Virus record (IMG/VR): IMGVR_UViG_3300028559_000007
Origin: an uncultured virus (IMG/VR IMGVR_UViG_3300028559_000007)
Lineage: Duplodnaviria; Heunggongvirae; Uroviricota; Caudoviricetes
Length of the DNA stretch: 64,000 nucleotides
Strand: one strand, 5' to 3'
Shown: one piece after another, positions 1 through 64,000 of the stretch
How the letters are laid out: every line of letters begins with the position of its first letter
Numbering within the stretch: position 1 is the stretch's first letter
Notes under the pieces: model-generated
Told to the model about the DNA's origin: nothing
Seen by the model: the letters and a program-made list of their open reading frames with translations, nothing else
Database searches by the model: none
Program-made: the position numbers and the translations under genes

Positions 1-327
1 ATATGGGGAGTTCCGGATACACTAGAGTTTGATGTATATTTTGTAAAACCAGGCGGTAAAATTGATAAATCACTAAGATTAGATATAGATATAACATATG
101 GTAATTTAGTTACTTCAGAATTTAGTATTACAACACCTAGTAAAGTTAATGTAATACAATATACATCATATCATTCTAAATTTGATCCATCAAATACAGT
201 ATTTGCTTTTGATGAAGATAGCCTTGAAAAATTAATTAAATTTTTTAATGTTTTTAATGGAATTAAAGTATCAAGAGAACAATTTAATTTTCTTGATGCA
301 GATCCTAACAATTACTATCCTAATTAA
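1..327 (+). CDS. 5'-truncated hypothetical protein, paralogous to the N-terminal domain of ORF 40116..41306
   Basis: Frame 1 is open from base 1 to TAA at 325-327 (..GVPDTLEFDVYFVK..LDIDITYGNLVTSEFSI..); aligns by eye with GEPDNLSLDLHFVK..LVDISYGDQVKSEFSI. Confidence 0.8.
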   Translation: MWGVPDTLEFDVYFVKPGGKIDKSLRLDIDITYGNLVTSEFSITTPSKVNVIQYTSYHSKFDPSNTVFAFDEDSLEKLIKFFNVFNGIKVSREQFNFLDADPNNYYPN

Positions 328-330
328 AAA

Positions 331-363
331 TTAAAACCCCTTCAATATTTGAAGGGGTTTTAA
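331..363. terminator. Bidirectional intrinsic terminator
   Basis: Perfect 15-bp inverted repeat TTAAAACCCCTTCAA-TAT-TTGAAGGGGTTTTAA between convergent genes. Confidence 0.85.
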
Positions 364-384
364 TTATAAGATATCAAATTATTA

Positions 385-660
385 TTAAGAGTTAACAACA
401 TTTGAAAGACCTGATCCTGCCTTAAAACGAGCAGCTCTTTTAGATGGAATATTAAGTTCTACACCAGTTTTTGGATTACGACCTTTACGAGCTTTACGTG
501 TGATTGTATCAAAAGTTCCAAAACCAACTAATGTTACTTTTTCACCATTTACAAGAGCTCCTTGGATAGATTCTACAATACTATCAACAACCTCCCCAGT
601 TTTTGTTTTTGTTAAACCAGTTTTCCCGGAAATTTCGTTAACTAAATCTGCTTTATTCAT
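385..660 (-). CDS. hup: HU family DNA-binding protein
   Basis: MNKADLV..GEKVTLVGFGTF..RKGRNPKTG..I.....FKAG HU/IHF signature. Confidence 0.95.
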   Translation of the reverse strand: MNKADLVNEISGKTGLTKTKTGEVVDSIVESIQGALVNGEKVTLVGFGTFDTITRKARKGRNPKTGVELNIPSKRAARFKAGSGLSNVVNS

Positions 661-700
661 TTATTTAATTTGTTTTTTCTATGAATTTCTTCATTAATAA

Positions 701-727
701 TTATATACATAGAATCAATCAAGGTTT
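701..727 (-). promoter_or_regulatory. Putative phage promoter AAAC-N17-ATATAA (example of a recurring class)
   Basis: Same bipartite motif with 16-18 nt spacing found upstream of at least 10 genes (see findings). Confidence 0.55.
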
Positions 728-737
728 TAAAAGTTTA

Positions 738-977
738 CTAGTTTTTTGTATATTTTTCAATAAATTCATTTAGACTTTTCCCAGTATTTGCCAGATAAAT
801 AACTGCAATAAATCCAATAATGAATAATATTGAAAATATAATTAAACATGGAATCCAATATGGCGAAAATACCCACCACCAAGACCAATTTATATTATTA
901 GTTAATTTTAATATTGAAAAAATAATAACAAGTAAAGTTAAAAAATTGATACCGGATTTTTCATTTTACTGATCCAT
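738..977 (-). pseudogene. Small membrane protein (W-rich NWSWWWVFSP family) with TAA at codon 4
   Basis: ATG GAT CAG TAA AAT GAA.. then GINFLTLLVIIFSILKLTNIINWSWWWVFSPYWIP.., two hydrophobic segments, TAG at 738-740. Confidence 0.6.
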
Positions 978-978
978 A

Positions 979-1338
979 TTAAAAAGATGTAGTCCTCATA
1001 TAATTTGTAAATATTTCTTCACCCGGATATATATCTTTAACAGCTGTGAATATATAACAGTTATTTTCTATATCAGTTGTCCAGGTTGCATTATTATCTT
1101 CTCTATGATTATAAATACTTCCGAACCCTAAAACAACTGCATGAGAATCCTTAGTAAATAAAGGCCATGAAAAAGTATATTCTTTCAATGAGTTATCTAA
1201 TTTTTCAAAATTAGATTCATTTAAGTGTATGAAATGACATTCTTCTATTACTTCACCAGATAATATCATGTCATTTGTAAAAACTCCTTTTCCGTGAATA
1301 GGAGAATCTTTAACTATAATTTTACTAGAAACAAACAT
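979..1338 (-). CDS. SET-domain protein (lysine methyltransferase-like)
   Basis: SPIHGKGVF, YNH...N, AVKDIYPGEEIFTNY SET motifs. Confidence 0.9.
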   Translation of the reverse strand: MFVSSKIIVKDSPIHGKGVFTNDMILSGEVIEECHFIHLNESNFEKLDNSLKEYTFSWPLFTKDSHAVVLGFGSIYNHREDNNATWTTDIENNCYIFTAVKDIYPGEEIFTNYMRTTSF

Positions 1339-1410
1339 ATAATTTATATTTAGAATATTTTTTTTGTTTAGAATTATTCCTTATATTTATAAAACAAACA
1401 ACTATAAATA

Positions 1411-1842
1411 ATGGCTAATATTAATATATTTAAAGGTCAGTATAGAAATCAAAATGATCAAGTTTTCACTTTTGATGGTAAATATATCTACATAGGTAGA
1501 TATGCTCAAAGAAGTGCTATTAAATATACTTGGGATGGTAAACGCCTTTATAAAGGAGAATATCCTAATATTGGTAGTGTTATATTAACATTTGATGGAA
1601 AGTATATTTATGATGGTCAATATGAAATGTGGGGTAAAGTATCATATACTATTAAAGATAATATGGTTTACAGAAACTATGGTAATTCCGATAATGATAT
1701 TATCATGAAATTTGATGGTAAAAAACTTTACTCTGGTAGATATGAATATCAAAATAATATCATTTTGAATTGTGATGGACCACTTCCTTTATTTTTAATG
1801 TTTGTTATGTATTCTAATCCAGTTAAAGGACTTCCATTATAA
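1411..1842 (+). CDS. Tandem beta-repeat protein
   Basis: About 5-6 repeats of ~20 aa, T(F/W)DGK(Y/R)(I/L)Y.G.Y. Confidence 0.7.
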   Translation: MANINIFKGQYRNQNDQVFTFDGKYIYIGRYAQRSAIKYTWDGKRLYKGEYPNIGSVILTFDGKYIYDGQYEMWGKVSYTIKDNMVYRNYGNSDNDIIMKFDGKKLYSGRYEYQNNIILNCDGPLPLFLMFVMYSNPVKGLPL

Positions 1843-2054
1843 TATATAATGTGTGAAAAATACAGATATACTTATTAAATTAAAGCCTATATTGAATGGA
1901 TTCAATTCTAAACAAAAAATAATCCTTAGTCAGATTATGTCAAATAATGATTACTCCTTTATAGATTATAAAGGAGATATTTGTATAAAAACAAAAGAAG
2001 GAGAAATATATAATCTTATTACTTTCGTAAAATCTAAATGCAATTGCAATTAAT

Positions 2055-2390
2055 ATGAGTAAAATAATTTATTTAGCAACACCTTATACACATAAAAGTA
2101 AAGATGTTGTAGAACAACGATATATTCTAACTGCTAATAAATGTGCAGAACTTATTTCAGAAGGAAATGTTGTTATATCACCTATTTTTTATGGTCATAA
2201 TCTCCTAAAGTTTAGGGATATGCCTGGAGATTGGGAATTTTGGAAAAATTTTTGTGAATCTTTTCTATATAAATCTGATGAACTTTGGGTTTATAAGATA
2301 GAAGGATGGGATCAATCTACAGGTTTACAAAGTGAGATTGATTTGGCAAAAAAACTCAATATACCAATTAGGTATATTGATCTTGATTAA
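2055..2390 (+). CDS. DUF1937 / nucleoside deoxyribosyltransferase-like protein
   Basis: IYLATPYT..SPI..H..W...C..GWDQSTG...EI..A..L.IP pattern. Confidence 0.75.
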   Translation: MSKIIYLATPYTHKSKDVVEQRYILTANKCAELISEGNVVISPIFYGHNLLKFRDMPGDWEFWKNFCESFLYKSDELWVYKIEGWDQSTGLQSEIDLAKKLNIPIRYIDLD

Positions 2391-2414
2391 TTATATTTGT
2401 AAAAAATTTAAACT

Positions 2415-2837
2415 ATGTGGTTATTTTTAGATGATAAAAGGAAGGATCCAACTGTTGTACATAATAATGTGCGTGGTCTTGGTTCAAATGTTGGTAAATC
2501 TAATAGTTGGGTTATTGCTAGAGATTACCATCAATTTATAGATATATTGAAAAATAACTTTGATTACATTAATTTTATTTCATTTGATCATGATATTAGT
2601 TCTTATGATATTGATGAAAAAGAATTAACTGGTAAAGATGCTGCTGAATTCCTAATTAACTATTGTATGGATAATGGCAAAGTTTTACCTGATTGGTTTG
2701 TTCACTCTGATAATACTGGTGGTAATAAAAATATACGTCAGTTATTATCTAATTATATGTTCCGAGTAGAAGGTCGTTTAGATAAAATGGTTGATGCTTA
2801 TGGATTTGTAAATGGTAAATTAGTATATAACAAATAA
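2415..2837 (+). CDS. Cyclic-phosphate-processing receiver-like domain protein
   Basis: LFLDD.R, ISFDHD, TG.D, HSDN..G motifs. Confidence 0.75.
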   Translation: MWLFLDDKRKDPTVVHNNVRGLGSNVGKSNSWVIARDYHQFIDILKNNFDYINFISFDHDISSYDIDEKELTGKDAAEFLINYCMDNGKVLPDWFVHSDNTGGNKNIRQLLSNYMFRVEGRLDKMVDAYGFVNGKLVYNK

Positions 2838-2914
2838 AAGACTGTTTATATAAATATTTAATTTTAATTCAGTTCTGATATTTAATATATAAACTTAAAC
2901 TTAAATACAAAGTT

Positions 2915-3151
2915 ATGGAAAAGAACAGAATTAAGAGATTTAACGAAAACTCGGAATTAAATATATCTGATGTTAGAGGTAGTAAAAAATTTGAAGTAGA
3001 AATAAAAGGAAATAATGGTAAAGTTATATTTTTCGATACTATAGATGCTAAAAACTTGAACGATGCTTTTGATAAATCTACTGATATTGTGGGAATAGAA
3101 AATATAACTTTACATGATGAAGTCGATCTAAATATTAGAGAGATTAAATAA
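2915..3151 (+). CDS. Hypothetical protein with N-terminal IKRFNE motif
   Basis: ORF; TAATATATA at 2883-2891. Confidence 0.7.
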   Translation: MEKNRIKRFNENSELNISDVRGSKKFEVEIKGNNGKVIFFDTIDAKNLNDAFDKSTDIVGIENITLHDEVDLNIREIK

Positions 3152-3199
3152 TTTTTTATTACTTCTAACTAATTTAATATATATCTAAGTATCTCATCT

Positions 3200-3907
3200 T
3201 TAAATATAATCTAATATATTAGCAAATCTACTATCTATAGATTTTTGAGTAATATTAGGAGGAATATATCCTAGATTATCTGAATAAATATTATCATCAC
3301 AACAAAATAACTGAGGGGAAATCGCTATCGAATTTCCCCTTTTTTGTATTTCATTGACAAAGTATCTATCAATTTCCATTGGAAATTCTTGATTATATAA
3401 ATCAACCATTTCTTTCATAAGTTCGGACTTTATACCATATGCAAATAGTCCCCAGAGATTAGTTGGTTTAAATATTTTCTCACATATTAAATTATGTCCT
3501 TGAATACCAAATGAATAATCCCACATACTACAATCATCATTCAATGGAATATATCCTAGGTAAAATAAATCGGACCATTCTGGTATAACTAAGCTATCAA
3601 ACATGTTAATAATTCCATTGTGTATTAAATTATCATCTTCAATAATAAGAATTTTTTCATATTTATTTTGTAAAGCATCTTGATAAATTGATAGATGTGA
3701 GATAGCACATCCAATATAATTAGAATTTGTGAAATTTGGATTATCTAATTTATTCCATAGTTTCTGAATAACTGAGCCGTCAGTACCATTAAATACATCA
3801 TATTTTATATTTAATTTATTTAATTTTTCTACGGATTTATCCAGTCTATCTTTTCTTTTATGTAAATTTAAAAGATAAATTTTATCAAAATAGTTATTTA
3901 TATTCAT
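3200..3907 (-). CDS. Glycosyltransferase family 25
   Basis: YLLNL..RKDR, GC..SH, ILIIEDD, LFYLG GT25 motifs. Confidence 0.85.
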   Translation of the reverse strand: MNINNYFDKIYLLNLHKRKDRLDKSVEKLNKLNIKYDVFNGTDGSVIQKLWNKLDNPNFTNSNYIGCAISHLSIYQDALQNKYEKILIIEDDNLIHNGIINMFDSLVIPEWSDLFYLGYIPLNDDCSMWDYSFGIQGHNLICEKIFKPTNLWGLFAYGIKSELMKEMVDLYNQEFPMEIDRYFVNEIQKRGNSIAISPQLFCCDDNIYSDNLGYIPPNITQKSIDSRFANILDYI

Positions 3908-4106
3908 AGTAACTTGTGGATATATAACATTGCTCAGCTATGTAATCTGTATATTTTATTGTTTTATCAATTTCACAAATATATTCCGAATATTGTATAT
4001 ATTGATTAGTTTGATTTTTTTCAGACTTAACTCTTTTTATTTCTTTAACTATAGATTTTAATTCATCATACATAAAACTGATATTAAAAAAAGTTATATA
4101 AGTTTT

Positions 4107-5015
4107 ATGAATGGATATCATGTTTTTTATCAATCAAAAGAGGTTGATAATGAATTTGAAGAGATAAATTATCTTGTTCAAATTGCATCAATTTTATTTT
4201 GGAAAAAAAATCAAGGTAAAATGAGTCTTTATTGTAATTCTAAATATTTAAATTTCATAAAAAAATGGGAAATAGATAGTCTATACGATGAAATAAATAT
4301 TGAATGTTTAGATAAAATACCATATAAACAATATCTTGATAAATATTGGAGCTTCTGTAAGATAGAAGCTGCTTTTGATATATCAAAAAAAGATAAAGAT
4401 TTTGTTATAATAGATACAGATCTATGGATACAAGAGCCTATAAATATAGATTCTGATTTTCAATTTATAGGATATCATCAAGAAAAATGTTTAAATCATC
4501 CTAATAATCCCTATATTGAACCAAATAATTTTATAAATTTAAGAGATTTAAAACTTTTCGATTGGTCTATATCGCCAATAAACTGTGCATTTTTATATTT
4601 AAATTCAAAAGATTTAATAAATGAATGGTATAAGTGGAGCCTAAAAGTAATAGAAAATAATAAAGATAATAGTAAAAAAGAGATGTCTGTTGATACTATT
4701 TTTATTGAACAAAGATTATTACCAACAATAGCTCATACATTAGGAATGAATGTTGGAACACTTATACCTAATGTATATCAACCACATATAAAATCTGATA
4801 ATTTAGGTAGTGAGTGGATTCCTAAAATTGGATTTGATATAACTAATCAATACATGTCTTGGAACATAAAACATGTTTGGGGATTAAAAAAAATGTATGA
4901 TGATCCAAATATTAGAAGTATTATTATAGATACCGTTACTGGATCTTTAAATACTTATTTTAAAGATTGGGAAATAAATTTTACAAAATTGTTTAATAAA
5001 ATTAAGGAATATTAA
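4107..5015 (+). CDS. Putative GT-A-fold glycosyltransferase-like protein (DUF6734-like)
   Basis: W...K, IIDTD (DxD), N.A, EQ..L, C-terminal H..G.K pattern. Confidence 0.55.
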   Translation: MNGYHVFYQSKEVDNEFEEINYLVQIASILFWKKNQGKMSLYCNSKYLNFIKKWEIDSLYDEINIECLDKIPYKQYLDKYWSFCKIEAAFDISKKDKDFVIIDTDLWIQEPINIDSDFQFIGYHQEKCLNHPNNPYIEPNNFINLRDLKLFDWSISPINCAFLYLNSKDLINEWYKWSLKVIENNKDNSKKEMSVDTIFIEQRLLPTIAHTLGMNVGTLIPNVYQPHIKSDNLGSEWIPKIGFDITNQYMSWNIKHVWGLKKMYDDPNIRSIIIDTVTGSLNTYFKDWEINFTKLFNKIKEY

Positions 5016-5293
5016 ATATCAAATAATACAATACTATCTAAATAAAATTTAATTGTAGAACATCCAATTTTATTTTTTAATTCATCTAAATTTAATTTAG
5101 ATATTTTACGGTATTCTGATATAGTTTGATCCCAATTTGTTTCAGCTTCACAAGGACATCCATATAAAAATAATTCAATTCTATCCATAAATGGAATAAG
5201 ATACTTAATATTTAAATTAGAATCCTTAATTATTTTATAGAATTCTTGTGGTGAATTTATAACTAGACTTCTTTTTATTTCAATACTAGACAT
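5012..5293 (-). CDS. Hypothetical protein (GCPC motif)
   Basis: ORF overlapping the upstream membrane-protein gene. Confidence 0.6.
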   Translation of the reverse strand: MSSIEIKRSLVINSPQEFYKIIKDSNLNIKYLIPFMDRIELFLYGCPCEAETNWDQTISEYRKISKLNLDELKNKIGCSTIKFYLDSIVLFDI

Positions 5294-5615
5294 ATTTTTC
5301 TATTATTTTATATACTATATAAGATATTATATATATTATTGGGAATAAATAAATTGTATTAAAAATAAAACAAGTTATTAAAACTAACCAAAATGTTAAA
5401 CAAGGTTTACAACTTATAAGTTTAGTAAAAAAATTACGATGTTTAATTGACAAGTATTCCAAGTAGGCAATTCTAGTATTTGACAATCTATATAATTCCC
5501 AGGAATCTATTTTACTAATTTTATTAATTCTAAAAAGTTTAGAATATTGAATAAAAGCATCTGTTTTAAACCAAATAAATAATAAAAATATTACCCAAAA
5601 AATCTGAACAATCAT
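5286..5615 (-). CDS. Small membrane protein with C-x-x-C (SCKPCLTFW)
   Basis: Hydrophobic N- and C-terminal segments; AAAC-N17-ATATAA at 5621-5647. Confidence 0.7.
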   Translation of the reverse strand: MIVQIFWVIFLLFIWFKTDAFIQYSKLFRINKISKIDSWELYRLSNTRIAYLEYLSIKHRNFFTKLISCKPCLTFWLVLITCFIFNTIYLFPIIYIISYIVYKIIEKYV

Positions 5616-5680
5616 ACTAATTATATATCTTAAAATATTCTAAGTTTTAAATAGACAAGACTATGTAATGTAAATTATTT

Positions 5681-8600
5681 TTATGATTTTACACCTATTA
5701 GACTTAATGTTACTAATTGTCCTAATTCCGAATAATCAACATTAAATCCTATTAAATCACCAGCAGTTAATCCTATTGTTAATCCAGTTGATGAATTTGA
5801 AGTAGCTAATGATAATGATGGTTTAGTACTCCATATACTTGTTGTTGTAGGAAATGAATTTCCACTATATGTATCTATAATGATAGAAGCTGTTAAAGCT
5901 GTTGTTGTTCCTCTCGTAACAGATAGTAATCTCCAACTATTAATTTGAAAGTTATAAGGTAGTTCATAATAACCACCATATTGTCCCGTTGGTATTACCC
6001 CACCTGACCCATCAAATTGAAAAACTATTGAACCTTTTGATGTACCTGAACCTGTTGGTCCCGAATTATAATAATCACTATATTCAAATCCATTAAATGT
6101 TCTTGGTGAAATAGATGCTGTTGGTGAACTAAATGTATAATTAAATGGTGTATTATCAACAATATAAGGAACATATAATGATGTCCTTCCTCCTGTAGGT
6201 GAAACACCCCCAGCTATAGTACTACCACTTATACCGATTACTAACATAGCTGGTTTACTAATTCTTATTATACCTATCGGAGATTTTGTTGAATAGATAC
6301 TACCTGTTGCGAAAACTGAAATATCTGTCCATGGAACTAATAACTCATATGATGTACTTAATCCGTAATTTGAATAATTAGGAGTTGTTACTATTTCACC
6401 ACTTAAAGCACCACTATTTTCAGATGATGAGTTTGGAACTCCTAACCCAAATGATATCATAGAAGGACCCCCGTCTGTTGTGGTTATATTAGTATGTGAT
6501 ATTATAAATGCTTCACTTGCAAAAATTATAGATCCTGCTGGAAAAACACTAGATCCACCTATTCCAGGTGAATCAATGTTTGATGCGAACCCATTAAATG
6601 ATAATAATCTTTTAGTATTAGTGAAATCATTACTAGCTTCTGATGAGGTAACACTTCCATCATCAGCTATTAAAGTTTCTAATAAAAATTTAATAACAGT
6701 ATATCCATTTCCATTCCAACTGAATTCTAATAAGTGTGGATCCAATCTACCTTCCTCATATTCAACTAAAGTGGTACTTAAATATTTAACTACCCATTTT
6801 GATGTGTTCCAAATCCTTTGGCCAGTAAATACAAATCTAAATCCTCTATTTATACCAGGAACAGATAAATTTGGATCAAGTGTTATTTCAATATCACTTG
6901 TTGAGTCAAATCCACTATTTTGTGTAAAATATATTGTTGAAGATGTCATTCCAGAAACTAATGTATAATTTACAGTCTGATCATCTTTCCAATGTTTTAA
7001 TAAGGCAGAATTATCTAATTGACCAATTGGTCCTTGAGGACCAGTTAGTCCTTGAGGACCAGTTACACCTGTTAATCCTTGAGGACCAGTTATAGAAGGA
7101 CCAATTGAACCTTGTGATCCTGTCAATCCTTGAGTTCCGGTGGGTCCTGTTACTCCTTGAGGACCAGTTATAGATGATCCAGTAATACCTTGGGGACCAC
7201 TTATTCCTTGAAAACCTGTTGGCCCAGTTCTTCCTTGTGGACCAGTTATTCCTTGGGATCCTGTAAACCCCTGAGGACCAGATAACCCTTGAATACCAGT
7301 TGGTCCAGTTATTCCTTGTGGTCCAGTTATAGATGATCCAGTAATACCTTGGGGACCAGTTCTACCTTGTGGACCAGTGAATCCTTGAGGACCAGTTGGT
7401 CCTGTATTCCCTATCCCACCATCATTACCATCAGATCCATTAGCACCCTGTGGACCAGTGAATCCTTGTGATCCAGTTCTACCTTGTGGGCCAGTTGTTC
7501 CAATACCTTGTGGGCCAGTTGGTCCAATACCTTGTGGGCCAGTTAATCCCTGAACACCAGTTGGGCCTGTTAATCCTTGTGGGCCTGTTGTTCCACCACC
7601 AAGTCCTTGAGGACCAGTTAACCCTTGGATACCGGTTGGTCCGGTTACTCCTTGAAGACCAGTTGTTCCCTGTATACCAATAATACCTTGTGGTCCAGTT
7701 GGACCTGTAAAATTATAATTAAATATTACATCACCGGTTGGACCTTGAGGCCCACTTACACCTTGTGCTCCACCAGGATCGCCTTTTGGTCCTGTTATTC
7801 CTTGAGGACCAGTGGATCCTTGAGGACCAGTGGATCCTTGAGGACCAGTAAATCCTTGAGTACCAGTGGGTCCAAATCCTGTATTTCCTTGAGCACCAGT
7901 CGATCCCTTTGGTAATAAAAATGATATACCTATTTGAGATATATCTAAAATATTAGGATCACTTAAATTAGATCCACCGATATAAGTTACATTATTAAAT
8001 CTAAGTCTTGTTGATAATATACTAATATTAGTTGAATTAAATATACAAGAATAAAAATAACTTCTAGAACTTGATTTTAAATCAAATATTTTTATGTTTA
8101 GAGTTTCACCATTTAATAATGATATTATTGTATTAAATATTCCAGATAGATCGTTATTCCATATATCACTAGGATTTAAATAAATTTGATTAACATTACC
8201 AAAAGTTGTAGCAAAACTTGATGAATTTAATAATGATAAGAAACCACTAACTGGTGATATTGATCCATCTACTATATTATATTCTAATGTCCAACCACCA
8301 ACTTGTCCGGTAGCTCCTTGACTACCAGTTGGTCCTGTTCTACCTTGAGGACCAGTTATAGAAGACCCAGTATTTCCCTGAGATCCAGTATTTCCCTGAA
8401 CTCCAATTGGTCCTTGATTACCAGTTGGTCCTGTTCTACCTTGAGGACCAGTTATAGAAGACCCAGTATTTCCCTGAGGGCCAGTAATTCCTATACCAGT
8501 AACACCTTGAGGACCAGTTATAGAAGACCCAGTATTTCCCTGAGATCCAGTATTTCCCTGGCTACCAGTTGAACCAATACCTTGAGGTCCTGTTCTACCT

Positions 8601-9601
8601 TGAGGACCAGTTATAGAAGATCCGGTATTTCCTTGAACTCCGGTATTTCCCTGATTACCAGTCGGGCCCTGACTACCAGTTGGTCCTGTTCTTCCTTGTG
8701 TTCCAGTATTTCCCTGATTACCAGTTGGTCCTTGACTACCAGTTAAACTAATACCTTGTGGTCCTGTTCTTCCTTGTGGTCCAGTTATAGAAGATCCAGT
8801 ATTTCCCTGACTACCAGTTGGTCCTTGACTACCAGTACTTCCTTGACCAGTTGGTCCTGTTCTACCTTGAACTCCGGTACTTCCCTGACTACCAGTCGGT
8901 CCTTGACTACCAGTACTTCCCTGACCAGTTGGGCCTGTTCTACCTTGAACTCCGGTACTTCCTTGATTTCCAGTATTCCCTTGATTTCCAGTTGGTCCTT
9001 GACTACCGGTTGGTCCTGTTCTTCCTTGAGGTCCAGTTATAGAAGACCCAGTTGATCCTTGGGAACCTGTTAATCCTTGAGGACCACTATTTCCTTGGCT
9101 ACCAGTTGTTCCAGTTGGGCCTGTTCTTCCTTGAGGTCCAGTATTTCCTTGTTGACCAGTAGATCCAGTAGCTCCCGTATAATTATATATGTATGTTACA
9201 TCACCAGTTGGTCCTTGAGGACCACTAACTCCCTGAGCACCACCTGGATCACCTTTTGGTCCAGTTAATCCTTGAGGACCAGTAAATCCGATACCTGTTG
9301 GTCCTTGAGGACCAGTTGGTCCTTGAGGACCAGTTGGTCCTGTTGCACCAAATATATCTAACATCATCCAATCAGTAATAACAGAACCTCTTGTTAAATA
9401 ATTAGAAGGAGTGTCAATTAAATAGTAAAATCTTTTTTCAGATCTTACAAATACAATCATATTTCTATAATTATATGATGGTATTAGTGTAGTAAGAGCT
9501 GTTTGACCAAATGATGGACTATCCGGAACATCAACTATCAATCTACCTTCTATTTCAAAGGGAGCCCTAATATCAAAGTTTACATTAAATATACTAGCCA
9601 T
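5681..9601 (-). CDS. Collagen-like triple-helix repeat protein (probable virion fibre)
   Basis: Two long Gly-X-Y tracts (GPT/GPQ/GSQ) separated by a globular domain; TAATATATA at 9608-9616. Confidence 0.9.
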
Positions 9602-9631
9602 TAAATCTATATATTAAAATTATTTATTACG

Positions 9632-12600
9632 TTATGAAGGTAATGATGTAATTTGCATAGTCCAAGGTCCTTGTGTTGCAGTTGAATATGTGAAAAAATA
9701 AACACTATAAGTGTGAAATAACCCATTATATGGAACATTACTAACTATAAATGGTGATGCATTGAATAAAGTTCCAGGTATATTTTCTTTATTATTAGTA
9801 TTTACTGTATCTATCCAACTTAGATATGTTGCTGTTGTTTGAGATCCTTGAGATTGTGGAATAGCTAAAAATCCTTTTTCTATTGCTGATGTTTGGAAGT
9901 TTACAACAATATTAGCATTAGATTGAGCTAAAACTTCATTTCCATATGTTATAACATCTGATGATGATATATTTGTAAATGTTTGATTAACTTTTCCAAC
10001 AAAATATGGCCAAATTGTTTGAATTGATACACTTACAGGTGAACTAATCATATTATTAACTGCTCCGACAGAAATTGGTATTGGTGTAGGATTTCCATAA
10101 GTATCATATTTTTGATCACCACTTATATGTGAATTAGTTCCTGTCCAAGTATATGTTATAGGTTGAGTAGTATATAATACTTGAGAAGTAGTAGCTGAAT
10201 TCAGTGTAGATAAAATCGTATATAATGGTGTAATCGCGGGTGATGGTGTTGTTCTATTAAATGTATATCCACTAGCAGTTCCACTATCATTTTTAGTATA
10301 TGTTAATGTTAATACTGGTGTAAATGTTAATCCAACAGCTCTTAGTGACGAATCATTTATAGAGAGTGTTAATATTGGTGGAATATATAATGCTGGAACT
10401 GGTGGAAATAAAATCATATTTAATACTTGAACAATATTTAAATTTTTAAAATAACCAGCTGTTAATCCAACCAACCAAGTTAACGGATTATTAGTTGTTG
10501 TTGAAGATCCGTATGAATCAGGTACTGTAGATGGTACAACCATACTTGATGGTATATAGTCTGAATTCCCATAATAATCTATATGACTTTGTGAAGATGT
10601 ATTTATATTATAAATTGTTCCATAAGTAAACCCAGAATTTGTAAGTCCGGCAAATAGATCAAGAAATATTTCTGTTCCAGATGATCCACTTGGGCCTTGT
10701 GGACCACTTAGACCTTGTGGGCCTGTTAAACCTTGAACACCAGTTGGTCCTGTCCTACCTTGTGGTCCTGTCAATCCTTGTGGTCCTGTTAGTCCTTGTG
10801 ACCCTGTTAGTCCTTGAACACCAGTTGGTCCTGTCAATCCTTGAACACCAGTTGGTCCTGTCCTACCCTGAGGCCCTGTTAATCCTTGAACACCAGTTGG
10901 TCCCGTCAATCCTTGTGGTCCAGTAACTCCTTGTGGTCCCGTCAATCCTTGTGGTCCAGTGCTACCTGTTATTCCTTGTGATCCTGTTGGTCCTTGAATA
11001 CCCGTAGCACTTAGTCCTTGAGGACCAGTAGGTCCAGTTAAACCTTGAAATCCTGTATTTCCTTGATTTCCTATATTTCCCTGAAATCCTTGAAAACCAG
11101 TTGGTCCAATTCCACCATCATTACCATCATTACCATTATTTCCTTGTGATCCAGTTGGACCTTGTGATCCTGTATCTCCTTTTGGACCAGATAATCCTTG
11201 AGAACCTGTTCCGGATGGACCAGTTAATCCTTGAGTGCCAGTATTTCCTTGTGGTCCGATAGAACCTTGAGAACCTGTTCCGGATGGACCAGTTAATCCT
11301 TGAAAACCAGTATTACCTAATGAACCAGTAGGTCCAGGTAATCCTTGAGCACCTGTAATAGAGGATCCAATTAATCCTTGAGGTCCGGTTAACCCTTGTA
11401 CACCAGTTGGTCCAACAATACCTTGTGATCCAGTTTCGCCAGTATTTCCAGCCCTTGATGGCCCTTGATTACCAATAAATCCTTGAGGACCACTAGATCC
11501 CTGAGGACCACTAGATCCTTGAGGACCACTAGATCCTTGAGGACCACTAACACCTTGAGGACCACTAACACCTTGAGATCCGATTGGTCCTGTTAAACCT
11601 TGTGATCCAGTTTCACCATATCCAGTAGGACCTTGTGTTCCAGTAACACCGATTGCACCAGTATTACCAACATATAATACAGGACCTTCTGGTCCTGTTG
11701 GACCTTGATCACCTTTAGGACCACCATAGAAAGTACCACCTTGTGGTCCTATTAATCCTGCTGGGCTAACGTGTGATCCTATTGGAATTCCTGTACCTGG
11801 TGGTACGTTTCCTGGATATCCTAAGTTTGTTAGATTTAACGTAGTTGGACTTGGTACCGAATTCACTAAAAAATATCCTGCATTTTCAACATAAACAATT
11901 TGTCCAACACCTGCCCAGGTGGAATCTTGAACAGCAAAAGAAACAATCGCTGAACCAACTAATGGCATAGCATCAGGTTGTGTTGTATAAGTAAAAGCAT
12001 TAGATCCTGTTAATCCTTGAGGTCCGGTTGGTCCGGTTGGTCCGGTTAGACCTTGAGGTCCAGTTGGACCTGTTATTCCTTGAACACCAGTAGGTCCTGT
12101 TATACCTTGAGGACCAGTTATACCTTGTCTACCTTGTGGTCCGGTTGGTCCTTGAATACCAGTATCTCCTCTACCTTGCCATCCTTGTGTACCTTGCCAT
12201 CCTTGAGGGCCAGTTGGTCCTTCTAAACCAGCGCCGCCTATATCACCTTGAGGTCCTGTAAAACCAATAGGACCAGTATTTCCTTGTTCACCTTCTATAC
12301 CAGTAGGACCAAAATATCCTTGAATACCTTGAGGTCCGGTTAATCCCTGAGGACCAGTTCCTTGTGGTCCAGTATTACCTTGAACACCGGTTGGTCCAGT
12401 AAATCCATTAGGATCTCCTAAATCTCCTTTATCACCTTGTGATCCAGTTATACCTTGATTTCCTTGCCATCCTTGTGGTCCTTCTCGACCTTGAACGCCT
12501 TGTGGTCCAGTTTTACCTTGATTTCCTAAATCTCCTTTAGTTCCTTGTGGACCTTGAACACCTTGAACACCTTGAACACCAGTTGGTCCGGAAGACCCAG

Positions 12601-12832
12601 CATTAGAAAGAGCTAATCCAACTAAATTCCAAAGAGTCCAAAGAGGATCTCTAACATCTTTGGCTAATATAGCATTATCACTATTATCAGGAAGTCTTAA
12701 AACAACATCGGCCCATCCTTTATATACTTGACCATCAACCCATTTGAATTCACTTTCATATATACTACTAGGTTGATATGTTGATAAAAAAGGTCCACCA
12801 GTTGGTAATGACACTGTTCCACTAATTGGCAT
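9632..12832 (-). CDS. Collagen-like triple-helix repeat protein (probable virion fibre)
   Basis: Long GPT/GPQ tracts plus a Thr/Ser-rich C-terminal domain; TAATATATA at 12856-12864. Confidence 0.9.
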
Positions 12833-12921
12833 AATTTAAAAATCCGAATTTATTTTATATATTAAATAAAGTTCTTTCAAAAGCAGTTTAGGAATAATTT
12901 GTTCAATTAAAATTTTATACT

Positions 12922-12929
12922 TACATTTG
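12922..12929 (+). promoter_or_regulatory. Bacteroidota sigma70-type -7 element TAnnTTTG (example)
   Basis: TACATTTG 14 nt before ATG; same motif at 2392, 21258, 31804, 44971, 47659, 53277, 55037, 56952, 63587 (+) and 31399, 34635, 37475, 41571, 43406, 63540 (-). Confidence 0.75.
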
Positions 12930-12943
12930 TATAAATCAAAAAT

Positions 12944-13810
12944 ATGAGAAGAACTTTTATAAAATATAATAAACAAGAGCTACTTGATAAGATAAATCTT
13001 ATATCGATTGAACAAGTTGGTAGTCAAGTAATAACTAAATATCGTGAGACAGTTACTTCAATTACAGAAGTATCTAATCGGTATGAAATTTTTGATATTA
13101 AATCTTATTTAAAGGATAAAATTGATGCAATAGAAAAGAATTTTAATATTGATAAATATTATTTTAGAATTACTAAAGGTGTTCAAGAATTAACTCTTCT
13201 AAGTGATACTATTGAAATAGAAAATGTTAAATTTTATAAATCATTTTTTATACTTAATTCATCTGATAAATCTAGAAAATTAAATTTTAATGCTGGTCTT
13301 TATTCCGATACTAATAATTTTTATTTAGTTTCATCAATAAAAAATCTTGGTCTAAATAAAAAACATCTTAGAGGTGTTACAGAAGCTGCTGAAATTGCTT
13401 CATCAGGATTTGGTGGTGAAACATTTAATGATCAAATTGAATCAATTATTTCACTTGTTGGTCACAAAATTTCACTTTCTAATCTTCGAAAATGTATCAT
13501 TAAAGATGATGAAATAAAATCTGAACATTCAAAATTTGATGCACTTAAAAATTCTATTATATACTATGCGTCAGAAGGTAGACTTAAATTAACAGAATCT
13601 CAATTTTTAACACTTAGAACTTTATCTGATAAACTAATAATTGATAATACTAACGATTTTTATGTAGACGCTTTTTGGATTTTTCAAACATACTTAAGAT
13701 TATTTAATAGGCAGGATTCTCATATTGTTAAGATTGAAACTGAAAGAATTATGTCAATAACTCAATGTTCAGTTAGAAACCAAATGCTAGAAGAACTAGG
13801 AATAATATGA
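12944..13810 (+). CDS. Hypothetical protein, weak DUF932-like motif; C-terminal tag
   Basis: ILNSSDKS...F.AG; ends RNQMLEELGII. Confidence 0.6.
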   Translation: MRRTFIKYNKQELLDKINLISIEQVGSQVITKYRETVTSITEVSNRYEIFDIKSYLKDKIDAIEKNFNIDKYYFRITKGVQELTLLSDTIEIENVKFYKSFFILNSSDKSRKLNFNAGLYSDTNNFYLVSSIKNLGLNKKHLRGVTEAAEIASSGFGGETFNDQIESIISLVGHKISLSNLRKCIIKDDEIKSEHSKFDALKNSIIYYASEGRLKLTESQFLTLRTLSDKLIIDNTNDFYVDAFWIFQTYLRLFNRQDSHIVKIETERIMSITQCSVRNQMLEELGII

Positions 13811-14271
13811 AAATATTAAAAGATCTCGATATAACTGGATTTGTAAATTTTCCTAGTCATAACCAAGTTAAGATAGTAGATTCAGGTAAAACACTGGTAT
13901 ATCTTGTAGCTTATGGTGAAGGTGAATCAAATATTAAATTACCTTTAATAGGGAATTTTTGTGGAGATGATGTATCACCTTCACAAAATGTTTTAACTTC
14001 ACAAAAGAATATTGAAGAAATTATAGATGAAATATCTAATAACATTGATAATACTAAAGAATACTATTTTGGAAATAGTCAATATTTTCCAGTTATTACA
14101 AGTATATTATTAGGATGGTCATTATATTCTTATGAATATAATGACCGAGTTAATAGTTGGTGTTGTAATTTTAGAGAATTAACAAATGAAGGTAAAAAAC
14201 TTTATTACTCAATAAAAAAACTTCACAATGATTGTGAATTAAGAATATTAACATTTAATAATATTAAATAA
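13807..14271 (+). CDS. Hypothetical protein
   Basis: ORF coupled to both neighbours by overlapping stop/start codons. Confidence 0.7.
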   Translation: MKILKDLDITGFVNFPSHNQVKIVDSGKTLVYLVAYGEGESNIKLPLIGNFCGDDVSPSQNVLTSQKNIEEIIDEISNNIDNTKEYYFGNSQYFPVITSILLGWSLYSYEYNDRVNSWCCNFRELTNEGKKLYYSIKKLHNDCELRILTFNNIK

Positions 14272-15698
14272 TGCAAATTGTAAAAAATATATTAATATCA
14301 AATACTTTAAGACAGGTTCTTTCACAATTTAAAGAAGAATCAGTTGTTGCTAACCTTCTCTTATCAGAAGATATTAGAGAAGATTTTCTTGTAGGTGAAC
14401 CAGTTAATTTTTTATCTATATCTGATTCAGATGAGAATAAAATATCCTATCTAACTAGAGATCGATCATCAAAAATCACAAGTGATGAATTTTGGTCTTC
14501 ATCTAAAAGATTTCATTGCAAACCAGGGTCATTAATTTCAAAAATATTTCGTGATATTTCTTCAAAAGAAATAGAGAAATTCTCAACACTGTTTAGAGCA
14601 TTTTCTTCAGTTAAAGAATTTAAATTTGAGATAGTTAAAGGTAATGATATAATAAAATATTATGACCAATATAACTATTCATCTGAATCAGGATCACTTG
14701 GTAATTCTTGTATGAAATATAGTAAATGTCAAAAATTCTTAGATATTTATAAAGATAATGACATAATATCTATGTTAGTTATGATAAATAATGAAAATAA
14801 GTTAATTGGAAGAGCACTTCTTTGGAATTTTGATGATAAAAAAATAATGGATAGAATCTACACATCAAATGATGAAGACTATCAATTTTATTTTAAAAAA
14901 TGGGCTATAAATAACGGGTATTCTTATAAGTCTAAACAAAATTGGACAAATACAATTCAATTAGTGAAAAATTCTAAAGATTTTGAAGAGAAATTAGATA
15001 TACAATTATCTAATTGGAATTATAATTATTATCCTTATTTGGATACTTTTAAATGGTTAGATATGAAAACCGGTAAATTATCAAACTATAAACCATCACA
15101 TTTTCAGAATCATAATGGTGATTATATTATTCTTATGAGTCCTGATGGTAGATATAACACTTCTGAGTGTCTTGAATTTGATTCAATATCAAAAGATTGG
15201 CATCATCAAGGAAGTTTACAATTTATTGAAGAACATCAGCTCTATACAAATAGAGATAATCTGAACTATTCAGAAACATTAGATAGATGGCTATTAAAGA
15301 GTGAATCTTCATATGTTGAAGAGATAAATGATTATATCTATACTGATATGGGGAAAGTTGATATTGATCTTTTAAATAAAAGAATTTTGTATATAAATAA
15401 TAAGAATTCTTTAAAAAAGAAAAATCCTTATGAATATCTATTTGAGCAACAAGTTGGAAGATCAGAAAGATATTATAATACAAGAGTAGAAATAGATAAT
15501 CAGCCACTTGACTATCAATTAGTTGATCAACCTGTAGCTACAGACGGAGTTGCCGCAGATACTCAGCCTGTGTTTCGGTTCTATGACGGCGCTGTAGATG
15601 GTGATACAACCCGTTCGCAAGTTATTATAGATTATATGAATTCAATTGCTGAAGCTGGTGATATTAGAGGCCGTCATTACTGGCGGTATACTGAGTAA
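14271..15698 (+). CDS. SCM/RALxW/MDRIY/YPYLDT family protein (paralog 1)
   Basis: GSLGNSCM, GRALLW, MDRIY, YPYLDT shared with ORFs at 35558 and 38497. Confidence 0.8.
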   Translation: MQIVKNILISNTLRQVLSQFKEESVVANLLLSEDIREDFLVGEPVNFLSISDSDENKISYLTRDRSSKITSDEFWSSSKRFHCKPGSLISKIFRDISSKEIEKFSTLFRAFSSVKEFKFEIVKGNDIIKYYDQYNYSSESGSLGNSCMKYSKCQKFLDIYKDNDIISMLVMINNENKLIGRALLWNFDDKKIMDRIYTSNDEDYQFYFKKWAINNGYSYKSKQNWTNTIQLVKNSKDFEEKLDIQLSNWNYNYYPYLDTFKWLDMKTGKLSNYKPSHFQNHNGDYIILMSPDGRYNTSECLEFDSISKDWHHQGSLQFIEEHQLYTNRDNLNYSETLDRWLLKSESSYVEEINDYIYTDMGKVDIDLLNKRILYINNKNSLKKKNPYEYLFEQQVGRSERYYNTRVEIDNQPLDYQLVDQPVATDGVAADTQPVFRFYDGAVDGDTTRSQVIIDYMNSIAEAGDIRGRHYWRYTE

Positions 15699-15738
15699 AA
15701 TTTTTTAAACAATTTATAGTATTCCATAATATAACATT

Positions 15739-16473
15739 ATGGTTTCTAAATTAATTGATAGTTTAAAATGTTTTAATGATCCTAATTTTAAATTTGATCC
15801 AAAATATCATCGGTATACTTACAGAAATAATCAATATACATCAGTAACAACATTTCTTAAAAACTTTTATAAACCGTTTGAACAAGATTTTTGGTCAAAG
15901 AAAAAGGCTGAAGAAAAAGGAGTTACACAGGAATTAATTTTAAAAGATTGGAAAGATAAAAATGATAGAGCAAATTTTGTAGGACATTCAACACATACTT
16001 GGATTGAAAATTATTATAATCAAATACCACAATGGATTCCCGATGATTTAGATATTGTTGATAGGATTAATAAATTCAATATTATCTATGCTAAACATTT
16101 ACATAAATTAATTCCAGTTAAATTCGAATTAAGAATTTTTTCTAAAAAATATCCACTTGCAGGAACAATCGATTCTATTTTTTTATATAAAGAAAAACTA
16201 TTTATCGTAGATTGGAAAACCAATGGTAAATTCACTGATGATAATAATAATAGATTTCAAAAATTACTTAATCCATTTCAAAATTATTGGGAAAATCATT
16301 TGAATGAATATTCAATTCAAGTTTCTTTATATTCACTAATATTAGAAGAGTGGGGTTATGATATAAAAGGAGCTTATTTGGTTCATATAGGACCAACACA
16401 AGACGCTATAATACATAAGGCAGTAGACTTAAAAGAAGAATTGAGAAATTATTTACCTTCTCATATTTTCTAA
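15739..16473 (+). CDS. PD-(D/E)XK exonuclease
   Basis: SVTT, G...H, ELRI, AGTID, VDWKT, Q...Y motifs. Confidence 0.85.
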   Translation: MVSKLIDSLKCFNDPNFKFDPKYHRYTYRNNQYTSVTTFLKNFYKPFEQDFWSKKKAEEKGVTQELILKDWKDKNDRANFVGHSTHTWIENYYNQIPQWIPDDLDIVDRINKFNIIYAKHLHKLIPVKFELRIFSKKYPLAGTIDSIFLYKEKLFIVDWKTNGKFTDDNNNRFQKLLNPFQNYWENHLNEYSIQVSLYSLILEEWGYDIKGAYLVHIGPTQDAIIHKAVDLKEELRNYLPSHIF

Positions 16474-16511
16474 ACTTATTGATTAATAAACATATAAAAA
16501 ATAAAAAATTT

Positions 16512-16988
16512 ATGAAAACTTATATTTTAGACTTTGAAGAGGTATTAAAAAATTTTGAACCTTATCACCAATCATTGAAAGCTATTCAAAAAGATAAACA
16601 AGAATTTTCAGATCTTGTTAATTCTATTAAAAAAGAAATGGAAGGAATTGTTAATAGTTCTAAATCTCTAATTTTAGATGATGTAACTAATCAAAAAAAT
16701 CAAAACAGATTTAGAGAATTACAAAGTAAAGCAGTTCAAGTAGAATCTGATTTTCGTTCTAATATAATGACTAAACAAAATGAAGAATTAGAAAAAAACT
16801 TTAATCAAATTATTTCATTAGTTAATGATTGGTCTTCTGAAAATAATATTGATCTAGTTCTTAATAAAAATACAGTTGTATTTGTTAAACCCGAATTTGA
16901 AATAACGAATAAAATAATTGATTTAATAAAAGAAAAAGAAATGTATAGAGAATACATTGATGGTATGTATGAAGTAGCGGTTGATTAA
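16512..16988 (+). CDS. Skp/OmpH-like chaperone lacking a signal peptide
   Basis: YILDFEEVL..coiled coil..NIDLVLNK..VVF....EITNKII; ATG at 16512 follows the promoter at 16472-16497. Confidence 0.75.
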   Translation: MKTYILDFEEVLKNFEPYHQSLKAIQKDKQEFSDLVNSIKKEMEGIVNSSKSLILDDVTNQKNQNRFRELQSKAVQVESDFRSNIMTKQNEELEKNFNQIISLVNDWSSENNIDLVLNKNTVVFVKPEFEITNKIIDLIKEKEMYREYIDGMYEVAVD

Positions 16989-17015
16989 TTCGATTCTATT
17001 CCTTATATTTACAGT

Positions 17016-17417
17016 ATGAAAGATTGGCCATCATATACAACAATAAAGTATTACTACAATGATAAAACTAGTAGTGATACTTTTCTTTTTAAAGAAAACT
17101 ATAAAGAAGCAATGTTACTTGGTAGTATAGTTTTAACAGAAGATGGTAGAGTTTATTTTACTGCTTCTGGAGGAGGAAAACCAATATTACCAGATAGATT
17201 GGTAGATGATGGTATTTATCCATATGAGTTTATGAATATAAAGGAGATAGAATATTGTTTAATGTATCAACCATATGATTTTGATGATGAATGGTGGAAA
17301 GCTCACGCAATGTATTCTAAATTTTTCTGGAGAATGCTGGTTTCAGATATGAGAGATACTAAAATAAAATTTTTACAAGAAGATTTAAAAGACTTAGAAT
17401 GGATTCACCGAGATTAA
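17016..17417 (+). CDS. Hypothetical protein with RDTKIKFL tag
   Basis: ORF. Confidence 0.65.
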   Translation: MKDWPSYTTIKYYYNDKTSSDTFLFKENYKEAMLLGSIVLTEDGRVYFTASGGGKPILPDRLVDDGIYPYEFMNIKEIEYCLMYQPYDFDDEWWKAHAMYSKFFWRMLVSDMRDTKIKFLQEDLKDLEWIHRD

Positions 17418-17881
17418 AAAAACGTTTATTTATTGATATGGATGGAGTATTATGTGATTATAATAAATCTTATGATACTGAGAAAAAAGTAAATCCATCA
17501 CAACCATATCCACAATCACAATTTGGATTTTTTCTAAATCTAGAACCTATACCATTTGCAATTGATTCTATAAATCATTTAAAAGAGTATTTTGATGTTT
17601 GGATTTTAACTAGACCATCAGTTCAAAATTTATCTTGTTATACTGAAAAAGCTCAATGGGTAAGAAAGTATTTAGGATTTGATATACAAACCAAAACCAT
17701 TATGTGTGTTGATAAATCATTACTAAAGGGACACTTTTTAGTTGATGATCAAATTGAACATGGTCAAATTGAGTTTGAAGGTCAACATATTCATTTTGGT
17801 TCCAAAGAGTTTATTAATTGGGACAAGGTTGTTACTTATCTTATGGATAATAAAGATTTAGATTATTACTCAACTTACTAG
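17399..17881 (+). CDS. 5'(3')-deoxyribonucleotidase (NT5C, HAD)
   Basis: IDMDGVLCD, EK..WV, DKSLL.G..LVDD. Confidence 0.9.
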   Translation: MDSPRLKKRLFIDMDGVLCDYNKSYDTEKKVNPSQPYPQSQFGFFLNLEPIPFAIDSINHLKEYFDVWILTRPSVQNLSCYTEKAQWVRKYLGFDIQTKTIMCVDKSLLKGHFLVDDQIEHGQIEFEGQHIHFGSKEFINWDKVVTYLMDNKDLDYYSTY

Positions 17882-18652
17882 ATAGTTTACTGCTTGTGTA
17901 TAAAGATTAGATATATTTTTATCATATGAATACTCAGTATTCCAAGTAGAAAAAGTTGCGCTATAAGTATAACCTTCTTTAGTTACTGTTAAAATTGTTG
18001 TTTTATTTCCAATTATTCTTTGATATAAATCTTTTGTAAATTTATTGGACACATCAACTAGATATTCATCACTTTCTTCTATTTTACCAAGTTTTAGTGA
18101 CATATTATGACCTGTTCCATTATCTAATATTTGTGTTGAATAGACTTTACCACCTCTTATTATTGGAACAGCTGACGCTGTTGAATACCCACCAGTTATT
18201 ACTATTGAAGCTGATGCAGAGTATCCACTACCCATTTTAATTATTGATATAGAAGTAACAGATCCACTTTGAACAATTGGATTTAATTCGGCGCCGGTCC
18301 CACTTATGTCTATTACTTTTGCGGATGTAGTTGGTATATCTTTATAATAGTATAAACCAGATTGATAAATAACTCTTGACTTTAAAAGATTTCTTTTAAA
18401 ATCTTGAAATGATGAATTTGTTCTAAAAAGAACTTCTTTCCAAGATTCTTTTTTAGCACTTGGGATATCCATAAATGATATATCATATTCATATTTATAT
18501 TCTATACACTCTTTTAAATAAGAATATTTACCATCTTTTATTAGATAGTCAAATAATATAGAATATTCTAGGAAATTATCATTCCCTTTTTTAGCAATCT
18601 TATCAATTTTTTTATAAATTTTATCAATTTCTAATTTAGTTTGATTTATCAT
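17870..18652 (-). CDS. Hypothetical, possibly virion protein
   Basis: Repeated G.V....I...G.GY beta motifs. Confidence 0.55.
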   Translation of the reverse strand: MINQTKLEIDKIYKKIDKIAKKGNDNFLEYSILFDYLIKDGKYSYLKECIEYKYEYDISFMDIPSAKKESWKEVLFRTNSSFQDFKRNLLKSRVIYQSGLYYYKDIPTTSAKVIDISGTGAELNPIVQSGSVTSISIIKMGSGYSASASIVITGGYSTASAVPIIRGGKVYSTQILDNGTGHNMSLKLGKIEESDEYLVDVSNKFTKDLYQRIIGNKTTILTVTKEGYTYSATFSTWNTEYSYDKNISNLYTQAVNYLVS

Positions 18653-18674
18653 AATTTATATTCAATATTTTTAA

Positions 18675-19607
18675 TTAAATCTCAGTATCTTTTTTAGATT
18701 CATCAGACTTTTTTTTGTTATATGAATCAGAACTTATAATTGAACCCTTATTAATTTCAGGTTGTCCAGTTGCAGTTTTAACAATGATTCTTTCAGTATC
18801 TCCATTTGATCCCTGTATTTCAACAACAGTTGCATCTGTTCCAGTATATCCTGATTTATTAGCTAAATAGTTTGTTTTTGAAAAATATTTAATTTTCTCA
18901 CCTTTTTCAAATTTATGTTGCATTAAAGGAGATTCTTTCCAAATATAAACTTCTTCTTTATCACCAGCTTTTTTAGCAGCTTCTATATCAAATCCAGTTT
19001 CTTTTTCTTCTTTAGATTCTAATTCTTTTTTCTGTTGTTCCGCTAATTTTTGAGCAGTTATAGATTTATCTTTAATATCTTTTAACATTTTTTGAAAATT
19101 TGGATCATCTTTAACATCTTCTTCTTTAAGACCAGAATCTGATAATAAAGAATTAGTTTCTGAATTAAGCAATTCTTGTTGCATTTCAATTTTTTTAAGA
19201 TTTATATAATTTTGAATTTTAGGATTTTTCTCTTCATCAACAATTTCTTTAAATTTTATATCAAACTTCTTTTTAATTAGATCAATCTGTTGATCATAAT
19301 TTTTAGTAGCAGTTTCAATATTTTTCATTAATAATTTTAATTGATTATCATCTTTCTCACCACCATCTTTAATACTTTTAATATATTTAGCATATTCTTT
19401 TAAAGATATTTTCTTTTTATCTTGAATTATAATTATTTCCTTTTTATATTCTTCAATAACATTATCTGCTTTTTTAGCATTTCCAAAATTTTTAGAAAAT
19501 GATAAGGATATTTTATTTTTAATATTTTTGAAAAGATCTCCTATAAATTCTTCATTAACTATTTTATTTCTATCTTTAAAGGACTCAAATGACTTTACGT
19601 ATTTCAT
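18675..19607 (-). CDS. Coiled-coil protein with N-terminal MKYVKSFESF motif (putative head-internal protein)
   Basis: K/E-rich helical sequence; TAATATATA at 19628-19636. Confidence 0.7.
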   Translation of the reverse strand: MKYVKSFESFKDRNKIVNEEFIGDLFKNIKNKISLSFSKNFGNAKKADNVIEEYKKEIIIIQDKKKISLKEYAKYIKSIKDGGEKDDNQLKLLMKNIETATKNYDQQIDLIKKKFDIKFKEIVDEEKNPKIQNYINLKKIEMQQELLNSETNSLLSDSGLKEEDVKDDPNFQKMLKDIKDKSITAQKLAEQQKKELESKEEKETGFDIEAAKKAGDKEEVYIWKESPLMQHKFEKGEKIKYFSKTNYLANKSGYTGTDATVVEIQGSNGDTERIIVKTATGQPEINKGSIISSDSYNKKKSDESKKDTEI

Positions 19608-19622
19608 TTTAAAAATTTTAAT

Positions 19623-20618
19623 TTAATTATATATTAAGTTATACTTCCACTCTCCAGATTTTGGAGTATTTTTACCATTTAAATAATTACATAAAGTACT
19701 TTTATGTATTTTTGTCTTCTCACTAGCCTCCTTTAATGACTTAAATATTATCATAGTATTATCTAATGTTAATAAAACTTTTTTCGATTTATTCTTTCTT
19801 ATAAAATATTTTTCAAAATTTGAATCATACTCATCTTTATAACACCATGCGAATCCACCACAACTTTTTCTTTTATTATTTAGGCATAACCATATATTTT
19901 TAAAACTAAGATTATTATCATCTGATGCTCTCAATAGATTATCATATTCTTTTATATTTCCAATATTATCAATTCTTAAAAATCTATTTCCGTTTTTTAT
20001 AGTATTTTCTATTCTATATTTTAGTTTATTTTCTATATCAGTATCATCATCAAAAAAGAACGTATATCTATTACCTATAAAATGTGCCGTATTAAGTGCC
20101 GTATCTGATATAGATCTGTAGTCTAAATTAAAAAATTCTCCTGCTCTTCGAGCATTTATAAACTTACCAATAAAATTTCCATCTATATCATAACATACGA
20201 TAGATTTACTATTACTGTTATTATAATTTGATTTACTTATCTTATCTCTTGTTTCTTTTGATGGAATTCTTCCTTTACTTTTCTCTCCTATTTTTCTTCT
20301 AACCTCTGCGGATGGATTTTGTAAACCATCACCACCTTCCGTCATGTTTAAAAGATTAATACCTTTATCTTTAAATAATTTTATAAATAATTTTTCTTTT
20401 TCATTCACATTATCATTCTCATCACAAACAATTAATATCTCCATCTCATCTTTTAATCCAAGATTATGCATTTTTATCTTCCACCTATCTAATCTACACC
20501 TTATTCTTTTTTCAATACGGTGATGATCCTTTAGTCTCTTTTTAAAGTCTTTAGTCTTTCCGATATAAACAACTTCATTTGTTGTTGGATTTTTTAAAGC
20601 ATAAATATAATTCTTCAT
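19623..20618 (-). CDS. GIY-YIG homing endonuclease with NUMOD repeats
   Basis: YIYALKNP..VYIGKT..KRL..H, N...GGDG, NUMOD3/NUMOD1-like repeats. Confidence 0.9.
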   Translation of the reverse strand: MKNYIYALKNPTTNEVVYIGKTKDFKKRLKDHHRIEKRIRCRLDRWKIKMHNLGLKDEMEILIVCDENDNVNEKEKLFIKLFKDKGINLLNMTEGGDGLQNPSAEVRRKIGEKSKGRIPSKETRDKISKSNYNNSNSKSIVCYDIDGNFIGKFINARRAGEFFNLDYRSISDTALNTAHFIGNRYTFFFDDDTDIENKLKYRIENTIKNGNRFLRIDNIGNIKEYDNLLRASDDNNLSFKNIWLCLNNKRKSCGGFAWCYKDEYDSNFEKYFIRKNKSKKVLLTLDNTMIIFKSLKEASEKTKIHKSTLCNYLNGKNTPKSGEWKYNLIYN

Positions 20619-20695
20619 ATTAATCGTTTATTTCTTCTTATATATTAATAAACTAGTTCTTCATATTTTTATATAAAAAATAAAAAATATAAATT

Positions 20696-21253
20696 ATGAA
20701 TTGGAAAGAATATTTAGTAATGTCTGAAAAAACAATGTCTACAGAATTTCACTGTGATTCGAAAGATGAAAGACTATTACATGCTGTTATTGGTATTTTA
20801 ACAGAAATTGAAGAGCTATTAGATAATCATGATATGGATAAATCACCTGATGAGGTTGGTAGAAGTGAAGAGGTTATTGATGCTTTATGGTACTGTGCTA
20901 TAATATCTAGAGAATTTGATATTGATTATCCACAGATAGTTACAAAAATGCCTAATGAAGATCCAATTGGTTTGATTATTAAAATTATTAAAAACACTTG
21001 TAAATTATTAGACATGATGAAAAAGAAATTATATTATAATAGACCAATTGATGAAAATAATTTTAAAACTATATTTCATTTAATATTATTAAACTTTTCT
21101 GATTATGCTAATTGTTATGATATAAATTTAGAAAAATCATTTGAAGTCAACATCGCTAAATTAAAAGCAAGATATGGTGAAAAATTTTCTTCTGAAAAAG
21201 CAATAAATCGAAATTTAGAAACTGAAAGAAATATTTTAGAAGGTAAAAATTAA
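20696..21253 (+). CDS. MazG-like nucleotide pyrophosphohydrolase
   Basis: LLHAVIG..TE..EL.D, EE..D.LWY, N..KL..RY. Confidence 0.8.
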   Translation: MNWKEYLVMSEKTMSTEFHCDSKDERLLHAVIGILTEIEELLDNHDMDKSPDEVGRSEEVIDALWYCAIISREFDIDYPQIVTKMPNEDPIGLIIKIIKNTCKLLDMMKKKLYYNRPIDENNFKTIFHLILLNFSDYANCYDINLEKSFEVNIAKLKARYGEKFSSEKAINRNLETERNILEGKN

Positions 21254-21264
21254 TAACTATATTT

Positions 21265-21600
21265 GTGGTATTACCTAATTTTAATAAAATGACGTGGTTT
21301 GATGGTTCTTATAATGTTTCAATAAATAATCCACAAAAATATAAAAATGAATTTGAATCTTTTAAGAGAAAACTAGGTAAACATAAATACTGGTTTGAAT
21401 CTCTTGGAATAAAGAAACAATGGGATCTTCTTTTCATTTGGAAAAAAGAAAAATATTTCTATCAAAATACATTACAAACAAAAAACAATCAAGTGTCATT
21501 GAAAAAGTTTTTATATGAAAAAAGAAATTCTAGACAATTTTTTGTTCCTAAAGAAAGACTTAGAGAAAGTGCACTAAATAATCTATTCAATAATATATGA
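21265..21600 (+). CDS. Hypothetical protein with C-terminal tag
   Basis: Ends RESALNNLFNNI; true start may be downstream. Confidence 0.6.
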   Translation: MVLPNFNKMTWFDGSYNVSINNPQKYKNEFESFKRKLGKHKYWFESLGIKKQWDLLFIWKKEKYFYQNTLQTKNNQVSLKKFLYEKRNSRQFFVPKERLRESALNNLFNNI

Positions 21601-22562
21601 AAATATTCTCAGGATTAAATGATGAAAGACTTACAAAAGAAATTTGTAAAGTTTTAACTAAAGAATTAAAAAAATCCTCTTCATTTGGAATAATCGATGA
21701 AGAAATTGTTCCAGGTAAATTACAAGTTGATAAGTTTTCTGATGGGGAAATTTTACCACTTTTTAAAGAATCTGTTCGAGATGAAGATGTATTCTTTGTA
21801 AATACTACAAATTCTTCCGACTCTATTATGGAAACACTTCTTGTTACTGATGCTGCTAAAAGGGCTGGATGTAAGTCATTTACACTTATTGCACCATTTC
21901 AAGGATATTCAAGACAAGATAAAACAGACCATTTAAGATCATCAATTGGTTCTAAAATGTTAGCAGACATTCTTGAAAAAGTAGGTATGTCTAGAATTAT
22001 TACAATTGATTTACATGCTTCTTCAATACAAGGATTTTATAATGTTCCAGTTATACATTTAAATGGTAATAAAGTATTTATTGATTATATAAGATCACTT
22101 GAGTTAGAAAATCTATGTATTGTAGCTCCTGATCAAGGAGCCGTTAAAAGAGCATCAGATTTTTGTAAAGCATTTCCAGAATCATCATTTGCAATGATTA
22201 ATAAAAAACGTATTAAACCAAATGAAATTCACTCAATGGAATTAGTTGGTGATGTTATGGGTAAAAATGTTATAATAGTTGATGATATGGCAGATACGTT
22301 AGGAACAATGAAGAAAGCTGCTGAACTTGTAATGTCAATGGGTGCTAAATCTGTTAGAGCAATAGCTACACATGGTATTCTTAGTGGTAAAGCTTTTGAA
22401 AATCTTGAAACTTCAATGTTTGAAGAATTGATTGTATCTGATTCAATTCCTCAATCCCTACATCCTAAATTAAGAGTTGCATCTTGTGCAAAATTAATAG
22501 GGAAAACAATCTGGGCTATTACACAAAAAATAAGTATTCACGAGTTGAATATCGTTGAATAA
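21597..22562 (+). CDS. prs: Ribose-phosphate pyrophosphokinase
   Basis: FSDGE, YSRQDK, DLHA..IQGF, VAPDQG, IIVDDMADT.GT, THG. Confidence 0.95.
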   Translation: MKIFSGLNDERLTKEICKVLTKELKKSSSFGIIDEEIVPGKLQVDKFSDGEILPLFKESVRDEDVFFVNTTNSSDSIMETLLVTDAAKRAGCKSFTLIAPFQGYSRQDKTDHLRSSIGSKMLADILEKVGMSRIITIDLHASSIQGFYNVPVIHLNGNKVFIDYIRSLELENLCIVAPDQGAVKRASDFCKAFPESSFAMINKKRIKPNEIHSMELVGDVMGKNVIIVDDMADTLGTMKKAAELVMSMGAKSVRAIATHGILSGKAFENLETSMFEELIVSDSIPQSLHPKLRVASCAKLIGKTIWAITQKISIHELNIVE

Positions 22563-22999
22563 TGGGATTTTATGGACCAACTATCATATTAAATGATGAT
22601 GTTCAAATATCTGGAACATTTACATATGATGCAAAAATATCAGATATTTCTGAATATTTAGAGAGCGATGGGTATGAAGTTATTGCACCAACTACTGAAA
22701 TATGTAAATATTTTAAGGATAAAATTAAATACACTTTACCAAGTATAAAATGTTTTTGTGTATTGAATAATAGATTAGAAGTTTGGAATCAACTTCCAAA
22801 TATTCATATTTTTACTAGTAAAAATGATGTTATTGAATATTTAGAAGATAATAGTAAAATATATTATTTAGTCAAAGTTTCAAAAACCAACGCATATGGT
22901 TTAGAAACTTGGAGTCTATATGTATTTGAAAAATCAAATATCTCTAATCTAAGAGAAAATAAAATAAATAAAATTTTAGATGAAAATAATTCTATGTGA
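22562..22999 (+). CDS. Hypothetical protein with C-terminal tag
   Basis: Ends RENKINKILDENNSM. Confidence 0.7.
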   Translation: MGFYGPTIILNDDVQISGTFTYDAKISDISEYLESDGYEVIAPTTEICKYFKDKIKYTLPSIKCFCVLNNRLEVWNQLPNIHIFTSKNDVIEYLEDNSKIYYLVKVSKTNAYGLETWSLYVFEKSNISNLRENKINKILDENNSM

Positions 23000-23345
23000 C
23001 ATAGATGGTACTATCTGTGACGATATTAAAAATGAAGATTCACATTTATACCCAAGTGCGAAAGTAATAGAAGGTTCATTAGAACAAATTAATAAATGGT
23101 ATGATGAAGGCAATTATATTACATTCTTCACAGCTAGAGAAGAAAAAGATAGAGAAGTAACCATTAAATGGTTAGATGATAATGGATTTAAGTATCATGG
23201 GATGATTATGAATAAACCAAGATGCATTAATCCAGATGATGAATATGTTTGGGTTGATAATCGTAAAGTTAGAGGAGTTACTTATAATGCAGTTTGGGGA
23301 GACTTTAAAAAAGTAAATAAAAATATTTTTACATTTGGTGATTAG
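22980..23345 (+). CDS. HAD-family phosphatase
   Basis: DIDGT, FTAR, T..WL, KP, VDN. Confidence 0.85.
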   Translation: MKIILCDIDGTICDDIKNEDSHLYPSAKVIEGSLEQINKWYDEGNYITFFTAREEKDREVTIKWLDDNGFKYHGMIMNKPRCINPDDEYVWVDNRKVRGVTYNAVWGDFKKVNKNIFTFGD

Positions 23346-23400
23346 AAACCAATAAACTTATATACCATAGTCGTATATAATTAAAAAATCAAAAATTTTA

Positions 23401-24567
23401 ATGGCTAAATTAGTTTTAACACAAATTATGAAAAATGAAGCACACGTTATCACACGTATGCTTGATTCAATAAAAACTATTGTAGATATTGTATGTTTAG
23501 TTGATACAGGATCAACAGATAATACTATCGAGGTAGTAAAAAATTGGGGAATACAAAATAATGTTGAAACTCATGTCTTTGAAAGAGAATTTGATAATTT
23601 CGAGAACTCTCGTAATTATTCTATTCAGGTAGCTCGTGATGTTACCAAAGATAGAGGTAATGATTATTGGGGATTTTGGTTAGATGCTGATGAAACTCTT
23701 GAAATACTTCCAAATTTTAAAAAGTCCGCAATTAATAAAGATTTATATATGTTTAATACTTTCATAAATGTTATGAAATATACTCGTAATGAATGTTATA
23801 AACTTGATAAACCATTTCGATTTTATGGCCCTGTTCATGAGTTCATAGTATGTGATGATAAAAATATAACTTCTGGATTAATGGAAGGAATTAATGTAAG
23901 AGTTCAAATGGATGGTGGATCTTGGAAAGGAAACATTCCTGAGAAATATAAATCACATGCTTTTGTTCTTGAAAAATATATTGATGCTAATCGTCAAGAT
24001 CCTCGTTGGATTTTCTATACTGCACAATCTTATCATGATTCAGCTTGTGTTCCTGATAATAAAGAGGAAAATGAAGAGAGACTTCGTAGAAGTATGAAGT
24101 ATTATAAAGAAAGAATATCTAGAAATGATGGATATCCAGAAGAAGTATTCTATTCTCAATATCGTGTTGGAACTATAATGAGAGCTATGGAAGAACCATG
24201 GACATTAACAATGAATGAGTTTTTAAAAGCATATTCAATGGATCCACTTAGGGCAGAACCAATAAAAGCAATCGTTGATTATTATCTAGCAGTTGGTGAA
24301 TGGAATAATGCTTATTTATTTTCTAAATTTGCTAAGATGAATTTTCATCAAAGAAATCCTTATCCACAAAGATTATTATTTGTTGATGAATCACTTTACA
24401 TTTGGAAATTACTTGAAGTTCATGCAGCTTCATCTTTTTATACAGGAAGAAAAGACGAAGCTAGACAATCTTATCAAGAAATGGCTAAAATATCAAGAGA
24501 ACAACCTCAATATTTTACACCAGAGGATTTACAAAAAATTATGATGAACGCCCAGTTCTTTAACTAA
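23401..24567 (+). CDS. GT2 glycosyltransferase with C-terminal TPR-like repeats
   Basis: IMKNE, DTGSTD.T, F..SRN, LDADE, VHE; helical C-terminal half. Confidence 0.9.
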   Translation: MAKLVLTQIMKNEAHVITRMLDSIKTIVDIVCLVDTGSTDNTIEVVKNWGIQNNVETHVFEREFDNFENSRNYSIQVARDVTKDRGNDYWGFWLDADETLEILPNFKKSAINKDLYMFNTFINVMKYTRNECYKLDKPFRFYGPVHEFIVCDDKNITSGLMEGINVRVQMDGGSWKGNIPEKYKSHAFVLEKYIDANRQDPRWIFYTAQSYHDSACVPDNKEENEERLRRSMKYYKERISRNDGYPEEVFYSQYRVGTIMRAMEEPWTLTMNEFLKAYSMDPLRAEPIKAIVDYYLAVGEWNNAYLFSKFAKMNFHQRNPYPQRLLFVDESLYIWKLLEVHAASSFYTGRKDEARQSYQEMAKISREQPQYFTPEDLQKIMMNAQFFN

Positions 24568-24870
24568 AAATTATTTTAAAATGAAAGAATTAATTGAAAT
24601 ATATAAAAATTTAGATTTAAGAGAAAAAATTAAATTTGATAGAGAATACATAAACTTTAATAAAGAAGAAAAGTTAAAACAATTGTTAAAAAGAAAAGAA
24701 CTATTAGATGATTTGAATAAAGTTATAAATGAAGATGGTAAACCTTATTTTTCTTCTGTTTTTATTGATAATATTTATCGTTTAATTATCATTTTTACAC
24801 CTTCTATTTATTTTTTATTAAATATCTTATAAAACTATTTTATAAGATATTATTTTCATATATTTATACC

Positions 24871-25512
24871 ATGTCAAAATATAACCGCACATATCATTTA
24901 AATTGGTCACCTGGATCTACCAGTGATGATAAAATATCTAATAGTGTAAATTCACTCTTAGGTAAGCAAATTGTTATTACCGAAAAATTAGACGGTGAGA
25001 ACACTGGTATGACTGATGATGGTGTTTATGCAAGAAGTCATGCAGCATTTACAATATCTCCTTGGTCAAGAGAAGTTAGATTACTTCATAAATTGGTTGT
25101 TGAAGATGAATTAGGAGATGGTGTATATTTATTTGGAGAAAATATGGAAGGCATACACTCAATTGAATATACTAATTTAACATCATACTTTTATATTTTT
25201 GGTATGAGAGATAATAATGTTTGGGTTCCATGGGAAAAAGTAGAAGAATATTCATATCTTCTTGATATCCCAACAGTGCCTGTTTTATTCAAAGGTGTTG
25301 TTAACACTCAAAAAGAACTAAAAGATTTAACAGAAAAATTAGCATCACAACCTTCAGAACTAGGAGGAATTAGGGAAGGTATTGTAGTTAGAAATGCTGA
25401 TCATTTTCATAATGATGATTTTGCAGAAAATGTGATGAAATGGGTAAGAAAAGATCATGTTCAAACAACAAACCATTGGACAAGAGACTGGAAAAAAGCT
25501 AAAATAATATGA
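24871..25512 (+). CDS. ATP-dependent RNA ligase
   Basis: TEKLDGEN (motif I), FGEN, EGIVVR, KWVR. Confidence 0.85.
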   Translation: MSKYNRTYHLNWSPGSTSDDKISNSVNSLLGKQIVITEKLDGENTGMTDDGVYARSHAAFTISPWSREVRLLHKLVVEDELGDGVYLFGENMEGIHSIEYTNLTSYFYIFGMRDNNVWVPWEKVEEYSYLLDIPTVPVLFKGVVNTQKELKDLTEKLASQPSELGGIREGIVVRNADHFHNDDFAENVMKWVRKDHVQTTNHWTRDWKKAKII

Positions 25513-25554
25513 TTATCCAATGTAGGTGAGTATGTAATTTCTATATATACTTTT

Positions 25555-26154
25555 ATGGAAAAGGTATACAGTATCTACAAAACAACAAATTTAATAAATG
25601 AAACAATTTATATTGGTGTTCATAAAACAAATGATATAAATGATTCATATATTGGATCAGGAAAATTATTAAAAATTGCTATTAAAAAATACGGAAGAGA
25701 TTCTTTCAAAAAAGAAATACTACATATATTTGATAATATGATTGATGCTTATTTAAAGGAAAAAGAAATAGTAAATGATATGTTTATATTAAATGAAAAT
25801 AATTATAATTTAGCAGTCGGTGGCATTTCAACCACTGAATTCTATCCTAATAGAAAATATCTAACTGGAGAGAATCATCCGATGTGGGGTAAAAAACAAT
25901 CAGAGGAATCTAATAAAAAAAGATCAAAAACACAGACTGGTAAAAAAATGACACCTGAGTCCAGCATTAAAAAATCAATTAGTCTAAAGGGTCATAAGTC
26001 GTGGAATAAAGGTAAAAAATTAAGTGATATTGATAAATTAAATAAATCCATTTCAGCTAAAAAATTGGAAAAAATTGAATGCCCACATTGTGGTAAGTTA
26101 AATGACCCAGGTAATAGTAAAAAATCACATTTTGATAATTGTAAAAATAAATGA
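25555..26154 (+). CDS. GIY-YIG (Seg-like) homing endonuclease with NUMOD3
   Basis: IYKTTNLIN..IYIGVH, Y.GSG, YN...GG, HPMWGKK. Confidence 0.9.
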   Translation: MEKVYSIYKTTNLINETIYIGVHKTNDINDSYIGSGKLLKIAIKKYGRDSFKKEILHIFDNMIDAYLKEKEIVNDMFILNENNYNLAVGGISTTEFYPNRKYLTGENHPMWGKKQSEESNKKRSKTQTGKKMTPESSIKKSISLKGHKSWNKGKKLSDIDKLNKSISAKKLEKIECPHCGKLNDPGNSKKSHFDNCKNK

Positions 26155-26447
26155 GGCGTAATTTTAAATTAGAAAGACTTGAAAATGGAGAAACCTTTCT
26201 CACAAGCGAGAAAGGTAATTCAATGGTTCCGTTAATAAAATCTGGACAAGAGCATAGACTTGAGCCGACTAGTTGGGAATATTGTGAAGAAGGTGATATA
26301 GTTTATTGTAAAGTGAAAGGAAATTTTTATACACATTTAGTTAAAGGTAAAAATTTAGATAAAGGATTACTTATTGGTAATAATAAAGGTGGTATTAATG
26401 GTTGGACTAAAAGTGTCTATGGTAGAGTAGTTGAAATTATAAAATAA
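26151..26447 (+). CDS. S24/S26 peptidase-like protein
   Basis: GNSMVPLI..G, GDIV, H.V. Confidence 0.65.
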   Translation: MRRNFKLERLENGETFLTSEKGNSMVPLIKSGQEHRLEPTSWEYCEEGDIVYCKVKGNFYTHLVKGKNLDKGLLIGNNKGGINGWTKSVYGRVVEIIK

Positions 26448-26494
26448 TGAGAATACATAAATTAGAAAATTACTTAATATTTTAATAAAATAAT

Positions 26495-26965
26495 ATGGAT
26501 ATTCAAACATATAAAAATATTATAGTAATTTTATCATTAACACCAATAGCACTTTTGGTAGTAATTTTCTTTCTATTCTTAGATAGAAGAAAAATCACAT
26601 TAGAAATTATTGAATTAAATAATAAAATTAAATCCGAAAAAGAAAGTAAGTTAAATTTAACTAAATTTTATATTGGTGCTAAAGCTATTCTAAAAAAATA
26701 TCAAATGGTATACTCACCCGGAAATAGTATAAAAAAAGAATTTTCAGTTGATTTTGAAGTTGAAGTAATTGATGTATCTGAAAATCAGATTAAAGTTAAA
26801 GTAATTGATTTTAGAGGAAATGATGCTTTTTCTAGAGATATAAAAAATAAGCCAGGAATTATAGCTTATCTAAATAATAGATGGCTTGATAAAGATCTAG
26901 CTGAAATAGTTTTAGATAATTCTCATAATAGGAATCTAAAATTAGAAGAATTAGGTATAAAATAA
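26495..26965 (+). CDS. Membrane-anchored protein with C-terminal tag
   Basis: N-terminal TM helix; ends RNLKLEELGIK. Confidence 0.7.
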   Translation: MDIQTYKNIIVILSLTPIALLVVIFFLFLDRRKITLEIIELNNKIKSEKESKLNLTKFYIGAKAILKKYQMVYSPGNSIKKEFSVDFEVEVIDVSENQIKVKVIDFRGNDAFSRDIKNKPGIIAYLNNRWLDKDLAEIVLDNSHNRNLKLEELGIK

Positions 26966-26981
26966 AATAATAATTAAAAAT

Positions 26982-27344
26982 ATGAATAGAAATGATAAAT
27001 CAAAGTATCTCCTTTATATTGAGCCAACTAAAGAAGAGAAATTAAAAGAACCAATTAATGATGAATTAACTGAATTAATTGAGATGGCTATGACTAAATC
27101 AGAAAAGGGAACTTCAAGATATAGTGATAAAAATGATAAAGGCACTTTTAGAACGGGATCAGGATTCAAAGGTTGTCATGGTACAGATTGTGGTCAAAGA
27201 TCTTCTAATATAGATTATTTACTTGAAAATGGAATGATTACTAATTCATTAGCACCATTCTATGTAAAATGGTATAGGTATTCTATACCTGAAAATGATA
27301 TGATTAAATTAGAACAATTAAAACAATTTTATGGCAAGAATTGA
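26982..27344 (+). CDS. Hypothetical protein (G.H..CG..S motif)
   Basis: ORF. Confidence 0.7.
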   Translation: MNRNDKSKYLLYIEPTKEEKLKEPINDELTELIEMAMTKSEKGTSRYSDKNDKGTFRTGSGFKGCHGTDCGQRSSNIDYLLENGMITNSLAPFYVKWYRYSIPENDMIKLEQLKQFYGKN

Positions 27345-28020
27345 TCATGATATAATCTTTTATGGATTTGATACTATTAAAAAATGGAATATATCAGAAG
27401 ATGTAGTAAATGCTATTAAAAAAATTAAATGGAAATCTGAAGAAGGGTATTATACTAAAATATTAGTATCTACGGAAATTGATAATATTGATATTATTAA
27501 AAATTATTGTGGAGAATTTAATTCATCTGATTTTTATAATAGAGTTTCCATAGGTATACAATTTTTCACAAGACATATTAGATTTCATGATTTAGATGAA
27601 GATTTTATAAAAAACAATAATATAGAACAATATCATATTGATTTAATTAATAGATTATATTTTGATGAGGAATTAGATGAATATGTAATAATATCAACAG
27701 CTGATAAACGGCCTTTTGGCAATTCATCAATTGAATATGATATTTTAGATGTATTATATCCAGGACAAAAAGATTCTGATAAAAGGAGAAAGGAGAAAAT
27801 AGAAAAATGTTGGATTGTATTTGACGAAATATTTAATATTTTAATTAAATTATTTAAAGATTTTCCAATGAAATTTAGAAATTTTGTTTCTTTTAATAAC
27901 GTTGAGTTTGATAAAATATGTTTAGAACAGAAATCATATTATAGTCATGGTTGGGCACCTTGTATTTCAGAGTTTAGAGAAATTAAAATAAATAATATTC
28001 TAAATGAAGTTATTAGATAA
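27331..28020 (+). CDS. Hypothetical protein with C-terminal tag
   Basis: Ends REIKINNILNEVIR. Confidence 0.7.
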   Translation: MARIDHDIIFYGFDTIKKWNISEDVVNAIKKIKWKSEEGYYTKILVSTEIDNIDIIKNYCGEFNSSDFYNRVSIGIQFFTRHIRFHDLDEDFIKNNNIEQYHIDLINRLYFDEELDEYVIISTADKRPFGNSSIEYDILDVLYPGQKDSDKRRKEKIEKCWIVFDEIFNILIKLFKDFPMKFRNFVSFNNVEFDKICLEQKSYYSHGWAPCISEFREIKINNILNEVIR

Positions 28021-28666
28021 ATATAAAGTGGCTATCGGTAAACCAGATTATTACCAAAGTGGTGGATTCAATTGGTTAAATCCATTTATAAAAGGTGTTC
28101 CAATGAAAGATGTTAAACAACTTTCATTTTCATCATTATATCCAAATATAATTTGTGGATTAGTAGAATCTGGATATCATGAAAAGGCAAGTAAAAAGTT
28201 GATATCAGGAATGATTGAGTTTAGTGAAAAATTTGATTATTTCTCTAAAAATAGATTAGTATTAAAGTCTGATGAAAATTTATATAAAGAGTATAAAACT
28301 TATATAAATTCATTTTACGGAACTCTTGGATATATGTCTAAAGTTGAAGGAGAGGTTGACTTTATTACTATGGTTGCTCAGTATTTGAACGCTTATTATA
28401 CTGATCTATTAGAAGAGAATAAATATAGAATTCTATACATAGATACTGATACTATTTTTTATTGTGATGAATTAGATTTATTAGGATTCAATATTAATTA
28501 TGATATTGAGGAAATTCCATATATTTTAATTGAAGAAAAGAAAAGATATATAACTAAAAAAGAAGATTTTAAAGCAAAAGGATATAAAGGAAAGAATATT
28601 CAAACTGCAATTGATTTGCTTAAAACTCTTATACGTGATGATAAAATAGAAAAACTTGGTATATGA
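28004..28666 (+). CDS. Truncated family-B DNA polymerase palm/fingers domain, likely inactive
   Basis: SFSSLYP (motif A Asp replaced by Ser), K...NSFYG, YIDTD, KKRY; only 220 aa; ends RDDKIEKLGI. Confidence 0.8.
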   Translation: MKLLDKYKVAIGKPDYYQSGGFNWLNPFIKGVPMKDVKQLSFSSLYPNIICGLVESGYHEKASKKLISGMIEFSEKFDYFSKNRLVLKSDENLYKEYKTYINSFYGTLGYMSKVEGEVDFITMVAQYLNAYYTDLLEENKYRILYIDTDTIFYCDELDLLGFNINYDIEEIPYILIEEKKRYITKKEDFKAKGYKGKNIQTAIDLLKTLIRDDKIEKLGI

Positions 28667-28854
28667 AAGTGTATGTAATTTTTGATCCCTTATATGACAT
28701 AGTAGTTTGTGTTCATGAAGAACCAAATATGACCTGCGAAAAATGTAAGTACAATGGTATTAATGATGGGTATGGTATTAGTGAAAGTGAATTTGAATTA
28801 ATTAAATCTAAAGCTAACCTAAGAAATGAAAAAATTAATAAATTAGGAATATGA
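28663..28854 (+). CDS. Small protein with C-terminal tag
   Basis: Ends RNEKINKLGI; ATGA coupling. Confidence 0.75.
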   Translation: MKVYVIFDPLYDIVVCVHEEPNMTCEKCKYNGINDGYGISESEFELIKSKANLRNEKINKLGI

Positions 28855-29057
28855 AATTGCCATCAATATTAGATTTAGCAAAAGATGCTCAAAATGATTT
28901 AAAATCAAAAGAAGAACTTTTAAAGGAATTAGAAAAAGACACATTAAATGCTTATATTGTAATTTCTTTGAAAGGAGAAATACATGATCTAAAATTTATT
29001 TTAAGTAAATTTAAAACTGAATTAAGAAACGAAAAATTAAACGATTTAGGGATATGA
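28851..29057 (+). CDS. Small protein with C-terminal tag
   Basis: Ends RNEKLNDLGI; ATGA coupling. Confidence 0.75.
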   Translation: MKLPSILDLAKDAQNDLKSKEELLKELEKDTLNAYIVISLKGEIHDLKFILSKFKTELRNEKLNDLGI

Positions 29058-29314
29058 ATATGTCGATTGAAAATAAATCTTTATATAAAATGAGAGAAAA
29101 GTGGTCTAGACAAAGTTGGTATAGTGAAGATACTTTCAAGTTAAGTGTTATTCACACGGATAGAAATAGTACAAAATTTGGAACACATTGTACTTGGATT
29201 AATCTTAGAACGGAAGAGACTATTAATATTTGGAATACATGTATGGTGAAACTTAATAAAGAAGATTTTATTAGATTAACTAGAGGTCTTAATTTAGAAA
29301 AATTAGGAATATGA
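29054..29314 (+). CDS. Small protein with C-terminal tag
   Basis: Ends RGLNLEKLGI; ATGA coupling. Confidence 0.75.
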   Translation: MNMSIENKSLYKMREKWSRQSWYSEDTFKLSVIHTDRNSTKFGTHCTWINLRTEETINIWNTCMVKLNKEDFIRLTRGLNLEKLGI

Positions 29315-29595
29315 TACCAGAGATAGGAGACAAATTTATTATTGATTGGAAAAGAATTAGTAAAAACCAAAATATAAAAATGTGTTATTTACCAGATTTA
29401 GAATTTACAATAGATAGATTTACCAAATCTAAAATGTCTATTTATTTTTCAGATAATAGAACCAATAAAAAATGCAAGTGTTTAATATGCTCATATAATA
29501 AAACCGAAAAATGTATAGGGTTATACAATATTATTATAACTCAGAAGAAAATATCTATTGATAGAAGTAATAAATTAAAAAGATTAGGAATATGA
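29311..29595 (+). CDS. Small Cys-containing protein with C-terminal tag
   Basis: Ends RSNKLKRLGI; ATGA coupling. Confidence 0.75.
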   Translation: MIPEIGDKFIIDWKRISKNQNIKMCYLPDLEFTIDRFTKSKMSIYFSDNRTNKKCKCLICSYNKTEKCIGLYNIIITQKKISIDRSNKLKRLGI

Positions 29596-30326
29596 AAAAT
29601 TTAGTAAATGTATTTCAAGATACATTAGAGAATAGTAAAAATCTAACAGATTCAACCACATTAAAACATACTTTTAATGAGAGTAATCCACCAAGATTAA
29701 CAATGTTTAAAGATGTAATTAGTGTTATAAATACTGATAGTGTATCTGCGGTTGTTGAATATTCAAAGTATGGTAAAACTGCTGTATTAAATATGGCATC
29801 ATATAAAAGACCAGGTGGTGGTGTTCATAATGGAGCCAGAGCTCAAGAAGAATGTTTATTTAGATGCTCTAATCTTATTCATGTTGTTTCAAAAGACTTT
29901 TATCCATTAGAAGAAAATGAAGCACTCTATACAAATGATGCTATCTTTTTCAAAGATAAGAACTATGAATATATGGTTCCAGTAATTTGTGATGTTATCA
30001 CAATTGCTGCAATCAACTTAAATGAGAATTCAAAATATGATCCTGTTCAAAATGTTACAAACTATCGTAAATTAACAAAAGATAAAATAAGATTGATGGT
30101 TTCACTAGCCTCTCAAAATAAAGTTAAGAATCTAATACTTGGTGCTTGGGGATGTGGAGTTTTTAACAATGATCCTAAAACTATGGCACAATACTTTAAT
30201 GAAATATTAATTGGTGAGGGATATTCTGTTAATTTTGATAATATAGTTTTTGCAATTATAAACGATCATAATTCTGTTGGTAATAATTTCGATATATTTA
30301 ATAATCAATTCAATGGACGATTTTAA
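29592..30326 (+). CDS. Microbial PARG / TIGR02452-family macrodomain ADP-ribose hydrolase
   Basis: LNMAS...PGGG...GARAQEE.L.R.S and LGAWGCGVF.N. Confidence 0.9.
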   Translation: MKNLVNVFQDTLENSKNLTDSTTLKHTFNESNPPRLTMFKDVISVINTDSVSAVVEYSKYGKTAVLNMASYKRPGGGVHNGARAQEECLFRCSNLIHVVSKDFYPLEENEALYTNDAIFFKDKNYEYMVPVICDVITIAAINLNENSKYDPVQNVTNYRKLTKDKIRLMVSLASQNKVKNLILGAWGCGVFNNDPKTMAQYFNEILIGEGYSVNFDNIVFAIINDHNSVGNNFDIFNNQFNGRF

Positions 30327-30337
30327 CGACATAACAA

Positions 30338-30486
30338 ATGAGTGATTATGTAATGAATATAGATTTTGCATCACTTTATCCAAACGTTCAAAAAAGATAT
30401 TCTATTACATCAGATTTGAGAAAAAGATTTTAAAAATTAATAAAATACTAAAAAATATAAATGACGACAAAGGGGTTAATTTTTAA
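30338..30486 (+). pseudogene. Mini-ORF carrying PolB motif A (DFASLYP), frameshifted just before its tag
   Basis: MSDYVMNIDFASLYPNVQKRYSITSDLRKRF* (stop 30431-30433); the -1 frame continues LKINKILK.., restoring RFLKINKIL. Confidence 0.5.
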
Positions 30487-30799
30487 ATGTATAAAAGATA
30501 TTAAAAATATAATAATAGGTCATATCTACCAAACTGAACTAATACTTATTTTAGAAGATATAGAGTTAAAATTGATTAGTGAAGAAAATTTAAATCATAT
30601 TTTGATTAATAAATATTGTGATTTGATTAATATTTTTATTACTCAAATTCCAGTATTTCTTAAATTTGATGATTCTTCACCCGGAATTACAATTGAAGCC
30701 AATGTTATTGATACTAGAAAAAGGAAATCTTTAGATTTACTAGATAATTTAATAAAAGATATCAGAGAAAATAATATAAATAAAATTTTAGAAAAATGA
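30461..30799 (+). CDS. Hypothetical protein with C-terminal tag
   Basis: Ends RENNINKILEK. Confidence 0.7.
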   Translation: MTTKGLIFKCIKDIKNIIIGHIYQTELILILEDIELKLISEENLNHILINKYCDLINIFITQIPVFLKFDDSSPGITIEANVIDTRKRKSLDLLDNLIKDIRENNINKILEK

Positions 30800-31095
30800 C
30801 ACCAAAAGAACATAAAGCATTTCAAATTTGTATTGGAACCATTAAAAATTTAGCTATAGTAAATCAAAGTTATGAATTTGCAGTATTGATTAGGGATATT
30901 CAAAAAGAACTATATATCGGACGACTAGATACAATAGATTGGGTTGTGATCAATTCATTTGATTCACTTAAATATTATGAAAAAGTTAAAAAAATTGTTG
31001 ATAAATATTCAACAGATAAAAATATTGAAGAGGTAAATTCTTCATTAAGAGAATTACTTTCTGTAATAAGACAAGAAATTATATCTAAAATTTAG
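30796..31095 (+). CDS. Hypothetical protein with UvrB/C-like motif and tag variant
   Basis: AIVNQSYEFAVLIRD; ends RQEIISKI. Confidence 0.6.
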   Translation: MTPKEHKAFQICIGTIKNLAIVNQSYEFAVLIRDIQKELYIGRLDTIDWVVINSFDSLKYYEKVKKIVDKYSTDKNIEEVNSSLRELLSVIRQEIISKI

Positions 31096-31110
31096 GTGAA
31101 AATGAATAAT

Positions 31111-31157
31111 AAAAAATCCGATAGAATCCAGTGCGAATGGATTTACTATCGGATTTT
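31111..31157 (-). terminator. Intrinsic terminator (possibly bidirectional)
   Basis: AAAATCCGATAG-AATCCA-GTGCGAA-TGGATT-TA-CTATCGGATTTT, with a U6 tail on the minus strand. Confidence 0.75.
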
Positions 31158-31395
31158 GAGATTAAAAGTATCGCACAAACTTTACCTCTCTATTTGACAT
31201 AATTCTGTTAATTGAATAATTCATAATGCCTGATGAATCATCTCACCTGCGGTGCCACAGGATTTTTTTGGCCCCAACCTTCCCTAAAAAGGATGTTTCA
31301 GTTTATTCTGTTCTGTTAGGGCAGAAAGTTATCTGAAATATTTATAGGTTATGAAGTCATTTGGCTAGTCGGCTTGTAGCAGCTCCCATTTGACT
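31111..31395 (-). ncRNA. Putative structured non-coding RNA, family unassigned
   Basis: GC-elevated intergenic region; TATATTTG promoter (31399-31406, -), several hairpins, complementary loops CCCUAA/UUAGGG, terminator at 31111-31157. Confidence 0.65.
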
Positions 31396-31429
31396 CTACA
31401 AATATACATTAAATTTTAATATATACAAA

Positions 31430-31786
31430 ATGAAAATAAAAAAGTTTAATCAAATTGATGAAATATTTGGGTTTAAAAAGAAAACAGAAATAAAATTAAA
31501 CAAAATAGAATCTTGTGTTGAAAATATTATTAATTTTTTGAAAGATAATAATATTAATAGTTGGACAGATTTTATAAAAAGTGGTAAATTTGATAGATGG
31601 TCTATTGATAAAATAATAGATTCTAGTTGTGATACTAAAGAAGAACTAGATGAAGTTAGATTTAAATTAAAACTAAAGTTAAGTAATCATAATCAATTAA
31701 AGGCAATGCTTAAAGAATATGAAGATATAGAAGAATATATAAAATGTTCTGAAATACAACAAGAAATAGAAAATAAATTTTCATAA
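31430..31786 (+). CDS. Protein with N-terminal MKIKKFNQIDE motif and C-terminal UvrB/C-like helix
   Basis: TAATATATA at 31417-31425; EDIEEYIKCSEIQQEI. Confidence 0.7.
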   Translation: MKIKKFNQIDEIFGFKKKTEIKLNKIESCVENIINFLKDNNINSWTDFIKSGKFDRWSIDKIIDSSCDTKEELDEVRFKLKLKLSNHNQLKAMLKEYEDIEEYIKCSEIQQEIENKFS

Positions 31787-31815
31787 AATTTATTAATATT
31801 GCTTATATTTGCAAT

Positions 31816-32424
31816 ATGGGTTACAATAAACAAAATCTATATTATGAAGGCAGATTTGGTAGAAAACCAAAAACACGAACTATTGAAATGGTTCATGATT
31901 TGTGGATTAGAGCTAAAATTAGGTCTGATAAAAAAAGAAAAGATTTAATAGATTGTATTGATGAAATAATTAAAAATGTTGATCCTTTTAAAAAAGATTA
32001 TAGAGGAGATGATGAATTTAGAGTATTCTATAATAACGGAAAATATACTTGTTATTATACAATTTCTAAATCAAGATTAGGAGGATATGGATATTCTAAT
32101 GATGTTCTAGAATTTAAAAATCGTGATGATAAATTAACATTTTTACTAGCGAATCAAAATTCTTTTGAACTTGGTCAAAAATTTCACGAGTTGAATAAAC
32201 TTTCTTCATATCAACATGTTAGAGTAGAACAAATATTATCAGATATGTTGAATAAATACCTTCAAGATAATTATAAAGATTATACACCATTTAATGAAGT
32301 AATGAGTATTAAAATTTCAGATAAATCTTATTATATTAGTGTTGATAGTTCAAATTATCCTTATAAAAAATTTAAATTATTAAATGAAGTTTCAGAACCA
32401 ATAATAATTCCAAAAAATATCTAA
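31816..32424 (+). CDS. Hypothetical protein
   Basis: ORF; TATATTTG 4 nt upstream (near-leaderless). Confidence 0.75.
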   Translation: MGYNKQNLYYEGRFGRKPKTRTIEMVHDLWIRAKIRSDKKRKDLIDCIDEIIKNVDPFKKDYRGDDEFRVFYNNGKYTCYYTISKSRLGGYGYSNDVLEFKNRDDKLTFLLANQNSFELGQKFHELNKLSSYQHVRVEQILSDMLNKYLQDNYKDYTPFNEVMSIKISDKSYYISVDSSNYPYKKFKLLNEVSEPIIIPKNI

Positions 32425-32425
32425 T

Positions 32426-32617
32426 ATGTCAAAAGAAAGAAACCTTATTAAATTAGAAAAAGATATCAAGACCAAAATGGATCTTATAAAGATTGGAAAA
32501 ATTTTACCAAAAGATTCAGGAATAGGTAAAATGATTAATCTTGTTAAAACTTTAGATGAACCATTATACGACAAAATACTAATTGAATATAAAAAAGTAC
32601 TAAGTAATATAAAGTAA
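32426..32617 (+). CDS. Small hypothetical protein
   Basis: ORF followed by a terminator. Confidence 0.65.
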   Translation: MSKERNLIKLEKDIKTKMDLIKIGKILPKDSGIGKMINLVKTLDEPLYDKILIEYKKVLSNIK

Positions 32618-32647
32618 AAAAGAGAGTCATTTGACTCTCTTTTTTTT
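32616..32647. terminator. Bidirectional intrinsic terminator
   Basis: AAAAAAGAGAGTCA-TT-TGACTCTCTTTTTT between convergent genes. Confidence 0.85.
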
Positions 32648-33671
32648 ATGACTTAATAATATAATTATTATTAATATTATCAAAGATTATAAATTCAAAA
32701 TTTATTCCTCTTTTTAAACACTCCTCCTTTTTAGATATATTTTTAACTATATCTAAATCATATGTAAAGGTACTCTTAACTTCTATTATCTTATTTTCGG
32801 AAATTATGTATAGATCCGGAAAATATCTTGATATCTTATCGATATTTTGGTAAAATATTTTACCAACTTTATTCTCAATTGATTTATTCTTATAAAGTAT
32901 ATCATCTTCATGATAATATTTTAATAAATAATCCATAACTTTAGGCTCATATCCTTGTAATGATATAACTTTACCACTTGGTAGTCTATATGATTTATGA
33001 CTAAATGATTTTTTCAATAATTCCTCTAGAAAGTCAGAATCTTGACTTAAGTGTTCCACACCATATCTTTCTAGTATCGTATTTTTATATCTATCTCTTG
33101 TTAGTTTTTTTTCCTCTTCCGTCTTATTTACTAATTTGAATATTTTCTTTTTCTTAACTTCTTCTATTTTAGAAACATTATTAACTCCATATTTATTTAT
33201 TAAAATTTCTTTAATTTTATTCTTAGAATTTTCTGTTTTTAAATGATAATCAGATCCATATTTTATGTTATTAGTAATCTTTGCCTTCTCTTTAATAGAA
33301 TCTAATTTATTTGGATTATCAACCCCATATTTTTCCATACAGGTCTTTTTTGACTTTATAACTCTTTTCACTTTCTCAATATCAGAAATATTTCCCCAAT
33401 AATCTATTAGTTGACATTTGTTAGAACAGTATTTAACATATCCTCTATTTATATCACAGTATCTAACATTATTTTCACATTTCAAACATTTAACATCATT
33501 ATAAATATTATTTTTTAAATGCCAAACTATTTGAGAAGTACTCTTACCTGTAAAAAATGGATAGAAGTCTATTAATTGATCTAACATTCCATTCTTTTGG
33601 ATCTCACTTCTTATTTTTAATAAGTGACTATTTGATAGGCAATATTCTCTAATCTCATTAATACTAAACAT
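32646..33671 (-). CDS. Putative free-standing endonuclease (KYGV repeats, C-terminal PD-(D/E)XK)
   Basis: C..C, YCS..C, repeated (K/R)YGV.., FPDLYI...IEVKS. Confidence 0.75.
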   Translation of the reverse strand: MFSINEIREYCLSNSHLLKIRSEIQKNGMLDQLIDFYPFFTGKSTSQIVWHLKNNIYNDVKCLKCENNVRYCDINRGYVKYCSNKCQLIDYWGNISDIEKVKRVIKSKKTCMEKYGVDNPNKLDSIKEKAKITNNIKYGSDYHLKTENSKNKIKEILINKYGVNNVSKIEEVKKKKIFKLVNKTEEEKKLTRDRYKNTILERYGVEHLSQDSDFLEELLKKSFSHKSYRLPSGKVISLQGYEPKVMDYLLKYYHEDDILYKNKSIENKVGKIFYQNIDKISRYFPDLYIISENKIIEVKSTFTYDLDIVKNISKKEECLKRGINFEFIIFDNINNNYIIKS

Positions 33672-33715
33672 ACTTTGTAATATTTTATATCCAATGTCAT
33701 TGGTATAAGTATATA

Positions 33716-34630
33716 TTACAGATAGTCTTTTCTGTATTTAAATAATGCTAAATCTTTTTGTTTACATTCTAACTCTATATCAACTTCTATATCAAAACTT
33801 TCAAACTTTTCATATAGAAAATCAGCATGTGATATTAATTTACTTTTAGGATCCTCATGTAGTTTTGTAGATGATGAATGATGAACAATTGGTTTAACTT
33901 TCCAAGTAGATATACCCAATCTTAGAGTATCTTCCCACTCCATATTATCAGAATGGCATTTGTAATGTAGACTATCTACAACAATAGGAATACCTATTAT
34001 TTTATAAACATTATTATATAAAAACTTAACAGAATATTGATTAGGACTATCATCATTTTCAATGGTTAATCTTTTCTTACAAGAGTCGGATAAATTTTGA
34101 AATTGATCACAAAATCTTTTTGATGCTTCTTCTCTTGTTGGTTTAGTTGAATTAATATGGATATTAATTGGATAGAATGTGTTTTGATCAAGACCCATCA
34201 AGTCCATAAGTTCAGCATGTTTATTTAACTCACTAATTGTTTTAGATATCACAGAAATGTTTTCACTTGCTAAAACGTTGAATGGTCCTGGGTGATAGCT
34301 CACACGAATACAATTTAATTTAATTTTATCACCAATTAGTTTAAGTAAATTACTAATTACTTTAAAATTTGGAAGATTTTTAAATTCATACTCTGACATC
34401 CAAGGAAATGAATCGCTAGACATTCGATAGATATAAATTTTATTTTTTAAATTCCAATCTAATACTTTTAAAGTATCCTTTAAATTGAGTATAATAAGTT
34501 CAGAAACGTAATTTAAACCTTTTAAGTCGAAAGTTCTTCTGACCATACTACGATTTACCTGTATATGATCTTTCTTTTTTAATCCTTGATTACATCCGAG
34601 TGGGATGCAGCAGTATCCAATATTATTCAT
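33716..34630 (-). CDS. uvsE: UV-damage endonuclease
   Basis: IGYCCI, YRMSS..FP, HPGPF.VL, IEND, D..H, H.S, HAD, E.KQKD. Confidence 0.92.
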   Translation of the reverse strand: MNNIGYCCIPLGCNQGLKKKDHIQVNRSMVRRTFDLKGLNYVSELIILNLKDTLKVLDWNLKNKIYIYRMSSDSFPWMSEYEFKNLPNFKVISNLLKLIGDKIKLNCIRVSYHPGPFNVLASENISVISKTISELNKHAELMDLMGLDQNTFYPINIHINSTKPTREEASKRFCDQFQNLSDSCKKRLTIENDDSPNQYSVKFLYNNVYKIIGIPIVVDSLHYKCHSDNMEWEDTLRLGISTWKVKPIVHHSSSTKLHEDPKSKLISHADFLYEKFESFDIEVDIELECKQKDLALFKYRKDYL

Positions 34631-34716
34631 TGCACAAATATATAAAATTATTTTATATATACCGTATGAAGTTTATAAAAGAATTCCATTAATAATTATT
34701 TCTTTATCCATTTTAA

Positions 34717-35061
34717 TTATAACATATAAGTCTTAGGATCATTAATATAAGTCTTTAAAAATTTTTCAAGTTTAGGACATTTATTTTCAAGTTCCTTTTT
34801 AAATTGCTCATACCCACCAGCAGTCATTGGATTTTCTTGCATTACTAATTTAACAGCCATAATTTCCAAGTCACAAATCATATTCATACTTTTCATTTTA
34901 ACACTTTTCTTATAAAGATCTAAATACTCATCTAATAAAGTCTCATCGCATTTAACTTTACCAGTTATATATAATGGTATTATGAAAGCAGCATATTTTT
35001 TTAATATAGATGGATCTGGTGTAAAATATTTAGATTCATTTATTTTTGAGAATTTTTTCAT
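34717..35061 (-). CDS. Protein with N-terminal MKKFSKINES motif
   Basis: TAATATATA at 35079-35087 (-). Confidence 0.7.
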   Translation of the reverse strand: MKKFSKINESKYFTPDPSILKKYAAFIIPLYITGKVKCDETLLDEYLDLYKKSVKMKSMNMICDLEIMAVKLVMQENPMTAGGYEQFKKELENKCPKLEKFLKTYINDPKTYML

Positions 35062-35105
35062 TTAATAAAACGTTTTCTTATATATTAATTTTATATATAA
35101 TTAAT

Positions 35106-35534
35106 ATGAAATATTTAAAAACATTTGAAACATACCAGGGACCTATTTTTCCAAAAAGTAAATTCAATCAAGAAGATATGAACGAACTACATGAGATGTT
35201 TCAAGACTTTGCAATTACTTATAACATAAAAGATATGACAATTAAAACATCAAGTTTGATACCATCACGATTTGATGATGATCCAGATACTGGTGAAATT
35301 AATCAATATATTATAGGACAAGCTAGAAACGCCTTTATTGATATTAGACTATTCTCTAATGAAGAAGAAATTATTGAAACACTACGAGATAATTTTATTC
35401 CACAAGTAAAATCATTAGGATGGTATATTCCATCTTATATACAATTAAAAGATGGTATGGTAATAACACACGACGAGAATGATATAGAAACACCTTATAC
35501 AGAAATATCAATTACTTTTGCAAAAAAAGATTAG
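35106..35534 (+). CDS. Protein with N-terminal MKYLKTFE motif
   Basis: ATG at 35106 after TTATATATAA preferred over the upstream TTG. Confidence 0.75.
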   Translation: MKYLKTFETYQGPIFPKSKFNQEDMNELHEMFQDFAITYNIKDMTIKTSSLIPSRFDDDPDTGEINQYIIGQARNAFIDIRLFSNEEEIIETLRDNFIPQVKSLGWYIPSYIQLKDGMVITHDENDIETPYTEISITFAKKD

Positions 35535-35557
35535 AATATTTTTAATATATAATTAAT

Positions 35558-36598
35558 ATGAAATATGAGTCAATTTTAGAATCACTATTATATTATTCAC
35601 CAAGGTTTAGAGATATAATTAATCAAATAGATCATCCAGTTGCTAAAGAGTTATTAGGTAGTGAAGGTAAAAATATTTTACCAGATATTACATTTATTGA
35701 TATTGATGATAAAGGAGTAGTTTCATTCTCAACTATGAATAATTCAATTAGAAAAATTTCAGATTTTTTAAAAGATACTAATGATTCGGATTTTAGCCAA
35801 GAATGGAGAAGAGAAGATGCTGATGATATTTACCAATATGATAGAGAAGGAAACGGCCCTGGAGTTTATAATTCATCTAGAAATGAGATAAAAATAGGAA
35901 AATTAGTAAATAAAATACTCAAATCAAAATTCAAAGATTCTGATTTAGAAAAATTTATAAATCTTGTAAAATCATCTTTAGAAAAAAAACAAGACTTTTC
36001 ATTTTTATCAGGACCTGATATATATTGGGGATATAGTTCAAATAACTACCTTTCAAATAAAGGAACTATTGGTAATTCATGCATGAATGATAAAGCATAT
36101 TTAGAATTATATGTAGAAAATAAAGATGCTTGTAGATTATTAGTTTTAATGGAGGATAATAAAGTTGTTGGAAGAGCTTTAGTTTGAAAATTATATAGTT
36201 GCATTAATATAAATACAGATAAGAAAATAAATGTTGAATATCATATGGATAGAATCTATACTGCTGATGATTATATTATTATAAAATTCCATGAATATGC
36301 ACATAAAAATGGTTGGTCTTATAAAACTGAAAATAATTTTTCAAATAAAGAAATGATAACATTTAATAAAAACCATTATAGAGCTAAAATGATAGTTAAA
36401 ATTATACCAGGTGAATATAATTTTTATCCATATATGGATACATTTGCAAGATTAAATATAAAAGAAGGAAAATTATATAACGACTATAATAGTGATGAAA
36501 TTGGTCACATATTAACAGGTATTTATGGTAATTTTATATCTAAAAATTATCCATCATTGATTAAAAGATTCGCTAATTTTTTTACAGAAAGAATATAA
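35558..36598 (+). pseudogene. SCM/MDRIY family paralog 2, split by an in-frame TGA at a conserved Trp
   Basis: GRALV-TGA(36185-36187)-KLY..MDRIY in one frame; paralogs have RALLW/RALVW. Confidence 0.8.
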
Positions 36599-37306
36599 TT
36601 AAGACCACAGGCTTTTAATTACTGAGTTAGCTTGTTTTTGACTTATAAAACCTTTATTTTTATAGTATCTCCAAACACTATCAAAGAAATAGTTACTAGA
36701 TCTTCTTTCTTCTGAAACTAAAAACCCCAATTGTCTTAATAAATTTTTATAAGGATTGGTATCTCCTAAAATTTCTTCAATTTTATTATCACGTATTTCA
36801 GATAAATCAAGATTCTCTTCTAAATAAGAGGTAAATTCCCACCACTCTTGTTCGCTAATTGTCCAATAATTCTTGGTATATGGAGATAAATGTATTTCTA
36901 TAAAAGATCCGTTATCAATTAATAATGATCCTTTAAGAGGACAATGTTTAAAACTAAAATCAATTCTTATATCATCTATTTTATCTATTCTACTAATATC
37001 AAATGGATTATCAAGATTAAACTTTTGAGATTTTCCAAAATTAGTATCTACATATTCACAATTTCCAAACTTAGACATAATTTGAAATAATTCATCACTA
37101 TCAATATCTTTAAATCTTTTATTATGGTTTAATAATGATAATATTGGTTTGAAAAAATCTTTATCATTAAAAATCTTTGGATCTACAATAGCATAATCCC
37201 CTATTATATTTAAAATGCCTTTGACTGGAATTAAAGATCCGGTATAATGATTTCGGTCAGTTCCAAAATCATCATCAATGTGTATTTTTATTTGATAGTT
37301 TAGCAC
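36599..37306 (-). CDS. Hypothetical protein with internal RDNKIEEIL tag
   Basis: ORF. Confidence 0.7.
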   Translation of the reverse strand: MLNYQIKIHIDDDFGTDRNHYTGSLIPVKGILNIIGDYAIVDPKIFNDKDFFKPILSLLNHNKRFKDIDSDELFQIMSKFGNCEYVDTNFGKSQKFNLDNPFDISRIDKIDDIRIDFSFKHCPLKGSLLIDNGSFIEIHLSPYTKNYWTISEQEWWEFTSYLEENLDLSEIRDNKIEEILGDTNPYKNLLRQLGFLVSEERRSSNYFFDSVWRYYKNKGFISQKQANSVIKSLWS

Positions 37307-37470
37307 TTTTCAAAAAAAATTAAAGTAAATAAACCAAACCACCAAAGTATATAATAAAGATTATCTCCAATTTCAAATCGGTAGATTATTTTTTTAGCAT
37401 TTCTATTTTCAATAGTTTTATCATTGCCAAATAAAATAGATTTAATTTTTTCCCAGAATTTTTTCCACAT
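37300..37470 (-). CDS. Small protein with hydrophobic C-terminus (not in ORF track)
   Basis: MWKKFWEKIK..ILWWFGLFTLIFFEKC*, directly after TATATTTG (37475-37482). Confidence 0.55.
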   Translation of the reverse strand: MWKKFWEKIKSILFGNDKTIENRNAKKIIYRFEIGDNLYYILWWFGLFTLIFFEKC

Positions 37471-37492
37471 AAGACAAATATATGGAAAAAAA

Positions 37493-38479
37493 TTAAATCT
37501 TAAAATAATCTTTGAAAGATTCTAAATTTTCAAATTTATACTTATCTTTCATTGCTTTTAATTTATCCTTAGCACTATTTAATTCATTCTCTAATGAAAC
37601 TCTATTTGGATCATTCTTAGACATTTTATTTAGTTGTTCCTCTCTTTGTTTAATAGTTGATTTGAGAACATTATATAATGGTTCTTTTGGGTGTCCAGTA
37701 TTTGATTTTCTATCTTTTGATCCTGATGAACCGGTTGATCCTGATGATGATCCGGAATTAGATGATGATCTATTTTTAGAACCACCAGGTCTATTTTTTA
37801 CTTTTCGAATCATTTCATTTGCAAGTTCAACAAATCTCTCTTTAATTGAAAATGGAATAGTATAAATAGTTTTTAACCAATAAATTTTATTACCTTCAAT
37901 TTTAACTATTCTATTATCTTCAAATATATAATGAAATGCAGTTTCACCATTTACAATAGGTGTAGATATTTTATCAGAATAGGGACTTTGACTAAAATCT
38001 TTAATCATTAATTTATATAAAGAATCTATTTCATTATTAACTCTTTGTGCCTCTTGAGCTCTTTTTCTTCTCTCTTGTTCTTGCTCTTGAGATCTTTTTC
38101 TTTTCTCTTGATTTAATTTTTCTCTTTCTTCTCTTTCTTTTTTCTCATCTTCTCTTCTCTTTTTCTCTTTTTCTCTTTCTCTTAATTCATGACCTGGTAA
38201 CCATTTATCAAATCTATCCCATATAGACATATCTCCACGACATTTTTTTCTGATTTCTTCTAATTTTTCGAAACTATACCAAGAAAAGGAAGAGGGTTTT
38301 GCTATTACATCAGCATAGAAATAATTGAAAGTCATTTTATCACATTCTTTCCATCTCTGATCCCATTCTTTTAAAATGGCCTTTTTTGAAGGTTCTCCTT
38401 TAATATCTTTACCAGTATTGACTTCAAAATCAACAATATTTCTTAACCATTTTGGACTTCTATATATAGACTCGTTCAT
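37493..38479 (-). CDS. Charged coiled-coil protein with Ser/Gly linker
   Basis: E/K/R-rich helix; ends KFENLESFKDYFKI. Confidence 0.75.
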   Translation of the reverse strand: MNESIYRSPKWLRNIVDFEVNTGKDIKGEPSKKAILKEWDQRWKECDKMTFNYFYADVIAKPSSFSWYSFEKLEEIRKKCRGDMSIWDRFDKWLPGHELREREKEKKRREDEKKEREEREKLNQEKRKRSQEQEQERRKRAQEAQRVNNEIDSLYKLMIKDFSQSPYSDKISTPIVNGETAFHYIFEDNRIVKIEGNKIYWLKTIYTIPFSIKERFVELANEMIRKVKNRPGGSKNRSSSNSGSSSGSTGSSGSKDRKSNTGHPKEPLYNVLKSTIKQREEQLNKMSKNDPNRVSLENELNSAKDKLKAMKDKYKFENLESFKDYFKI

Positions 38480-38496
38480 TTATAATTTAATTTTTT

Positions 38497-40044
38497 TTAA
38501 GAGCATTCGGAACAATCTACTCTACCACCACCACCACATTCTTCACATTGATTTCTTCCACTACCTTCACATTCAGGACAATTAACTTTTCCATTTCCTT
38601 CACAATCATCACAAGTATATTTTCCGGTTCCTTCACAATCATCACAAGGTTTTCCATCTTTTTCACCCTTACCATCACATTTCTCACAATCAAGATCACC
38701 ATTCCCCTCACATTTCTCACAATCAACCTCACCAGTAGACTTTAAAAAAAGTCTTCTATATCTTCCATTTTGACAATTAGTACATGGAATATCACCATCT
38801 CCACCACATTCATAACAATCTACTCTACCTTCACCACCACAAGTATCACAAGATTCAGCCTCAGCCCATCCACCACCAGTATCTTCAAGTGTTATATAAT
38901 CACCACTATCGCATTCGGTTGTTAGTTGACCAGAATCTCTGTTAAAATATTTAAGAGTATCTAAATAAGGATATTTTCTATAATCACCTTCATTAGAATT
39001 TTTTAAATTAATAACTAAATGACCTTTATCTTTTCTACCTTCTTTACCAATTATTACATAATTATCTGAGCTATCTTGATTAGGTTTATGATACCAATTT
39101 TCTTTATGAGCATATTGTTTAAATAAATCAACATCTGAATCATTATTAGAATATATTCTATCCATAAATGTAACTTGTGGATTGTCTAATTTCCAAACAA
39201 GAGCTCTTGCTTTTATTTTAGATTCATCATCAGCTTTTAAAATTAATAAAGAACATTTATCCGGATTCTTTACATAAATATCAAAGAAACTAGGATTAAC
39301 ACCTTTCATACAAGAAGATCCAAGAGTTCCTCTTTGTGATTCATAATTTAATTGTGAATACCAATATGATATTTTATCACCTGAAACTAATTCAAACTTA
39401 CGGTATATGTCATTCATTTTATCCCAAGCAGATTTATATTTATTAACAAATTGTTCAATATCAGCATCTGAAAATTTAAAATCTGATTTACTTAAAATTG
39501 CTTTAACTCCTCTACCAGTTCTTATTGTTTGTCTATTTTGTTGAAAAGGTAATTTACTAGGATCTATGTATTTAATATAATTTTCATTAACAACACTAAG
39601 ACCACCTGTAAATTTAATTTTAACATAAATATTTTCAGATCTAGGTGATTTAGCTTTACTTAAAACCTCACCTTTTTCTCCGGGATTTGGATGATAAGTT
39701 TTTTCACCAACTGGTTCGTAACCAAGTAAACCAAATATTATATTATTAGCTGGTGAATGTTTTAGAAATCCACTTCCATTAGTACCACCATTAAATGTTG
39801 CAAATTTTTCGGATTGTTGAATAATTTCCTTGGCTTTTCTATCAGTAATAAAACTAATAGTATCTTTATCATTTATATCTAAATAGTTATTAGCAATATC
39901 TAAATCTTTTGTTTCAATTTCTTTTAATGATTTTGCAACTGGTGAATCAATATCATCAAGTATTTTTCTAAATTTATCAGAATAGACAACAATAGATTCT
40001 AAAATCATCGATTCAAATAAAAATTCATTATATTTTCTAATCAT
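38497..40044 (-). CDS. SCM/MDRIY family paralog 3 with DnaJ-type CxxCxGxG zinc-finger repeats
   Basis: Starts MIRKYNEFLFE; GSSCM, ARALVW, MDRIY, YPYLDT; about 8 CxxCxGxG repeats. Confidence 0.85.
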   Translation of the reverse strand: MIRKYNEFLFESMILESIVVYSDKFRKILDDIDSPVAKSLKEIETKDLDIANNYLDINDKDTISFITDRKAKEIIQQSEKFATFNGGTNGSGFLKHSPANNIIFGLLGYEPVGEKTYHPNPGEKGEVLSKAKSPRSENIYVKIKFTGGLSVVNENYIKYIDPSKLPFQQNRQTIRTGRGVKAILSKSDFKFSDADIEQFVNKYKSAWDKMNDIYRKFELVSGDKISYWYSQLNYESQRGTLGSSCMKGVNPSFFDIYVKNPDKCSLLILKADDESKIKARALVWKLDNPQVTFMDRIYSNNDSDVDLFKQYAHKENWYHKPNQDSSDNYVIIGKEGRKDKGHLVINLKNSNEGDYRKYPYLDTLKYFNRDSGQLTTECDSGDYITLEDTGGGWAEAESCDTCGGEGRVDCYECGGDGDIPCTNCQNGRYRRLFLKSTGEVDCEKCEGNGDLDCEKCDGKGEKDGKPCDDCEGTGKYTCDDCEGNGKVNCPECEGSGRNQCEECGGGGRVDCSECS

Positions 40045-40115
40045 AAATTATTTTTAATTTTACATAGTATATATTATTTAAAATATCTGAATTTAATAAA
40101 TTAATATATAATGTT

Positions 40116-41306
40116 ATGAAATTCTTAAAAAAATTTAATGAAAATAATTTAACAATTTATAATGAAAAAGTAAAAAAAATTTTTCCAAAAGAATTAGAAA
40201 TATACACTTCAGAAGGTAATTATAAACTTACTAAATCGGATATAACATGTGAGAATGATATTATAAGAGCATTCTATTATCAAAATACAGCTATTGATGG
40301 TAATGTAACTAAAGATGGCGAACCAGATAATTTATCACTTGATTTACATTTTGTTAAAAATGAAAATGGATTCAAAACACTTGTTGATATTAGTTACGGT
40401 GATCAAGTAAAGTCAGAGTTTTCTATTGAACAACCAAATAAAATATCTATTATTCATTATAACGGAATTGGATCAGTTGCTGATAAACATTCACAATTTG
40501 GATTTGAAGATAAATCAATAAATGATTTAGTTAATTTTTTTAATAATTTTAATTTTGGTTATAAACTTACTAAAGATGATTTCAAATTTATTGATAAATA
40601 TCCCGATAGTTTTAATTATAAAAATGAATCTATTAAATTAACTCCATTATCTAGTAATAAAAAAATACTAGTAATAAATAATAGTGGTAATAATGATAAT
40701 AGATTCTTAAATAATATTGTAAATTATTTAAGAATGAGGGGAATTGATCATATTATTATATCTGAAATAGATAAAATACCTAATTTTAAAAACATAATAG
40801 GTGCTATATCAACTGGTTCAGATTTTAGATTATCAAAATCTGATAAAGAAGCTAAATTATCATTTGAAATTTATAAAAATTTAAAAGCTCCAATTTTAGG
40901 AATATGTTATGGATTCCAATCTATGGTAAAATTTTATGGTGGAACTTTAAAAGATTCTGGAGACTTTATACATAAACATTTAAAATTAACAAAATATAAT
41001 AAAAAAAATTTTTTATTTAAAGATGTCGATCTAAGTAATACTGAATTTAGTTTTTCATTCCATGATATAATAGATAAAAATCCTAATGGATTTAATAAAA
41101 TTGCAATGTTAGATGATATGGTAGTAGGTATATCTGATGAACAAAGAAAAAGATATGGACTTTTATTTCATCCAGAAGATACTGAAATATCTTATACAGT
41201 TTTAGATAACTTTATTATGGTGTGTACCGGTGGTGTTGATGAACAAGAGAAATTAAAAATAGGTAAATTTGAAAATTTAATTAATTTTAAGAACTTCACT
41301 AATTAA
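40116..41306 (+). CDS. Unknown N-terminal domain fused to a class I glutamine amidotransferase
   Basis: PILGICYGFQ (catalytic Cys) and FHPE; starts MKFLKKFNE. Confidence 0.85.
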   Translation: MKFLKKFNENNLTIYNEKVKKIFPKELEIYTSEGNYKLTKSDITCENDIIRAFYYQNTAIDGNVTKDGEPDNLSLDLHFVKNENGFKTLVDISYGDQVKSEFSIEQPNKISIIHYNGIGSVADKHSQFGFEDKSINDLVNFFNNFNFGYKLTKDDFKFIDKYPDSFNYKNESIKLTPLSSNKKILVINNSGNNDNRFLNNIVNYLRMRGIDHIIISEIDKIPNFKNIIGAISTGSDFRLSKSDKEAKLSFEIYKNLKAPILGICYGFQSMVKFYGGTLKDSGDFIHKHLKLTKYNKKNFLFKDVDLSNTEFSFSFHDIIDKNPNGFNKIAMLDDMVVGISDEQRKRYGLLFHPEDTEISYTVLDNFIMVCTGGVDEQEKLKIGKFENLINFKNFTN

Positions 41307-41567
41307 ATGTTCTCTTAAAAAGAGAACTCTTTTCACTTTATAATCATAATTATCTATTAAGAATTTATCTAACTCAGATATAATATCTATAATTGTTATT
41401 TCACTTAACTTATAAGTAGCATATAAATTAAGTTTTCCAAAATAAAATTCAACCCATTGATAGTTATCATCTTCTTCAAATGGAACATCAGTTGTTAAAA
41501 TAACTGTAACACCATTTTTCTTAATTACTAATTCTTTAAGTATTTCAATTAGTATTTCTTTTTTCAT
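41277..41567 (-). CDS. Hypothetical protein with tag variant
   Basis: Ends REHLISEVLKIN; TATATTTG at 41571-41578. Confidence 0.65.
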   Translation of the reverse strand: MKKEILIEILKELVIKKNGVTVILTTDVPFEEDDNYQWVEFYFGKLNLYATYKLSEITIIDIISELDKFLIDNYDYKVKRVLFLREHLISEVLKIN

Positions 41568-41616
41568 ATACAAATATAAAAATATTTTTGTATCTTTATT
41601 ATATAATATATAAATT

Positions 41617-42207
41617 ATGGCAAATAGTGGAATAACACCAAGAGAAAAACAAGCCTGGGAGTTTGCTAAACAAGCTCATAAAGGACAGATAAGAAAATTT
41701 ATAAACAAACCATATTTTGATGCACATGTTCAAAAAGTTAATGGTATTGTTAAACAATACACAAATGATGAAGATCTTCTAATAGCTGCTCTATTACATG
41801 ACGTTATAGAAGATTGTTATGAAGATAAGGATATTGGATATCATGAGATAAAAGATATTTTTGGAGAAAAAGTTGCTAATCTTGTTAAGGAATTAACCTC
41901 ATTAGATGATGAGCTTAATTATGATTATGCTGGTAATAAAACAGACTATCTTATAGATAAGATGTTAAATATGACAGATAATGCACTTATTATTAAATTC
42001 GCTGATAGACTACAGAATATATCTGATGCTTTTACAGCATCAGAGAAATTTAGAGATAAATATTTTATAGAAACTAGTCAAATTATTAATGAACTAGAGA
42101 AAAATAGAAAATTTAATAGAATTCAAAATCTATTGGTAAATGAAATTAAATCTAAATTAGATAATATCAAATCAATTTTTAAATTGAAAAGATTTGATGA
42201 GATTTAA
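41617..42207 (+). CDS. HD-domain (p)ppGpp hydrolase-like protein (Mesh1/SAH)
   Basis: AH.GQ.RK...PY..H, AALLHDVIED, V.ELT, IKFADRLQN. Confidence 0.88.
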   Translation: MANSGITPREKQAWEFAKQAHKGQIRKFINKPYFDAHVQKVNGIVKQYTNDEDLLIAALLHDVIEDCYEDKDIGYHEIKDIFGEKVANLVKELTSLDDELNYDYAGNKTDYLIDKMLNMTDNALIIKFADRLQNISDAFTASEKFRDKYFIETSQIINELEKNRKFNRIQNLLVNEIKSKLDNIKSIFKLKRFDEI

Positions 42208-42377
42208 AGTGAGTCAGATTCTAAATTTGATAAAGAATCTAATTCATTTTGAATAACAGGTTTATCTACACTAGTTTTTATATCTTTAGAATCATCTTTT
42301 GATGTAAATACTAACATAAGAGAAAAAAATAAACAAAATATAAGATAAGGTAAAATTATTAAAAGTAATCTTTTCAT
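42204..42377 (-). CDS. Small protein with N-terminal signal/TM segment (not in ORF track)
   Basis: MKRLLLIILPYLIFCLFFSLMLVFTS.., 57 aa, CAATATATA upstream. Confidence 0.55.
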   Translation of the reverse strand: MKRLLLIILPYLIFCLFFSLMLVFTSKDDSKDIKTSVDKPVIQNELDSLSNLESDSL

Positions 42378-42403
42378 AAATCTATATATTGAGAAGATTA
42401 CTT

Positions 42404-42676
42404 TTACTTATTTAGAATATCGTTAAGATATATTTCTCTAAAATCTGATTCTTTTAAGAATAATGTTATTTTAGGTTCATTTTCACTTATAATAATATCC
42501 ATTAATCCATAATCACCAATATCAATATTGTAGTAATGTTGATATATCAATATCAATCCACTAGCACCAATAGTTTTTTCAATATTATTAAGGCGTAGAA
42601 ATTCATCATCAATAATAATTTTATGTTCTTTAATTACTTGATCATTCCATTTAAAAGTACTATTAAGTTCTATCAT
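42404..42676 (-). CDS. Small protein with C-terminal tag
   Basis: Ends REIYLNDILNK. Confidence 0.7.
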   Translation of the reverse strand: MIELNSTFKWNDQVIKEHKIIIDDEFLRLNNIEKTIGASGLILIYQHYYNIDIGDYGLMDIIISENEPKITLFLKESDFREIYLNDILNK

Positions 42677-43029
42677 AATCCTAATTCTTTTAGTCTAAAA
42701 TCTCTTAAATCTGAAACTCCTGGGACTTTGGCTCTTTCAGATTTACCTTTAGTTCCATCAGATTTAGTAGGTGCCCATTTACCAACTTTATCATATCCCG
42801 CTGTTCTAGAGAACAGCCTTTTTTCTTTTATAGGAATAAATCCTTTAATTGATAAAAATTGAGCATTTGTTAATTGCATTTTTTCATAAGGTAAATATTC
42901 ACCATCCACTTTGCGTGGAATTAAAATAAGTGTATATATACCATTATATTCTTGTATATAATCACCACTATTAGAATTTATCCAATAATTAGATTTAGAG
43001 AAATTTTTTATTTGTGGGTTAATATTCAT
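42673..43029 (-). CDS. Small protein with C-terminal tag
   Basis: Ends RDFRLKELGL. Confidence 0.7.
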   Translation of the reverse strand: MNINPQIKNFSKSNYWINSNSGDYIQEYNGIYTLILIPRKVDGEYLPYEKMQLTNAQFLSIKGFIPIKEKRLFSRTAGYDKVGKWAPTKSDGTKGKSERAKVPGVSDLRDFRLKELGL

Positions 43030-43047
43030 GTATTTGTTTTCTTGTAA

Positions 43048-43401
43048 TTAGCAAGCTAAAATTAGTGTATCTTCGTAAGTTGATGTTATTTCGTCAATCT
43101 TTTTATTTCTAATATGAGTAGTTAATCTTTTCAATAAATACTCATTATATTTAATTTTTTCTTTTCGAACATTTTCATTAATATTAGATTTTTTTATTAG
43201 ATTATTAATACATTCTTGAATACATTCTAAAGAAACTAAATATTTGTTACCGTATTCACGAGTATATAAACTAATCTTATTATTGTATTCAACAATTTTA
43301 CAAACTCTATCAGCATATGGATCCCACTTAAAAGAACATAATTCAGTTTCTAATTCTTCTAGAATAAGAAATGCAGTATTATTAATAATTAAATATTCCA
43401 T
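43048..43401 (-). CDS. Small protein with tag
   Basis: RNKKIDEI near the C-terminus; TATATTTG at 43406-43413. Confidence 0.7.
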   Translation of the reverse strand: MEYLIINNTAFLILEELETELCSFKWDPYADRVCKIVEYNNKISLYTREYGNKYLVSLECIQECINNLIKKSNINENVRKEKIKYNEYLLKRLTTHIRNKKIDEITSTYEDTLILAC

Positions 43402-43447
43402 TTTACAAATATAATAAAACTATCCCATTAATTGAAATATAAATTAC

Positions 43448-43780
43448 ATGGAAATTAAAGATTTAAAAATTGGATTATATTCCTTTGATATTAAAGGATT
43501 TAAAGTATCTTGTGTTTTGGTTGAGGATCAAGTATCTATTATGACCAATTTTTTCAAAATAATTGAAGAAAAAGGTTTGTCCTGGGAAGATGCTAAAAGA
43601 GAAGCATTAGGTAAATTAATTGATATCGAATATCCTGGTATTCCAGACCATGTTAAACCACATTATCAAGTTTCGTCAAGGTCAGCATATGCTTTTATAG
43701 AATTAGAAAAAAATCAAAGAATACAAGATTTAATTAAATCTATTGATAGAGATATAAACTTAGGAAAATTATTAGACTGA
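43448..43780 (+). CDS. Small protein with C-terminal tag
   Basis: Ends RDINLGKLLD. Confidence 0.7.
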   Translation: MEIKDLKIGLYSFDIKGFKVSCVLVEDQVSIMTNFFKIIEEKGLSWEDAKREALGKLIDIEYPGIPDHVKPHYQVSSRSAYAFIELEKNQRIQDLIKSIDRDINLGKLLD

Positions 43781-44929
43781 AAAATAGATTTCAATAGATT
43801 TTAACTCAATTGAATTTGGATCACTATTACTTAGTTTTTTGTTTATAACATAATGTATAGTTGAGCAATTATCTTTATCACTTATTAATAATCTCAAATC
43901 ATTAGATTTAATTCTAAAATTGTATCTATCAAATCCGAATTTTTTAGAACTTCTTTTATTTAAAAATAAAGAGTTATTACAACATTTCTTAATATTTAGT
44001 ACTAATTTATTAGATTCTGAAATAGCCACCATATTAAATCTTGAATCATCCTCAGAAGAAGAATATTGTTTATCATACAATTTACCAATCTCTTTCATTT
44101 CTTTAAATCTACCTTTATCTCCAAAATACCACAAATCATCTACATAATATTGAATAGATCCCTTTAAATTATAACCTTCACTTTTTAAGTAAGATTCTAC
44201 ACTTTTACGTATAGTCTCTAATTTAGAGTCTAAATCATCAGTAAAATATAACTTAGAATCTATAGATTTAATACTTATTGATATTTTGTCACCTTTTTTA
44301 CTAAAATACGGATTAGTTTTCACCATTAAATCATCTTCTAATTCTAAACATATATCATCAATATATTGTGTCATACTAATTGTTTCTTCAGCCTTATCTC
44401 CCTTTGCAATCATAATAATTATCGGATATTCATTTAGATTATCAGGTTTTATATTTCCACTTTTTTTAGAATATTTAAAATCTGGATAAACAACATTATC
44501 GGATATTCTTTCACCAATACAATAATCTCCTGTTTTTACTTCGTCTTTAGTTATATAGACAATAGGTCTTAGGCTTTTAGGATCTTTACTTGAACTATCA
44601 GAATGTTTATCATTAGTAACTAGATATATGTTCCAATTTCTCAAAAACATTGAAAATCCTAATTTATTCTCCGGTATATCTTTAAGTGTTATTTTCTTAA
44701 ATTCTCTTTTAATCTCTTTTAATTCCCCACCAGAAGTTGCCAAAATAGGATCAAATTCAGAATTTGTAGTTTTCTTTTTAATCTCATTCCATCTGTAATT
44801 AAATAATGGTTGTACTCCAATTAGTTTATTTAACAAAAATGCTCCTAATAGTATTGGAGAGTGAATCCACATTCTTTGATTTCTTGATAAATCTTCATTC
44901 AACTCTTTATATGATTTAATATATTTCAT
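43772..44929 (-). CDS. Protein with N-terminal MKYIKSYKELNE motif and a hydrophobic segment
   Basis: ORF; TTATATATA upstream. Confidence 0.75.
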   Translation of the reverse strand: MKYIKSYKELNEDLSRNQRMWIHSPILLGAFLLNKLIGVQPLFNYRWNEIKKKTTNSEFDPILATSGGELKEIKREFKKITLKDIPENKLGFSMFLRNWNIYLVTNDKHSDSSSKDPKSLRPIVYITKDEVKTGDYCIGERISDNVVYPDFKYSKKSGNIKPDNLNEYPIIIMIAKGDKAEETISMTQYIDDICLELEDDLMVKTNPYFSKKGDKISISIKSIDSKLYFTDDLDSKLETIRKSVESYLKSEGYNLKGSIQYYVDDLWYFGDKGRFKEMKEIGKLYDKQYSSSEDDSRFNMVAISESNKLVLNIKKCCNNSLFLNKRSSKKFGFDRYNFRIKSNDLRLLISDKDNCSTIHYVINKKLSNSDPNSIELKSIEIYFSV

Positions 44930-44982
44930 AAAAGTATATATAAAAAAATAGGATAATTAAAAAATATTCGTATATTTGTTTT

Positions 44983-45339
44983 ATGAAAGTATTAGACCTC
45001 GAAACAAAAACATATCACACCGTAGTTAGTATTGACTATGATACAAACACCATTGTTATGGAATCTCCGCAATATGGACGAACCAGAAATACTTTAGATA
45101 AGGTTAGATTGATTCATGATATATCAGAAGATATGAAAGGCAAAACCATTATTAATCCTGAATGGTTTTGGATTATACCATTTTTAGGATGGTTTATAGT
45201 ACCATATAAACTATTTACTATTGATGAATGTGTTATTCAAAGTAACTCGATTCGTGATCAATTTATAATGATGATGATAGCAATGTGGCCTGTAATAATA
45301 CTTATGGGTGTTATGCTTTTAGCTGTCTCAACAGTATAA
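44983..45339 (+). CDS. Membrane protein
   Basis: Two hydrophobic C-terminal helices; TATATTTG at 44971. Confidence 0.7.
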   Translation: MKVLDLETKTYHTVVSIDYDTNTIVMESPQYGRTRNTLDKVRLIHDISEDMKGKTIINPEWFWIIPFLGWFIVPYKLFTIDECVIQSNSIRDQFIMMMIAMWPVIILMGVMLLAVSTV

Positions 45340-45520
45340 TTATGAGAACCTCTAAAACCATAATCATACACGCTAAGAAATCTACAAAAAAAGAAATTGA
45401 GGATTATATTAAATTTCTCGAAAAAGCTCTTGCTAGTAAAAATTTCAAAGAAAATGAACCTTTAAAATATAATAAGTATAAACAGAAACTTGAACGAGAA
45501 AGATTAAAATTAAAACTCTT

Positions 45521-46303
45521 ATGAAAAAAATTTCAGAAAAAATTATAAAATGGCTCAACGATTATGCAATCTCCAATAAACAAAAAGGATTCGTAATTGG
45601 TGTTAGTGGTGGAATAGATTCTGCCGTTGTTTCTACACTCTGTGCAAATACTGGACTTCCAACAATTGTGGTATCTCTACCAATTAAAGAAAAAATAGGA
45701 CACAACCTATCTTTAGAACATATTAAAAATCTTTGTAATAAATTTAGTAATGTTAAATCTGTTGAAATCGATTTAACAAATACTTTTGAATCATTCTATA
45801 ATAGTGTATCACATGATAGTGATGTAGATAATCTATCAATGGCAAATGTTAGAGCAAGACTTAGAATGATTTCACTCTATCATATTGCACAATCTAATGG
45901 AATGTTAGTTGTAGGAACTGGTAATAAAATTGAAGATTTTGGAATTGGGTTCTATACTAAATATGGTGATGGTGGAGTTGATATATCACCAATTGCAGAT
46001 CTTATGAAAAGTGAAGTTTATGAACTTGGAAAATATTTAGGAGTTACTGAAAATATTTTAAAAGCTCGTCCTACTGATGGACTTTGGACCGATGGTCGGA
46101 CTGATGAAGATCAAATTGGAGCAACTTATGATGAACTTGAGTGGGCTATGAAATATCTTGAAACAGGAATTTTGGATTATGCAACTTGCCCAGATATTGA
46201 TAGACAAAGGGAAGTTTTAAGAATTTATACATCACGACATAATGCTAACAAACATAAGATGAATCCAATTCCAGTTTGTAATATTGAAAATGAGAGATTG
46301 TAG
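45521..46303 (+). CDS. nadE: NH3-dependent NAD+ synthetase
   Basis: GVSGGIDS, N.RARLRM, GTGN..E, YTKYGDGG.D..PI.DL.K, PT.GLW...TDE. Confidence 0.95.
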   Translation: MKKISEKIIKWLNDYAISNKQKGFVIGVSGGIDSAVVSTLCANTGLPTIVVSLPIKEKIGHNLSLEHIKNLCNKFSNVKSVEIDLTNTFESFYNSVSHDSDVDNLSMANVRARLRMISLYHIAQSNGMLVVGTGNKIEDFGIGFYTKYGDGGVDISPIADLMKSEVYELGKYLGVTENILKARPTDGLWTDGRTDEDQIGATYDELEWAMKYLETGILDYATCPDIDRQREVLRIYTSRHNANKHKMNPIPVCNIENERL

Positions 46304-46315
46304 GATGAATTAAAA

Positions 46316-46387
46316 GGTCAGATGGCTGAGTTTAGGCGCATCCTTGCAAAGGATGTTACGATATATAGCATATATCTCTGACCTCTA
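46316..46387 (+). tRNA. tRNA-Cys(GCA)-like, degenerate D and T loops, ends CTA
   Basis: Acceptor GGTCAGA/TCTGACC, U73, anticodon arm CATCC-TTGCAAA-GGATG; T loop ATAGCAT; D loop lacks GG. Confidence 0.7.
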
Positions 46388-46403
46388 AATAATAATAAAT
46401 TTT

Positions 46404-46772
46404 ATGAGTAATTTTATTCAATTAAAAAAAAGATTTTCTGGTACAATTGGTCTAACTGGTAGTGTTGGTCCCGGTGTAATTGGTTTAACTGGTAGTGTTG
46501 GATCACCGGGAATTAGCGGAGTTGATGGTTTTATTAATAATTATAAAGAATATTTATTTTTTTGTAAAAAATATTTTGGATTTTTTAAATCTGGAGATTA
46601 TATTAAAATGTCAATTCCTATAAGTAATATGAATAAAGCCGATGAATTTTATATTTATATTAAATCTAATGATGATCAGATGTCATTTACTATTCCAATA
46701 AAAACTCTAAATGAATGTTTTATATGGGGAGATAAATTACGTGATAAACATATTAATATTGTAATAGACTAA
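46404..46772 (+). CDS. Protein with a short Gly-X-Y stub and tag variant
   Basis: GTIGLTGSVGPG..; ends RDKHINIVID. Confidence 0.65.
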   Translation: MSNFIQLKKRFSGTIGLTGSVGPGVIGLTGSVGSPGISGVDGFINNYKEYLFFCKKYFGFFKSGDYIKMSIPISNMNKADEFYIYIKSNDDQMSFTIPIKTLNECFIWGDKLRDKHINIVID

Positions 46773-47090
46773 TTATCTAAATTTATTTGGAAATATACTT
46801 CTCCACTCATGTCCTTTTGGGATATCACTAGTTTTAACTCCAAATATTTTCTTTTCAGGACAAGTATCTTTACCATCCATATAAAAATTGTTATTACAAG
46901 CCCATACTTCTATATTTCTAGAGAGTGTTTGTCCTACTGAAAATGGAAATCGAATACCAGTTTCATTTTCAATATTTTTGATTCTACCATTTAGAGATAA
47001 ACTAATAGTTATAGACAATATAGGATTTCTCTTATTAGTAAAGATAATAATTCTTTCATTACGAGATTCAAAATATTTTAAATGTTTCAT
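46773..47090 (-). CDS. Protein with N-terminal MKHLKYFES motif
   Basis: ORF; TATATATA upstream. Confidence 0.75.
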   Translation of the reverse strand: MKHLKYFESRNERIIIFTNKRNPILSITISLSLNGRIKNIENETGIRFPFSVGQTLSRNIEVWACNNNFYMDGKDTCPEKKIFGVKTSDIPKGHEWRSIFPNKFR

Positions 47091-47112
47091 ATACTATATA
47101 TATAAATAAAAT

Positions 47113-47655
47113 ATGATTGATATTGAATCAAATACACTTATTATTAAAGGAGATTCTTATGAACAAGTAGTCTCTGAAGTAATGGATTTTTTTGAGCTAG
47201 AAGGAAAGAATGTATTATACATAACCGATTCTAAGATTCTAGAAAGTACAATGTTTCATTTTTTAAAATGTAATAAAGTAGGTTTTAATGGAAAAAACTA
47301 TAAAGAAGTTATAACCTCTAATTTATATAATGTTGATATTATATTAGTCACAACAACTGCTTGGTTGTTATTACCTGTAAAAGAATATATTGATACTCTA
47401 AAAATTACTGGTATTTATATACAATCTCCACAATCTAATACTCCTGATTATAAACCATCTAAAATAGAGTTTGATAATATTTATGAAATGTATACTGGTA
47501 GTGTAGAAATAAAGAATAGTAAAAACTGGTATGAATACTTAAATGCTAAGAATAGAAATAGGATTAAAGATGTCAAAAATGGATGGGATTTATCAACTTC
47601 CGAATTGAAAATAAAATATATTCGTGATAAAAAAATTGGAAATATACTAGATTAA
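47113..47655 (+). CDS. Hypothetical protein with C-terminal tag
   Basis: Ends RDKKIGNILD. Confidence 0.7.
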   Translation: MIDIESNTLIIKGDSYEQVVSEVMDFFELEGKNVLYITDSKILESTMFHFLKCNKVGFNGKNYKEVITSNLYNVDIILVTTTAWLLLPVKEYIDTLKITGIYIQSPQSNTPDYKPSKIEFDNIYEMYTGSVEIKNSKNWYEYLNAKNRNRIKDVKNGWDLSTSELKIKYIRDKKIGNILD

Positions 47656-47672
47656 CCATATATTTGTACAAT

Positions 47673-48071
47673 ATGACATTAAAAACTACTATTGAATCAC
47701 TAAGTAGAAAAGATTTGCTAAAGCTTAATAGATCTTTGAAATATGCTTGCTCTACATTGATAGGAAATTCATCAACTAAAATTAGAACTTATAAAAAAGA
47801 TTCAAAACTACATGGAGAGTTTGATTCATATACACTTACTATTAAGATTTACAGAGGTTCTATAAAAAATATAGAAAAATATGTAGAAGTATTTATTCAC
47901 GAGTGGACACATTCAGTTCAAAAAGACATAAAAACAAAATATGATAAAATGACTGAAAAATATGGATATAAAAAAAATCCATATGAAATTGAAGCTAGGA
48001 AAAATGAAAAAGTTTACAGAAGTAATATTTGGAAAGTTGCAAAAACAATAATTAAAAATGGAACTAATTGA
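47673..48071 (+). CDS. HExxH metallopeptidase-like protein
   Basis: FIHEWTHSVQ..Y..NPYEIEAR; ATG at 47673 after TATATTTG. Confidence 0.75.
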   Translation: MTLKTTIESLSRKDLLKLNRSLKYACSTLIGNSSTKIRTYKKDSKLHGEFDSYTLTIKIYRGSIKNIEKYVEVFIHEWTHSVQKDIKTKYDKMTEKYGYKKNPYEIEARKNEKVYRSNIWKVAKTIIKNGTN

Positions 48072-48576
48072 AAAATTAAGAAGTGATATTCGTGATGTTA
48101 AAATCAATATAATATTAGGAAATATCATATTAATGAAACCAAATATTAAAAGACTAAGAAAAGGTAACAACCGTTTTTTTAATCAAAAATATTGGAAAAT
48201 TCTTAAAGAATATAAAGGACAAATTATTACAGGATCTTGTTCATTATATGCTTATGGTCTTTTAGATAGGATGCCTAGTGATATTGATTTAATTGTAGAT
48301 AAGAGTAGTTTTTCTCCAAGTAAAAAATTACTTACAGATGAAAGATATGTGAAAAAGAAAGAATTTGACACTATCGGTTATTTTAGGAATCACGGATATT
48401 ATATTGATTTCTTTGATAATAATAATAATGCTAAATATATTGAAATAGATGGATTTTTGTTACATGATCCATTTGAAATTATTGATAAAAAATTAGAAAT
48501 GGGTAGAGAAGATTCAAAAGATATACACGATATTATTTATATTCTTAAAAAATTTAATCCTAACTATAAATTTTAA
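48058..48576 (+). CDS. Pol-beta superfamily nucleotidyltransferase-like protein
   Basis: TGS.SL..YG...R.PSDIDL, KD..D; tag-like RDVKINIILG near the N-terminus. Confidence 0.7.
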   Translation: MELIEKLRSDIRDVKINIILGNIILMKPNIKRLRKGNNRFFNQKYWKILKEYKGQIITGSCSLYAYGLLDRMPSDIDLIVDKSSFSPSKKLLTDERYVKKKEFDTIGYFRNHGYYIDFFDNNNNAKYIEIDGFLLHDPFEIIDKKLEMGREDSKDIHDIIYILKKFNPNYKF

Positions 48577-48577
48577 T

Positions 48578-49267
48578 ATGCCAAATTACGTAAAACAAAA
48601 TATTTCTTTTCTTGGTGAACAAGAACAGATAGAAAATCTATTTGAATTAATTAAATCTGATAAAGGTTTAATTGATTTTGAAAAAATAATACCAATGCCA
48701 GAATCATTAAAAATAACATCTGGATCTTCAACAGATTTAGGAATTTTAATTTTAAATTATCGTAAAAATGGAGATGATAAAGAATTAAGAAATAGACTTA
48801 ATTCTACCAATCTTAAAACTTTTAATAATATTGATGAACTTATTAATCATTATATTGATAGAGGAATAGCAAATTTAAATGAAGCTCAACAAGCATTAAA
48901 TAATATAGAACGTTATGGGGCTAAAGATTGGCACTCCTGGTCTTGTAATAATTGGGGAACAAAATGGAATGCAGGCAACACTTCAAGAAAAAATAATATT
49001 TTAAGTTTTGAAACTGCTTGGTCAGTTGCCGAGCCAATATTAGTCAAATTATCAAAATTATTTTCGGAATTAACTTTACATGTTGAATATGCTGATGAGG
49101 ATATTGGAAGTAATTGTGGAGAATTTGAATTATTAAATGGTGTAATTATGAATGAAAAAACATATGATGGTGTAAAGTCCTGCGAAGTATGGGGATATGA
49201 CCCCGCTGATTTTTTTATTGAAATTAGAAGAGATAGAAAAATCGATGATATTTTAAAAAGTGAATAA
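48578..49267 (+). CDS. DUF1281/YubB-like ferredoxin-fold protein with C-terminal tag
   Basis: MPN, DFEKIIPMP, NWGTKWNA, FETAWS; ends RDRKIDDILKSE. Confidence 0.75.
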   Translation: MPNYVKQNISFLGEQEQIENLFELIKSDKGLIDFEKIIPMPESLKITSGSSTDLGILILNYRKNGDDKELRNRLNSTNLKTFNNIDELINHYIDRGIANLNEAQQALNNIERYGAKDWHSWSCNNWGTKWNAGNTSRKNNILSFETAWSVAEPILVKLSKLFSELTLHVEYADEDIGSNCGEFELLNGVIMNEKTYDGVKSCEVWGYDPADFFIEIRRDRKIDDILKSE

Positions 49268-49314
49268 TAAACAAAAATTATAAAAATTATATAATTATAA
49301 AAATTAAATATATT

Positions 49315-49518
49315 ATGTCAAAAATTAATTATATAACTGAATCCCTTTGGATTGGTATAACATTAGGTGAAGCAATCGATAGAGCTAAAAGTATAGGTTA
49401 TACTCATAGAATTGTTGAAGAAAATGGAATATCTTTAATGGTTACAGCTGATGTTAAATCAAATAGAGTAAATTTAAGAATTAAAAATGATATTGTTATT
49501 GGTGTTTATACTGGTTAA
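49315..49518 (+). CDS. Small protein, I78/potato-inhibitor-like
   Basis: MVTADVKSNRVNL.I....V...G. Confidence 0.5.
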   Translation: MSKINYITESLWIGITLGEAIDRAKSIGYTHRIVEENGISLMVTADVKSNRVNLRIKNDIVIGVYTG

Positions 49519-49521
49519 ATC

Positions 49522-49869
49522 ATGATCAAGATAGTATTTTTATTTATTTTATTTTTAGCTTCACTTAGTATTCCTTATCTTTATATAAGAGAACATCTGA
49601 AATATAAAAAATTCAATAAAAAATTCAATAAATATATTGAATTTCGTGAAAATATTATGAATATAGTGGAAGAAATAGATCCAATTGTAAGAGAAGATTT
49701 TATTAAGTATGCCTTTGAATTTATTTTAGAAAGCGCTTCACATAAAGGATATAATGAATCATTTGATATTGATGAAGAAGAAAAGAAAATTTATAAAAAA
49801 TGGGGTAAATATATTCCATCTTATATTACCAATAGTAGAGAAGAAAAACTCAAAGAATTAGGTATTTAA
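49522..49869 (+). CDS. Membrane-anchored protein with C-terminal tag
   Basis: N-terminal TM; ends REEKLKELGI. Confidence 0.7.
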   Translation: MIKIVFLFILFLASLSIPYLYIREHLKYKKFNKKFNKYIEFRENIMNIVEEIDPIVREDFIKYAFEFILESASHKGYNESFDIDEEEKKIYKKWGKYIPSYITNSREEKLKELGI

Positions 49870-50634
49870 ATAGGATTTATTCAATATTTTTTCCTCGTTC
49901 CAATTTCCTTTTTTAATTATATTAATTAATTCTTGTTTATCTTTTGATGGTATTCGATATTTATCAACAAATGTGTTAAAATCAGAAATTATATTTGATG
50001 GTATTTGAGAATCAAAATCAATTTCATTTTTAAATCTAGCTGAATCTAAATCACATTCAAATAATAAAAATATAGTAGTATGTCCTTTTCTTCTGTTTTG
50101 TAATTTGATTTCCCAATCTTTTACTGTCTGATTGTTAATTATATCATCTATACTTTTATTCACATCTTTTACCCCCATACCCATTTCACTACTATCATTA
50201 ATATAAAAATTATATCCTAAAGATTTAGATGCTAATTCAATATTTTCTACTTTTTCTTTAAGTGTTAAAAGATCTTCTGGATTATTAAATTGTAAGTATA
50301 ATTTTACACCGTATTCCATATTCATTTTTGTTGATATCTCACACTTTTCTAAAAAATCTTTTAGATAATTAATTTCAGTTGAATAAAATTTCTGACGAGT
50401 TTTTAGAAACTCTAAATAATAAGTGTAAGATAACCTAGAGACTCTAATGTTTTTTCGCTTATAAGTCAAATTTATTCTTAGATCATTATTAAATTGAATA
50501 TCCAGTAAATCATCCTTGAGATCTAAAAATAAATCGTCTATTTCATCTTTTATTATTTTAATTTGTGTTTTTTCTTCTAATTCATTAATATATTCTTCAA
50601 CATTAACAGATTCAAATAATTTTAAATACTCCAT
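49858..50634 (-). CDS. Protein with N-terminal MEYLKLFES motif
   Basis: ORF; TTATATATA upstream. Confidence 0.75.
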   Translation of the reverse strand: MEYLKLFESVNVEEYINELEEKTQIKIIKDEIDDLFLDLKDDLLDIQFNNDLRINLTYKRKNIRVSRLSYTYYLEFLKTRQKFYSTEINYLKDFLEKCEISTKMNMEYGVKLYLQFNNPEDLLTLKEKVENIELASKSLGYNFYINDSSEMGMGVKDVNKSIDDIINNQTVKDWEIKLQNRRKGHTTIFLLFECDLDSARFKNEIDFDSQIPSNIISDFNTFVDKYRIPSKDKQELINIIKKGNWNEEKILNKSYLNT

Positions 50635-50760
50635 ATGATATATATAAAATTTTTTATTATATTTATAAAAGTTTAGAAATAGTAATGATCGGTTTAAAAA
50701 TTTTATAGAAATAAAAACTTAATGATTTAGGATTATAAAAGATAATAATAAATAAAAACT

Positions 50761-51861
50761 ATGAGTAAAAAAGAAAAAAAAATAAATATTGAATCACAAA
50801 CATTTTTATACAATTATTTAAATGCATTCTCACCAGTTGGTCAAGAAACAGAGGGTCAGAAAATATGGATTGATTATATAAAACAATTCACAAATAATTT
50901 AAATAAAGACGCATATGGAACAGCCTGGGGAATTTATGGAGATAATTTACCATTTTTGTCCAGAAAAAAAGTAGTTATTGAAGCACACTGTGACGAAATT
51001 GCTTGGATTATAACTAATATTGAATCCGATGGATATATAAGAGTTAAGAGGCATGGTGGTTCTGATAACATGATTGCATCATCTAAAAGTGTTATCATAC
51101 ATACACATGATGGTGGAAAAGTTAAAGGATTTTTCGGGAGTCCAGCTATACATATTAGAAGTAAACAAACTGAAATGGGTCCAGAACAGCATGAACTTTG
51201 GTTAGATGTTGGCGTTGATTCTTCTGACAGAGTAAAAGAATTAGGAATTGAAGTTGGATGTATTGCAACATTTGATGATCAGTTCCAAGAAGTAGGTGAT
51301 TATTATGTTGGTAGATCATTAGATAATAAAATTGGTGGATATATTATTGCTGAGGTTCTTCGTTCTCTTTCAGAAGAAAAAGTAAAATTACCATATGATT
51401 TATATGTAGTTAATTCAGTACAAGAAGAAGTTGGACTCTATGGTGCACGTCTTATTGCAAAAAGATTAAAAGCTGATATTGCAATTGTACACGATGTTTG
51501 TCATAATACTAATCATCCAAAAATGAATAAGTCTAAAGATGGTGATATAAAGGGAGGGAATGGACCTTGTTTGGAATTCACTTCACAAAATCATAGAGGA
51601 ATTAATACGATGATTCGTCAGGTTGCAAAATCAAATGATATTCCAGTACAACTAACCGTTGGTTCTTACGGTAATGATACTGTATCATTTTTCCTTGAGA
51701 ATACACCGACTGCTATCTTAGCATCACCTTTAAAATATATGCACACTACAGTAGAAATGGTTCATAAAAAAGATGTTGAGAATTGTATCAAACTTTATAT
51801 TGAAATTTTAAAATCAATTACTCCAGAGTGGATTAATTCTATTAATAATCCTAAAGTATAA
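50761..51861 (+). CDS. M42 family metallo-aminopeptidase
   Basis: AHCDEI, LDNKIG, VQEEVG..GA, HDV, YMHT..E. Confidence 0.92.
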   Translation: MSKKEKKINIESQTFLYNYLNAFSPVGQETEGQKIWIDYIKQFTNNLNKDAYGTAWGIYGDNLPFLSRKKVVIEAHCDEIAWIITNIESDGYIRVKRHGGSDNMIASSKSVIIHTHDGGKVKGFFGSPAIHIRSKQTEMGPEQHELWLDVGVDSSDRVKELGIEVGCIATFDDQFQEVGDYYVGRSLDNKIGGYIIAEVLRSLSEEKVKLPYDLYVVNSVQEEVGLYGARLIAKRLKADIAIVHDVCHNTNHPKMNKSKDGDIKGGNGPCLEFTSQNHRGINTMIRQVAKSNDIPVQLTVGSYGNDTVSFFLENTPTAILASPLKYMHTTVEMVHKKDVENCIKLYIEILKSITPEWINSINNPKV

Positions 51862-51863
51862 AT

Positions 51864-52433
51864 ATGAAAGTTTGGTATCTTAAAAGTCGTAATGGAAGAA
51901 GTGGTAGATTCTTCACAACAGAAAAATCTTATTTAAGTTCAACTAATAAAGAAGATAATCGTCTATTATACGTATTAGATGTTTCAAATATAAATGGTGT
52001 TAAATCAGGAGATTATTACTCCAATTTACTTCTTGAAAGAGAACGTGATGAACAATTATCTATTATTTTAGATGAAGGTGATAATTTTACTAAAAACTTT
52101 GCTTTATTTAAAAGAAAATTTGAAGAAATTGCACCTAGTGATAGTGATCCTATAAATTTTAAAACTTATTATATTACTAAGTCTAAAATAAGTAGAATAC
52201 TTAAAACAGTTAATGAGAAAAAAGACTTCTCAAATATGGTATCTATGGATATACATAAAATTTATCTATTATATGCAATGCCACCAACCGTTGAGTGGTT
52301 TGAAACTATTTTGAGATGTCATAACTTCCAAGCATTACCAGACACTAAAAGATTTACTGCCTCTGAGGAAAGAAAAGAAAATTTCTTGAAAGCTAAAGAA
52401 AATCTAAAACAACAATCTAAAAAGAAAAAATAA
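51864..52433 (+). CDS. Hypothetical protein with internal RDEQLSIIL tag
   Basis: ORF. Confidence 0.7.
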   Translation: MKVWYLKSRNGRSGRFFTTEKSYLSSTNKEDNRLLYVLDVSNINGVKSGDYYSNLLLERERDEQLSIILDEGDNFTKNFALFKRKFEEIAPSDSDPINFKTYYITKSKISRILKTVNEKKDFSNMVSMDIHKIYLLYAMPPTVEWFETILRCHNFQALPDTKRFTASEERKENFLKAKENLKQQSKKKK

Positions 52434-52834
52434 TGTATTGTATCTCTTGTAAAAAAAATAATGTAATAGCTATAGATTTTAAATATAGTAAAAAGACTAT
52501 AAATGGTGGTGGGGAATACGAGAGAAAATATGATACAGAAGAAAGTATAGTTTGGAAAAAAGATAGAAAACCGGATGGTAGTCTTGTAAATATTAATAAC
52601 GAAATGATAGATAATGGTATTATACACATAATAGATGCTGGGTATGGATCAAAACATGATGGTGATCAATTTATATTAGCTATTTGTGATGATTGTATTA
52701 AAACGAATTTAGAAGAAGCTACTATTCTTTATTATGGTAATTATATGTATAAGTACGAGCCTTTTGTAGAGGAAGATATTAGTAAATCAAAAAAGAAATA
52801 TAACAGAAGAAAAAATTTAGATGATTTAGTATGA
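52433..52834 (+). CDS. Zn-binding (CxxC..CxxC) protein with tag
   Basis: CISC, GYGSKHDGD, ICDDC; ends RRKNLDDLV. Confidence 0.7.
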   Translation: MYCISCKKNNVIAIDFKYSKKTINGGGEYERKYDTEESIVWKKDRKPDGSLVNINNEMIDNGIIHIIDAGYGSKHDGDQFILAICDDCIKTNLEEATILYYGNYMYKYEPFVEEDISKSKKKYNRRKNLDDLV

Positions 52835-53049
52835 ATAAGAAATTAGATTTATTAAAATCAATTATAAATGATAATAGTGAAGTTTATTTTGATGTTAAGT
52901 ATATTGAGGAAATGTTTTTAGGAATTAAAACCTGTAAATCATGTGGAATTAAAGAATCAATTGAGTACTTATCTAGTAAAAATGATTTTGAATATTGTTG
53001 TAGGTCATGTGAAAGAGACAGTAAAATAAATAAATTAGGATTAAAATAA
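52831..53049 (+). CDS. Small Zn-finger protein with tag
   Basis: CKSC..CRSC; ends RDSKINKLGLK. Confidence 0.7.
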   Translation: MNKKLDLLKSIINDNSEVYFDVKYIEEMFLGIKTCKSCGIKESIEYLSSKNDFEYCCRSCERDSKINKLGLK

Positions 53050-53441
53050 TATATAAACTTATGAATGAAGATTTAAAACAACTTATAATTGATGCTTTCC
53101 CAGATCATGAAGTCACATTTATAGAAGATAGAATAGTGATTAGAAAAGATGGTTTAAAACATAATGTACAATATAATGACGAGAATAGAAAAATAGGACA
53201 TTTTATTCCTGATACAGTATCTCAGATAATTTACGATTATATTAATCAATAATTTTTTACTTACAATTTTTAACCTTATATTTGAAGTTATGAATAGAGA
53301 TAAACTTTCTTTTGGGAAAAGAGGAACAGCAAAAGTTTTTATAAATGATAAAGAGGTTTGTAAAATGTATGTTTTATCAGAAGATCAAGTTAAAGAGATA
53401 GAAAAAATAAAATTGGAAATGAATAAATTAGAAATAAAATA

Positions 53442-53900
53442 ATGGAATATACTATTGAACAATTTGAAATTGATTTTGAATCTGCAACTGATGATAAGAA
53501 ATCAGAAATACTTATAAAAGCATTAGATAATCTTGATATTAGTGATCCAAATATTAAAGAAATTATCTATCAATATAAAAACGAATTGAGAGATATTCGC
53601 GAACAAATGGTTATTGATGAAAATAACTTTTGTGAGAAATTAATTGAAGATGGAAAATTTGAGGTTTATAAATGTATCACTGCATTTGATAATTTTGAAG
53701 TAGGTGGATCTTATTATGTTATGATTGATGATGTTGCAAAAATCTATGATGGGAATATTGCTTCAGAAAATCCTCTTATTAAAGATTATATTTCAAAAAT
53801 TAAACCACTTATTTATACAATAATAGATGATGGAATTGGAACACCAAAACGTAGAAGTCCGTTAAGTGAATTTAATTTTAATAATTTTGTAAAACTCTAA
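53442..53900 (+). CDS. Hypothetical protein
   Basis: ORF. Confidence 0.7.
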   Translation: MEYTIEQFEIDFESATDDKKSEILIKALDNLDISDPNIKEIIYQYKNELRDIREQMVIDENNFCEKLIEDGKFEVYKCITAFDNFEVGGSYYVMIDDVAKIYDGNIASENPLIKDYISKIKPLIYTIIDDGIGTPKRRSPLSEFNFNNFVKL

Positions 53901-53993
53901 TTATGATACTAGAAGTTTGTAGAAATTTAGAATCATATACTGGTGTATCAAGACTTTTATTTCAAATTATATTTGTAGTTTGGTTTTTTAATA

Positions 53994-54356
53994 GTGTATG
54001 GTCTATTGCTTGTTATTTTTTATTATCTCTATTATTCTTTTTTTATGAATCTATTAGAAATGAAAACTGATATTTTTTATAGATCCATAGATTTGAAAGA
54101 AATTAATCTTTTAAAGGAACTATATCATTTACCACAAGATGATGTTTTACAAATTTTAGAACATTTAAATTCATTATTTATGAACGTTATCGTTAATCCA
54201 GAATTAACAATTTTTCATCATAGTGATTTAAAACAAAAAGAAATAATGGTATCTGTACATTCAGTTAATTCTGATCTTAGGGGTATAACACAAAATATAA
54301 GAAATTCAAAAAGTTACTGGAGAAATATTCGTCTAAATAAATTAGTTAATGATTGA
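53994..54356 (+). CDS. Hypothetical protein with tag (start probably downstream)
   Basis: Ends RNIRLNKLVND. Confidence 0.6.
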   Translation: MYGLLLVIFYYLYYSFFMNLLEMKTDIFYRSIDLKEINLLKELYHLPQDDVLQILEHLNSLFMNVIVNPELTIFHHSDLKQKEIMVSVHSVNSDLRGITQNIRNSKSYWRNIRLNKLVND

Positions 54357-55026
54357 GTTGGAGTTAGAAATTAAAAAAAGAATAGATAATTATCTTGGAT
54401 TTGATTCTGATAAAATATTTAAATCCTGCGATTTAGTACTTATATTTGGAGGAGCTATTCGTGATAGTATAATAGGAAGTCCTATCAATGATATTGATAT
54501 ACTAGTTGGGTCTAAATCAATCAATCAATTAGAAAACATACTTTTAATAAATGGATATCACTTTATAGAATCATTGATTCCTAAAGATTTAGCAAGTATT
54601 TATCATGACATACAAGTTATTAGTGAGCCCCGTACATGGATGAAAGGAAAAAAAATAGTTCAACTTATTAAACCAAGAATTACAAATTATGCTACCCATT
54701 TTGGACCAACGGGTAGTCCTCGTGCTATTTTTATAAAAAAATCTGATATGGAATTTTATAAATATAGCTTTTATGAATTAATATCTAATGTTGATCTAAG
54801 TTGTTGCGGGGTTTCTTATGATGGTAATAAATTACATGAAAATTATCCAAATGCTATCTTACATTGTAAGAGTAAAGCATTTTCTGTTAATTATGGTGCT
54901 AAAATGTTTTCACAAAAAAGAATAGATCATAGGATAGCAAAACTAGAAAGTAGAGGTTGGAGTAAAATAGATAATACAGTATTAGTAAATAGGGATTTAA
55001 AAATTAAACAAATTATAAATTCTTAA
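54349..55026 (+). CDS. Nucleotidyltransferase, CCA-adding/poly(A) polymerase head-like
   Basis: FGGAIRD, NDIDILV, D...C, R..K...RGW; ends RDLKIKQIINS. Confidence 0.75.
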   Translation: MIELELEIKKRIDNYLGFDSDKIFKSCDLVLIFGGAIRDSIIGSPINDIDILVGSKSINQLENILLINGYHFIESLIPKDLASIYHDIQVISEPRTWMKGKKIVQLIKPRITNYATHFGPTGSPRAIFIKKSDMEFYKYSFYELISNVDLSCCGVSYDGNKLHENYPNAILHCKSKAFSVNYGAKMFSQKRIDHRIAKLESRGWSKIDNTVLVNRDLKIKQIINS

Positions 55027-55048
55027 ATATTTATCTTATATTTGAAAT

Positions 55049-55243
55049 ATGAAAAATCCTATCTTTAATTTCCTCAAGTCATTAATATTTGGACTTGGAC
55101 TTTATTGTTTATTAACAATACCACATTTTATATTCTTATATACTTCTGGAGAAAGTGGTATACAATATCCTATAGAATTAATATATTTTATTGGTTTAAC
55201 TAGTGGATTTTTTTCTAGCAGTTTATCTAAAATTTTTAGTTAA
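55049..55243 (+). CDS. Small two-TM membrane protein
   Basis: Hydrophobic; TATATTTG at 55037. Confidence 0.65.
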   Translation: MKNPIFNFLKSLIFGLGLYCLLTIPHFIFLYTSGESGIQYPIELIYFIGLTSGFFSSSLSKIFS

Positions 55244-55806
55244 TGGATTTAATCTATAAAATATATTCAGTTTATTTATATGATAACCAATTAGATCATG
55301 ATTGGATATTTTTGTATAACCGTAAACCTGGATATACTGGTCAGTTAGATTGGGATCCACCATTCTATATGTTCTCATCATATGGATATTCGGCATCTAA
55401 TCAGATTCATAAGATAGATAAAAATGATTCTAATAGAAAAGAGACATCTATTAAAATTATGATGAATGCTGCTAAACGTGAAGGAATTTTAATGATTAGA
55501 GCTAAGGATTTTATTTCATTAGTTCCAATAGAAGAAGGTCGTGTTACTTATTCTAGTGGTGTTTTACCAGGAGATATTGTTGAAACTGAAGGTCAATACA
55601 AAGGTCTTAAAAAACAAATTTACACACCTTATGAAATTATCTGGAATGAAACTAGATCTGGAGTTAATCCACATGAGTTTGAAGTAATGGGTGTTTGGAA
55701 TGAAGGTTCTTCAACATGTACAACTTATCGTATTTGGGAAACTAAAAGTGAAAGAGAAAAAGTAGTAAGAGATTATAAATTGATTAATATTTTAGGAAAT
55801 AAGTAA
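55243..55806 (+). CDS. Hypothetical protein with tag
   Basis: Ends RDYKLINILGNK. Confidence 0.7.
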   Translation: MDLIYKIYSVYLYDNQLDHDWIFLYNRKPGYTGQLDWDPPFYMFSSYGYSASNQIHKIDKNDSNRKETSIKIMMNAAKREGILMIRAKDFISLVPIEEGRVTYSSGVLPGDIVETEGQYKGLKKQIYTPYEIIWNETRSGVNPHEFEVMGVWNEGSSTCTTYRIWETKSEREKVVRDYKLINILGNK

Positions 55807-56000
55807 TGTATAATAAAGAGCTTAAAAAAGATTTAGAAAAAATAATAATCCAAAAAGATATAAATATTGTTAGTGGTGTTATTGGTGGATACTCTATTGA
55901 TATAGAATCTGAATCTGAACTAACTAGCTATATATATTATAATAAAGTCTCTCAAAGAGATTCAGATATAAATGAATTATTAAGTTTATTTACCAAGTAA
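55806..56000 (+). CDS. Small protein with tag variant
   Basis: RDSDINELL near the C-terminus. Confidence 0.6.
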   Translation: MYNKELKKDLEKIIIQKDINIVSGVIGGYSIDIESESELTSYIYYNKVSQRDSDINELLSLFTK

Positions 56001-56399
56001 ATCATCTAATTTTTCATTTCTATTTTTATTCAATCTAATAAAATTTATTTTTTCATTTGATGATTCGATCATTTCTTGATATAATTTTTCAAAATATTCA
56101 GTGTCTACTAAATAGACACTATGAGGTTTATCTGTATAAAAGTCATCTTTACTAATTGGATTTATTTTATAATGTGATGTAAATTCTCGAAATCCACCTC
56201 TAGATCTACCAATAGGTTTTAAATGAAATATAATTTTAGTATTTAAATTACCTTGACTTCTTATTATATCATAAGAATCATAAGATACTTCATTAACTAT
56301 TAAATCTAAAACTTTACACCATTCATAGATTGTAACACCATTATCATATCCATTTTCAAAAGCAACTAAATCCCCACGATTAAATTTTTGACTACTCAT
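55986..56399 (-). CDS. Hypothetical protein with tag
   Basis: Ends RNEKLDDLLGK. Confidence 0.7.
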   Translation of the reverse strand: MSSQKFNRGDLVAFENGYDNGVTIYEWCKVLDLIVNEVSYDSYDIIRSQGNLNTKIIFHLKPIGRSRGGFREFTSHYKINPISKDDFYTDKPHSVYLVDTEYFEKLYQEMIESSNEKINFIRLNKNRNEKLDDLLGK

Positions 56400-56492
56400 A
56401 TTCTAAATTATTTAATTTTTTCTTCTTTGAGAATTTTTACAAATTATATAAAATATATTCTAATAAAACTATTTGTTTAAATATATACTAAC

Positions 56493-56828
56493 ATGAAAGA
56501 ATATATATTTATTTATGGTTTATTTAGAGACCAAGCTAGAAACCTACTAGGTGATTATACAACTTGTGGTAGAGCAAATGTTAAAGGAACATTATATAAA
56601 GTTAATGAATTTTATCCTGGATTTAAACCAATTGGTAATAATAAGATTTGGGGAGAAGTAATTATAGTTGATCCATCAGTATTATCTCAATTAGACGAAT
56701 ATGAAGGAATTGAATATAATAGAGTTAAAGTTAAAACTTCTACTGATATTGATTGTTGGATTTATGAATATAAATATGATATATCTAATTTCAAAGAAAT
56801 TAAAAGTGGAGATTGGATGTTAAGATAA
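56493..56828 (+). CDS. Gamma-glutamylcyclotransferase (AIG2-like)
   Basis: FIYG, G.LY....YPG, GEV, LDEYEG..Y.R, WIY. Confidence 0.85.
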   Translation: MKEYIFIYGLFRDQARNLLGDYTTCGRANVKGTLYKVNEFYPGFKPIGNNKIWGEVIIVDPSVLSQLDEYEGIEYNRVKVKTSTDIDCWIYEYKYDISNFKEIKSGDWMLR

Positions 56829-56894
56829 TTAATCCTTATTAAGAATTAGTTTTGGATTACCAATCTCTTCATTAAATTTTTTTAAGTACTTCAT
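56829..56894 (-). CDS. 21-aa micro-ORF consisting mostly of the MKYLKKFNE motif
   Basis: MKYLKKFNEEIGNPKLILNKD*; TAATATATA at 56918-56926 (-). Confidence 0.55.
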   Translation of the reverse strand: MKYLKKFNEEIGNPKLILNKD

Positions 56895-56975
56895 AAATAT
56901 AAATTTATAATTTTATGTATATATTAGGTTTTGTTATAAGTAATTTTTTCTTATATTTGTTTAAAATATAAAATT

Positions 56976-57380
56976 ATGAAAGATCTAATCGAATTCTCAG
57001 AATTCATTGAAATACAAAAGAAACTTGAAATTAAAATTGGTCAAATTATCAATGTTGAAGATGTTCCTAAATCAAATAAGTTGATTAAACTAACCGTTGA
57101 TTTTGGAACAGAAACACGAATCGTAGTGACTAATATAAAACCACTTCTTAATTTAAAAGATAGTCATATTCAAGCCAATCTAAGAGGTACATTAGGAATG
57201 GCAGTATCTTCAGATGATAAAGGACATCAAGCACTTCTTAATAAGAAATTAGCATTTATTACAAATCTTAAACCTGTTACTATGATGGGTATTGAATCAA
57301 CTGCAATGATTATGCCAGGTGAAATTGAAAAGGGAAATGTGATCACTATGCAAGGTGAATTAGGAACAATATTATTATAA
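56976..57380 (+). CDS. tRNA-binding OB-fold protein (Trbp111/CsaA/MetRS C-domain-like)
   Basis: I.F.EF...EIKIGQI...E....NKL.KL.VDFG...R, NLKP..MMG.ES.AMI. Confidence 0.85.
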   Translation: MKDLIEFSEFIEIQKKLEIKIGQIINVEDVPKSNKLIKLTVDFGTETRIVVTNIKPLLNLKDSHIQANLRGTLGMAVSSDDKGHQALLNKKLAFITNLKPVTMMGIESTAMIMPGEIEKGNVITMQGELGTILL

Positions 57381-57386
57381 TACGAA

Positions 57387-58289
57387 ATGGGAAGTTTTTT
57401 TTCAACTTGTTCAGTCTCTAATATGACTCTTAGTAGTCAGAAGACATCCATACTTATTCTTGCTCCAGGATATAATACCTCCTTAGTTGGAGACAATTTA
57501 AATATGATTGTATCCAATGATGGTGCGCAAGCATTCTTCTCACCGTTTGGATTTCCAATTCATGGTGAGTATGATGATTATGGATATATTGATAATATCA
57601 AACGTGATAGAAATGTAGAAATGATTGAAGAGTATTTTGGTCTAGATATTGATTCTATATTACAAAATATTGGTAGAGAAGTTCCAGAAAATATTAAAAA
57701 TAAAGAATTTTATAAAACATTAGGTATAACATATTTTAGAACAGAAGTTCTAGAATATCTAGAAAGAGGATGGGATAAATATGATTTAATTAATATAAAA
57801 AAATACTCTAGTGAATCTTATATTAAAAATCTATTAGATAGAATAGAAAAAAGTATCTCAGATGAAAAAGTTACAGATTTATTTCTTAAAAAGATAAAGG
57901 GTGAACTTAATGAAGAAGAAATGGATTTATATTATGAATATTTAAGTTCAAATAGATTTGAATCATATATTGCCACTGGTGTTAAATGTAATATGTTTAG
58001 GCAACTTCCAATAACTATAGATTTTAAGGATGAAATTCTTAAACAATATACAATGATTCAAAAATTAGGATTTGGACTTAGGAAAAATCTTACACCTTCT
58101 AACTATGGTTCACAGGAAGATAACTGGGTAGAACTTTATAAATTTAATGATTTTGTTAGTGATATTTTAGTACAAGATATTAAAGATAGATGGGGCGATG
58201 AAATATCGGGTGAAGAAAAAGAGGTAATTAATTTACACAAAGCTGTTAAACGTCATAGAAAAATCAATTCAATTATAAAAAATGATTAA
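57387..58289 (+). CDS. Hypothetical protein with tag
   Basis: MGSF..TC..S, PI.GEYDDYG; ends RHRKINSIIKND. Confidence 0.75.
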   Translation: MGSFFSTCSVSNMTLSSQKTSILILAPGYNTSLVGDNLNMIVSNDGAQAFFSPFGFPIHGEYDDYGYIDNIKRDRNVEMIEEYFGLDIDSILQNIGREVPENIKNKEFYKTLGITYFRTEVLEYLERGWDKYDLINIKKYSSESYIKNLLDRIEKSISDEKVTDLFLKKIKGELNEEEMDLYYEYLSSNRFESYIATGVKCNMFRQLPITIDFKDEILKQYTMIQKLGFGLRKNLTPSNYGSQEDNWVELYKFNDFVSDILVQDIKDRWGDEISGEEKEVINLHKAVKRHRKINSIIKND

Positions 58290-58509
58290 ACTAATTATCA
58301 AAGCTAATAAATCATACGATAGTATGAAAGAGCCAAATCGTACGTTTTTTTTCATTTTAGTTTTACTACCACTTATTGGATCACAATTTTTACTTACTAC
58401 TATTTTTGGTAATAAAGGATTTATTTATTGGGCATTCTGGATATTAATATTAACCATATTCAGAATGATTCCTATCTTTATAGATATTAAAAATAAAAAT
58501 GTAAACTAA
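58282..58509 (+). CDS. Small two-TM membrane protein
   Basis: Hydrophobic segments. Confidence 0.65.
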   Translation: MIKLIIKANKSYDSMKEPNRTFFFILVLLPLIGSQFLLTTIFGNKGFIYWAFWILILTIFRMIPIFIDIKNKNVN

Positions 58510-58540
58510 ATTTTCATAAGTTATTAATAATATATACTTT

Positions 58541-59506
58541 ATGAAATATTTAAAAACATATAAAATTTATGAGTCTATAGAAAATTTATTAAAAAAATTT
58601 TATATTTCAAATGATGAATTGAAAGATATATTTCAAGATTTGATTGATGATGGATATGTGTATTCAATACAAGAGACATATTTGACTAAAAATGGTAAAA
58701 GAGATAATACAAATATAACAGATTCATTTTATCCATGTATTTTAATAAATTTAAAAAGAGATACTTATATAAATGATATTAGAAATTGGGATGGTGGTAT
58801 TTATTATGAAGATAACTCAGAAATTCTTGAAATAATACAACAATCTATAGGTAGGATTAAATCAACACTTGATAATGGAAATATAAAAGTATTATATTCA
58901 ATATCAAATATAAATAATATTTCAATCAGAATTTGTGCTGATAAAGAAAAATCTTTACTAGCACTAGATACCAATCTTATTAAAGAATATATTAAAAATT
59001 TGTTTGAAAAAAAACAAGGTAGTGGACTTACAATCGATAAATCAAATTTAGAAAAAATTATAAAAGATTTAAATTTAAAAGATTACCATCTTAGATTTAA
59101 TTCTAATGATTTTGAAATATCAAATGATGATTTTATATTACTGCTATCACCTTCTAATTCTATTATAGAACGTCTAAAACTAGATAATTCTTTATCAAAT
59201 AAAGAAGAAATTAATAAATTTATTAAATTAATAATAGAAAATATATACCAAAAATGTATTGAATTATCTACTGATAAAAATGGATGGTCACTTGACACAT
59301 CATTTAAAACTGGAGATTTTCGGTATAACCACATGATGAATTTTGGTAAAATTCTCTATAATGAAATAGAAGTTATTAGTATTAATAGTTTATTGGAAGC
59401 TGATTTTTCAAAAATTATTGAAATACCAAGTGGTAGTTTATTTAAGAAAAATAAGAAAAGTGAAATATTACTATATAAATCTGATATTCGAATAAAAATT
59501 AATTAA
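58541..59506 (+). CDS. Protein with N-terminal MKYLKTYKIYES motif
   Basis: TAATATATA at 58528-58536. Confidence 0.75.
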   Translation: MKYLKTYKIYESIENLLKKFYISNDELKDIFQDLIDDGYVYSIQETYLTKNGKRDNTNITDSFYPCILINLKRDTYINDIRNWDGGIYYEDNSEILEIIQQSIGRIKSTLDNGNIKVLYSISNINNISIRICADKEKSLLALDTNLIKEYIKNLFEKKQGSGLTIDKSNLEKIIKDLNLKDYHLRFNSNDFEISNDDFILLLSPSNSIIERLKLDNSLSNKEEINKFIKLIIENIYQKCIELSTDKNGWSLDTSFKTGDFRYNHMMNFGKILYNEIEVISINSLLEADFSKIIEIPSGSLFKKNKKSEILLYKSDIRIKIN

Positions 59507-59618
59507 ATTTGTAATTTTAATATTTTATTGTATATTTATACTTATAATAGACACGCTTCCCACGGTTAATGCACAAGGATAATGAAGGAAATAATACGTT
59601 CCCTAATCTATTATAGTA

Positions 59619-59721
59619 TTATAAGTAGTAAATATGTCCATATCGAAAGATATTAAGTGGAAGTGGTTATCACACTCGGCACGAGTTTACATCATAGGTT
59701 CGAATCCTATCTTATAATCAA
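59619..59721 (+). ncRNA. tRNA-like RNA: acceptor stem and T arm with an expanded multi-hairpin core
   Basis: TTATAAG/CTTATAA acceptor, TA at 8-9, T arm ATAGG-TTCGAAT-CCTAT, internal hairpins ATATC-GAAA-GATAT and ACTCG-GCA-CGAGT, ends T-CAA. Confidence 0.65.
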
Positions 59722-59740
59722 ATTAGAAAGGAGGGTTTTT

Positions 59741-59899
59741 ATGGCTAAAGATAAAATATTTGAGCTTAATTATAAAATTGAGGGTCTTAGAAGAATGATT
59801 AAACGTAAAGTTAAAAGAGGTCTTAAAAATAGATACAAATCACTTGATAAAGAAAAGCAAAGAAATATAAATGAAGATTATTTTGATAACAGATGGTAA
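59741..59899 (+). CDS. Small basic protein
   Basis: ATG at 59741 after AGGAGG; the upstream GTG start overlaps the tRNA-like RNA. Confidence 0.55.
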   Translation: MAKDKIFELNYKIEGLRRMIKRKVKRGLKNRYKSLDKEKQRNINEDYFDNRW

Positions 59900-60063
59900 A
59901 AGTATCAAGACCAAAAACAGAGAAATGGCATAATTACGAAGAAGGTGATTGTGCAAAACCTATTGATAGAGATGGAAGTAATAAATCTTTTTTTAAAAAA
60001 GGATTTTGGAAGAGATATGATAGAAAGAGATTTTTCAGAAATATTGCAAAATGGTTTGAATAA
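59893..60063 (+). CDS. Small basic/aromatic protein (not in ORF track)
   Basis: MVKVSRPKTEKWHN..KRFFRNIAKWFE*, 56 aa. Confidence 0.5.
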   Translation: MVKVSRPKTEKWHNYEEGDCAKPIDRDGSNKSFFKKGFWKRYDRKRFFRNIAKWFE

Positions 60064-60068
60064 TAAAT

Positions 60069-60128
60069 AGCGTATTAGATTAGTGGTAGATCCTATGCGC
60101 GGGTGTTCGATTCACTCATACGCTACAA
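60069..60128 (+). ncRNA. Anticodon-less tRNA-like RNA
   Basis: AGCGTAT/ATACGCT acceptor, TA, D arm GATT-AGTGGTA-GATC, 8-nt linker CTATGCGC, T arm GGGTG-TTCGATT-CACTC, ends A-CAA. Confidence 0.75.
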
Positions 60129-60261
60129 TTTAACTTTTGCAATTATTTCTAACCAATTACTTTGATCATTATAGAGTATTCCTGACTTATTTTCAGAAGA
60201 TATGATCTATTAATTAATTATAATCGTGAAGTTAGGGATAGTAAAATCAATTCTATATTAT

Positions 60262-60699
60262 CTAATCAGGATTATCTAACAAATTCTTAATTTTATTATC
60301 ACGAACTTCTATTTTACAAAATCTTTCTCTTAATAGTTTATTTTCATAACTCTCTTCAATTGGTACATTTTCATCCATTATAGATATATTAGTAGGCATA
60401 AAATAAGCATCTATTACTATGTCTTTAAATCCATAATCACTTTTAAGTAGATCTACAACACCGCTATAAAGATCATCTACTCTAGGTTTATAAATATTAT
60501 ACTCTTTTTTAAGATCACGGTCAATCCATTTAACTTTATCAGTCCAATTTTTAAGATTAATCTCTCTAACTTTAGATACATTAACATAAGCATCAAGTAG
60601 AATTTGGTTAAATTCATCTTGTGTAAATAAAGTTGTGTGTGTTAAAGTTACATGTGGGCAATCTTCCCAATCAGTATAACCGATAGAATAAAAATACAT
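60262..60699 (-). CDS. Hypothetical protein with tag
   Basis: Ends RDNKIKNLLDNPD. Confidence 0.7.
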   Translation of the reverse strand: MYFYSIGYTDWEDCPHVTLTHTTLFTQDEFNQILLDAYVNVSKVREINLKNWTDKVKWIDRDLKKEYNIYKPRVDDLYSGVVDLLKSDYGFKDIVIDAYFMPTNISIMDENVPIEESYENKLLRERFCKIEVRDNKIKNLLDNPD

Positions 60700-60726
60700 A
60701 TTAAATAATAATTTATAAATATAAAT

Positions 60727-60755
60727 AAAAAAACCCAGTTTTTCAACTGGGTTTT
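60727..60755 (-). terminator. Intrinsic terminator after the T9SS-CTD gene
   Basis: AAAACCCAGTT-TTTC-AACTGGGTTTT, with a U-tract on the minus strand. Confidence 0.8.
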
Positions 60756-60758
60756 AAA

Positions 60759-62048
60759 TTATCTTTTTATTAGTTTAGATATAGTTTTTGATCCATCTGG
60801 ATGATTGACCTCAAAATAATAATAACTATATTTTAAATCTGATACATCAAATTTTTCAGTTCCTTTAAATGTCTTTACTTTTTTTCCAGAAAAATCTAAA
60901 ACGTTGATAACAACCTCTTCTGAATTAGTTAAATATATTACATCTGAAAATGGATTAGGATATAGTATATCTTCCGTGTCTTCATTACTTGTAAAGATAT
61001 CATCAACATCAACAATCTTTTGATACTGAGTTTGATTCTGTTCTGTTTGACAATCTTGAATTACTAAAATACCATCAACATCGTATCCATCAGCAGAACC
61101 AGAAAAATCTAAGTGAGATGAACGATCTGTTAATCTAATATATTTAAACCAATCTGTAAATTGAACATCAACATATCCATCTAAACAAATTATATCAACA
61201 TATTCCCAATTTTCTAAATCTTTAGAAACTTCAATATAAACCTTTTCTGGATAATCTTCACAAATAGGATTACCATAAGTTGTTTCAGTTAATTGTAAAT
61301 CCCATCCTGGTTGATTAAATTTTACATAATCTAAACTTAAAATTAAACAACCACCAAAACCAAGAGATACAAAATTAACAACTTGATTACCTTGTGGAAT
61401 GCCTAAGGCGTTTAAAGGATTAGTTCTAGCTAAAGATATTGGTGTTCCATTTTGACGATTACCTGGTATATATTCTACAACTCCTGTTGCAAATCCAGAT
61501 TGAAGAGATGTTGGAGTTGATTCTGTTTCTAAATAATAACCTTCAATGGCATCAACATCATAACCATCAGCTTCAGTATAACGCTTAAACCCATCATATG
61601 GTGATGTATCTACTATTCTAATGTAATTAGCCCAATTAAGTTCACCTAAATCTAATTCATCATCTTGACAAATAATTCCTAAAGGAATAAAATTACAACC
61701 ATCTTGTGATGCAAAAACCCATGCTTTTTCAGGATAAACATTACATGATGGCGAACCAAATGTTGTTTCCCAAATTTTTAAATCAAACCCCTCACCATTT
61801 TTAATAGGCTGAGACATTTTAATCGTAATACTACCACCAAATCCTAATGAAACAAAATTCAATTCATCTGTATTTGTAGTTGTTCCCAACGATTTATTAG
61901 GATTACTTCTTTCTTCAATAATAGGATTAGCTAAATTTGTAGTTGATTGTTGAAAACTAGAAATTTCGCCACCCCAAATTGATTGTGAGTAACTAGTTAT
62001 GCTTAACAAACATAAACTAATAAAGATTATTTTTTTCAATTTTTTCAT
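60759..62048 (-). CDS. Secreted protein: signal peptide, duplicated domain and T9SS (Por) type A C-terminal sorting domain
   Basis: MKKLKKIIFISLCLLSITSYSQ; 2x NFVSLGFGG..ADGYDVD; LYPNPFSD..V.DFSGK.V..D.S.L....Y..KLIKR. Confidence 0.85.
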   Translation of the reverse strand: MKKLKKIIFISLCLLSITSYSQSIWGGEISSFQQSTTNLANPIIEERSNPNKSLGTTTNTDELNFVSLGFGGSITIKMSQPIKNGEGFDLKIWETTFGSPSCNVYPEKAWVFASQDGCNFIPLGIICQDDELDLGELNWANYIRIVDTSPYDGFKRYTEADGYDVDAIEGYYLETESTPTSLQSGFATGVVEYIPGNRQNGTPISLARTNPLNALGIPQGNQVVNFVSLGFGGCLILSLDYVKFNQPGWDLQLTETTYGNPICEDYPEKVYIEVSKDLENWEYVDIICLDGYVDVQFTDWFKYIRLTDRSSHLDFSGSADGYDVDGILVIQDCQTEQNQTQYQKIVDVDDIFTSNEDTEDILYPNPFSDVIYLTNSEEVVINVLDFSGKKVKTFKGTEKFDVSDLKYSYYYFEVNHPDGSKTISKLIKR

Positions 62049-62144
62049 AAGATATTTATTTTTGATTTATATATTATATGCCCAATAAGGCTTTTAGTTG
62101 AGTGATTGAAAAATTAGTTTTTTTAGTATAATTTTTTTATATTT

Positions 62145-62798
62145 ATGAAAATTTATACTAAAAATATGCTTTTTAAAAAATATAGAAGAAGATATAAAAA
62201 ACTTTGTAATAAAGTATGTCAATCTTTTAAAAAATTAGATAAAGAAGATAAAGTAAAAAAGATTACATTAAAAGATTTCTTTCTCTCTTTATCCGAAAGT
62301 TCTAAAAATAAATTAAAAGTGAAAACAGATACTGGTATAGAAATTACTCTAAATCACAAAGACAATATTTCTAATGTTATAGTTCAATTTTTAAGAAATT
62401 ATAAATTTAGTGAACTTGGTGTAACTAATAAATCATATTATTCTAGTGAATTAATTGATTTGAATAGTATTGATTCTTTTGAAAATTTATTAAAATTACT
62501 TGATGATTTTATTAAGTTATCAGATTCTGAATTGATAAAAATAAAATACGAAAAATCTTTAGAGATATCAGAATCTATTAAGAAAAAACAAATTAAAGAA
62601 AATGAATCTATTAGAAGAAATATAAAAAATGATAGATTATTAAAATCTTTTATAGATGAGTCAGAATTTATAAAAGATTATTTATATGATTTACAAGATA
62701 TTCTTGGTAATTATAAAATTAAATATGAGAAATTTTTTGTTAATTTTACTTTTGATTTTTTTATTGATTGTAATTTACCAATTTCAGGTGATGGTTGA
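62145..62798 (+). CDS. Hypothetical protein (possibly continues via frameshifts to ~63203)
   Basis: ORF followed by overlapping open frames lacking good starts. Confidence 0.55.
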   Translation: MKIYTKNMLFKKYRRRYKKLCNKVCQSFKKLDKEDKVKKITLKDFFLSLSESSKNKLKVKTDTGIEITLNHKDNISNVIVQFLRNYKFSELGVTNKSYYSSELIDLNSIDSFENLLKLLDDFIKLSDSELIKIKYEKSLEISESIKKKQIKENESIRRNIKNDRLLKSFIDESEFIKDYLYDLQDILGNYKIKYEKFFVNFTFDFFIDCNLPISGDG

Positions 62799-63182
62799 AA
62801 AATTTTAATTTAACAATAAAATATGTTATATCTACTACTAAAAAATCTTTAATTTTAACAGTCATTAAGAGTTTTGATCATAGAGATTATAATAATATAA
62901 TTGTTACTGAAAAAGATATTATGGAATATAAAAATTCAACAGATACTAAAATAATAGTGGATCAGATTTTAACAGGAATGGGAATGGATCGAACGCATCA
63001 GATTTTAGAATTATTTAATTGACTGTAAAATTGAATGGATATTTTTTAAAAATGATCCTGAGAAATGTTTAATGAATTCTAAAGTTAGAAATAGAGCCAA
63101 CTCTATTTCTTTTAAACCTGTTAAAAAAGTAGAATCTTTTATAAAGAATTTTAATCAATATTATACAATACCCAAAGGATCA

Positions 63183-63536
63183 TTAATTGTTGATGTTTGG
63201 TAATATTAGTTGTTTTAATAGTTTATCTCGATTATATCTTTTAGTAATATCAATTAGTTCTTTACCAATACAATTATTTGTATCAATCCAGGATAATTTA
63301 TTGCCTATTCTTATCAAATTATTAGATTTTTTAACTATAAACTCGTTATATTTATTAGATATAGTTTCACCAATTAAACTTTTCCTTATTTTATAATAAA
63401 TTATTATATTTCTTGGACTTTTGATGTAGTATATGAAATAGTCTCCCGGATATAATGTAAAATTTGTAAAACAAATATCAATTGATAATTCAGTTTGAAC
63501 TTCTAAAACTTTATATTCACTTTCTGGTAGAATCAT
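63183..63536 (-). CDS. Hypothetical protein with tag
   Basis: RDKLLKQLIL near the C-terminus; TACTTTTG at 63540-63547 (-). Confidence 0.65.
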   Translation of the reverse strand: MILPESEYKVLEVQTELSIDICFTNFTLYPGDYFIYYIKSPRNIIIYYKIRKSLIGETISNKYNEFIVKKSNNLIRIGNKLSWIDTNNCIGKELIDITKRYNRDKLLKQLILPNINN

Positions 63537-63598
63537 ATACAAAAGTAAAAAAAATTTTTGTATTTTAAAAGTAAAAAATTTTTTTGTATCTTTGTATT

Positions 63599-64000
63599 AT
63601 GGAAAAATTATACTGCTTTCTAAGACAAGAAACTGATAAATCAACTAGTGCTTATAGTTATGCAGTTGCCAATATAGATCTGTTTAGAAAAATAACACCT
63701 GCAATAACCCAAGAACATTTTTTTAGATGGGAATATAATTTAGACCATTTAGAAACAGGACAATTATTTTACTATTCTAAAGAAATATTACCTGGTCAAA
63801 TGACTATAAAAGTTGAACCACTTGATATAAAAAAATATGAATCTATTATAAAATTATATAGATTATATGTAAGTTCTGGAGTTACTACTACATCTAGTAA
63901 TTCTTTAAGAAATAAAGTATTAGTTTATTTGGAAAATTATTATGCTAAAGTTATTGTCAAAGAAATGAGAGATTTAAAAATTAATGAAATATTAGATGGA
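63599..64000 (+). CDS. 3'-truncated hypothetical protein reaching the tag at the window edge
   Basis: ATG after TATCTTTG; last codons read EMRDLKINEILDG. Confidence 0.7.
   Translation, partial: MEKLYCFLRQETDKSTSAYSYAVANIDLFRKITPAITQEHFFRWEYNLDHLETGQLFYYSKEILPGQMTIKVEPLDIKKYESIIKLYRLYVSSGVTTTSSNSLRNKVLVYLENYYAKVIVKEMRDLKINEILDG

Follow-up and report, generated by a model that had tools for sequence, protein, structure and literature searches.

A short C-terminal helical peptide on many unrelated proteins of T4-like megaphages looks like a docking label

Occurrence of the motif in the window

Why should about a quarter of the genes in one stretch of phage DNA all carry one short C-terminal helical peptide? 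The window (the whole stretch analyzed here, 64,000 nts) comes from a T4-like megaphage, a relative of the 634-642 kb "Mahaphage" genomes; Gp23, Gp20 and a T4-type terminase are present. The tag consensus spans about 13 residues, [K/I/L]-[S/Q/E]-x-[I/L]-R-[D/E/N]-x-K-[I/L]-x-x-[I/L]-[L/G/I], and is usually followed by one or two residues and the stop codon (range, 1 to 7 variable residues).

In the window we collected 106 non-overlapping ATG-ORFs with a minimum length of 40 aa. The loose form of the tag, R-x3-[IL]-x2-[ILV], starts within the last 16 residues of 30 of them, compared to 1.6 ± 1.3 in whole-protein shuffles (at most 6 in 1000) and 2.1 ± 1.5 in shuffles of the last 30 residues (at most 8), which confirms the proposed C-terminal enrichment (30/106 against about 2 expected). 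The strict form, R-[DNE]-x-[KRN]-[IL]-x2-[IL], was found in 18 of the 106 ORFs (0.06-0.12 in shuffles, maximum 2) and is 57 times more frequent per position in tails (18/954) than in protein interiors (6/18,036). All 30 carriers are among the 92 ORFs from position 12944 on, and none is among the 14 ORFs upstream. The first-pass annotation had counted about 33 tagged ORFs, a number recovered by adding one ORF that runs off the window end and two near-terminal cases (17016 and 43048). The internal or N-terminal copies it listed are also present, at residue 96 of the 36599 ORF, residue 12 of the 48058 ORF and residue 61 of the 51864 ORF; those in the first two are kept in the LR745206.1 orthologs. 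As it had stated, Prs (21597), NadE (45521), M42 (50761) and all seven MKYLKxF-class ORFs of the window lack the tag. The coordinates given in that annotation are the low ends of ORFs, not motif sites. The sites are as follows (position, strand, motif, ORF):

13775..13801, +, C-terminal tag RNQMLEELG, then II-stop; ORF 12944-13810 (288 aa); kept in G006, LR745206.1 and G001 orthologs
17352..17378, +, near-terminal RDTKIKFLQ, 21 residues from the end of ORF 17016-17417; pattern match
21562..21588, +, RESALNNLF (loose); ORF 21289-21600 (103 aa); homologs in G006, LR745206.1 and G001 tagged
22952..22978, +, RENKINKIL (strict); ORF 22562-22999 (145 aa); pattern match
26930..26956, +, RNLKLEELG; ORF 26495-26965 (156 aa); tagged orthologs in G006, LR745206.1 and G003
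27976..28002, +, REIKINNIL; ORF 27331-28020 (229 aa); tagged G006 ortholog
28634..28660, +, RDDKIEKLG; ORF 28004-28666 (220 aa); tagged orthologs in G006 and LR745206.1
28822..28848, +, RNEKINKLG; ORF 28663-28854 (63 aa); tagged G006 ortholog
29025..29051, +, RNEKLNDLG; ORF 28851-29057 (68 aa); pattern match
29282..29308, +, RGLNLEKLG (loose); ORF 29054-29314 (86 aa); RDYNLEKLGI in G006 ortholog
29563..29589, +, RSNKLKRLG (loose); ORF 29311-29595 (94 aa); tagged orthologs in G006 and LR745206.1
30764..30790, +, RENNINKIL; ORF 30461-30799 (112 aa); pattern match
31069..31092, +, weak tag RQEIISKI-stop (loose only); ORF 30796-31095 (99 aa); identical letters in G006 ortholog
32122..32148, +, internal strict match RDDKLTFLL of uncertain status, residue 103 of ORF 31816-32424; pattern match
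36767..36793, -, internal RDNKIEEIL between two modules; ORF 36599-37078/37306; same place in LR745206.1 ortholog
41289..41315, -, weak tag REHLISEVL (loose only), possibly a chance match; ORF 41277-41567 (96 aa); pattern match
42413..42439, -, REIYLNDIL; ORF 42404-42676 (90 aa); pattern match; no homolog in full-length search, tagged LR745206.1 homolog in body-only blastp (33% over 39 aa, E=1.3e-5)
42679..42705, -, RDFRLKELG; ORF 42673-43029 (118 aa); tagged orthologs in LR745206.1 and G003
43084..43110, -, near-terminal RNKKIDEIT, 20 residues from the end of ORF 43048-43401; pattern match
43748..43774, +, RDINLGKLL; ORF 43448-43780 (110 aa); pattern match
46740..46766, +, RDKHINIVI (loose); ORF 46404-46772 (122 aa); pattern match
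47623..47649, +, RDKKIGNIL; ORF 47113-47655 (180 aa); pattern match
48091..48117, +, N-terminal RDVKINIIL; ORF 48058-48576; conserved in LR745206.1 ortholog
49229..49255, +, RDRKIDDIL, DUF1281 protein; ORF 48578-49267 (229 aa); 70 of 120 best database homologs end likewise
49837..49863, +, REEKLKELG; ORF 49522-49869 (115 aa); next gene on opposite strand
52044..52070, +, internal RDEQLSIIL; ORF 51864-52433; pattern match
52805..52831, +, RRKNLDDLV (loose); ORF 52433-52834 (133 aa); identical letters in LR745206.1 ortholog
53014..53040, +, RDSKINKLG; ORF 52831-53049 (72 aa); pattern match
54321..54347, +, RNIRLNKLV; ORF 54045-54356 (103 aa); pattern match
54991..55017, +, RDLKIKQII, putative nucleotidyltransferase; ORF 54349-55026 (225 aa); kept in LR745206.1 and G001 orthologs
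55768..55794, +, RDYKLINIL; ORF 55243-55806 (187 aa); pattern match
55956..55982, +, RDSDINELL; ORF 55806-56000 (64 aa); convergent with, and overlapping, the next tagged gene
55995..56021, -, RNEKLDDLL; ORF 55986-56399 (137 aa); pattern match
58251..58277, +, RHRKINSII (loose); ORF 57387-58289 (300 aa); pattern match
60277..60303, -, RDNKIKNLL; ORF 60262-60699 (145 aa); pattern match
63204..63230, -, weak tag RDKLLKQLI (loose); ORF 63183-63536 (117 aa); pattern match
63968..63994, +, RDLKINEIL near the end of the ORF running off the window (63584-64000); pattern match

Carrier proteins and selection on the tag

The carriers are small, mostly soluble, fast-turnover ORFans without detectable paralogs. 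After removal of the tag, 173 of 184 carriers in LR745206.1 have no paralog at E<=1e-3. Together with its placement at the C-terminus, at the N-terminus or between modules, kept in orthologs, this agrees with the earlier view of a portable tag on unrelated bodies. Membrane-like segments are somewhat rarer in carriers than elsewhere (30/409 vs 267/2268). In a few cases the carriers are tagged copies of parts of the major capsid protein and of the product of its neighboring gene. For the 288-aa carrier at 12944, sequence searches against Pfam, PHROG and PDB gave no match, and its earlier name, PolB fragment, is not confirmed. The nucleotidyltransferase call for 54349 is retained as putative, resting on weak matches to PolyA_pol in Pfam (E=0.004) and phrog_2244 (E=1.9e-4); in its LR745206.1 and G001 orthologs the tag is followed by about 20 extra residues, and the LR745206.1 protein has a fused N-terminal module which itself ends in a tag. 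The DUF1281 assignment at 48578 is solid (PF18406, E=6.6e-14). This family is tagged in part only, and among its 74 members in 80 other phage loci there is one genuine tag. In the AF2 model of the window protein, residues 214-228 form a helix (pLDDT of about 90 for the tag helix), which may be packed against the domain it belongs to instead of projecting freely. Pfam called UVR on none of the carriers scanned, which distinguishes the tag from a UVR motif. Moreover, the tag and the N-terminal MKYLKxF class rarely coincide (both in 4 proteins, N-terminal only in 155, C-terminal only in 655; Fisher p=1e-9), an exclusivity that fits alternative addresses.

Selection acts on the protein rather than on the DNA, as had been proposed from the varying codons. 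The tag arginine is encoded by AGA (22), CGT (5), AGG (2) and CGA (1), and the I/L positions by TTA, ATA, ATT, CTA, ATC, CTT, CTC and TTG; codon usage at motif positions is like that of the background. In 41 ortholog pairs between G001 and LR745206.1, amino-acid identity is 0.88 in the tag core and 0.61 in the body, with a rate of same codon given same residue of 0.70 and 0.64, respectively. In a set of 77 pairs, for which the tag was required in the query only, identity is 0.95 at R0, 0.68 at +1, 0.79 at +3, 0.78 at +4, 0.74 at +7 and 0.72 at +8, compared to 0.56 in the body and 0.45-0.57 at +2, +5 and +6. Orthologs thus keep the residues of one helix face, and synonymous sites drift like the rest of the gene.

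Distribution among related phages

The tag bearers are a clade of T4-like megaphages of Bacteroidota. Tagged ORFs make up 11-21% of ORFs in five related genomes: 191/945 in LR745206.1 (18.0 ± 4.5 in shuffles; strict form, 105 vs 0.7), 73/636 in G001, 160/767 in G003, 48/245 in G006 and 157/929 in W02, the latter four each at least sevenfold above their own shuffles. Across 80 loci from other phages, the loose form occurs in 33 of 2393 ORFs (1.4%) and the strict form in one. One relative has a variant tag with K at +1, and the 735-kb relative W01 is without the tag and has its own motif, DPYGEE-x-W, instead. Tag status is maintained across homologs: a tag is present on homologs of window carriers in 9/9 (G006), 7/8 (LR745206.1), 2/3 (G001) and 3/4 (G003) cases, and on homologs of non-carriers in 0/91. 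Between LR745206.1 and W02, 2 of 204 homolog pairs are tagged on both sides. Judged from these comparisons, the function would be kept while the tagged bodies change.

Candidate receptors and rival explanations

Helical and portable, the tag is about 13 residues long and sits on many small soluble accessory proteins whose repertoire changes quickly; the selected face of the helix comprises R0, +3, +4, +7 and +8, flanked by +1. Since one helix face is under selection, the tag probably plugs every carrier into one common receptor. The best guess at the receptor, a tentative one, is the Clp proteolytic machine that the phage itself encodes. Its unfoldase would be a ClpC-like ATPase from which the usual N-terminal adaptor domain has been lost, with a UVR-type middle domain and the VGF loop for docking ClpP retained; ClpP in one to three copies, ClpS and a small phage-only UVR-motif protein would be the other parts. 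The tag could be a degron timing carrier removal, or an adaptor tail with which each carrier brings its own bound partner to the protease; tagged capsid-piece copies would suit bait or adaptor proteins. The ATPase is present in the five whole-genome sets with the R-type tag, in LR756502.1 and in the G002, G004 and G005 contigs, with no match in G007, a 17%-complete fragment. The VGF loop was found in D2 wherever this was read (LR745206.1, G001, G003, G006 and W02), Pfam scans of LR745206.1, G001 and W02 detected no Clp_N in this ATPase, and the small UVR protein matches its middle domain. Among 141 LR745206.1 proteins common to G001, G003 and W02, 29 are missing from the tag-less W01, including ClpP1, ClpP2, ClpS and the UVR protein. 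No ClpP was found in W01 by HMM either, and its ATPase has Clp_N and no VGF-type loop in D2.

Several points speak against the Clp machine. The co-occurrence rests on one tag-less genome, W01, which is also the relative furthest removed and lacks another 25 of the shared genes, so that the pattern could reflect nothing more than phylogeny. W01 also has an abundant terminal motif of its own without ClpP; if both motifs share a job, that job needs no ClpP. The ATPase N-domain is the classical docking site for adaptor tails and is normally needed by ClpS too, but the phage ATPase is without it. G006 (52% complete) has the tag and no ClpP or ClpS match, although such a fragment weighs little either way. 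The possible packing of the DUF1281 tag helix on its domain and the absence of UVR calls on the carriers scanned, both described above, count against it too. Tag, common receptor and Clp machine together form our best explanation, one that may well be wrong.

Loading of the carriers into the assembling head or another virion part for injection with the DNA, as a packaging signal in addition to a T4-like one at the N-terminus, is a weaker candidate and rather unlikely. T4 packages polymorphic internal proteins via a short terminal peptide, and a T4-like phage with small, variable, lineage-specific carriers, some of them copies of capsid and neighboring head-gene pieces, would suit this analogy. 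However, the tag is C-terminal without a conserved cleavage site, the mutually exclusive MKYLKxF class is closer to the T4 signal, and the 150-190 different cargo species implied per genome would, to our knowledge, be unprecedented. It is less likely again that the receptor is a conserved host protein (RNA polymerase, ribosome, host protease or chaperone, nucleoid or division protein) and the carriers are take-over factors gathered at it. The consensus is nearly identical across genomes whose shared proteins are only 40-67% identical, which suits a slowly evolving receptor, the ORFan arrays that hold the carriers resemble T4 early regions, and a phage ClpS is expected to feed host ClpAP, according to PMC7824862. 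Against this, the switch from D/E/N to K at +1 in one lineage needs a matching receptor change, which is easier with a phage-encoded receptor or a different host.

Self-assembly or localization, with tags binding each other, membrane or nucleic acid and gathering carriers without a dedicated receptor, is distinctly unlikely. The motif would be compatible with it, being short, amphipathic and helical (as modeled in the DUF1281 protein), placed at chain ends and conserved in basic and hydrophobic residues, but R0 in the middle of the hydrophobic stripe followed by D/E/N is, on our reading of the helical pattern, unlike membrane-targeting helices, single-residue invariance points to a specific pocket, and membrane-like segments are depleted as noted above. 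It is very improbable that the tag is a PIP-box-like tail tethering carriers to the phage gp45-type clamp: its C-terminal location and the resemblance of [DNE]-x-K-[IL]-x-x-[IL]-[LG] in spacing to the PIP-box motif Q-x-x-[ILM]-x-x-[FY]-[FY] are outweighed by the ORFan carriers, which are not replication or transcription proteins, and by the split PolB of LR745206.1 (...SVVMDIFGGFK) and its G003 homolog (...TVIMDIFGGL), whose T4-type clamp tails are unlike the tag. A gene-end nucleic-acid element (ribosome-binding or coupling site, promoter, terminator) or a remnant of a single gene family that has diverged is largely refuted. Tagged LR745206.1 genes abut a co-oriented gene more often than untagged ones (57% vs 40%), and in the LG[IL]-stop variant an overlapping ATGA start is preceded within a few bases by GGA or GGT; yet in 43% of tagged genes the gap exceeds 10 bases or the neighbor is on the opposite strand, one window pair of tagged genes converges and overlaps, codons and synonymous sites are free, and N-terminal and internal copies are conserved. 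Common descent is contradicted by the scarcity of paralogs among the bodies (173/184 without) and by differing known folds, such as DUF1281 and nucleotidyltransferase.

With regard to known systems, literature searches found no published description of the motif, and the tag looks like an undescribed address or docking label. The initial statement that it has no described equivalent holds for the motif itself as far as these searches go, but not for its function, for which there are well-known analogues: clamp-binding tails, the capsid-targeting sequence of T4, and the degrons or adaptor tails of Clp systems. The C-degrons known for Clp require a free end; unlike them, the tag is followed by 1-7 variable residues and is conserved in internal and N-terminal copies, a further point against the Clp reading. 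The small phage UVR protein of the putative Clp machine resembles the plastid co-adaptor ClpF in layout, and ClpF, as described in PMC7966870, docks on ClpC via UVR motifs and pairs with ClpS1.

The C-terminal tag in the window and in related megaphages

A short peptide of approximately R-[DEN]-x-K-[IL]-x-x-[IL]-[LG] (the tag; R0 is its arginine, from which +1 to +8 are counted) recurs near protein C-termini in the window. Among 106 non-overlapping ATG-initiated ORFs of at least 40 aa, 30 have the loose form (R-x3-[IL]-x2-[ILV]) beginning in their final 16 residues, compared with 1.6-2.1 in composition-matched shuffles (maxima 6 and 8 of 1000). The strict form (R-[DNE]-x-[KRN]-[IL]-x2-[IL]) was detected in 18 ORFs, against 0.06-0.12 in shuffles, and is 57 times commoner per position in tails than inside window proteins. 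The claim of the first-pass annotation that many proteins share a C-terminal tag was thus borne out, and its tally of about 33 ORFs is reached when the ORF cut at the window end and two near-terminal copies are added to the 30. The coordinates it gave are ORF ends rather than motif positions, and its "PolB fragment" (the 288-aa protein of ORF 12944) could not be confirmed, as a PDB sequence search with the proteins of ORFs 12944 and 14271 returned nothing at E<=1.

The tag-bearing ORFs (carriers) of the window are all confined to the 92 ORFs from 12944 on. Six strict matches are located further from the end: two near-terminal (17016 and 43048), two internal (31816 and 36599) and two N-terminal (48058 and a doubtful one at 26151). 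ORF 51864 has one further internal copy in the loose form. G at +8 (LG[IL] ending) is found in 10 of the 30 carriers and is rare in the related genomes G003 and LR756504.1, and LGI and LL are exchanged between orthologs. In 80 loci of unrelated phages, which had been gathered for another purpose, the loose form was present in 33 of 2393 ORFs (1.4%) and the strict form in one.

The window consists of tightly packed short ORFs with a G+C content of 20-40%. Pfam matches include RNA ligase, PARG, UvdE, Prs, NadE and M42 peptidase, a mixture of phage-typical and host-like genes, together with the following:

Further Pfam-matched genes of the window
385-660 (-), HU, host-like
979-1338 (-), SET-domain protein, host-like
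5681-9601 (-), giant collagen-repeat ORF, 1306 aa
9632-12832 (-), giant collagen-repeat ORF, 1066 aa
16512-16988 (+), OmpH-like protein, host-like
19623-20618 (-), GIY-YIG/NUMOD homing-endonuclease-like gene
25555-26154 (+), GIY-YIG/NUMOD homing-endonuclease-like gene
60759-62048 (-), T9SS C-terminal sorting domain protein, host-like

The collagen-repeat stretch has a G+C content of 37-40%, compared with 20-29% elsewhere, except for a 32% bin at 12-14 kb that overlaps its end. The T9SS sorting-domain and OmpH-like genes fit a Bacteroidota host.

The window Prs is 72% and 71% identical to those of the uncultured phage records LR756502.1 (642,428 bp) and LR745206.1 (634,780 bp), respectively, and approximately 40-44% identical to those of LR756501.1 (735,411 bp) and LR756504.1 (636,363 bp). 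According to an excerpt from Al-Shayeb et al. 2020 (PMC7162821), the four largest genomes of that study belong to the "Mahaphage" clade, with predicted Bacteroidetes hosts; we infer that these four records are those genomes. LR745206.1 is T4-like (Gp23 capsid protein, Gp20 portal, T4-type terminase, gp32, UvsX-like RecA and a split family-B polymerase). The window DUF1281 protein (ORF 48578) has a 91% identical database protein on a 633,653-bp contig. Megablast of positions 26000-50000 against phage records matched nothing, and the 288-aa protein retrieved no related loci when used alone and eight when a 3-row alignment was the query. Six relatives were examined whole: LR745206.1, LR756501.1, LR756504.1 and the IMG/VR contigs G001 (483 kb), G003 (508 kb) and G006 (165 kb), the last being closest to the window (82% identity over the 288-aa protein).

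Tagged ORFs in six related genomes, with numbers in shuffles
LR745206.1: loose 191 of 945 (shuffles 18.0), strict 105 (shuffles 0.7)
G001: loose 73 of 636 (shuffles 10.2)
G003: loose 160 of 767 (shuffles 13.7)
G006: loose 48 of 245 (shuffles 4.2)
LR756504.1: loose 157 of 929 (shuffles 17.3), strict 8
LR756501.1: loose 17 of 1025 (shuffles 12.2), strict 0

In LR756504.1 the consensus has moved to R-K-x-[K/I/R]-I-x-x-L-[L/I]-stop. The 735-kb LR756501.1 is without the tag; D-P-Y-G-E-E-x-W occupies the last 16 residues of 40 of its proteins, is internal in 53 more, and is absent from the other five genomes and the window. On whole genomes, the clades display the tag, its K(+1) variant, or D-P-Y-G-E-E-x-W in its place. 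No published description of the tag motif was found in literature listings and abstracts.

Selection on the tag and inheritance of its carriers

The arginine codons of the tag (22 AGA, 5 CGT, 2 AGG and 1 CGA) are in line with the genome at large, and eight codons serve its I/L positions. Across 41 pairs of G001 and LR745206.1 orthologs, identity is 88% at the six core tag positions and 61% in the bodies, and identical residues share the same codon in 70% of cases in the tag core versus 64% in the body. Codon usage and ortholog identity together uphold the earlier view that the varied codons point to protein-level selection. A second set of 77 pairs, in which the tag was demanded of the query only so as to avoid conditioning on the pattern, gave identities of 0.95 (R0), 0.68 (+1), 0.79 (+3), 0.78 (+4), 0.74 (+7) and 0.72 (+8), compared with 0.45-0.57 at +2, +5 and +6 and 0.56 in the body. 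This i, i+3, i+4, i+7, i+8 rhythm corresponds to one face of an alpha-helix. In an AlphaFold2 model of the DUF1281 protein, the tag forms helix 214-228 (mean pLDDT 94), and a fold search with this model matched Api92 (2ijr) only. The extended consensus has K/I/L at -4, S/Q/E at -3 and I/L at -1; in LR745206.1 the stop follows 8-16 residues past R0, mostly 10-11, and the letters after +8 vary.

The tag is independent of the following gene: in LR745206.1, more than 10 bases separate 22% of tagged genes from the next gene, and for 21% the neighbour lies on the opposite strand. Two tagged genes of the window (55806-56000 and 55986-56399) even converge and overlap. The promoter words TATAAATA and TAnnTTTG showed no clear difference between upstream regions of tagged and other genes, so that no timing class can be assigned to the tagged genes.

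Carriers in LR745206.1 are short (median 107 aa versus 161) and grouped in blocks of ORFans; these blocks lie outside the region of structural and replication genes. A membrane-like segment is rarer in carriers (30/409 versus 267/2268, p=0.008). PHROGs matched five of 39 scanned window proteins: the C-terminal carriers 48578 and, weakly, 54349 (a putative nucleotidyltransferase), 43048 and 17016 with near-terminal copies, and the untagged 47673. When the 80 longest carriers of LR745206.1 were scanned, Pfam named seven, mostly chance loose matches; Mtase, NUDIX and Metallophos hits were rejected on this ground. ClpP was also discarded as a carrier: its C-terminal helix (…RYGMIDEIL…) fits the loose pattern, and we regard this as the way the ClpP fold normally ends. 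Once the tag is removed, 173 of 184 LR745206.1 carriers lack any paralog at E<=1e-3.

Tag status is inherited among homologs. Homologs of window carriers are tagged in 9 of 9 cases in G006, 7 of 8 in LR745206.1, 2 of 3 in G001 and 3 of 4 in G003, and homologs of non-carriers in 0 of 91. Two of the three exceptions are nucleotidyltransferase orthologs that have kept the tag and added approximately 20 residues after it; the third, in G003, is a 387-aa protein that is homologous to the 288-aa one at 39% identity and has no tag at its end. The carrier repertoire also turns over, with only 2 of 204 homolog pairs between LR745206.1 and LR756504.1 tagged on both sides. The N-terminal tag of ORF 48058 and the inter-module tag of ORF 36599 are both kept in place in LR745206.1. 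There, the nucleotidyltransferase ortholog at 571551-572561 (-) carries about 110 additional residues at its N-terminus, a module with a tag of its own at the end (…SRNQKIRSLGV…). This protein resembles the product of a small tagged gene joined to a nucleotidyltransferase gene, as if the two had been neighbours.

R-D-[RQK]-[RQK]-I-D-x-[IV]-[LI] ends 70 of the 120 best database homologs of the DUF1281 protein, and a genuine tag was found in one of 74 family members from the 80 unrelated phage loci. DUF1281 forms of 290-305 aa (P0065-P0120; loci L180 and L211) are untagged and have a terminal E-x-[YF]-E-x-[AI]-x-x-[ILV]-[DKR] helix, an alternative C-terminal module in the place where short forms have the tag.

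Moreover, stretches of the major capsid protein (its residues 344-530 and 494-539) recur as separate tagged copies:

LR745206.1, 207176-207907 (+), tagged capsid-piece copy
LR745206.1, 255010-255237 (-), tagged capsid-piece copy
G001, 144179-144931 (+), tagged capsid-piece copy
G001, 198754-198957 (-), tagged capsid-piece copy

Further tagged copies derive from the large protein whose gene lies immediately upstream of the capsid gene. A handful of such capsid- and neighbour-derived copies are conserved between LR745206.1 and G001.

A second, N-terminal label, M-[KE]-[YFH]-[LIV]-K-x-[FY] (the MKYLKxF class), starts seven window ORFs, 13-48 in the five whole-genome sets with the tag and one in LR756501.1:

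18675-19607 (-), MKYLKxF-class ORF
35106-35534 (+), MKYLKxF-class ORF
40116-41306 (+), MKYLKxF-class ORF
43772-44929 (-), MKYLKxF-class ORF
46773-47090 (-), MKYLKxF-class ORF
49858-50634 (-), MKYLKxF-class ORF
58541-59506 (+), MKYLKxF-class ORF

Four proteins have both labels, 155 the N-terminal one only, 655 the tag only and 2814 neither (Fisher p=1e-9). The two labels are mutually exclusive, which fits alternative addresses.

A candidate reader

The tag had been proposed to be a portable docking or addressing signal that recruits many proteins to one hub. The portable signal stands as the best available reading, and the docking hub itself is putative. The tag is probably read by one common receptor. 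That this receptor is the Clp system of the phage is a tentative suggestion. LR745206.1 encodes two ClpP, Hsp70, DnaJ, a second J-protein, GrpE, PrkA and SpoVR, and the following genes:

180414-180695 (-), ClpS (PF02617, E=1.9e-16)
316859-317248 (-), small UVR-motif protein, 129 aa, UVR motif at its end
423224-425329 (+), two-ring ClpC-like ATPase, 701 aa, with UVR-type middle domain, without Clp_N

In place of Clp_N, the ATPase has an acidic, probably disordered stretch of about 45 residues at its start, and in D2 it has a G-V-G-F loop of the kind that docks on ClpP; the small UVR protein matches its middle domain. Among the 141 LR745206.1 proteins common to G001, G003 and LR756504.1, 29 have no match in the tag-less LR756501.1, including ClpP1, ClpP2, ClpS and the 129-aa UVR protein. 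No ClpP was found in LR756501.1 by HMM search, and its ATPase has Clp_N and no VGF-type loop in D2. This one phylogenetic contrast, together with an analogy, makes the Clp machine the leading reader candidate. Complex prediction with the G001 UVR protein (3-row alignment), ClpS (4-row) and a 70-aa tagged protein gave ipSAE values of 0.02 and 0.01, which leave binding neither favoured nor disfavoured. An excerpt from a comparative study (PMC7824862) regards ClpP and ClpS of jumbo phages as likely weapons against host proteins and, within that excerpt, mentions no tag.

A broader proposal, which we consider improbable, is that megaphages run their own targeted proteolysis, with a library of tagged binders plugged into phage ClpC-ClpP destroying the host proteins they catch. 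Each genome would hold 70-190 fast-evolving small binders, among them the capsid-piece copies as decoys. The docking helix at the end of each binder would plug it into the phage-built ClpC-ClpP via ClpS and a ClpF-like UVR co-adaptor, and the caught host proteins (defence sensors or take-over targets) would then be destroyed; in sister clades, other peptides would have been invented anew as the label. If true, this would be a bacterial-virus counterpart of poxvirus F-box-like adaptors or PROTAC drugs.

In the largest known phages, between a tenth and a quarter of all genes may be addressed by this one peptide; most of their "dark" ORFans would then have a mechanistic step in common, and a single receptor would explain hundreds of proteins per genome. 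Should the receptor be phage Clp, the tag would represent virus-encoded substrate selection for bacterial proteolysis and possibly a portable degradation or docking tag for Bacteroidota. The tag is also a simple sequence handle for picking this protein class out of metagenomes and permits a clean contrast between tagged and point-mutated reporters, and sister clades with a variant or different tag offer natural comparative material.

Rival readings and comparison with known address peptides

The T4 capsid-targeting sequence (CTS) is an N-terminal peptide on IPI-III and Alt that is clipped by the prohead protease at [LI]-x-E. Like the tag, it is a short terminal peptide that polymorphic and otherwise unrelated accessory proteins have in common in a T4-type phage, and it serves as an address for one partner. 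A virion-loading signal is a rival reading. However, the tag is C-terminal (rarely internal or N-terminal), has no cleavage motif and no conserved E after it in the logo, and marks 11-28% of ORFs, whereas the CTS marks a handful of proteins. The MKYLKxF class, which resembles the CTS and shares no proteins with the tag beyond chance, comes closer. The clamp-binding C-terminal tails of T4/RB69 gp43, gp33 and gp55 are likewise short hydrophobic peptides on several proteins that serve one ring-shaped hub, but tag carriers, unlike these proteins, are not DNA/RNA enzymes. The PolB C-part of LR745206.1 ends in ...RRLSVVMDIFGGFK, with a T4-type ...MDIFGGFK tail, and its G003 homolog in ...TVIMDIFGGL; because this polymerase tail is T4-type and different from the tag, the clamp is an unlikely reader. 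A nucleic-acid signal is also unlikely, given protein-level selection.

A self-assembly or localisation helix is a further rival, to which the predicted helix is suited. In membrane-targeting helices of the MinD/FtsA type, basic residues border a separate hydrophobic face that contains no invariant polar residue. The helical pattern of the tag reads otherwise: its R0 would fall on the conserved face, with +4 on one side and +7 on the other, and D/E/N comes next in the chain. Cargo-loading peptides of microcompartments and encapsulins presuppose a shell protein, and no shell family was detected among the first 246 LR745206.1 non-carriers of at least 190 aa, of 301 eligible on a single locus besides 8 that span locus borders. 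Docking to a hub of the host is the remaining rival.

For docking to a phage Clp machine, the nearest bacterial parallels are the ssrA-type and MuA-type C-terminal signals for ClpX/ClpA and the C-terminal tail of SspB, which binds ClpX. All are short C-terminal peptides that bring unrelated proteins or cargo to one AAA+ protease, and the tag-bearing phages encode a protease of this kind. The tag is unrelated to them in sequence, though, and the N-domain through which adaptor tails are read is missing from the unfoldase of the phage. Tag recognition cannot need a free C-terminus, unlike that of ssrA/MuA degrons, since variable residues follow it and internal copies exist; in orthologs, 20 added residues are tolerated and copies inside proteins have been kept.

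The possibility that the tag is half a UVR motif was discarded, as the hydrophobic register after R-D is off by one residue and carriers have no Pfam UVR: PF02151 was found in none of the 30 window carriers (106 window ORFs scanned, E<=0.01) and in none of the 80 longest of 190 LR745206.1 carriers (E<=0.001). UVR matches of any kind occur at the ends of 2 of 10 untagged long DUF1281 forms (P0098 passes the Pfam cut-off; P0075 is weak). Kinship between the tag and UVR may serve as a lead only.

We know of no shared degron for ClpF or ClpS1 clients. According to an excerpt from PMC7966870, plastid ClpF uses UVR motifs to dock on ClpC and pairs with ClpS1 as a binary adaptor. The partners in the plastid ClpC1-ClpS1-ClpF system are a ClpC-type unfoldase whose middle domain is of the UVR kind, ClpS, and a small UVR co-adaptor that presumably docks UVR to UVR, and the megaphages encode all three kinds of component. 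Plastid ClpF also has a YccV domain, whereas the phage UVR protein, which falls in virus-only clusters, has an unrelated helical N-terminal part.

Follow-up and report, generated by a model that had tools for sequence, protein, structure and literature searches.

A probable stand-alone structured RNA gene in a huge lake-water phage

The locus and its neighbours

We analysed a stretch of 64,000 nucleotides, called the window below, from a huge lake-water phage. Among deposited sequences, uncultured phages of 634-735 kb are its nearest relatives. A probable RNA gene of about 285 nt without coding capacity is situated in the window, flanked by a protein gene on either side. We place it at 31110..31394 on the minus strand, with an inferred start at G31394 and an inferred 3' end in a U-tract. 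The surrounding stretch, 31096-31429, is an island of raised G+C content (37-45%, against 26.5% for the AT-rich contig) and the only intergenic stretch of the window with 40% G+C in 100-nt windows. None of its six frames holds an ORF longer than 36 aa. Both properties had already been noted in an earlier, sequence-only reading of this DNA, and both hold. A micro-peptide encoded by a 10-codon frame in the 5' hairpin module was considered and rejected, since the variable sites of this frame comprise one synonymous and two non-synonymous changes.

Back to back with the RNA gene stands a divergent ORF of 118 aa (31430..31786, plus strand), which is present at every RNA-bearing locus. This neighbouring ORF has a 97%-identical copy on a contig of 633,653 bp, shares 52-68% amino-acid identity across the loci and belongs to a family of 33 clusters at 90% identity, whose more distant homologues were found without the RNA. 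The motif AATATATA lies 4 nt ahead of its ATG. Its product is acidic (pI 4.7-5.9), is predicted to be all-helical (pLDDT 72) and has no Pfam or PHROG family. A Foldseek comparison with the PDB gave a best E of 2.3, and a wide VIA-align search gave a best Z of 6.6 over 48 residues for a generic three-helix unit, which is below the meaningful level for helical proteins. In the ESM Atlas we found only unnamed viral clusters for this protein.

On the other side, the hairpin of the RNA's terminator comes after the stop codon of ORF 30796-31095 in the window. At five of the six loci (L006-L009 and L012) a gene on the same strand as the RNA follows about 78 nt past the terminator, and the spacer is conserved. 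This gene encodes a signal-peptide protein of 130-157 aa and has a AATATATA-like motif right before its ATG. A tblastn search found no homologue of it in the window, where a convergent ORF stands instead. The window also encodes a Por_Secre_tail protein. Because of this protein and of the TAnnTTTG promoter boxes described below, the host of the phage is probably a member of the Bacteroidota.

Conservation, strand and fold of the RNA

Five further loci with the RNA, representing 4-5 sequence types, were collected from metagenome and IMG/VR contigs. An alignment over 321 of the 334 nt of the island gives identities of 84% (L007), 83% (L006), 75% (L008) and 73% (L009), and the island also aligns to L012/L013. 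In summary, the RNA is 70-84% identical to the window, compared with 69-77% nucleotide identity for the adjacent ORF, and its G+C content is 37-43% as against 19-26% for that ORF. With a covariance model of the RNA's 5' half, the window scores 159 bits and the five homologues 166-179 bits. Furthermore, a variant strain (X7, one contig of 3,117 nt) retains the RNA gene with nine substitutions; none of them falls inside a helix, two break terminal pairs and one turns a G-U pair into A-U.

Outside this group the RNA was not found in the sequences that we searched. The covariance model R1 has no match at E <= 1 in LR756502.1, LR745206.1, LR756501.1 and LR756504.1 or in the IMG/VR records G001 and G003-G006, with G002 as the positive control (172 bits). 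The island has no blastn match among 50,697 deposited phage genomes. A related phage, L001 (84% amino-acid identity in PARG), is collinear with the window through position 31092 and then diverges; the island is absent at that place, and blastn found no copy of it elsewhere in the 165-kb record. Our early DNA pattern scans of IMG/VR and metagenomes gave no match. Note that the early pattern scans were empty or returned only chance matches, because the query positions later proved to be variable. Two pattern-scan matches were discarded as chance, one within a peptidase-like coding region (L005) and one, from the GTDB genomes, in a GC-rich alphaproteobacterial MAG (L011). Scans of IMG/VR with the invariant core motifs added nothing beyond L012/L013. 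So far, the RNA family is restricted to one narrow freshwater clade.

The RNA is encoded on the minus strand. The alignment contains 12 G-U cells in seven pairs, and all of them fit the minus strand only, as the sequence-only reading had claimed for the window; on the plus strand they become A-C mismatches. On the minus strand 98.9% of the cells are paired, compared with 95.8% on the plus strand, and none of the four remaining mismatches is rescued on the plus strand. The U-tract past the terminal hairpin is likewise conserved on the minus strand only. On the other hand, the fold energy taken alone is of modest size and similar for both strands (z = -3.05 for minus, -3.62 for plus). Equal folding of the two strands, and the location of all flanking genes of the window on the plus strand, would suit a plus-strand transcript in which the island serves as an extended, structured 5' untranslated region of ORF 31430-31786. 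We consider this reading hardly credible, given the G-U cells, the opposite orientation of promoter box and U-tract, and the AATATATA motif that this ORF has of its own.

At its 5' end the RNA begins with a hairpin module, P1 (31356..31394, minus strand), composed of GUCA/UGAC, UGG/CCA and an inner GAGCU/AGCC stem. Here 36 of the 39 positions are invariant, and every pair is kept, none of them being informatively variable. The 5' stem had previously been drawn longer. Its part GUCA..UGG/CCA..UGAC is kept among the loci, but the second position of the outer G-A-G/C-U-U is paired in the window only, and these outer bases probably precede the start site of the RNA. Equally compatible with the alignment is an alternative long-range pairing of CUARCC (31368-31363) with GGUUGG (31279-31274), which would compete with part of P1 and with P4. 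The pairing of the 5' GUC with GAC proposed by RNAalifold (alignment columns 169-172) was rejected, with two of its four pairs broken in 2/6 and 1/6 cells.

P1 is followed by the helix P2, UUUCAG/CUGAAA (31296..31338, minus strand, arms 31338-31333 and 31301-31296), which encloses the hairpin P3, UUCUG-CCCUAA-CAGAA (31326-31311, minus strand). All 36 cells of P2 are paired and two of its six pairs show double changes; in P3 two of the five pairs do so, all cells are paired and the loop CCUAA is invariant. Next comes P4, CCUU-UUUAGGG-AAGG (31278..31292, minus strand), whose loop complements the P3 loop at 31321-31316. The resulting loop-loop helix CCCUAA/UUAGGG has six pairs with 94.4% of the cells paired, including one double change from C-G to U-A in L008. 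The kissing loop that had been predicted here thus keeps its complementarity through a compensatory swap, but a local hairpin, YCCU/AGGR, competes with it and is 95.8% paired. From these sequences, the pairing of the P3 and P4 loops is a probable kissing loop or pseudoknot. The hairpin P5, CCUGUG-GCAC-CGCAGG (31246..31261, minus strand), is conserved; it is unchanged in five of the six loci, its closing pair turns from C-G to U-A in L012, and it contains an invariant U-G pair that is valid on the minus strand only. Since P1, P4 and most of P5 never vary, covariation gives no test of them. A long-range pairing UUCAUAA/UUAUGAA, which had been part of the original proposal, does not survive the comparison: seven of seven positions pair in the window only and two to four of seven elsewhere.

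The 3' half starts with a variable domain, P6 (31196..31242, minus strand). Its outer helix, GAUG/UGUC in the window and GACA(C)/(G)UGUC in the relatives, is 95.8% paired with one-sided changes only, and its inner hairpin differs in sequence and length among the relatives, the alignment of L012 being unreliable in this part. P7 (31158..31190, minus strand) is the hairpin GAGA-GGU-AAAG...CUUU-UAA-UCUC with an invariant internal loop; its pair 227-253 is A-U in three sequences and U-A in the other three, so that all cells are paired. The RNA closes with a predicted intrinsic terminator (31105..31157, minus strand), a two-tier hairpin (31157-31113) followed by a U-rich tract. The folding energy of this hairpin is -19.7 kcal/mol in the window (z = -6.6); for the three relatives that we folded (L007, L008 and L012) it ranges from -18.4 to -21 kcal/mol, and there, too, a U-tract comes after it. 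Hairpin and U-tract align in all six loci, and five pairs of the terminator show double changes.

Of the 218 cells in the 5' half, 98.6% are paired, and double changes occur in six pairs (slid controls, 0-1); in the 3' half it is 99.4% of 161 cells, again with six such pairs (slid controls, 0-2). In total 12 base pairs show compensatory double changes and none of 500 shuffles per half equals the observed number, where the set comprises six sequences of 4-5 types, all of a single narrow clade, whose common ancestry inflates the shuffle statistics. The helices P2, P3, P5 and P7, those of the terminator and the loop-loop pairing are thus supported at the level of sequence comparison. An unannotated structured RNA of about 285 nt with putative promoter and terminator of its own is what the sequence-only reading had described. 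All the elements that it listed are present on the minus strand at the coordinates that it gave, and its observation is confirmed.

The same changes bear on the possibility that the island acts at the DNA level only, as a divergent promoter or operator combined with a terminator for the upstream plus-strand operon, the RNA itself being functionless. The 5' module does overlap the region in which the divergent ORF must have its promoter, and in the window the hairpin after the stop codon of ORF 30796-31095 could terminate that ORF. Yet the compensatory changes are found in helices that lie 100-250 nt from either promoter, G-U pairs carry no meaning in duplex DNA, and in the relatives only two U residues are found on the plus-strand side of the hairpin. 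We regard such an element as very improbable.

Promoter, expression and possible function

Directly upstream of the RNA we find a host-type promoter sequence, TTG-N19-TATATTTG (31428-31399). Its -7 box TATATTTG (31399..31406, minus strand) is unchanged in six of six loci and fits the Bacteroidota sigma-A consensus TAnnTTTG, for which PMC9723704 gives a box position of -12..-5. The -33 element TTG (31426..31428, minus strand) lies 19 nt upstream of this box, with 2-3 nt between it and the divergent ORF's start codon; it is present in five of the six aligned loci and missing from L012. In the window, nine of the 26 TATATTTG sites lie at most 40 nt upstream of same-strand ORFs of at least 90 aa. 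As only 2.6% of the window positions qualify in this way, the box is about 13-fold enriched there. At four of the nine sites the A of the ATG is exactly 5 nt past the box, which is position +1 in the account of PMC9723704. The same spacing puts the +1 of the RNA at G31394, the first invariant base: conservation starts exactly here, and position -1 is variable. We infer G31394 as the start site. The full consensus TTG-N18-20-TAnnTTTG is not enriched in the window (five found, against a mean of 5.5 in shuffles), and the RNA promoter is the only one of the five on the minus strand. Both elements of the RNA, promoter and terminator, fall outside the consensus and hairpin rules of a simple sigma-70/terminator scan, which therefore missed them.

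The host sigma-A-type box of the RNA also precedes other genes, among them the UvdE gene, whereas the collagen-like genes and the neighbouring ORF carry the different motif AATATATA. With its sigma-A-type box, the RNA would fall into the early or host-RNA-polymerase class, which makes the earlier suggestion of an early RNA plausible. As the upstream motifs differ, the RNA and the 118-aa gene are probably expressed at different times. The RNA promoter directly adjoins the start of this divergent gene with its phage-type motif, and the two promoters may exclude each other.

Could the RNA instead be a cis-acting leader, similar to a riboswitch or an attenuator, that controls read-through into the downstream signal-peptide gene? 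The position of this gene on the same strand in five of the six loci and the conserved spacer speak for it. However, the window and X7 keep an intact RNA, promoter and terminator, and the window does so without a homologue of that gene. Furthermore, the terminator has a strongly negative folding energy (-18 to -21 kcal/mol), inspection by eye revealed no anti-terminator pairing, the downstream gene owns a AATATATA-like motif, and no riboswitch family matches the RNA. We therefore judge a leader to be quite unlikely.

Taken together, the minus-strand segment 31394-31110 is probably a stand-alone structured non-coding RNA gene of the huge phage, with a sigma-A-type promoter and an intrinsic terminator. 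The host-type promoter would drive transcription, which the terminator would stop near 31110. The transcript would then fold, in order, into the P1 module, the P2/P3 arm, P4, P5, the size-variable P6, P7 and the terminator, with the CCCUAA loop of the P2/P3 arm pairing with UUAGGG in the next element.

As to what this RNA does, we tentatively favour a trans-acting folded RNA that would act by its shape, binding or sequestering a host or phage protein, and not by long antisense pairing. We do so because the multi-helix fold has its invariant positions in loops, bulges and junctions, because one domain tolerates wholesale replacement, and because we see no complementarity to the neighbouring mRNA. 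The earlier interpretation is partly supported: its structured minus-strand RNA with a promoter and terminator of its own agrees with our data, whereas the sponge or decoy that it proposed is a guess and a 6S-like architecture is not seen. A base-pairing regulatory sRNA with host or phage mRNAs as targets is unlikely in our view, although promoter and terminator resemble those of classical sRNAs and short unpaired invariant stretches are available (the P3 loop CCCUAAC, the junction GGUUGGG or the 5' module might serve as the seed). Typical seed-type sRNAs are much simpler than our RNA with its about 285 nt, its seven or more helices and its replaceable domain, and the best-conserved loop of our RNA is already used in internal or loop-loop pairing. 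Moreover, a crude duplex search of the RNA against the mRNA of the neighbouring ORF gave energies within the range of shuffles.

A more speculative idea, suggested by analogy with the phi29 pRNA and the ROOL/GOLLD cages and in our opinion a long shot, is that the RNA founds a new type of phage ribonucleoprotein or RNA-only assembly. The CCCUAA/UUAGGG pairing would then be intermolecular and build oligomers, and the invariant P1 module and the P5 hairpin would trap a factor of the host at an early stage of infection.

The genomes of huge phages contain hundreds of genes without an assigned role, and descriptions of non-coding RNAs from them are, to our knowledge, rare. The present RNA is a compact and testable example from such a phage. 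Should it bind a protein of host or phage, or form assemblies of its own, very large Bacteroidota phages would prove to have a new way of managing their hosts, and RNA structural biology would gain a new fold of 285 nt with a probable pseudoknot.

Comparison with known RNAs

The RNA is a member of no Rfam 15 family. A search with all 4227 models, which include tmRNA, RNase P, 6S, SRP, riboswitches, GOLLD, ROOL and HEARO, gave no match at the gathering score across the 64-kb window; within 30900-31600 the best matches have E values of 3.6-9.5 and scores far below their thresholds, and for the RNA in L007, L008, L009 and L012 there is nothing at E <= 1. ARAGORN predicts no tmRNA or tRNA-like gene in the window or in four homologous loci. 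The earlier statement that neither tmRNA nor RNase P can be recognised agrees with this, and the Rfam search proposed at that time leaves the RNA outside the catalogued families. In the literature, searched by word and not by sequence, we found no description of it.

With stand-alone non-coding RNA genes such as 6S, CsrB-type RNAs and phage sRNAs, the RNA shares a putative promoter and Rho-independent terminator of its own, the lack of coding capacity, a G+C content above the AT-rich surroundings and compensatory changes. In 6S RNA the 5' and 3' ends pair to close a long rod, in the middle of which a bubble resembles an open promoter. Our RNA has neither the end-closed rod nor the central bubble: its 5' end is a local hairpin of 39 nt, its 3' end is the terminator, and the alignment contains no conserved helix that joins the two, which speaks against a 6S-like mimic. 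The repeated GGA hairpins of CsrB are absent as well, there being only two isolated GGA motifs.

Type I antitoxin sRNAs of the istR/tisB type are encoded divergently from a small hydrophobic toxin gene. Similarly, our RNA gene stands back to back with a small protein gene in a conserved pair, whereas the partner protein is 118 aa long, acidic and helical, and its mRNA has no more complementarity to the RNA than shuffles do. Tandem repeats, a trait of type III antitoxins, or second copies of the RNA were not found. In the RNA anti-CRISPR concept, a solitary repeat unit mimics the CRISPR repeat of a host or phage array; the pattern of the 38-nt 5' module occurs in IMG/VR in two RNA loci only and is never arrayed.

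The phi29 pRNA is a phage RNA made by the host polymerase, in which compensatory loop pairs act between molecules to build a ring. It has 120-174 nt, joins its 5' and 3' ends in one helix and is known from small phi29-like podoviruses. Like it, our RNA has two complementary loops whose pairing is kept by one double change; unlike it, our RNA is larger, has unpaired ends and belongs to the genome of a huge phage, and pairing between molecules is here a possibility at the sequence level only. The Rfam families GOLLD and ROOL, neither of which matches our RNA, are two- to threefold longer than it. A 2024 preprint (10.1101/2024.12.08.627333) describes them as forming RNA-only multimeric complexes. 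What our RNA has in common with GOLLD and ROOL is that all three are structured RNAs of phages or lake metagenomes to which no function has been assigned.

A conserved island between coding genes

The window is AT-rich (26.5% G+C) and has tightly packed ORFs; the island (31096-31429) separates two of these, 30796-31095 and 31430-31786, both on the plus strand. As the sequence-only reading had maintained, its G+C is high, as it is the sole intergenic stretch in the window at 40-45%, and it holds no long ORF (the longest frame, all six considered, has 36 aa); the motifs listed in that reading are all present where it had placed them. That reading had recognised no tmRNA hallmarks, and ARAGORN found no tRNA or tmRNA in the window. 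Furthermore, Rfam 15 gave no match at gathering thresholds across the window, all matches in the region having E > 3, and no second copy of the island was found within the window. The fold energy is moderately better than that of shuffled sequences and does not distinguish the strands (minus-strand z = -3.05, plus-strand z = -3.62).

Early pattern scans with window-specific bases recovered no relatives. With the downstream ORF as the query, metagenome contigs yielded four loci (L006-L009; 59-69% amino-acid identity), in all of which the island lies upstream of the ORF (aligned 321/334 nt; 84, 83, 75 and 73% identity to the window). A pattern built from the invariant columns of the 5' module added two IMG/VR contigs of 172 and 137 kb (L012 and L013), which are the same in sequence across the RNA region and represent the most divergent homologue (70%). 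Further scans with the invariant core motifs gave no more RNA loci; a scan of GTDB genomes returned a single match, which we judged to be due to chance. When contigs of four sequencing runs were compared with the window, one contig of a variant strain (X7; 3,117 nt) covered the entire stretch, and other contigs shared only 31356-31447. In summary, the comparison comprises six sequences, which represent four to five types, and X7 as a microvariant. Among the loci the RNA is 70-99% identical, on a par with or above the adjacent ORF (66-94% at the nucleotide level), and its G+C is 37-43% against 19-26% in that ORF.

The island is not found in every relative. A close relative in IMG/VR (L001), whose PARG is 84% identical in amino acids to that of the window, is collinear with window 27990-31092, up to the end of ORF 30796-31095; beyond the break (window 31092, L001 3318) the RNA and all further window DNA differ from it. 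It has no island at the equivalent site, and blastn over the 165-kb record finds no copy elsewhere.

Fold and covariation

We tested a model of the 5' half (P1, P2, P3, P4, P5 and a loop-loop helix) and one of the 3' half (the P6 outer helix, P7 and the terminator) on the six-sequence alignment. The former pairs 98.6% of 218 cells and has double-sided changes in 6 of its 37 pairs; for the latter, the values are 99.4% of 161 cells and 6 of 27 pairs. The structured RNA proposed earlier is thus backed by covariation in both halves, as none of 500 column shuffles reached the observed number in either (slid controls 0-1 in the 5' half, 0-2 in the 3' half), with the reservation that shuffle statistics from six kin sequences overstate independence. 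Judged from the alignment, the pattern is coherent helix by helix: informative pairs are U-A/C-G and U-A/A-U in P2, U-A/A-U and C-G/U-A in P3, and C-G/U-A in the closing pair of P5 (in L012). P1 and P4 are invariant in all six sequences, and an alternative long-range helix, CUARCC/GGUUGG, in which the variable R stands opposite U in every case, fits no worse than P1b and P4 together.

Two of the pairings proposed from the window could not be extended to the homologues, namely the long-range helix UUCAUAA/UUAUGAA and the second position of the outer 5' stem, both of which pair in the window only. The predicted kissing loop fares better, with one double change (C-G/U-A in L008), but a local hairpin, YCCU/AGGR, competes with it. 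In phi29 pRNA, such loop pairs act between molecules and build oligomers. By analogy, the co-varying loop pair here might do the same, which we regard as a long shot; RNA-only multimeric complexes are reported for ROOL and GOLLD (10.1101/2024.12.08.627333).

In L008, L009 and L012 the P6 inner hairpin is swapped for one that differs in both sequence and length, as would be seen in an expansion domain that is tolerated. Within the RNA gene X7 differs from the window by nine substitutions and two single-base insertions (~3%, the same level as in the flanking ORFs). Five substitutions lie in linkers or loops, one is a G/A position that also toggles among the homologues, one replaces a G-U pair of P6 by A-U, two break terminal pairs (P3 and P5), and helix interiors have none.

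Strand, promoter and transcript ends

The earlier claim that the G-U pairs work on the minus strand only is borne out by 12 of 12 G-U cells (7 pairs), and none of the four model mismatches would pair on the plus strand. A UTR read from the plus strand is hardly credible because of these cells, and we give very little weight to a purely DNA-level element. A terminator had been predicted as well: the hairpin at 31157-31113 (minus strand; -19.7 kcal/mol, -18.4 to -21 kcal/mol in relatives) is followed on the minus strand by a U-rich tract in all six loci, whereas its plus-strand side in the relatives has just two U residues.

A generic sigma-70/terminator scan flagged no promoter or terminator at the island. 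The promoter of the sequence-only reading is nevertheless conserved: its TATATTTG box is invariant in all six loci, with TTG 19 nt upstream in five. The box is of the TAnnTTTG type, placed at -12 to -5 for flavobacterial sigma-A (PMC9723704). While the full consensus TTG-N18-20-TAnnTTTG shows no enrichment (5 sites in the window, shuffle mean 5.5), 9 of the 26 TATATTTG sites have a same-strand ORF starting no more than 40 nt downstream; such positions make up 2.6% of the sequence. At four of these nine, the A of the ATG stands exactly 5 nt past the box, where +1 is predicted, which points to leaderless mRNAs and speaks for the spacing we applied to the RNA. We infer that the RNA starts at G31394, ends at about 31110 and is about 285 nt long; invariance among the loci sets in at G31394, the preceding base being variable. 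A frame of ten codons (ATG..TGA, 31389-31357, minus strand) inside the 5' hairpin begins 5 nt past this inferred start and is kept in all six loci; with one synonymous and two non-synonymous changes at its three variable sites, it appears to be a side effect of conservation of the RNA. Taken as a whole, a stand-alone ncRNA gene on the minus strand is very probable.

A second motif, AATATATA, lies within 40 nt of an ORF start at 15 of its 35 sites in the window (example sites of the two motifs are 31804-31811 (+), 34635-34642 (-), 31414-31421 (+) and upstream of 9632-12832). It precedes collagen-like genes, the divergent 118-aa ORF (31430-31786) and, in relatives, the signal-peptide gene described below, and TATATTTG precedes the RNA and other genes, e.g. 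UvdE. The RNA and the 118-aa ORF therefore have different promoter classes, which look like two temporal classes of the phage. The TATATTTG class, the RNA included, would be read by the host polymerase in its unmodified form and for that reason is probably early.

Neighbouring genes, phage and possible function

In each of the six loci that carry the RNA, an ORF of 117-118 aa adjoins it in divergent orientation. The family of this ORF comprises 33 clusters (90% identity) and is matched by neither Pfam nor PHROG; its product is predicted to be all-helical (pLDDT 72) and is acidic (pI 4.7-5.9), and a fold comparison gave no meaningful match. Identities are discordant between L008 and L009 (RNA 86.5%, ORF 71%) and between L007 and L009 (78%, 85%), which suggests recombination between the RNA gene and the ORF. 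More distant homologues of the ORF, at 48-49% identity, are present in an IMG/VR genome of 483 kb (98% complete), in LR756502.1 and in LR745206.1; another gene stands alongside in these records, and a covariance model found no RNA at the locus or elsewhere. In the latter two, phages of 634-642 kb, the ORF is back to back with a large gene across a spacer with AATATATA-type motifs and without the RNA. For the 2.7-kb LR756502.1 locus, an ATG-to-stop listing (at least 45 aa) gave two ORFs only and missed the divergent gene, which might reflect an alternative genetic code.

In five of the six loci the terminator is followed by a conserved same-strand gene for a 125-157-aa signal-peptide protein with a Tyr/Phe-rich C-terminus and no Pfam match (e.g. 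L007 1726-2118 (-), L012 3371-3844 (+)), and then by a convergent 2OG-Fe(II) oxygenase gene. Neither was found in the window. The RNA could be the leader of this downstream gene; it persists in the window without that gene, and we consider a leader improbable.

We take the window to be a segment of a huge phage. Its host probably belongs to the Bacteroidota, judging by the promoter type, the lack of Shine-Dalgarno sequences (by eye) and a type-9-secretion sorting domain at the C-terminus of a 429-aa protein (Por_Secre_tail, E = 4e-9; 60759-62048, minus). Among deposited genomes, 'uncultured phage' records of 634-735 kb are the closest; more distant ones are Cellulophaga phages and Prevotella Lak phages. 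A 97%-identical copy of the 118-aa product is on a 633,653-bp contig, and window DNA occurs in 13 lake-water metagenome runs among those listed (at least half of the sampled words in 5), two of which may be the very source of the DNA. PHROG matches in the window are to few families. Two adjoining collagen triple-helix repeat giants (minus strand; 5681-9601, 1306 aa, Pfam E = 5e-61; 9632-12832, 1066 aa, 8e-69) are the source of most coding G+C peaks. Three homing-endonuclease-like genes within 14 kb (19623-20618 (-), 25555-26154 (+), 32646-33671 (-); GIY-YIG/NUMOD, and DUF7487 with PHROG 'homing endonuclease') fit a mosaic gene order around the RNA. Genes for a PRPP-synthetase-like protein (21597-22562), microbial PARG (29592-30326), glutamine amidotransferase (40116-41306), HD_4 (RelA/SpoT-type hydrolase; 41617-42207) and NAD synthase (45521-46303) form a nucleotide- and NAD-related cluster, which, in view of NAD-reconstitution pathways, could be a counter-defence set. 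The window also encodes an RNA ligase, UvdE and an M42 peptidase.

As to function, we lean tentatively, at somewhat under even odds, towards a folded RNA that would act in trans by its shape, putatively by capturing a protein. This reading rests on a multi-helix fold whose invariant positions cluster in its loops, bulges and junctions, the free replacement of one domain, the persistence of the RNA without the downstream gene, and the lack of special complementarity to the neighbouring ORF mRNA. A seed-type sRNA, which we deem unlikely, ranks behind the trans-acting shape reading.

A word-based literature search found no published description of the RNA; not being sequence-based, it cannot prove the RNA unpublished. 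The value of the RNA lies in good evidence for a real, elaborate fold, in a poorly explored huge-phage setting, and in direct experiments that are easily defined. The RNA behaves as stand-alone ncRNA genes generally do, but it has the full defining features of none of the named families compared; we rate it as a new family within this already known class.
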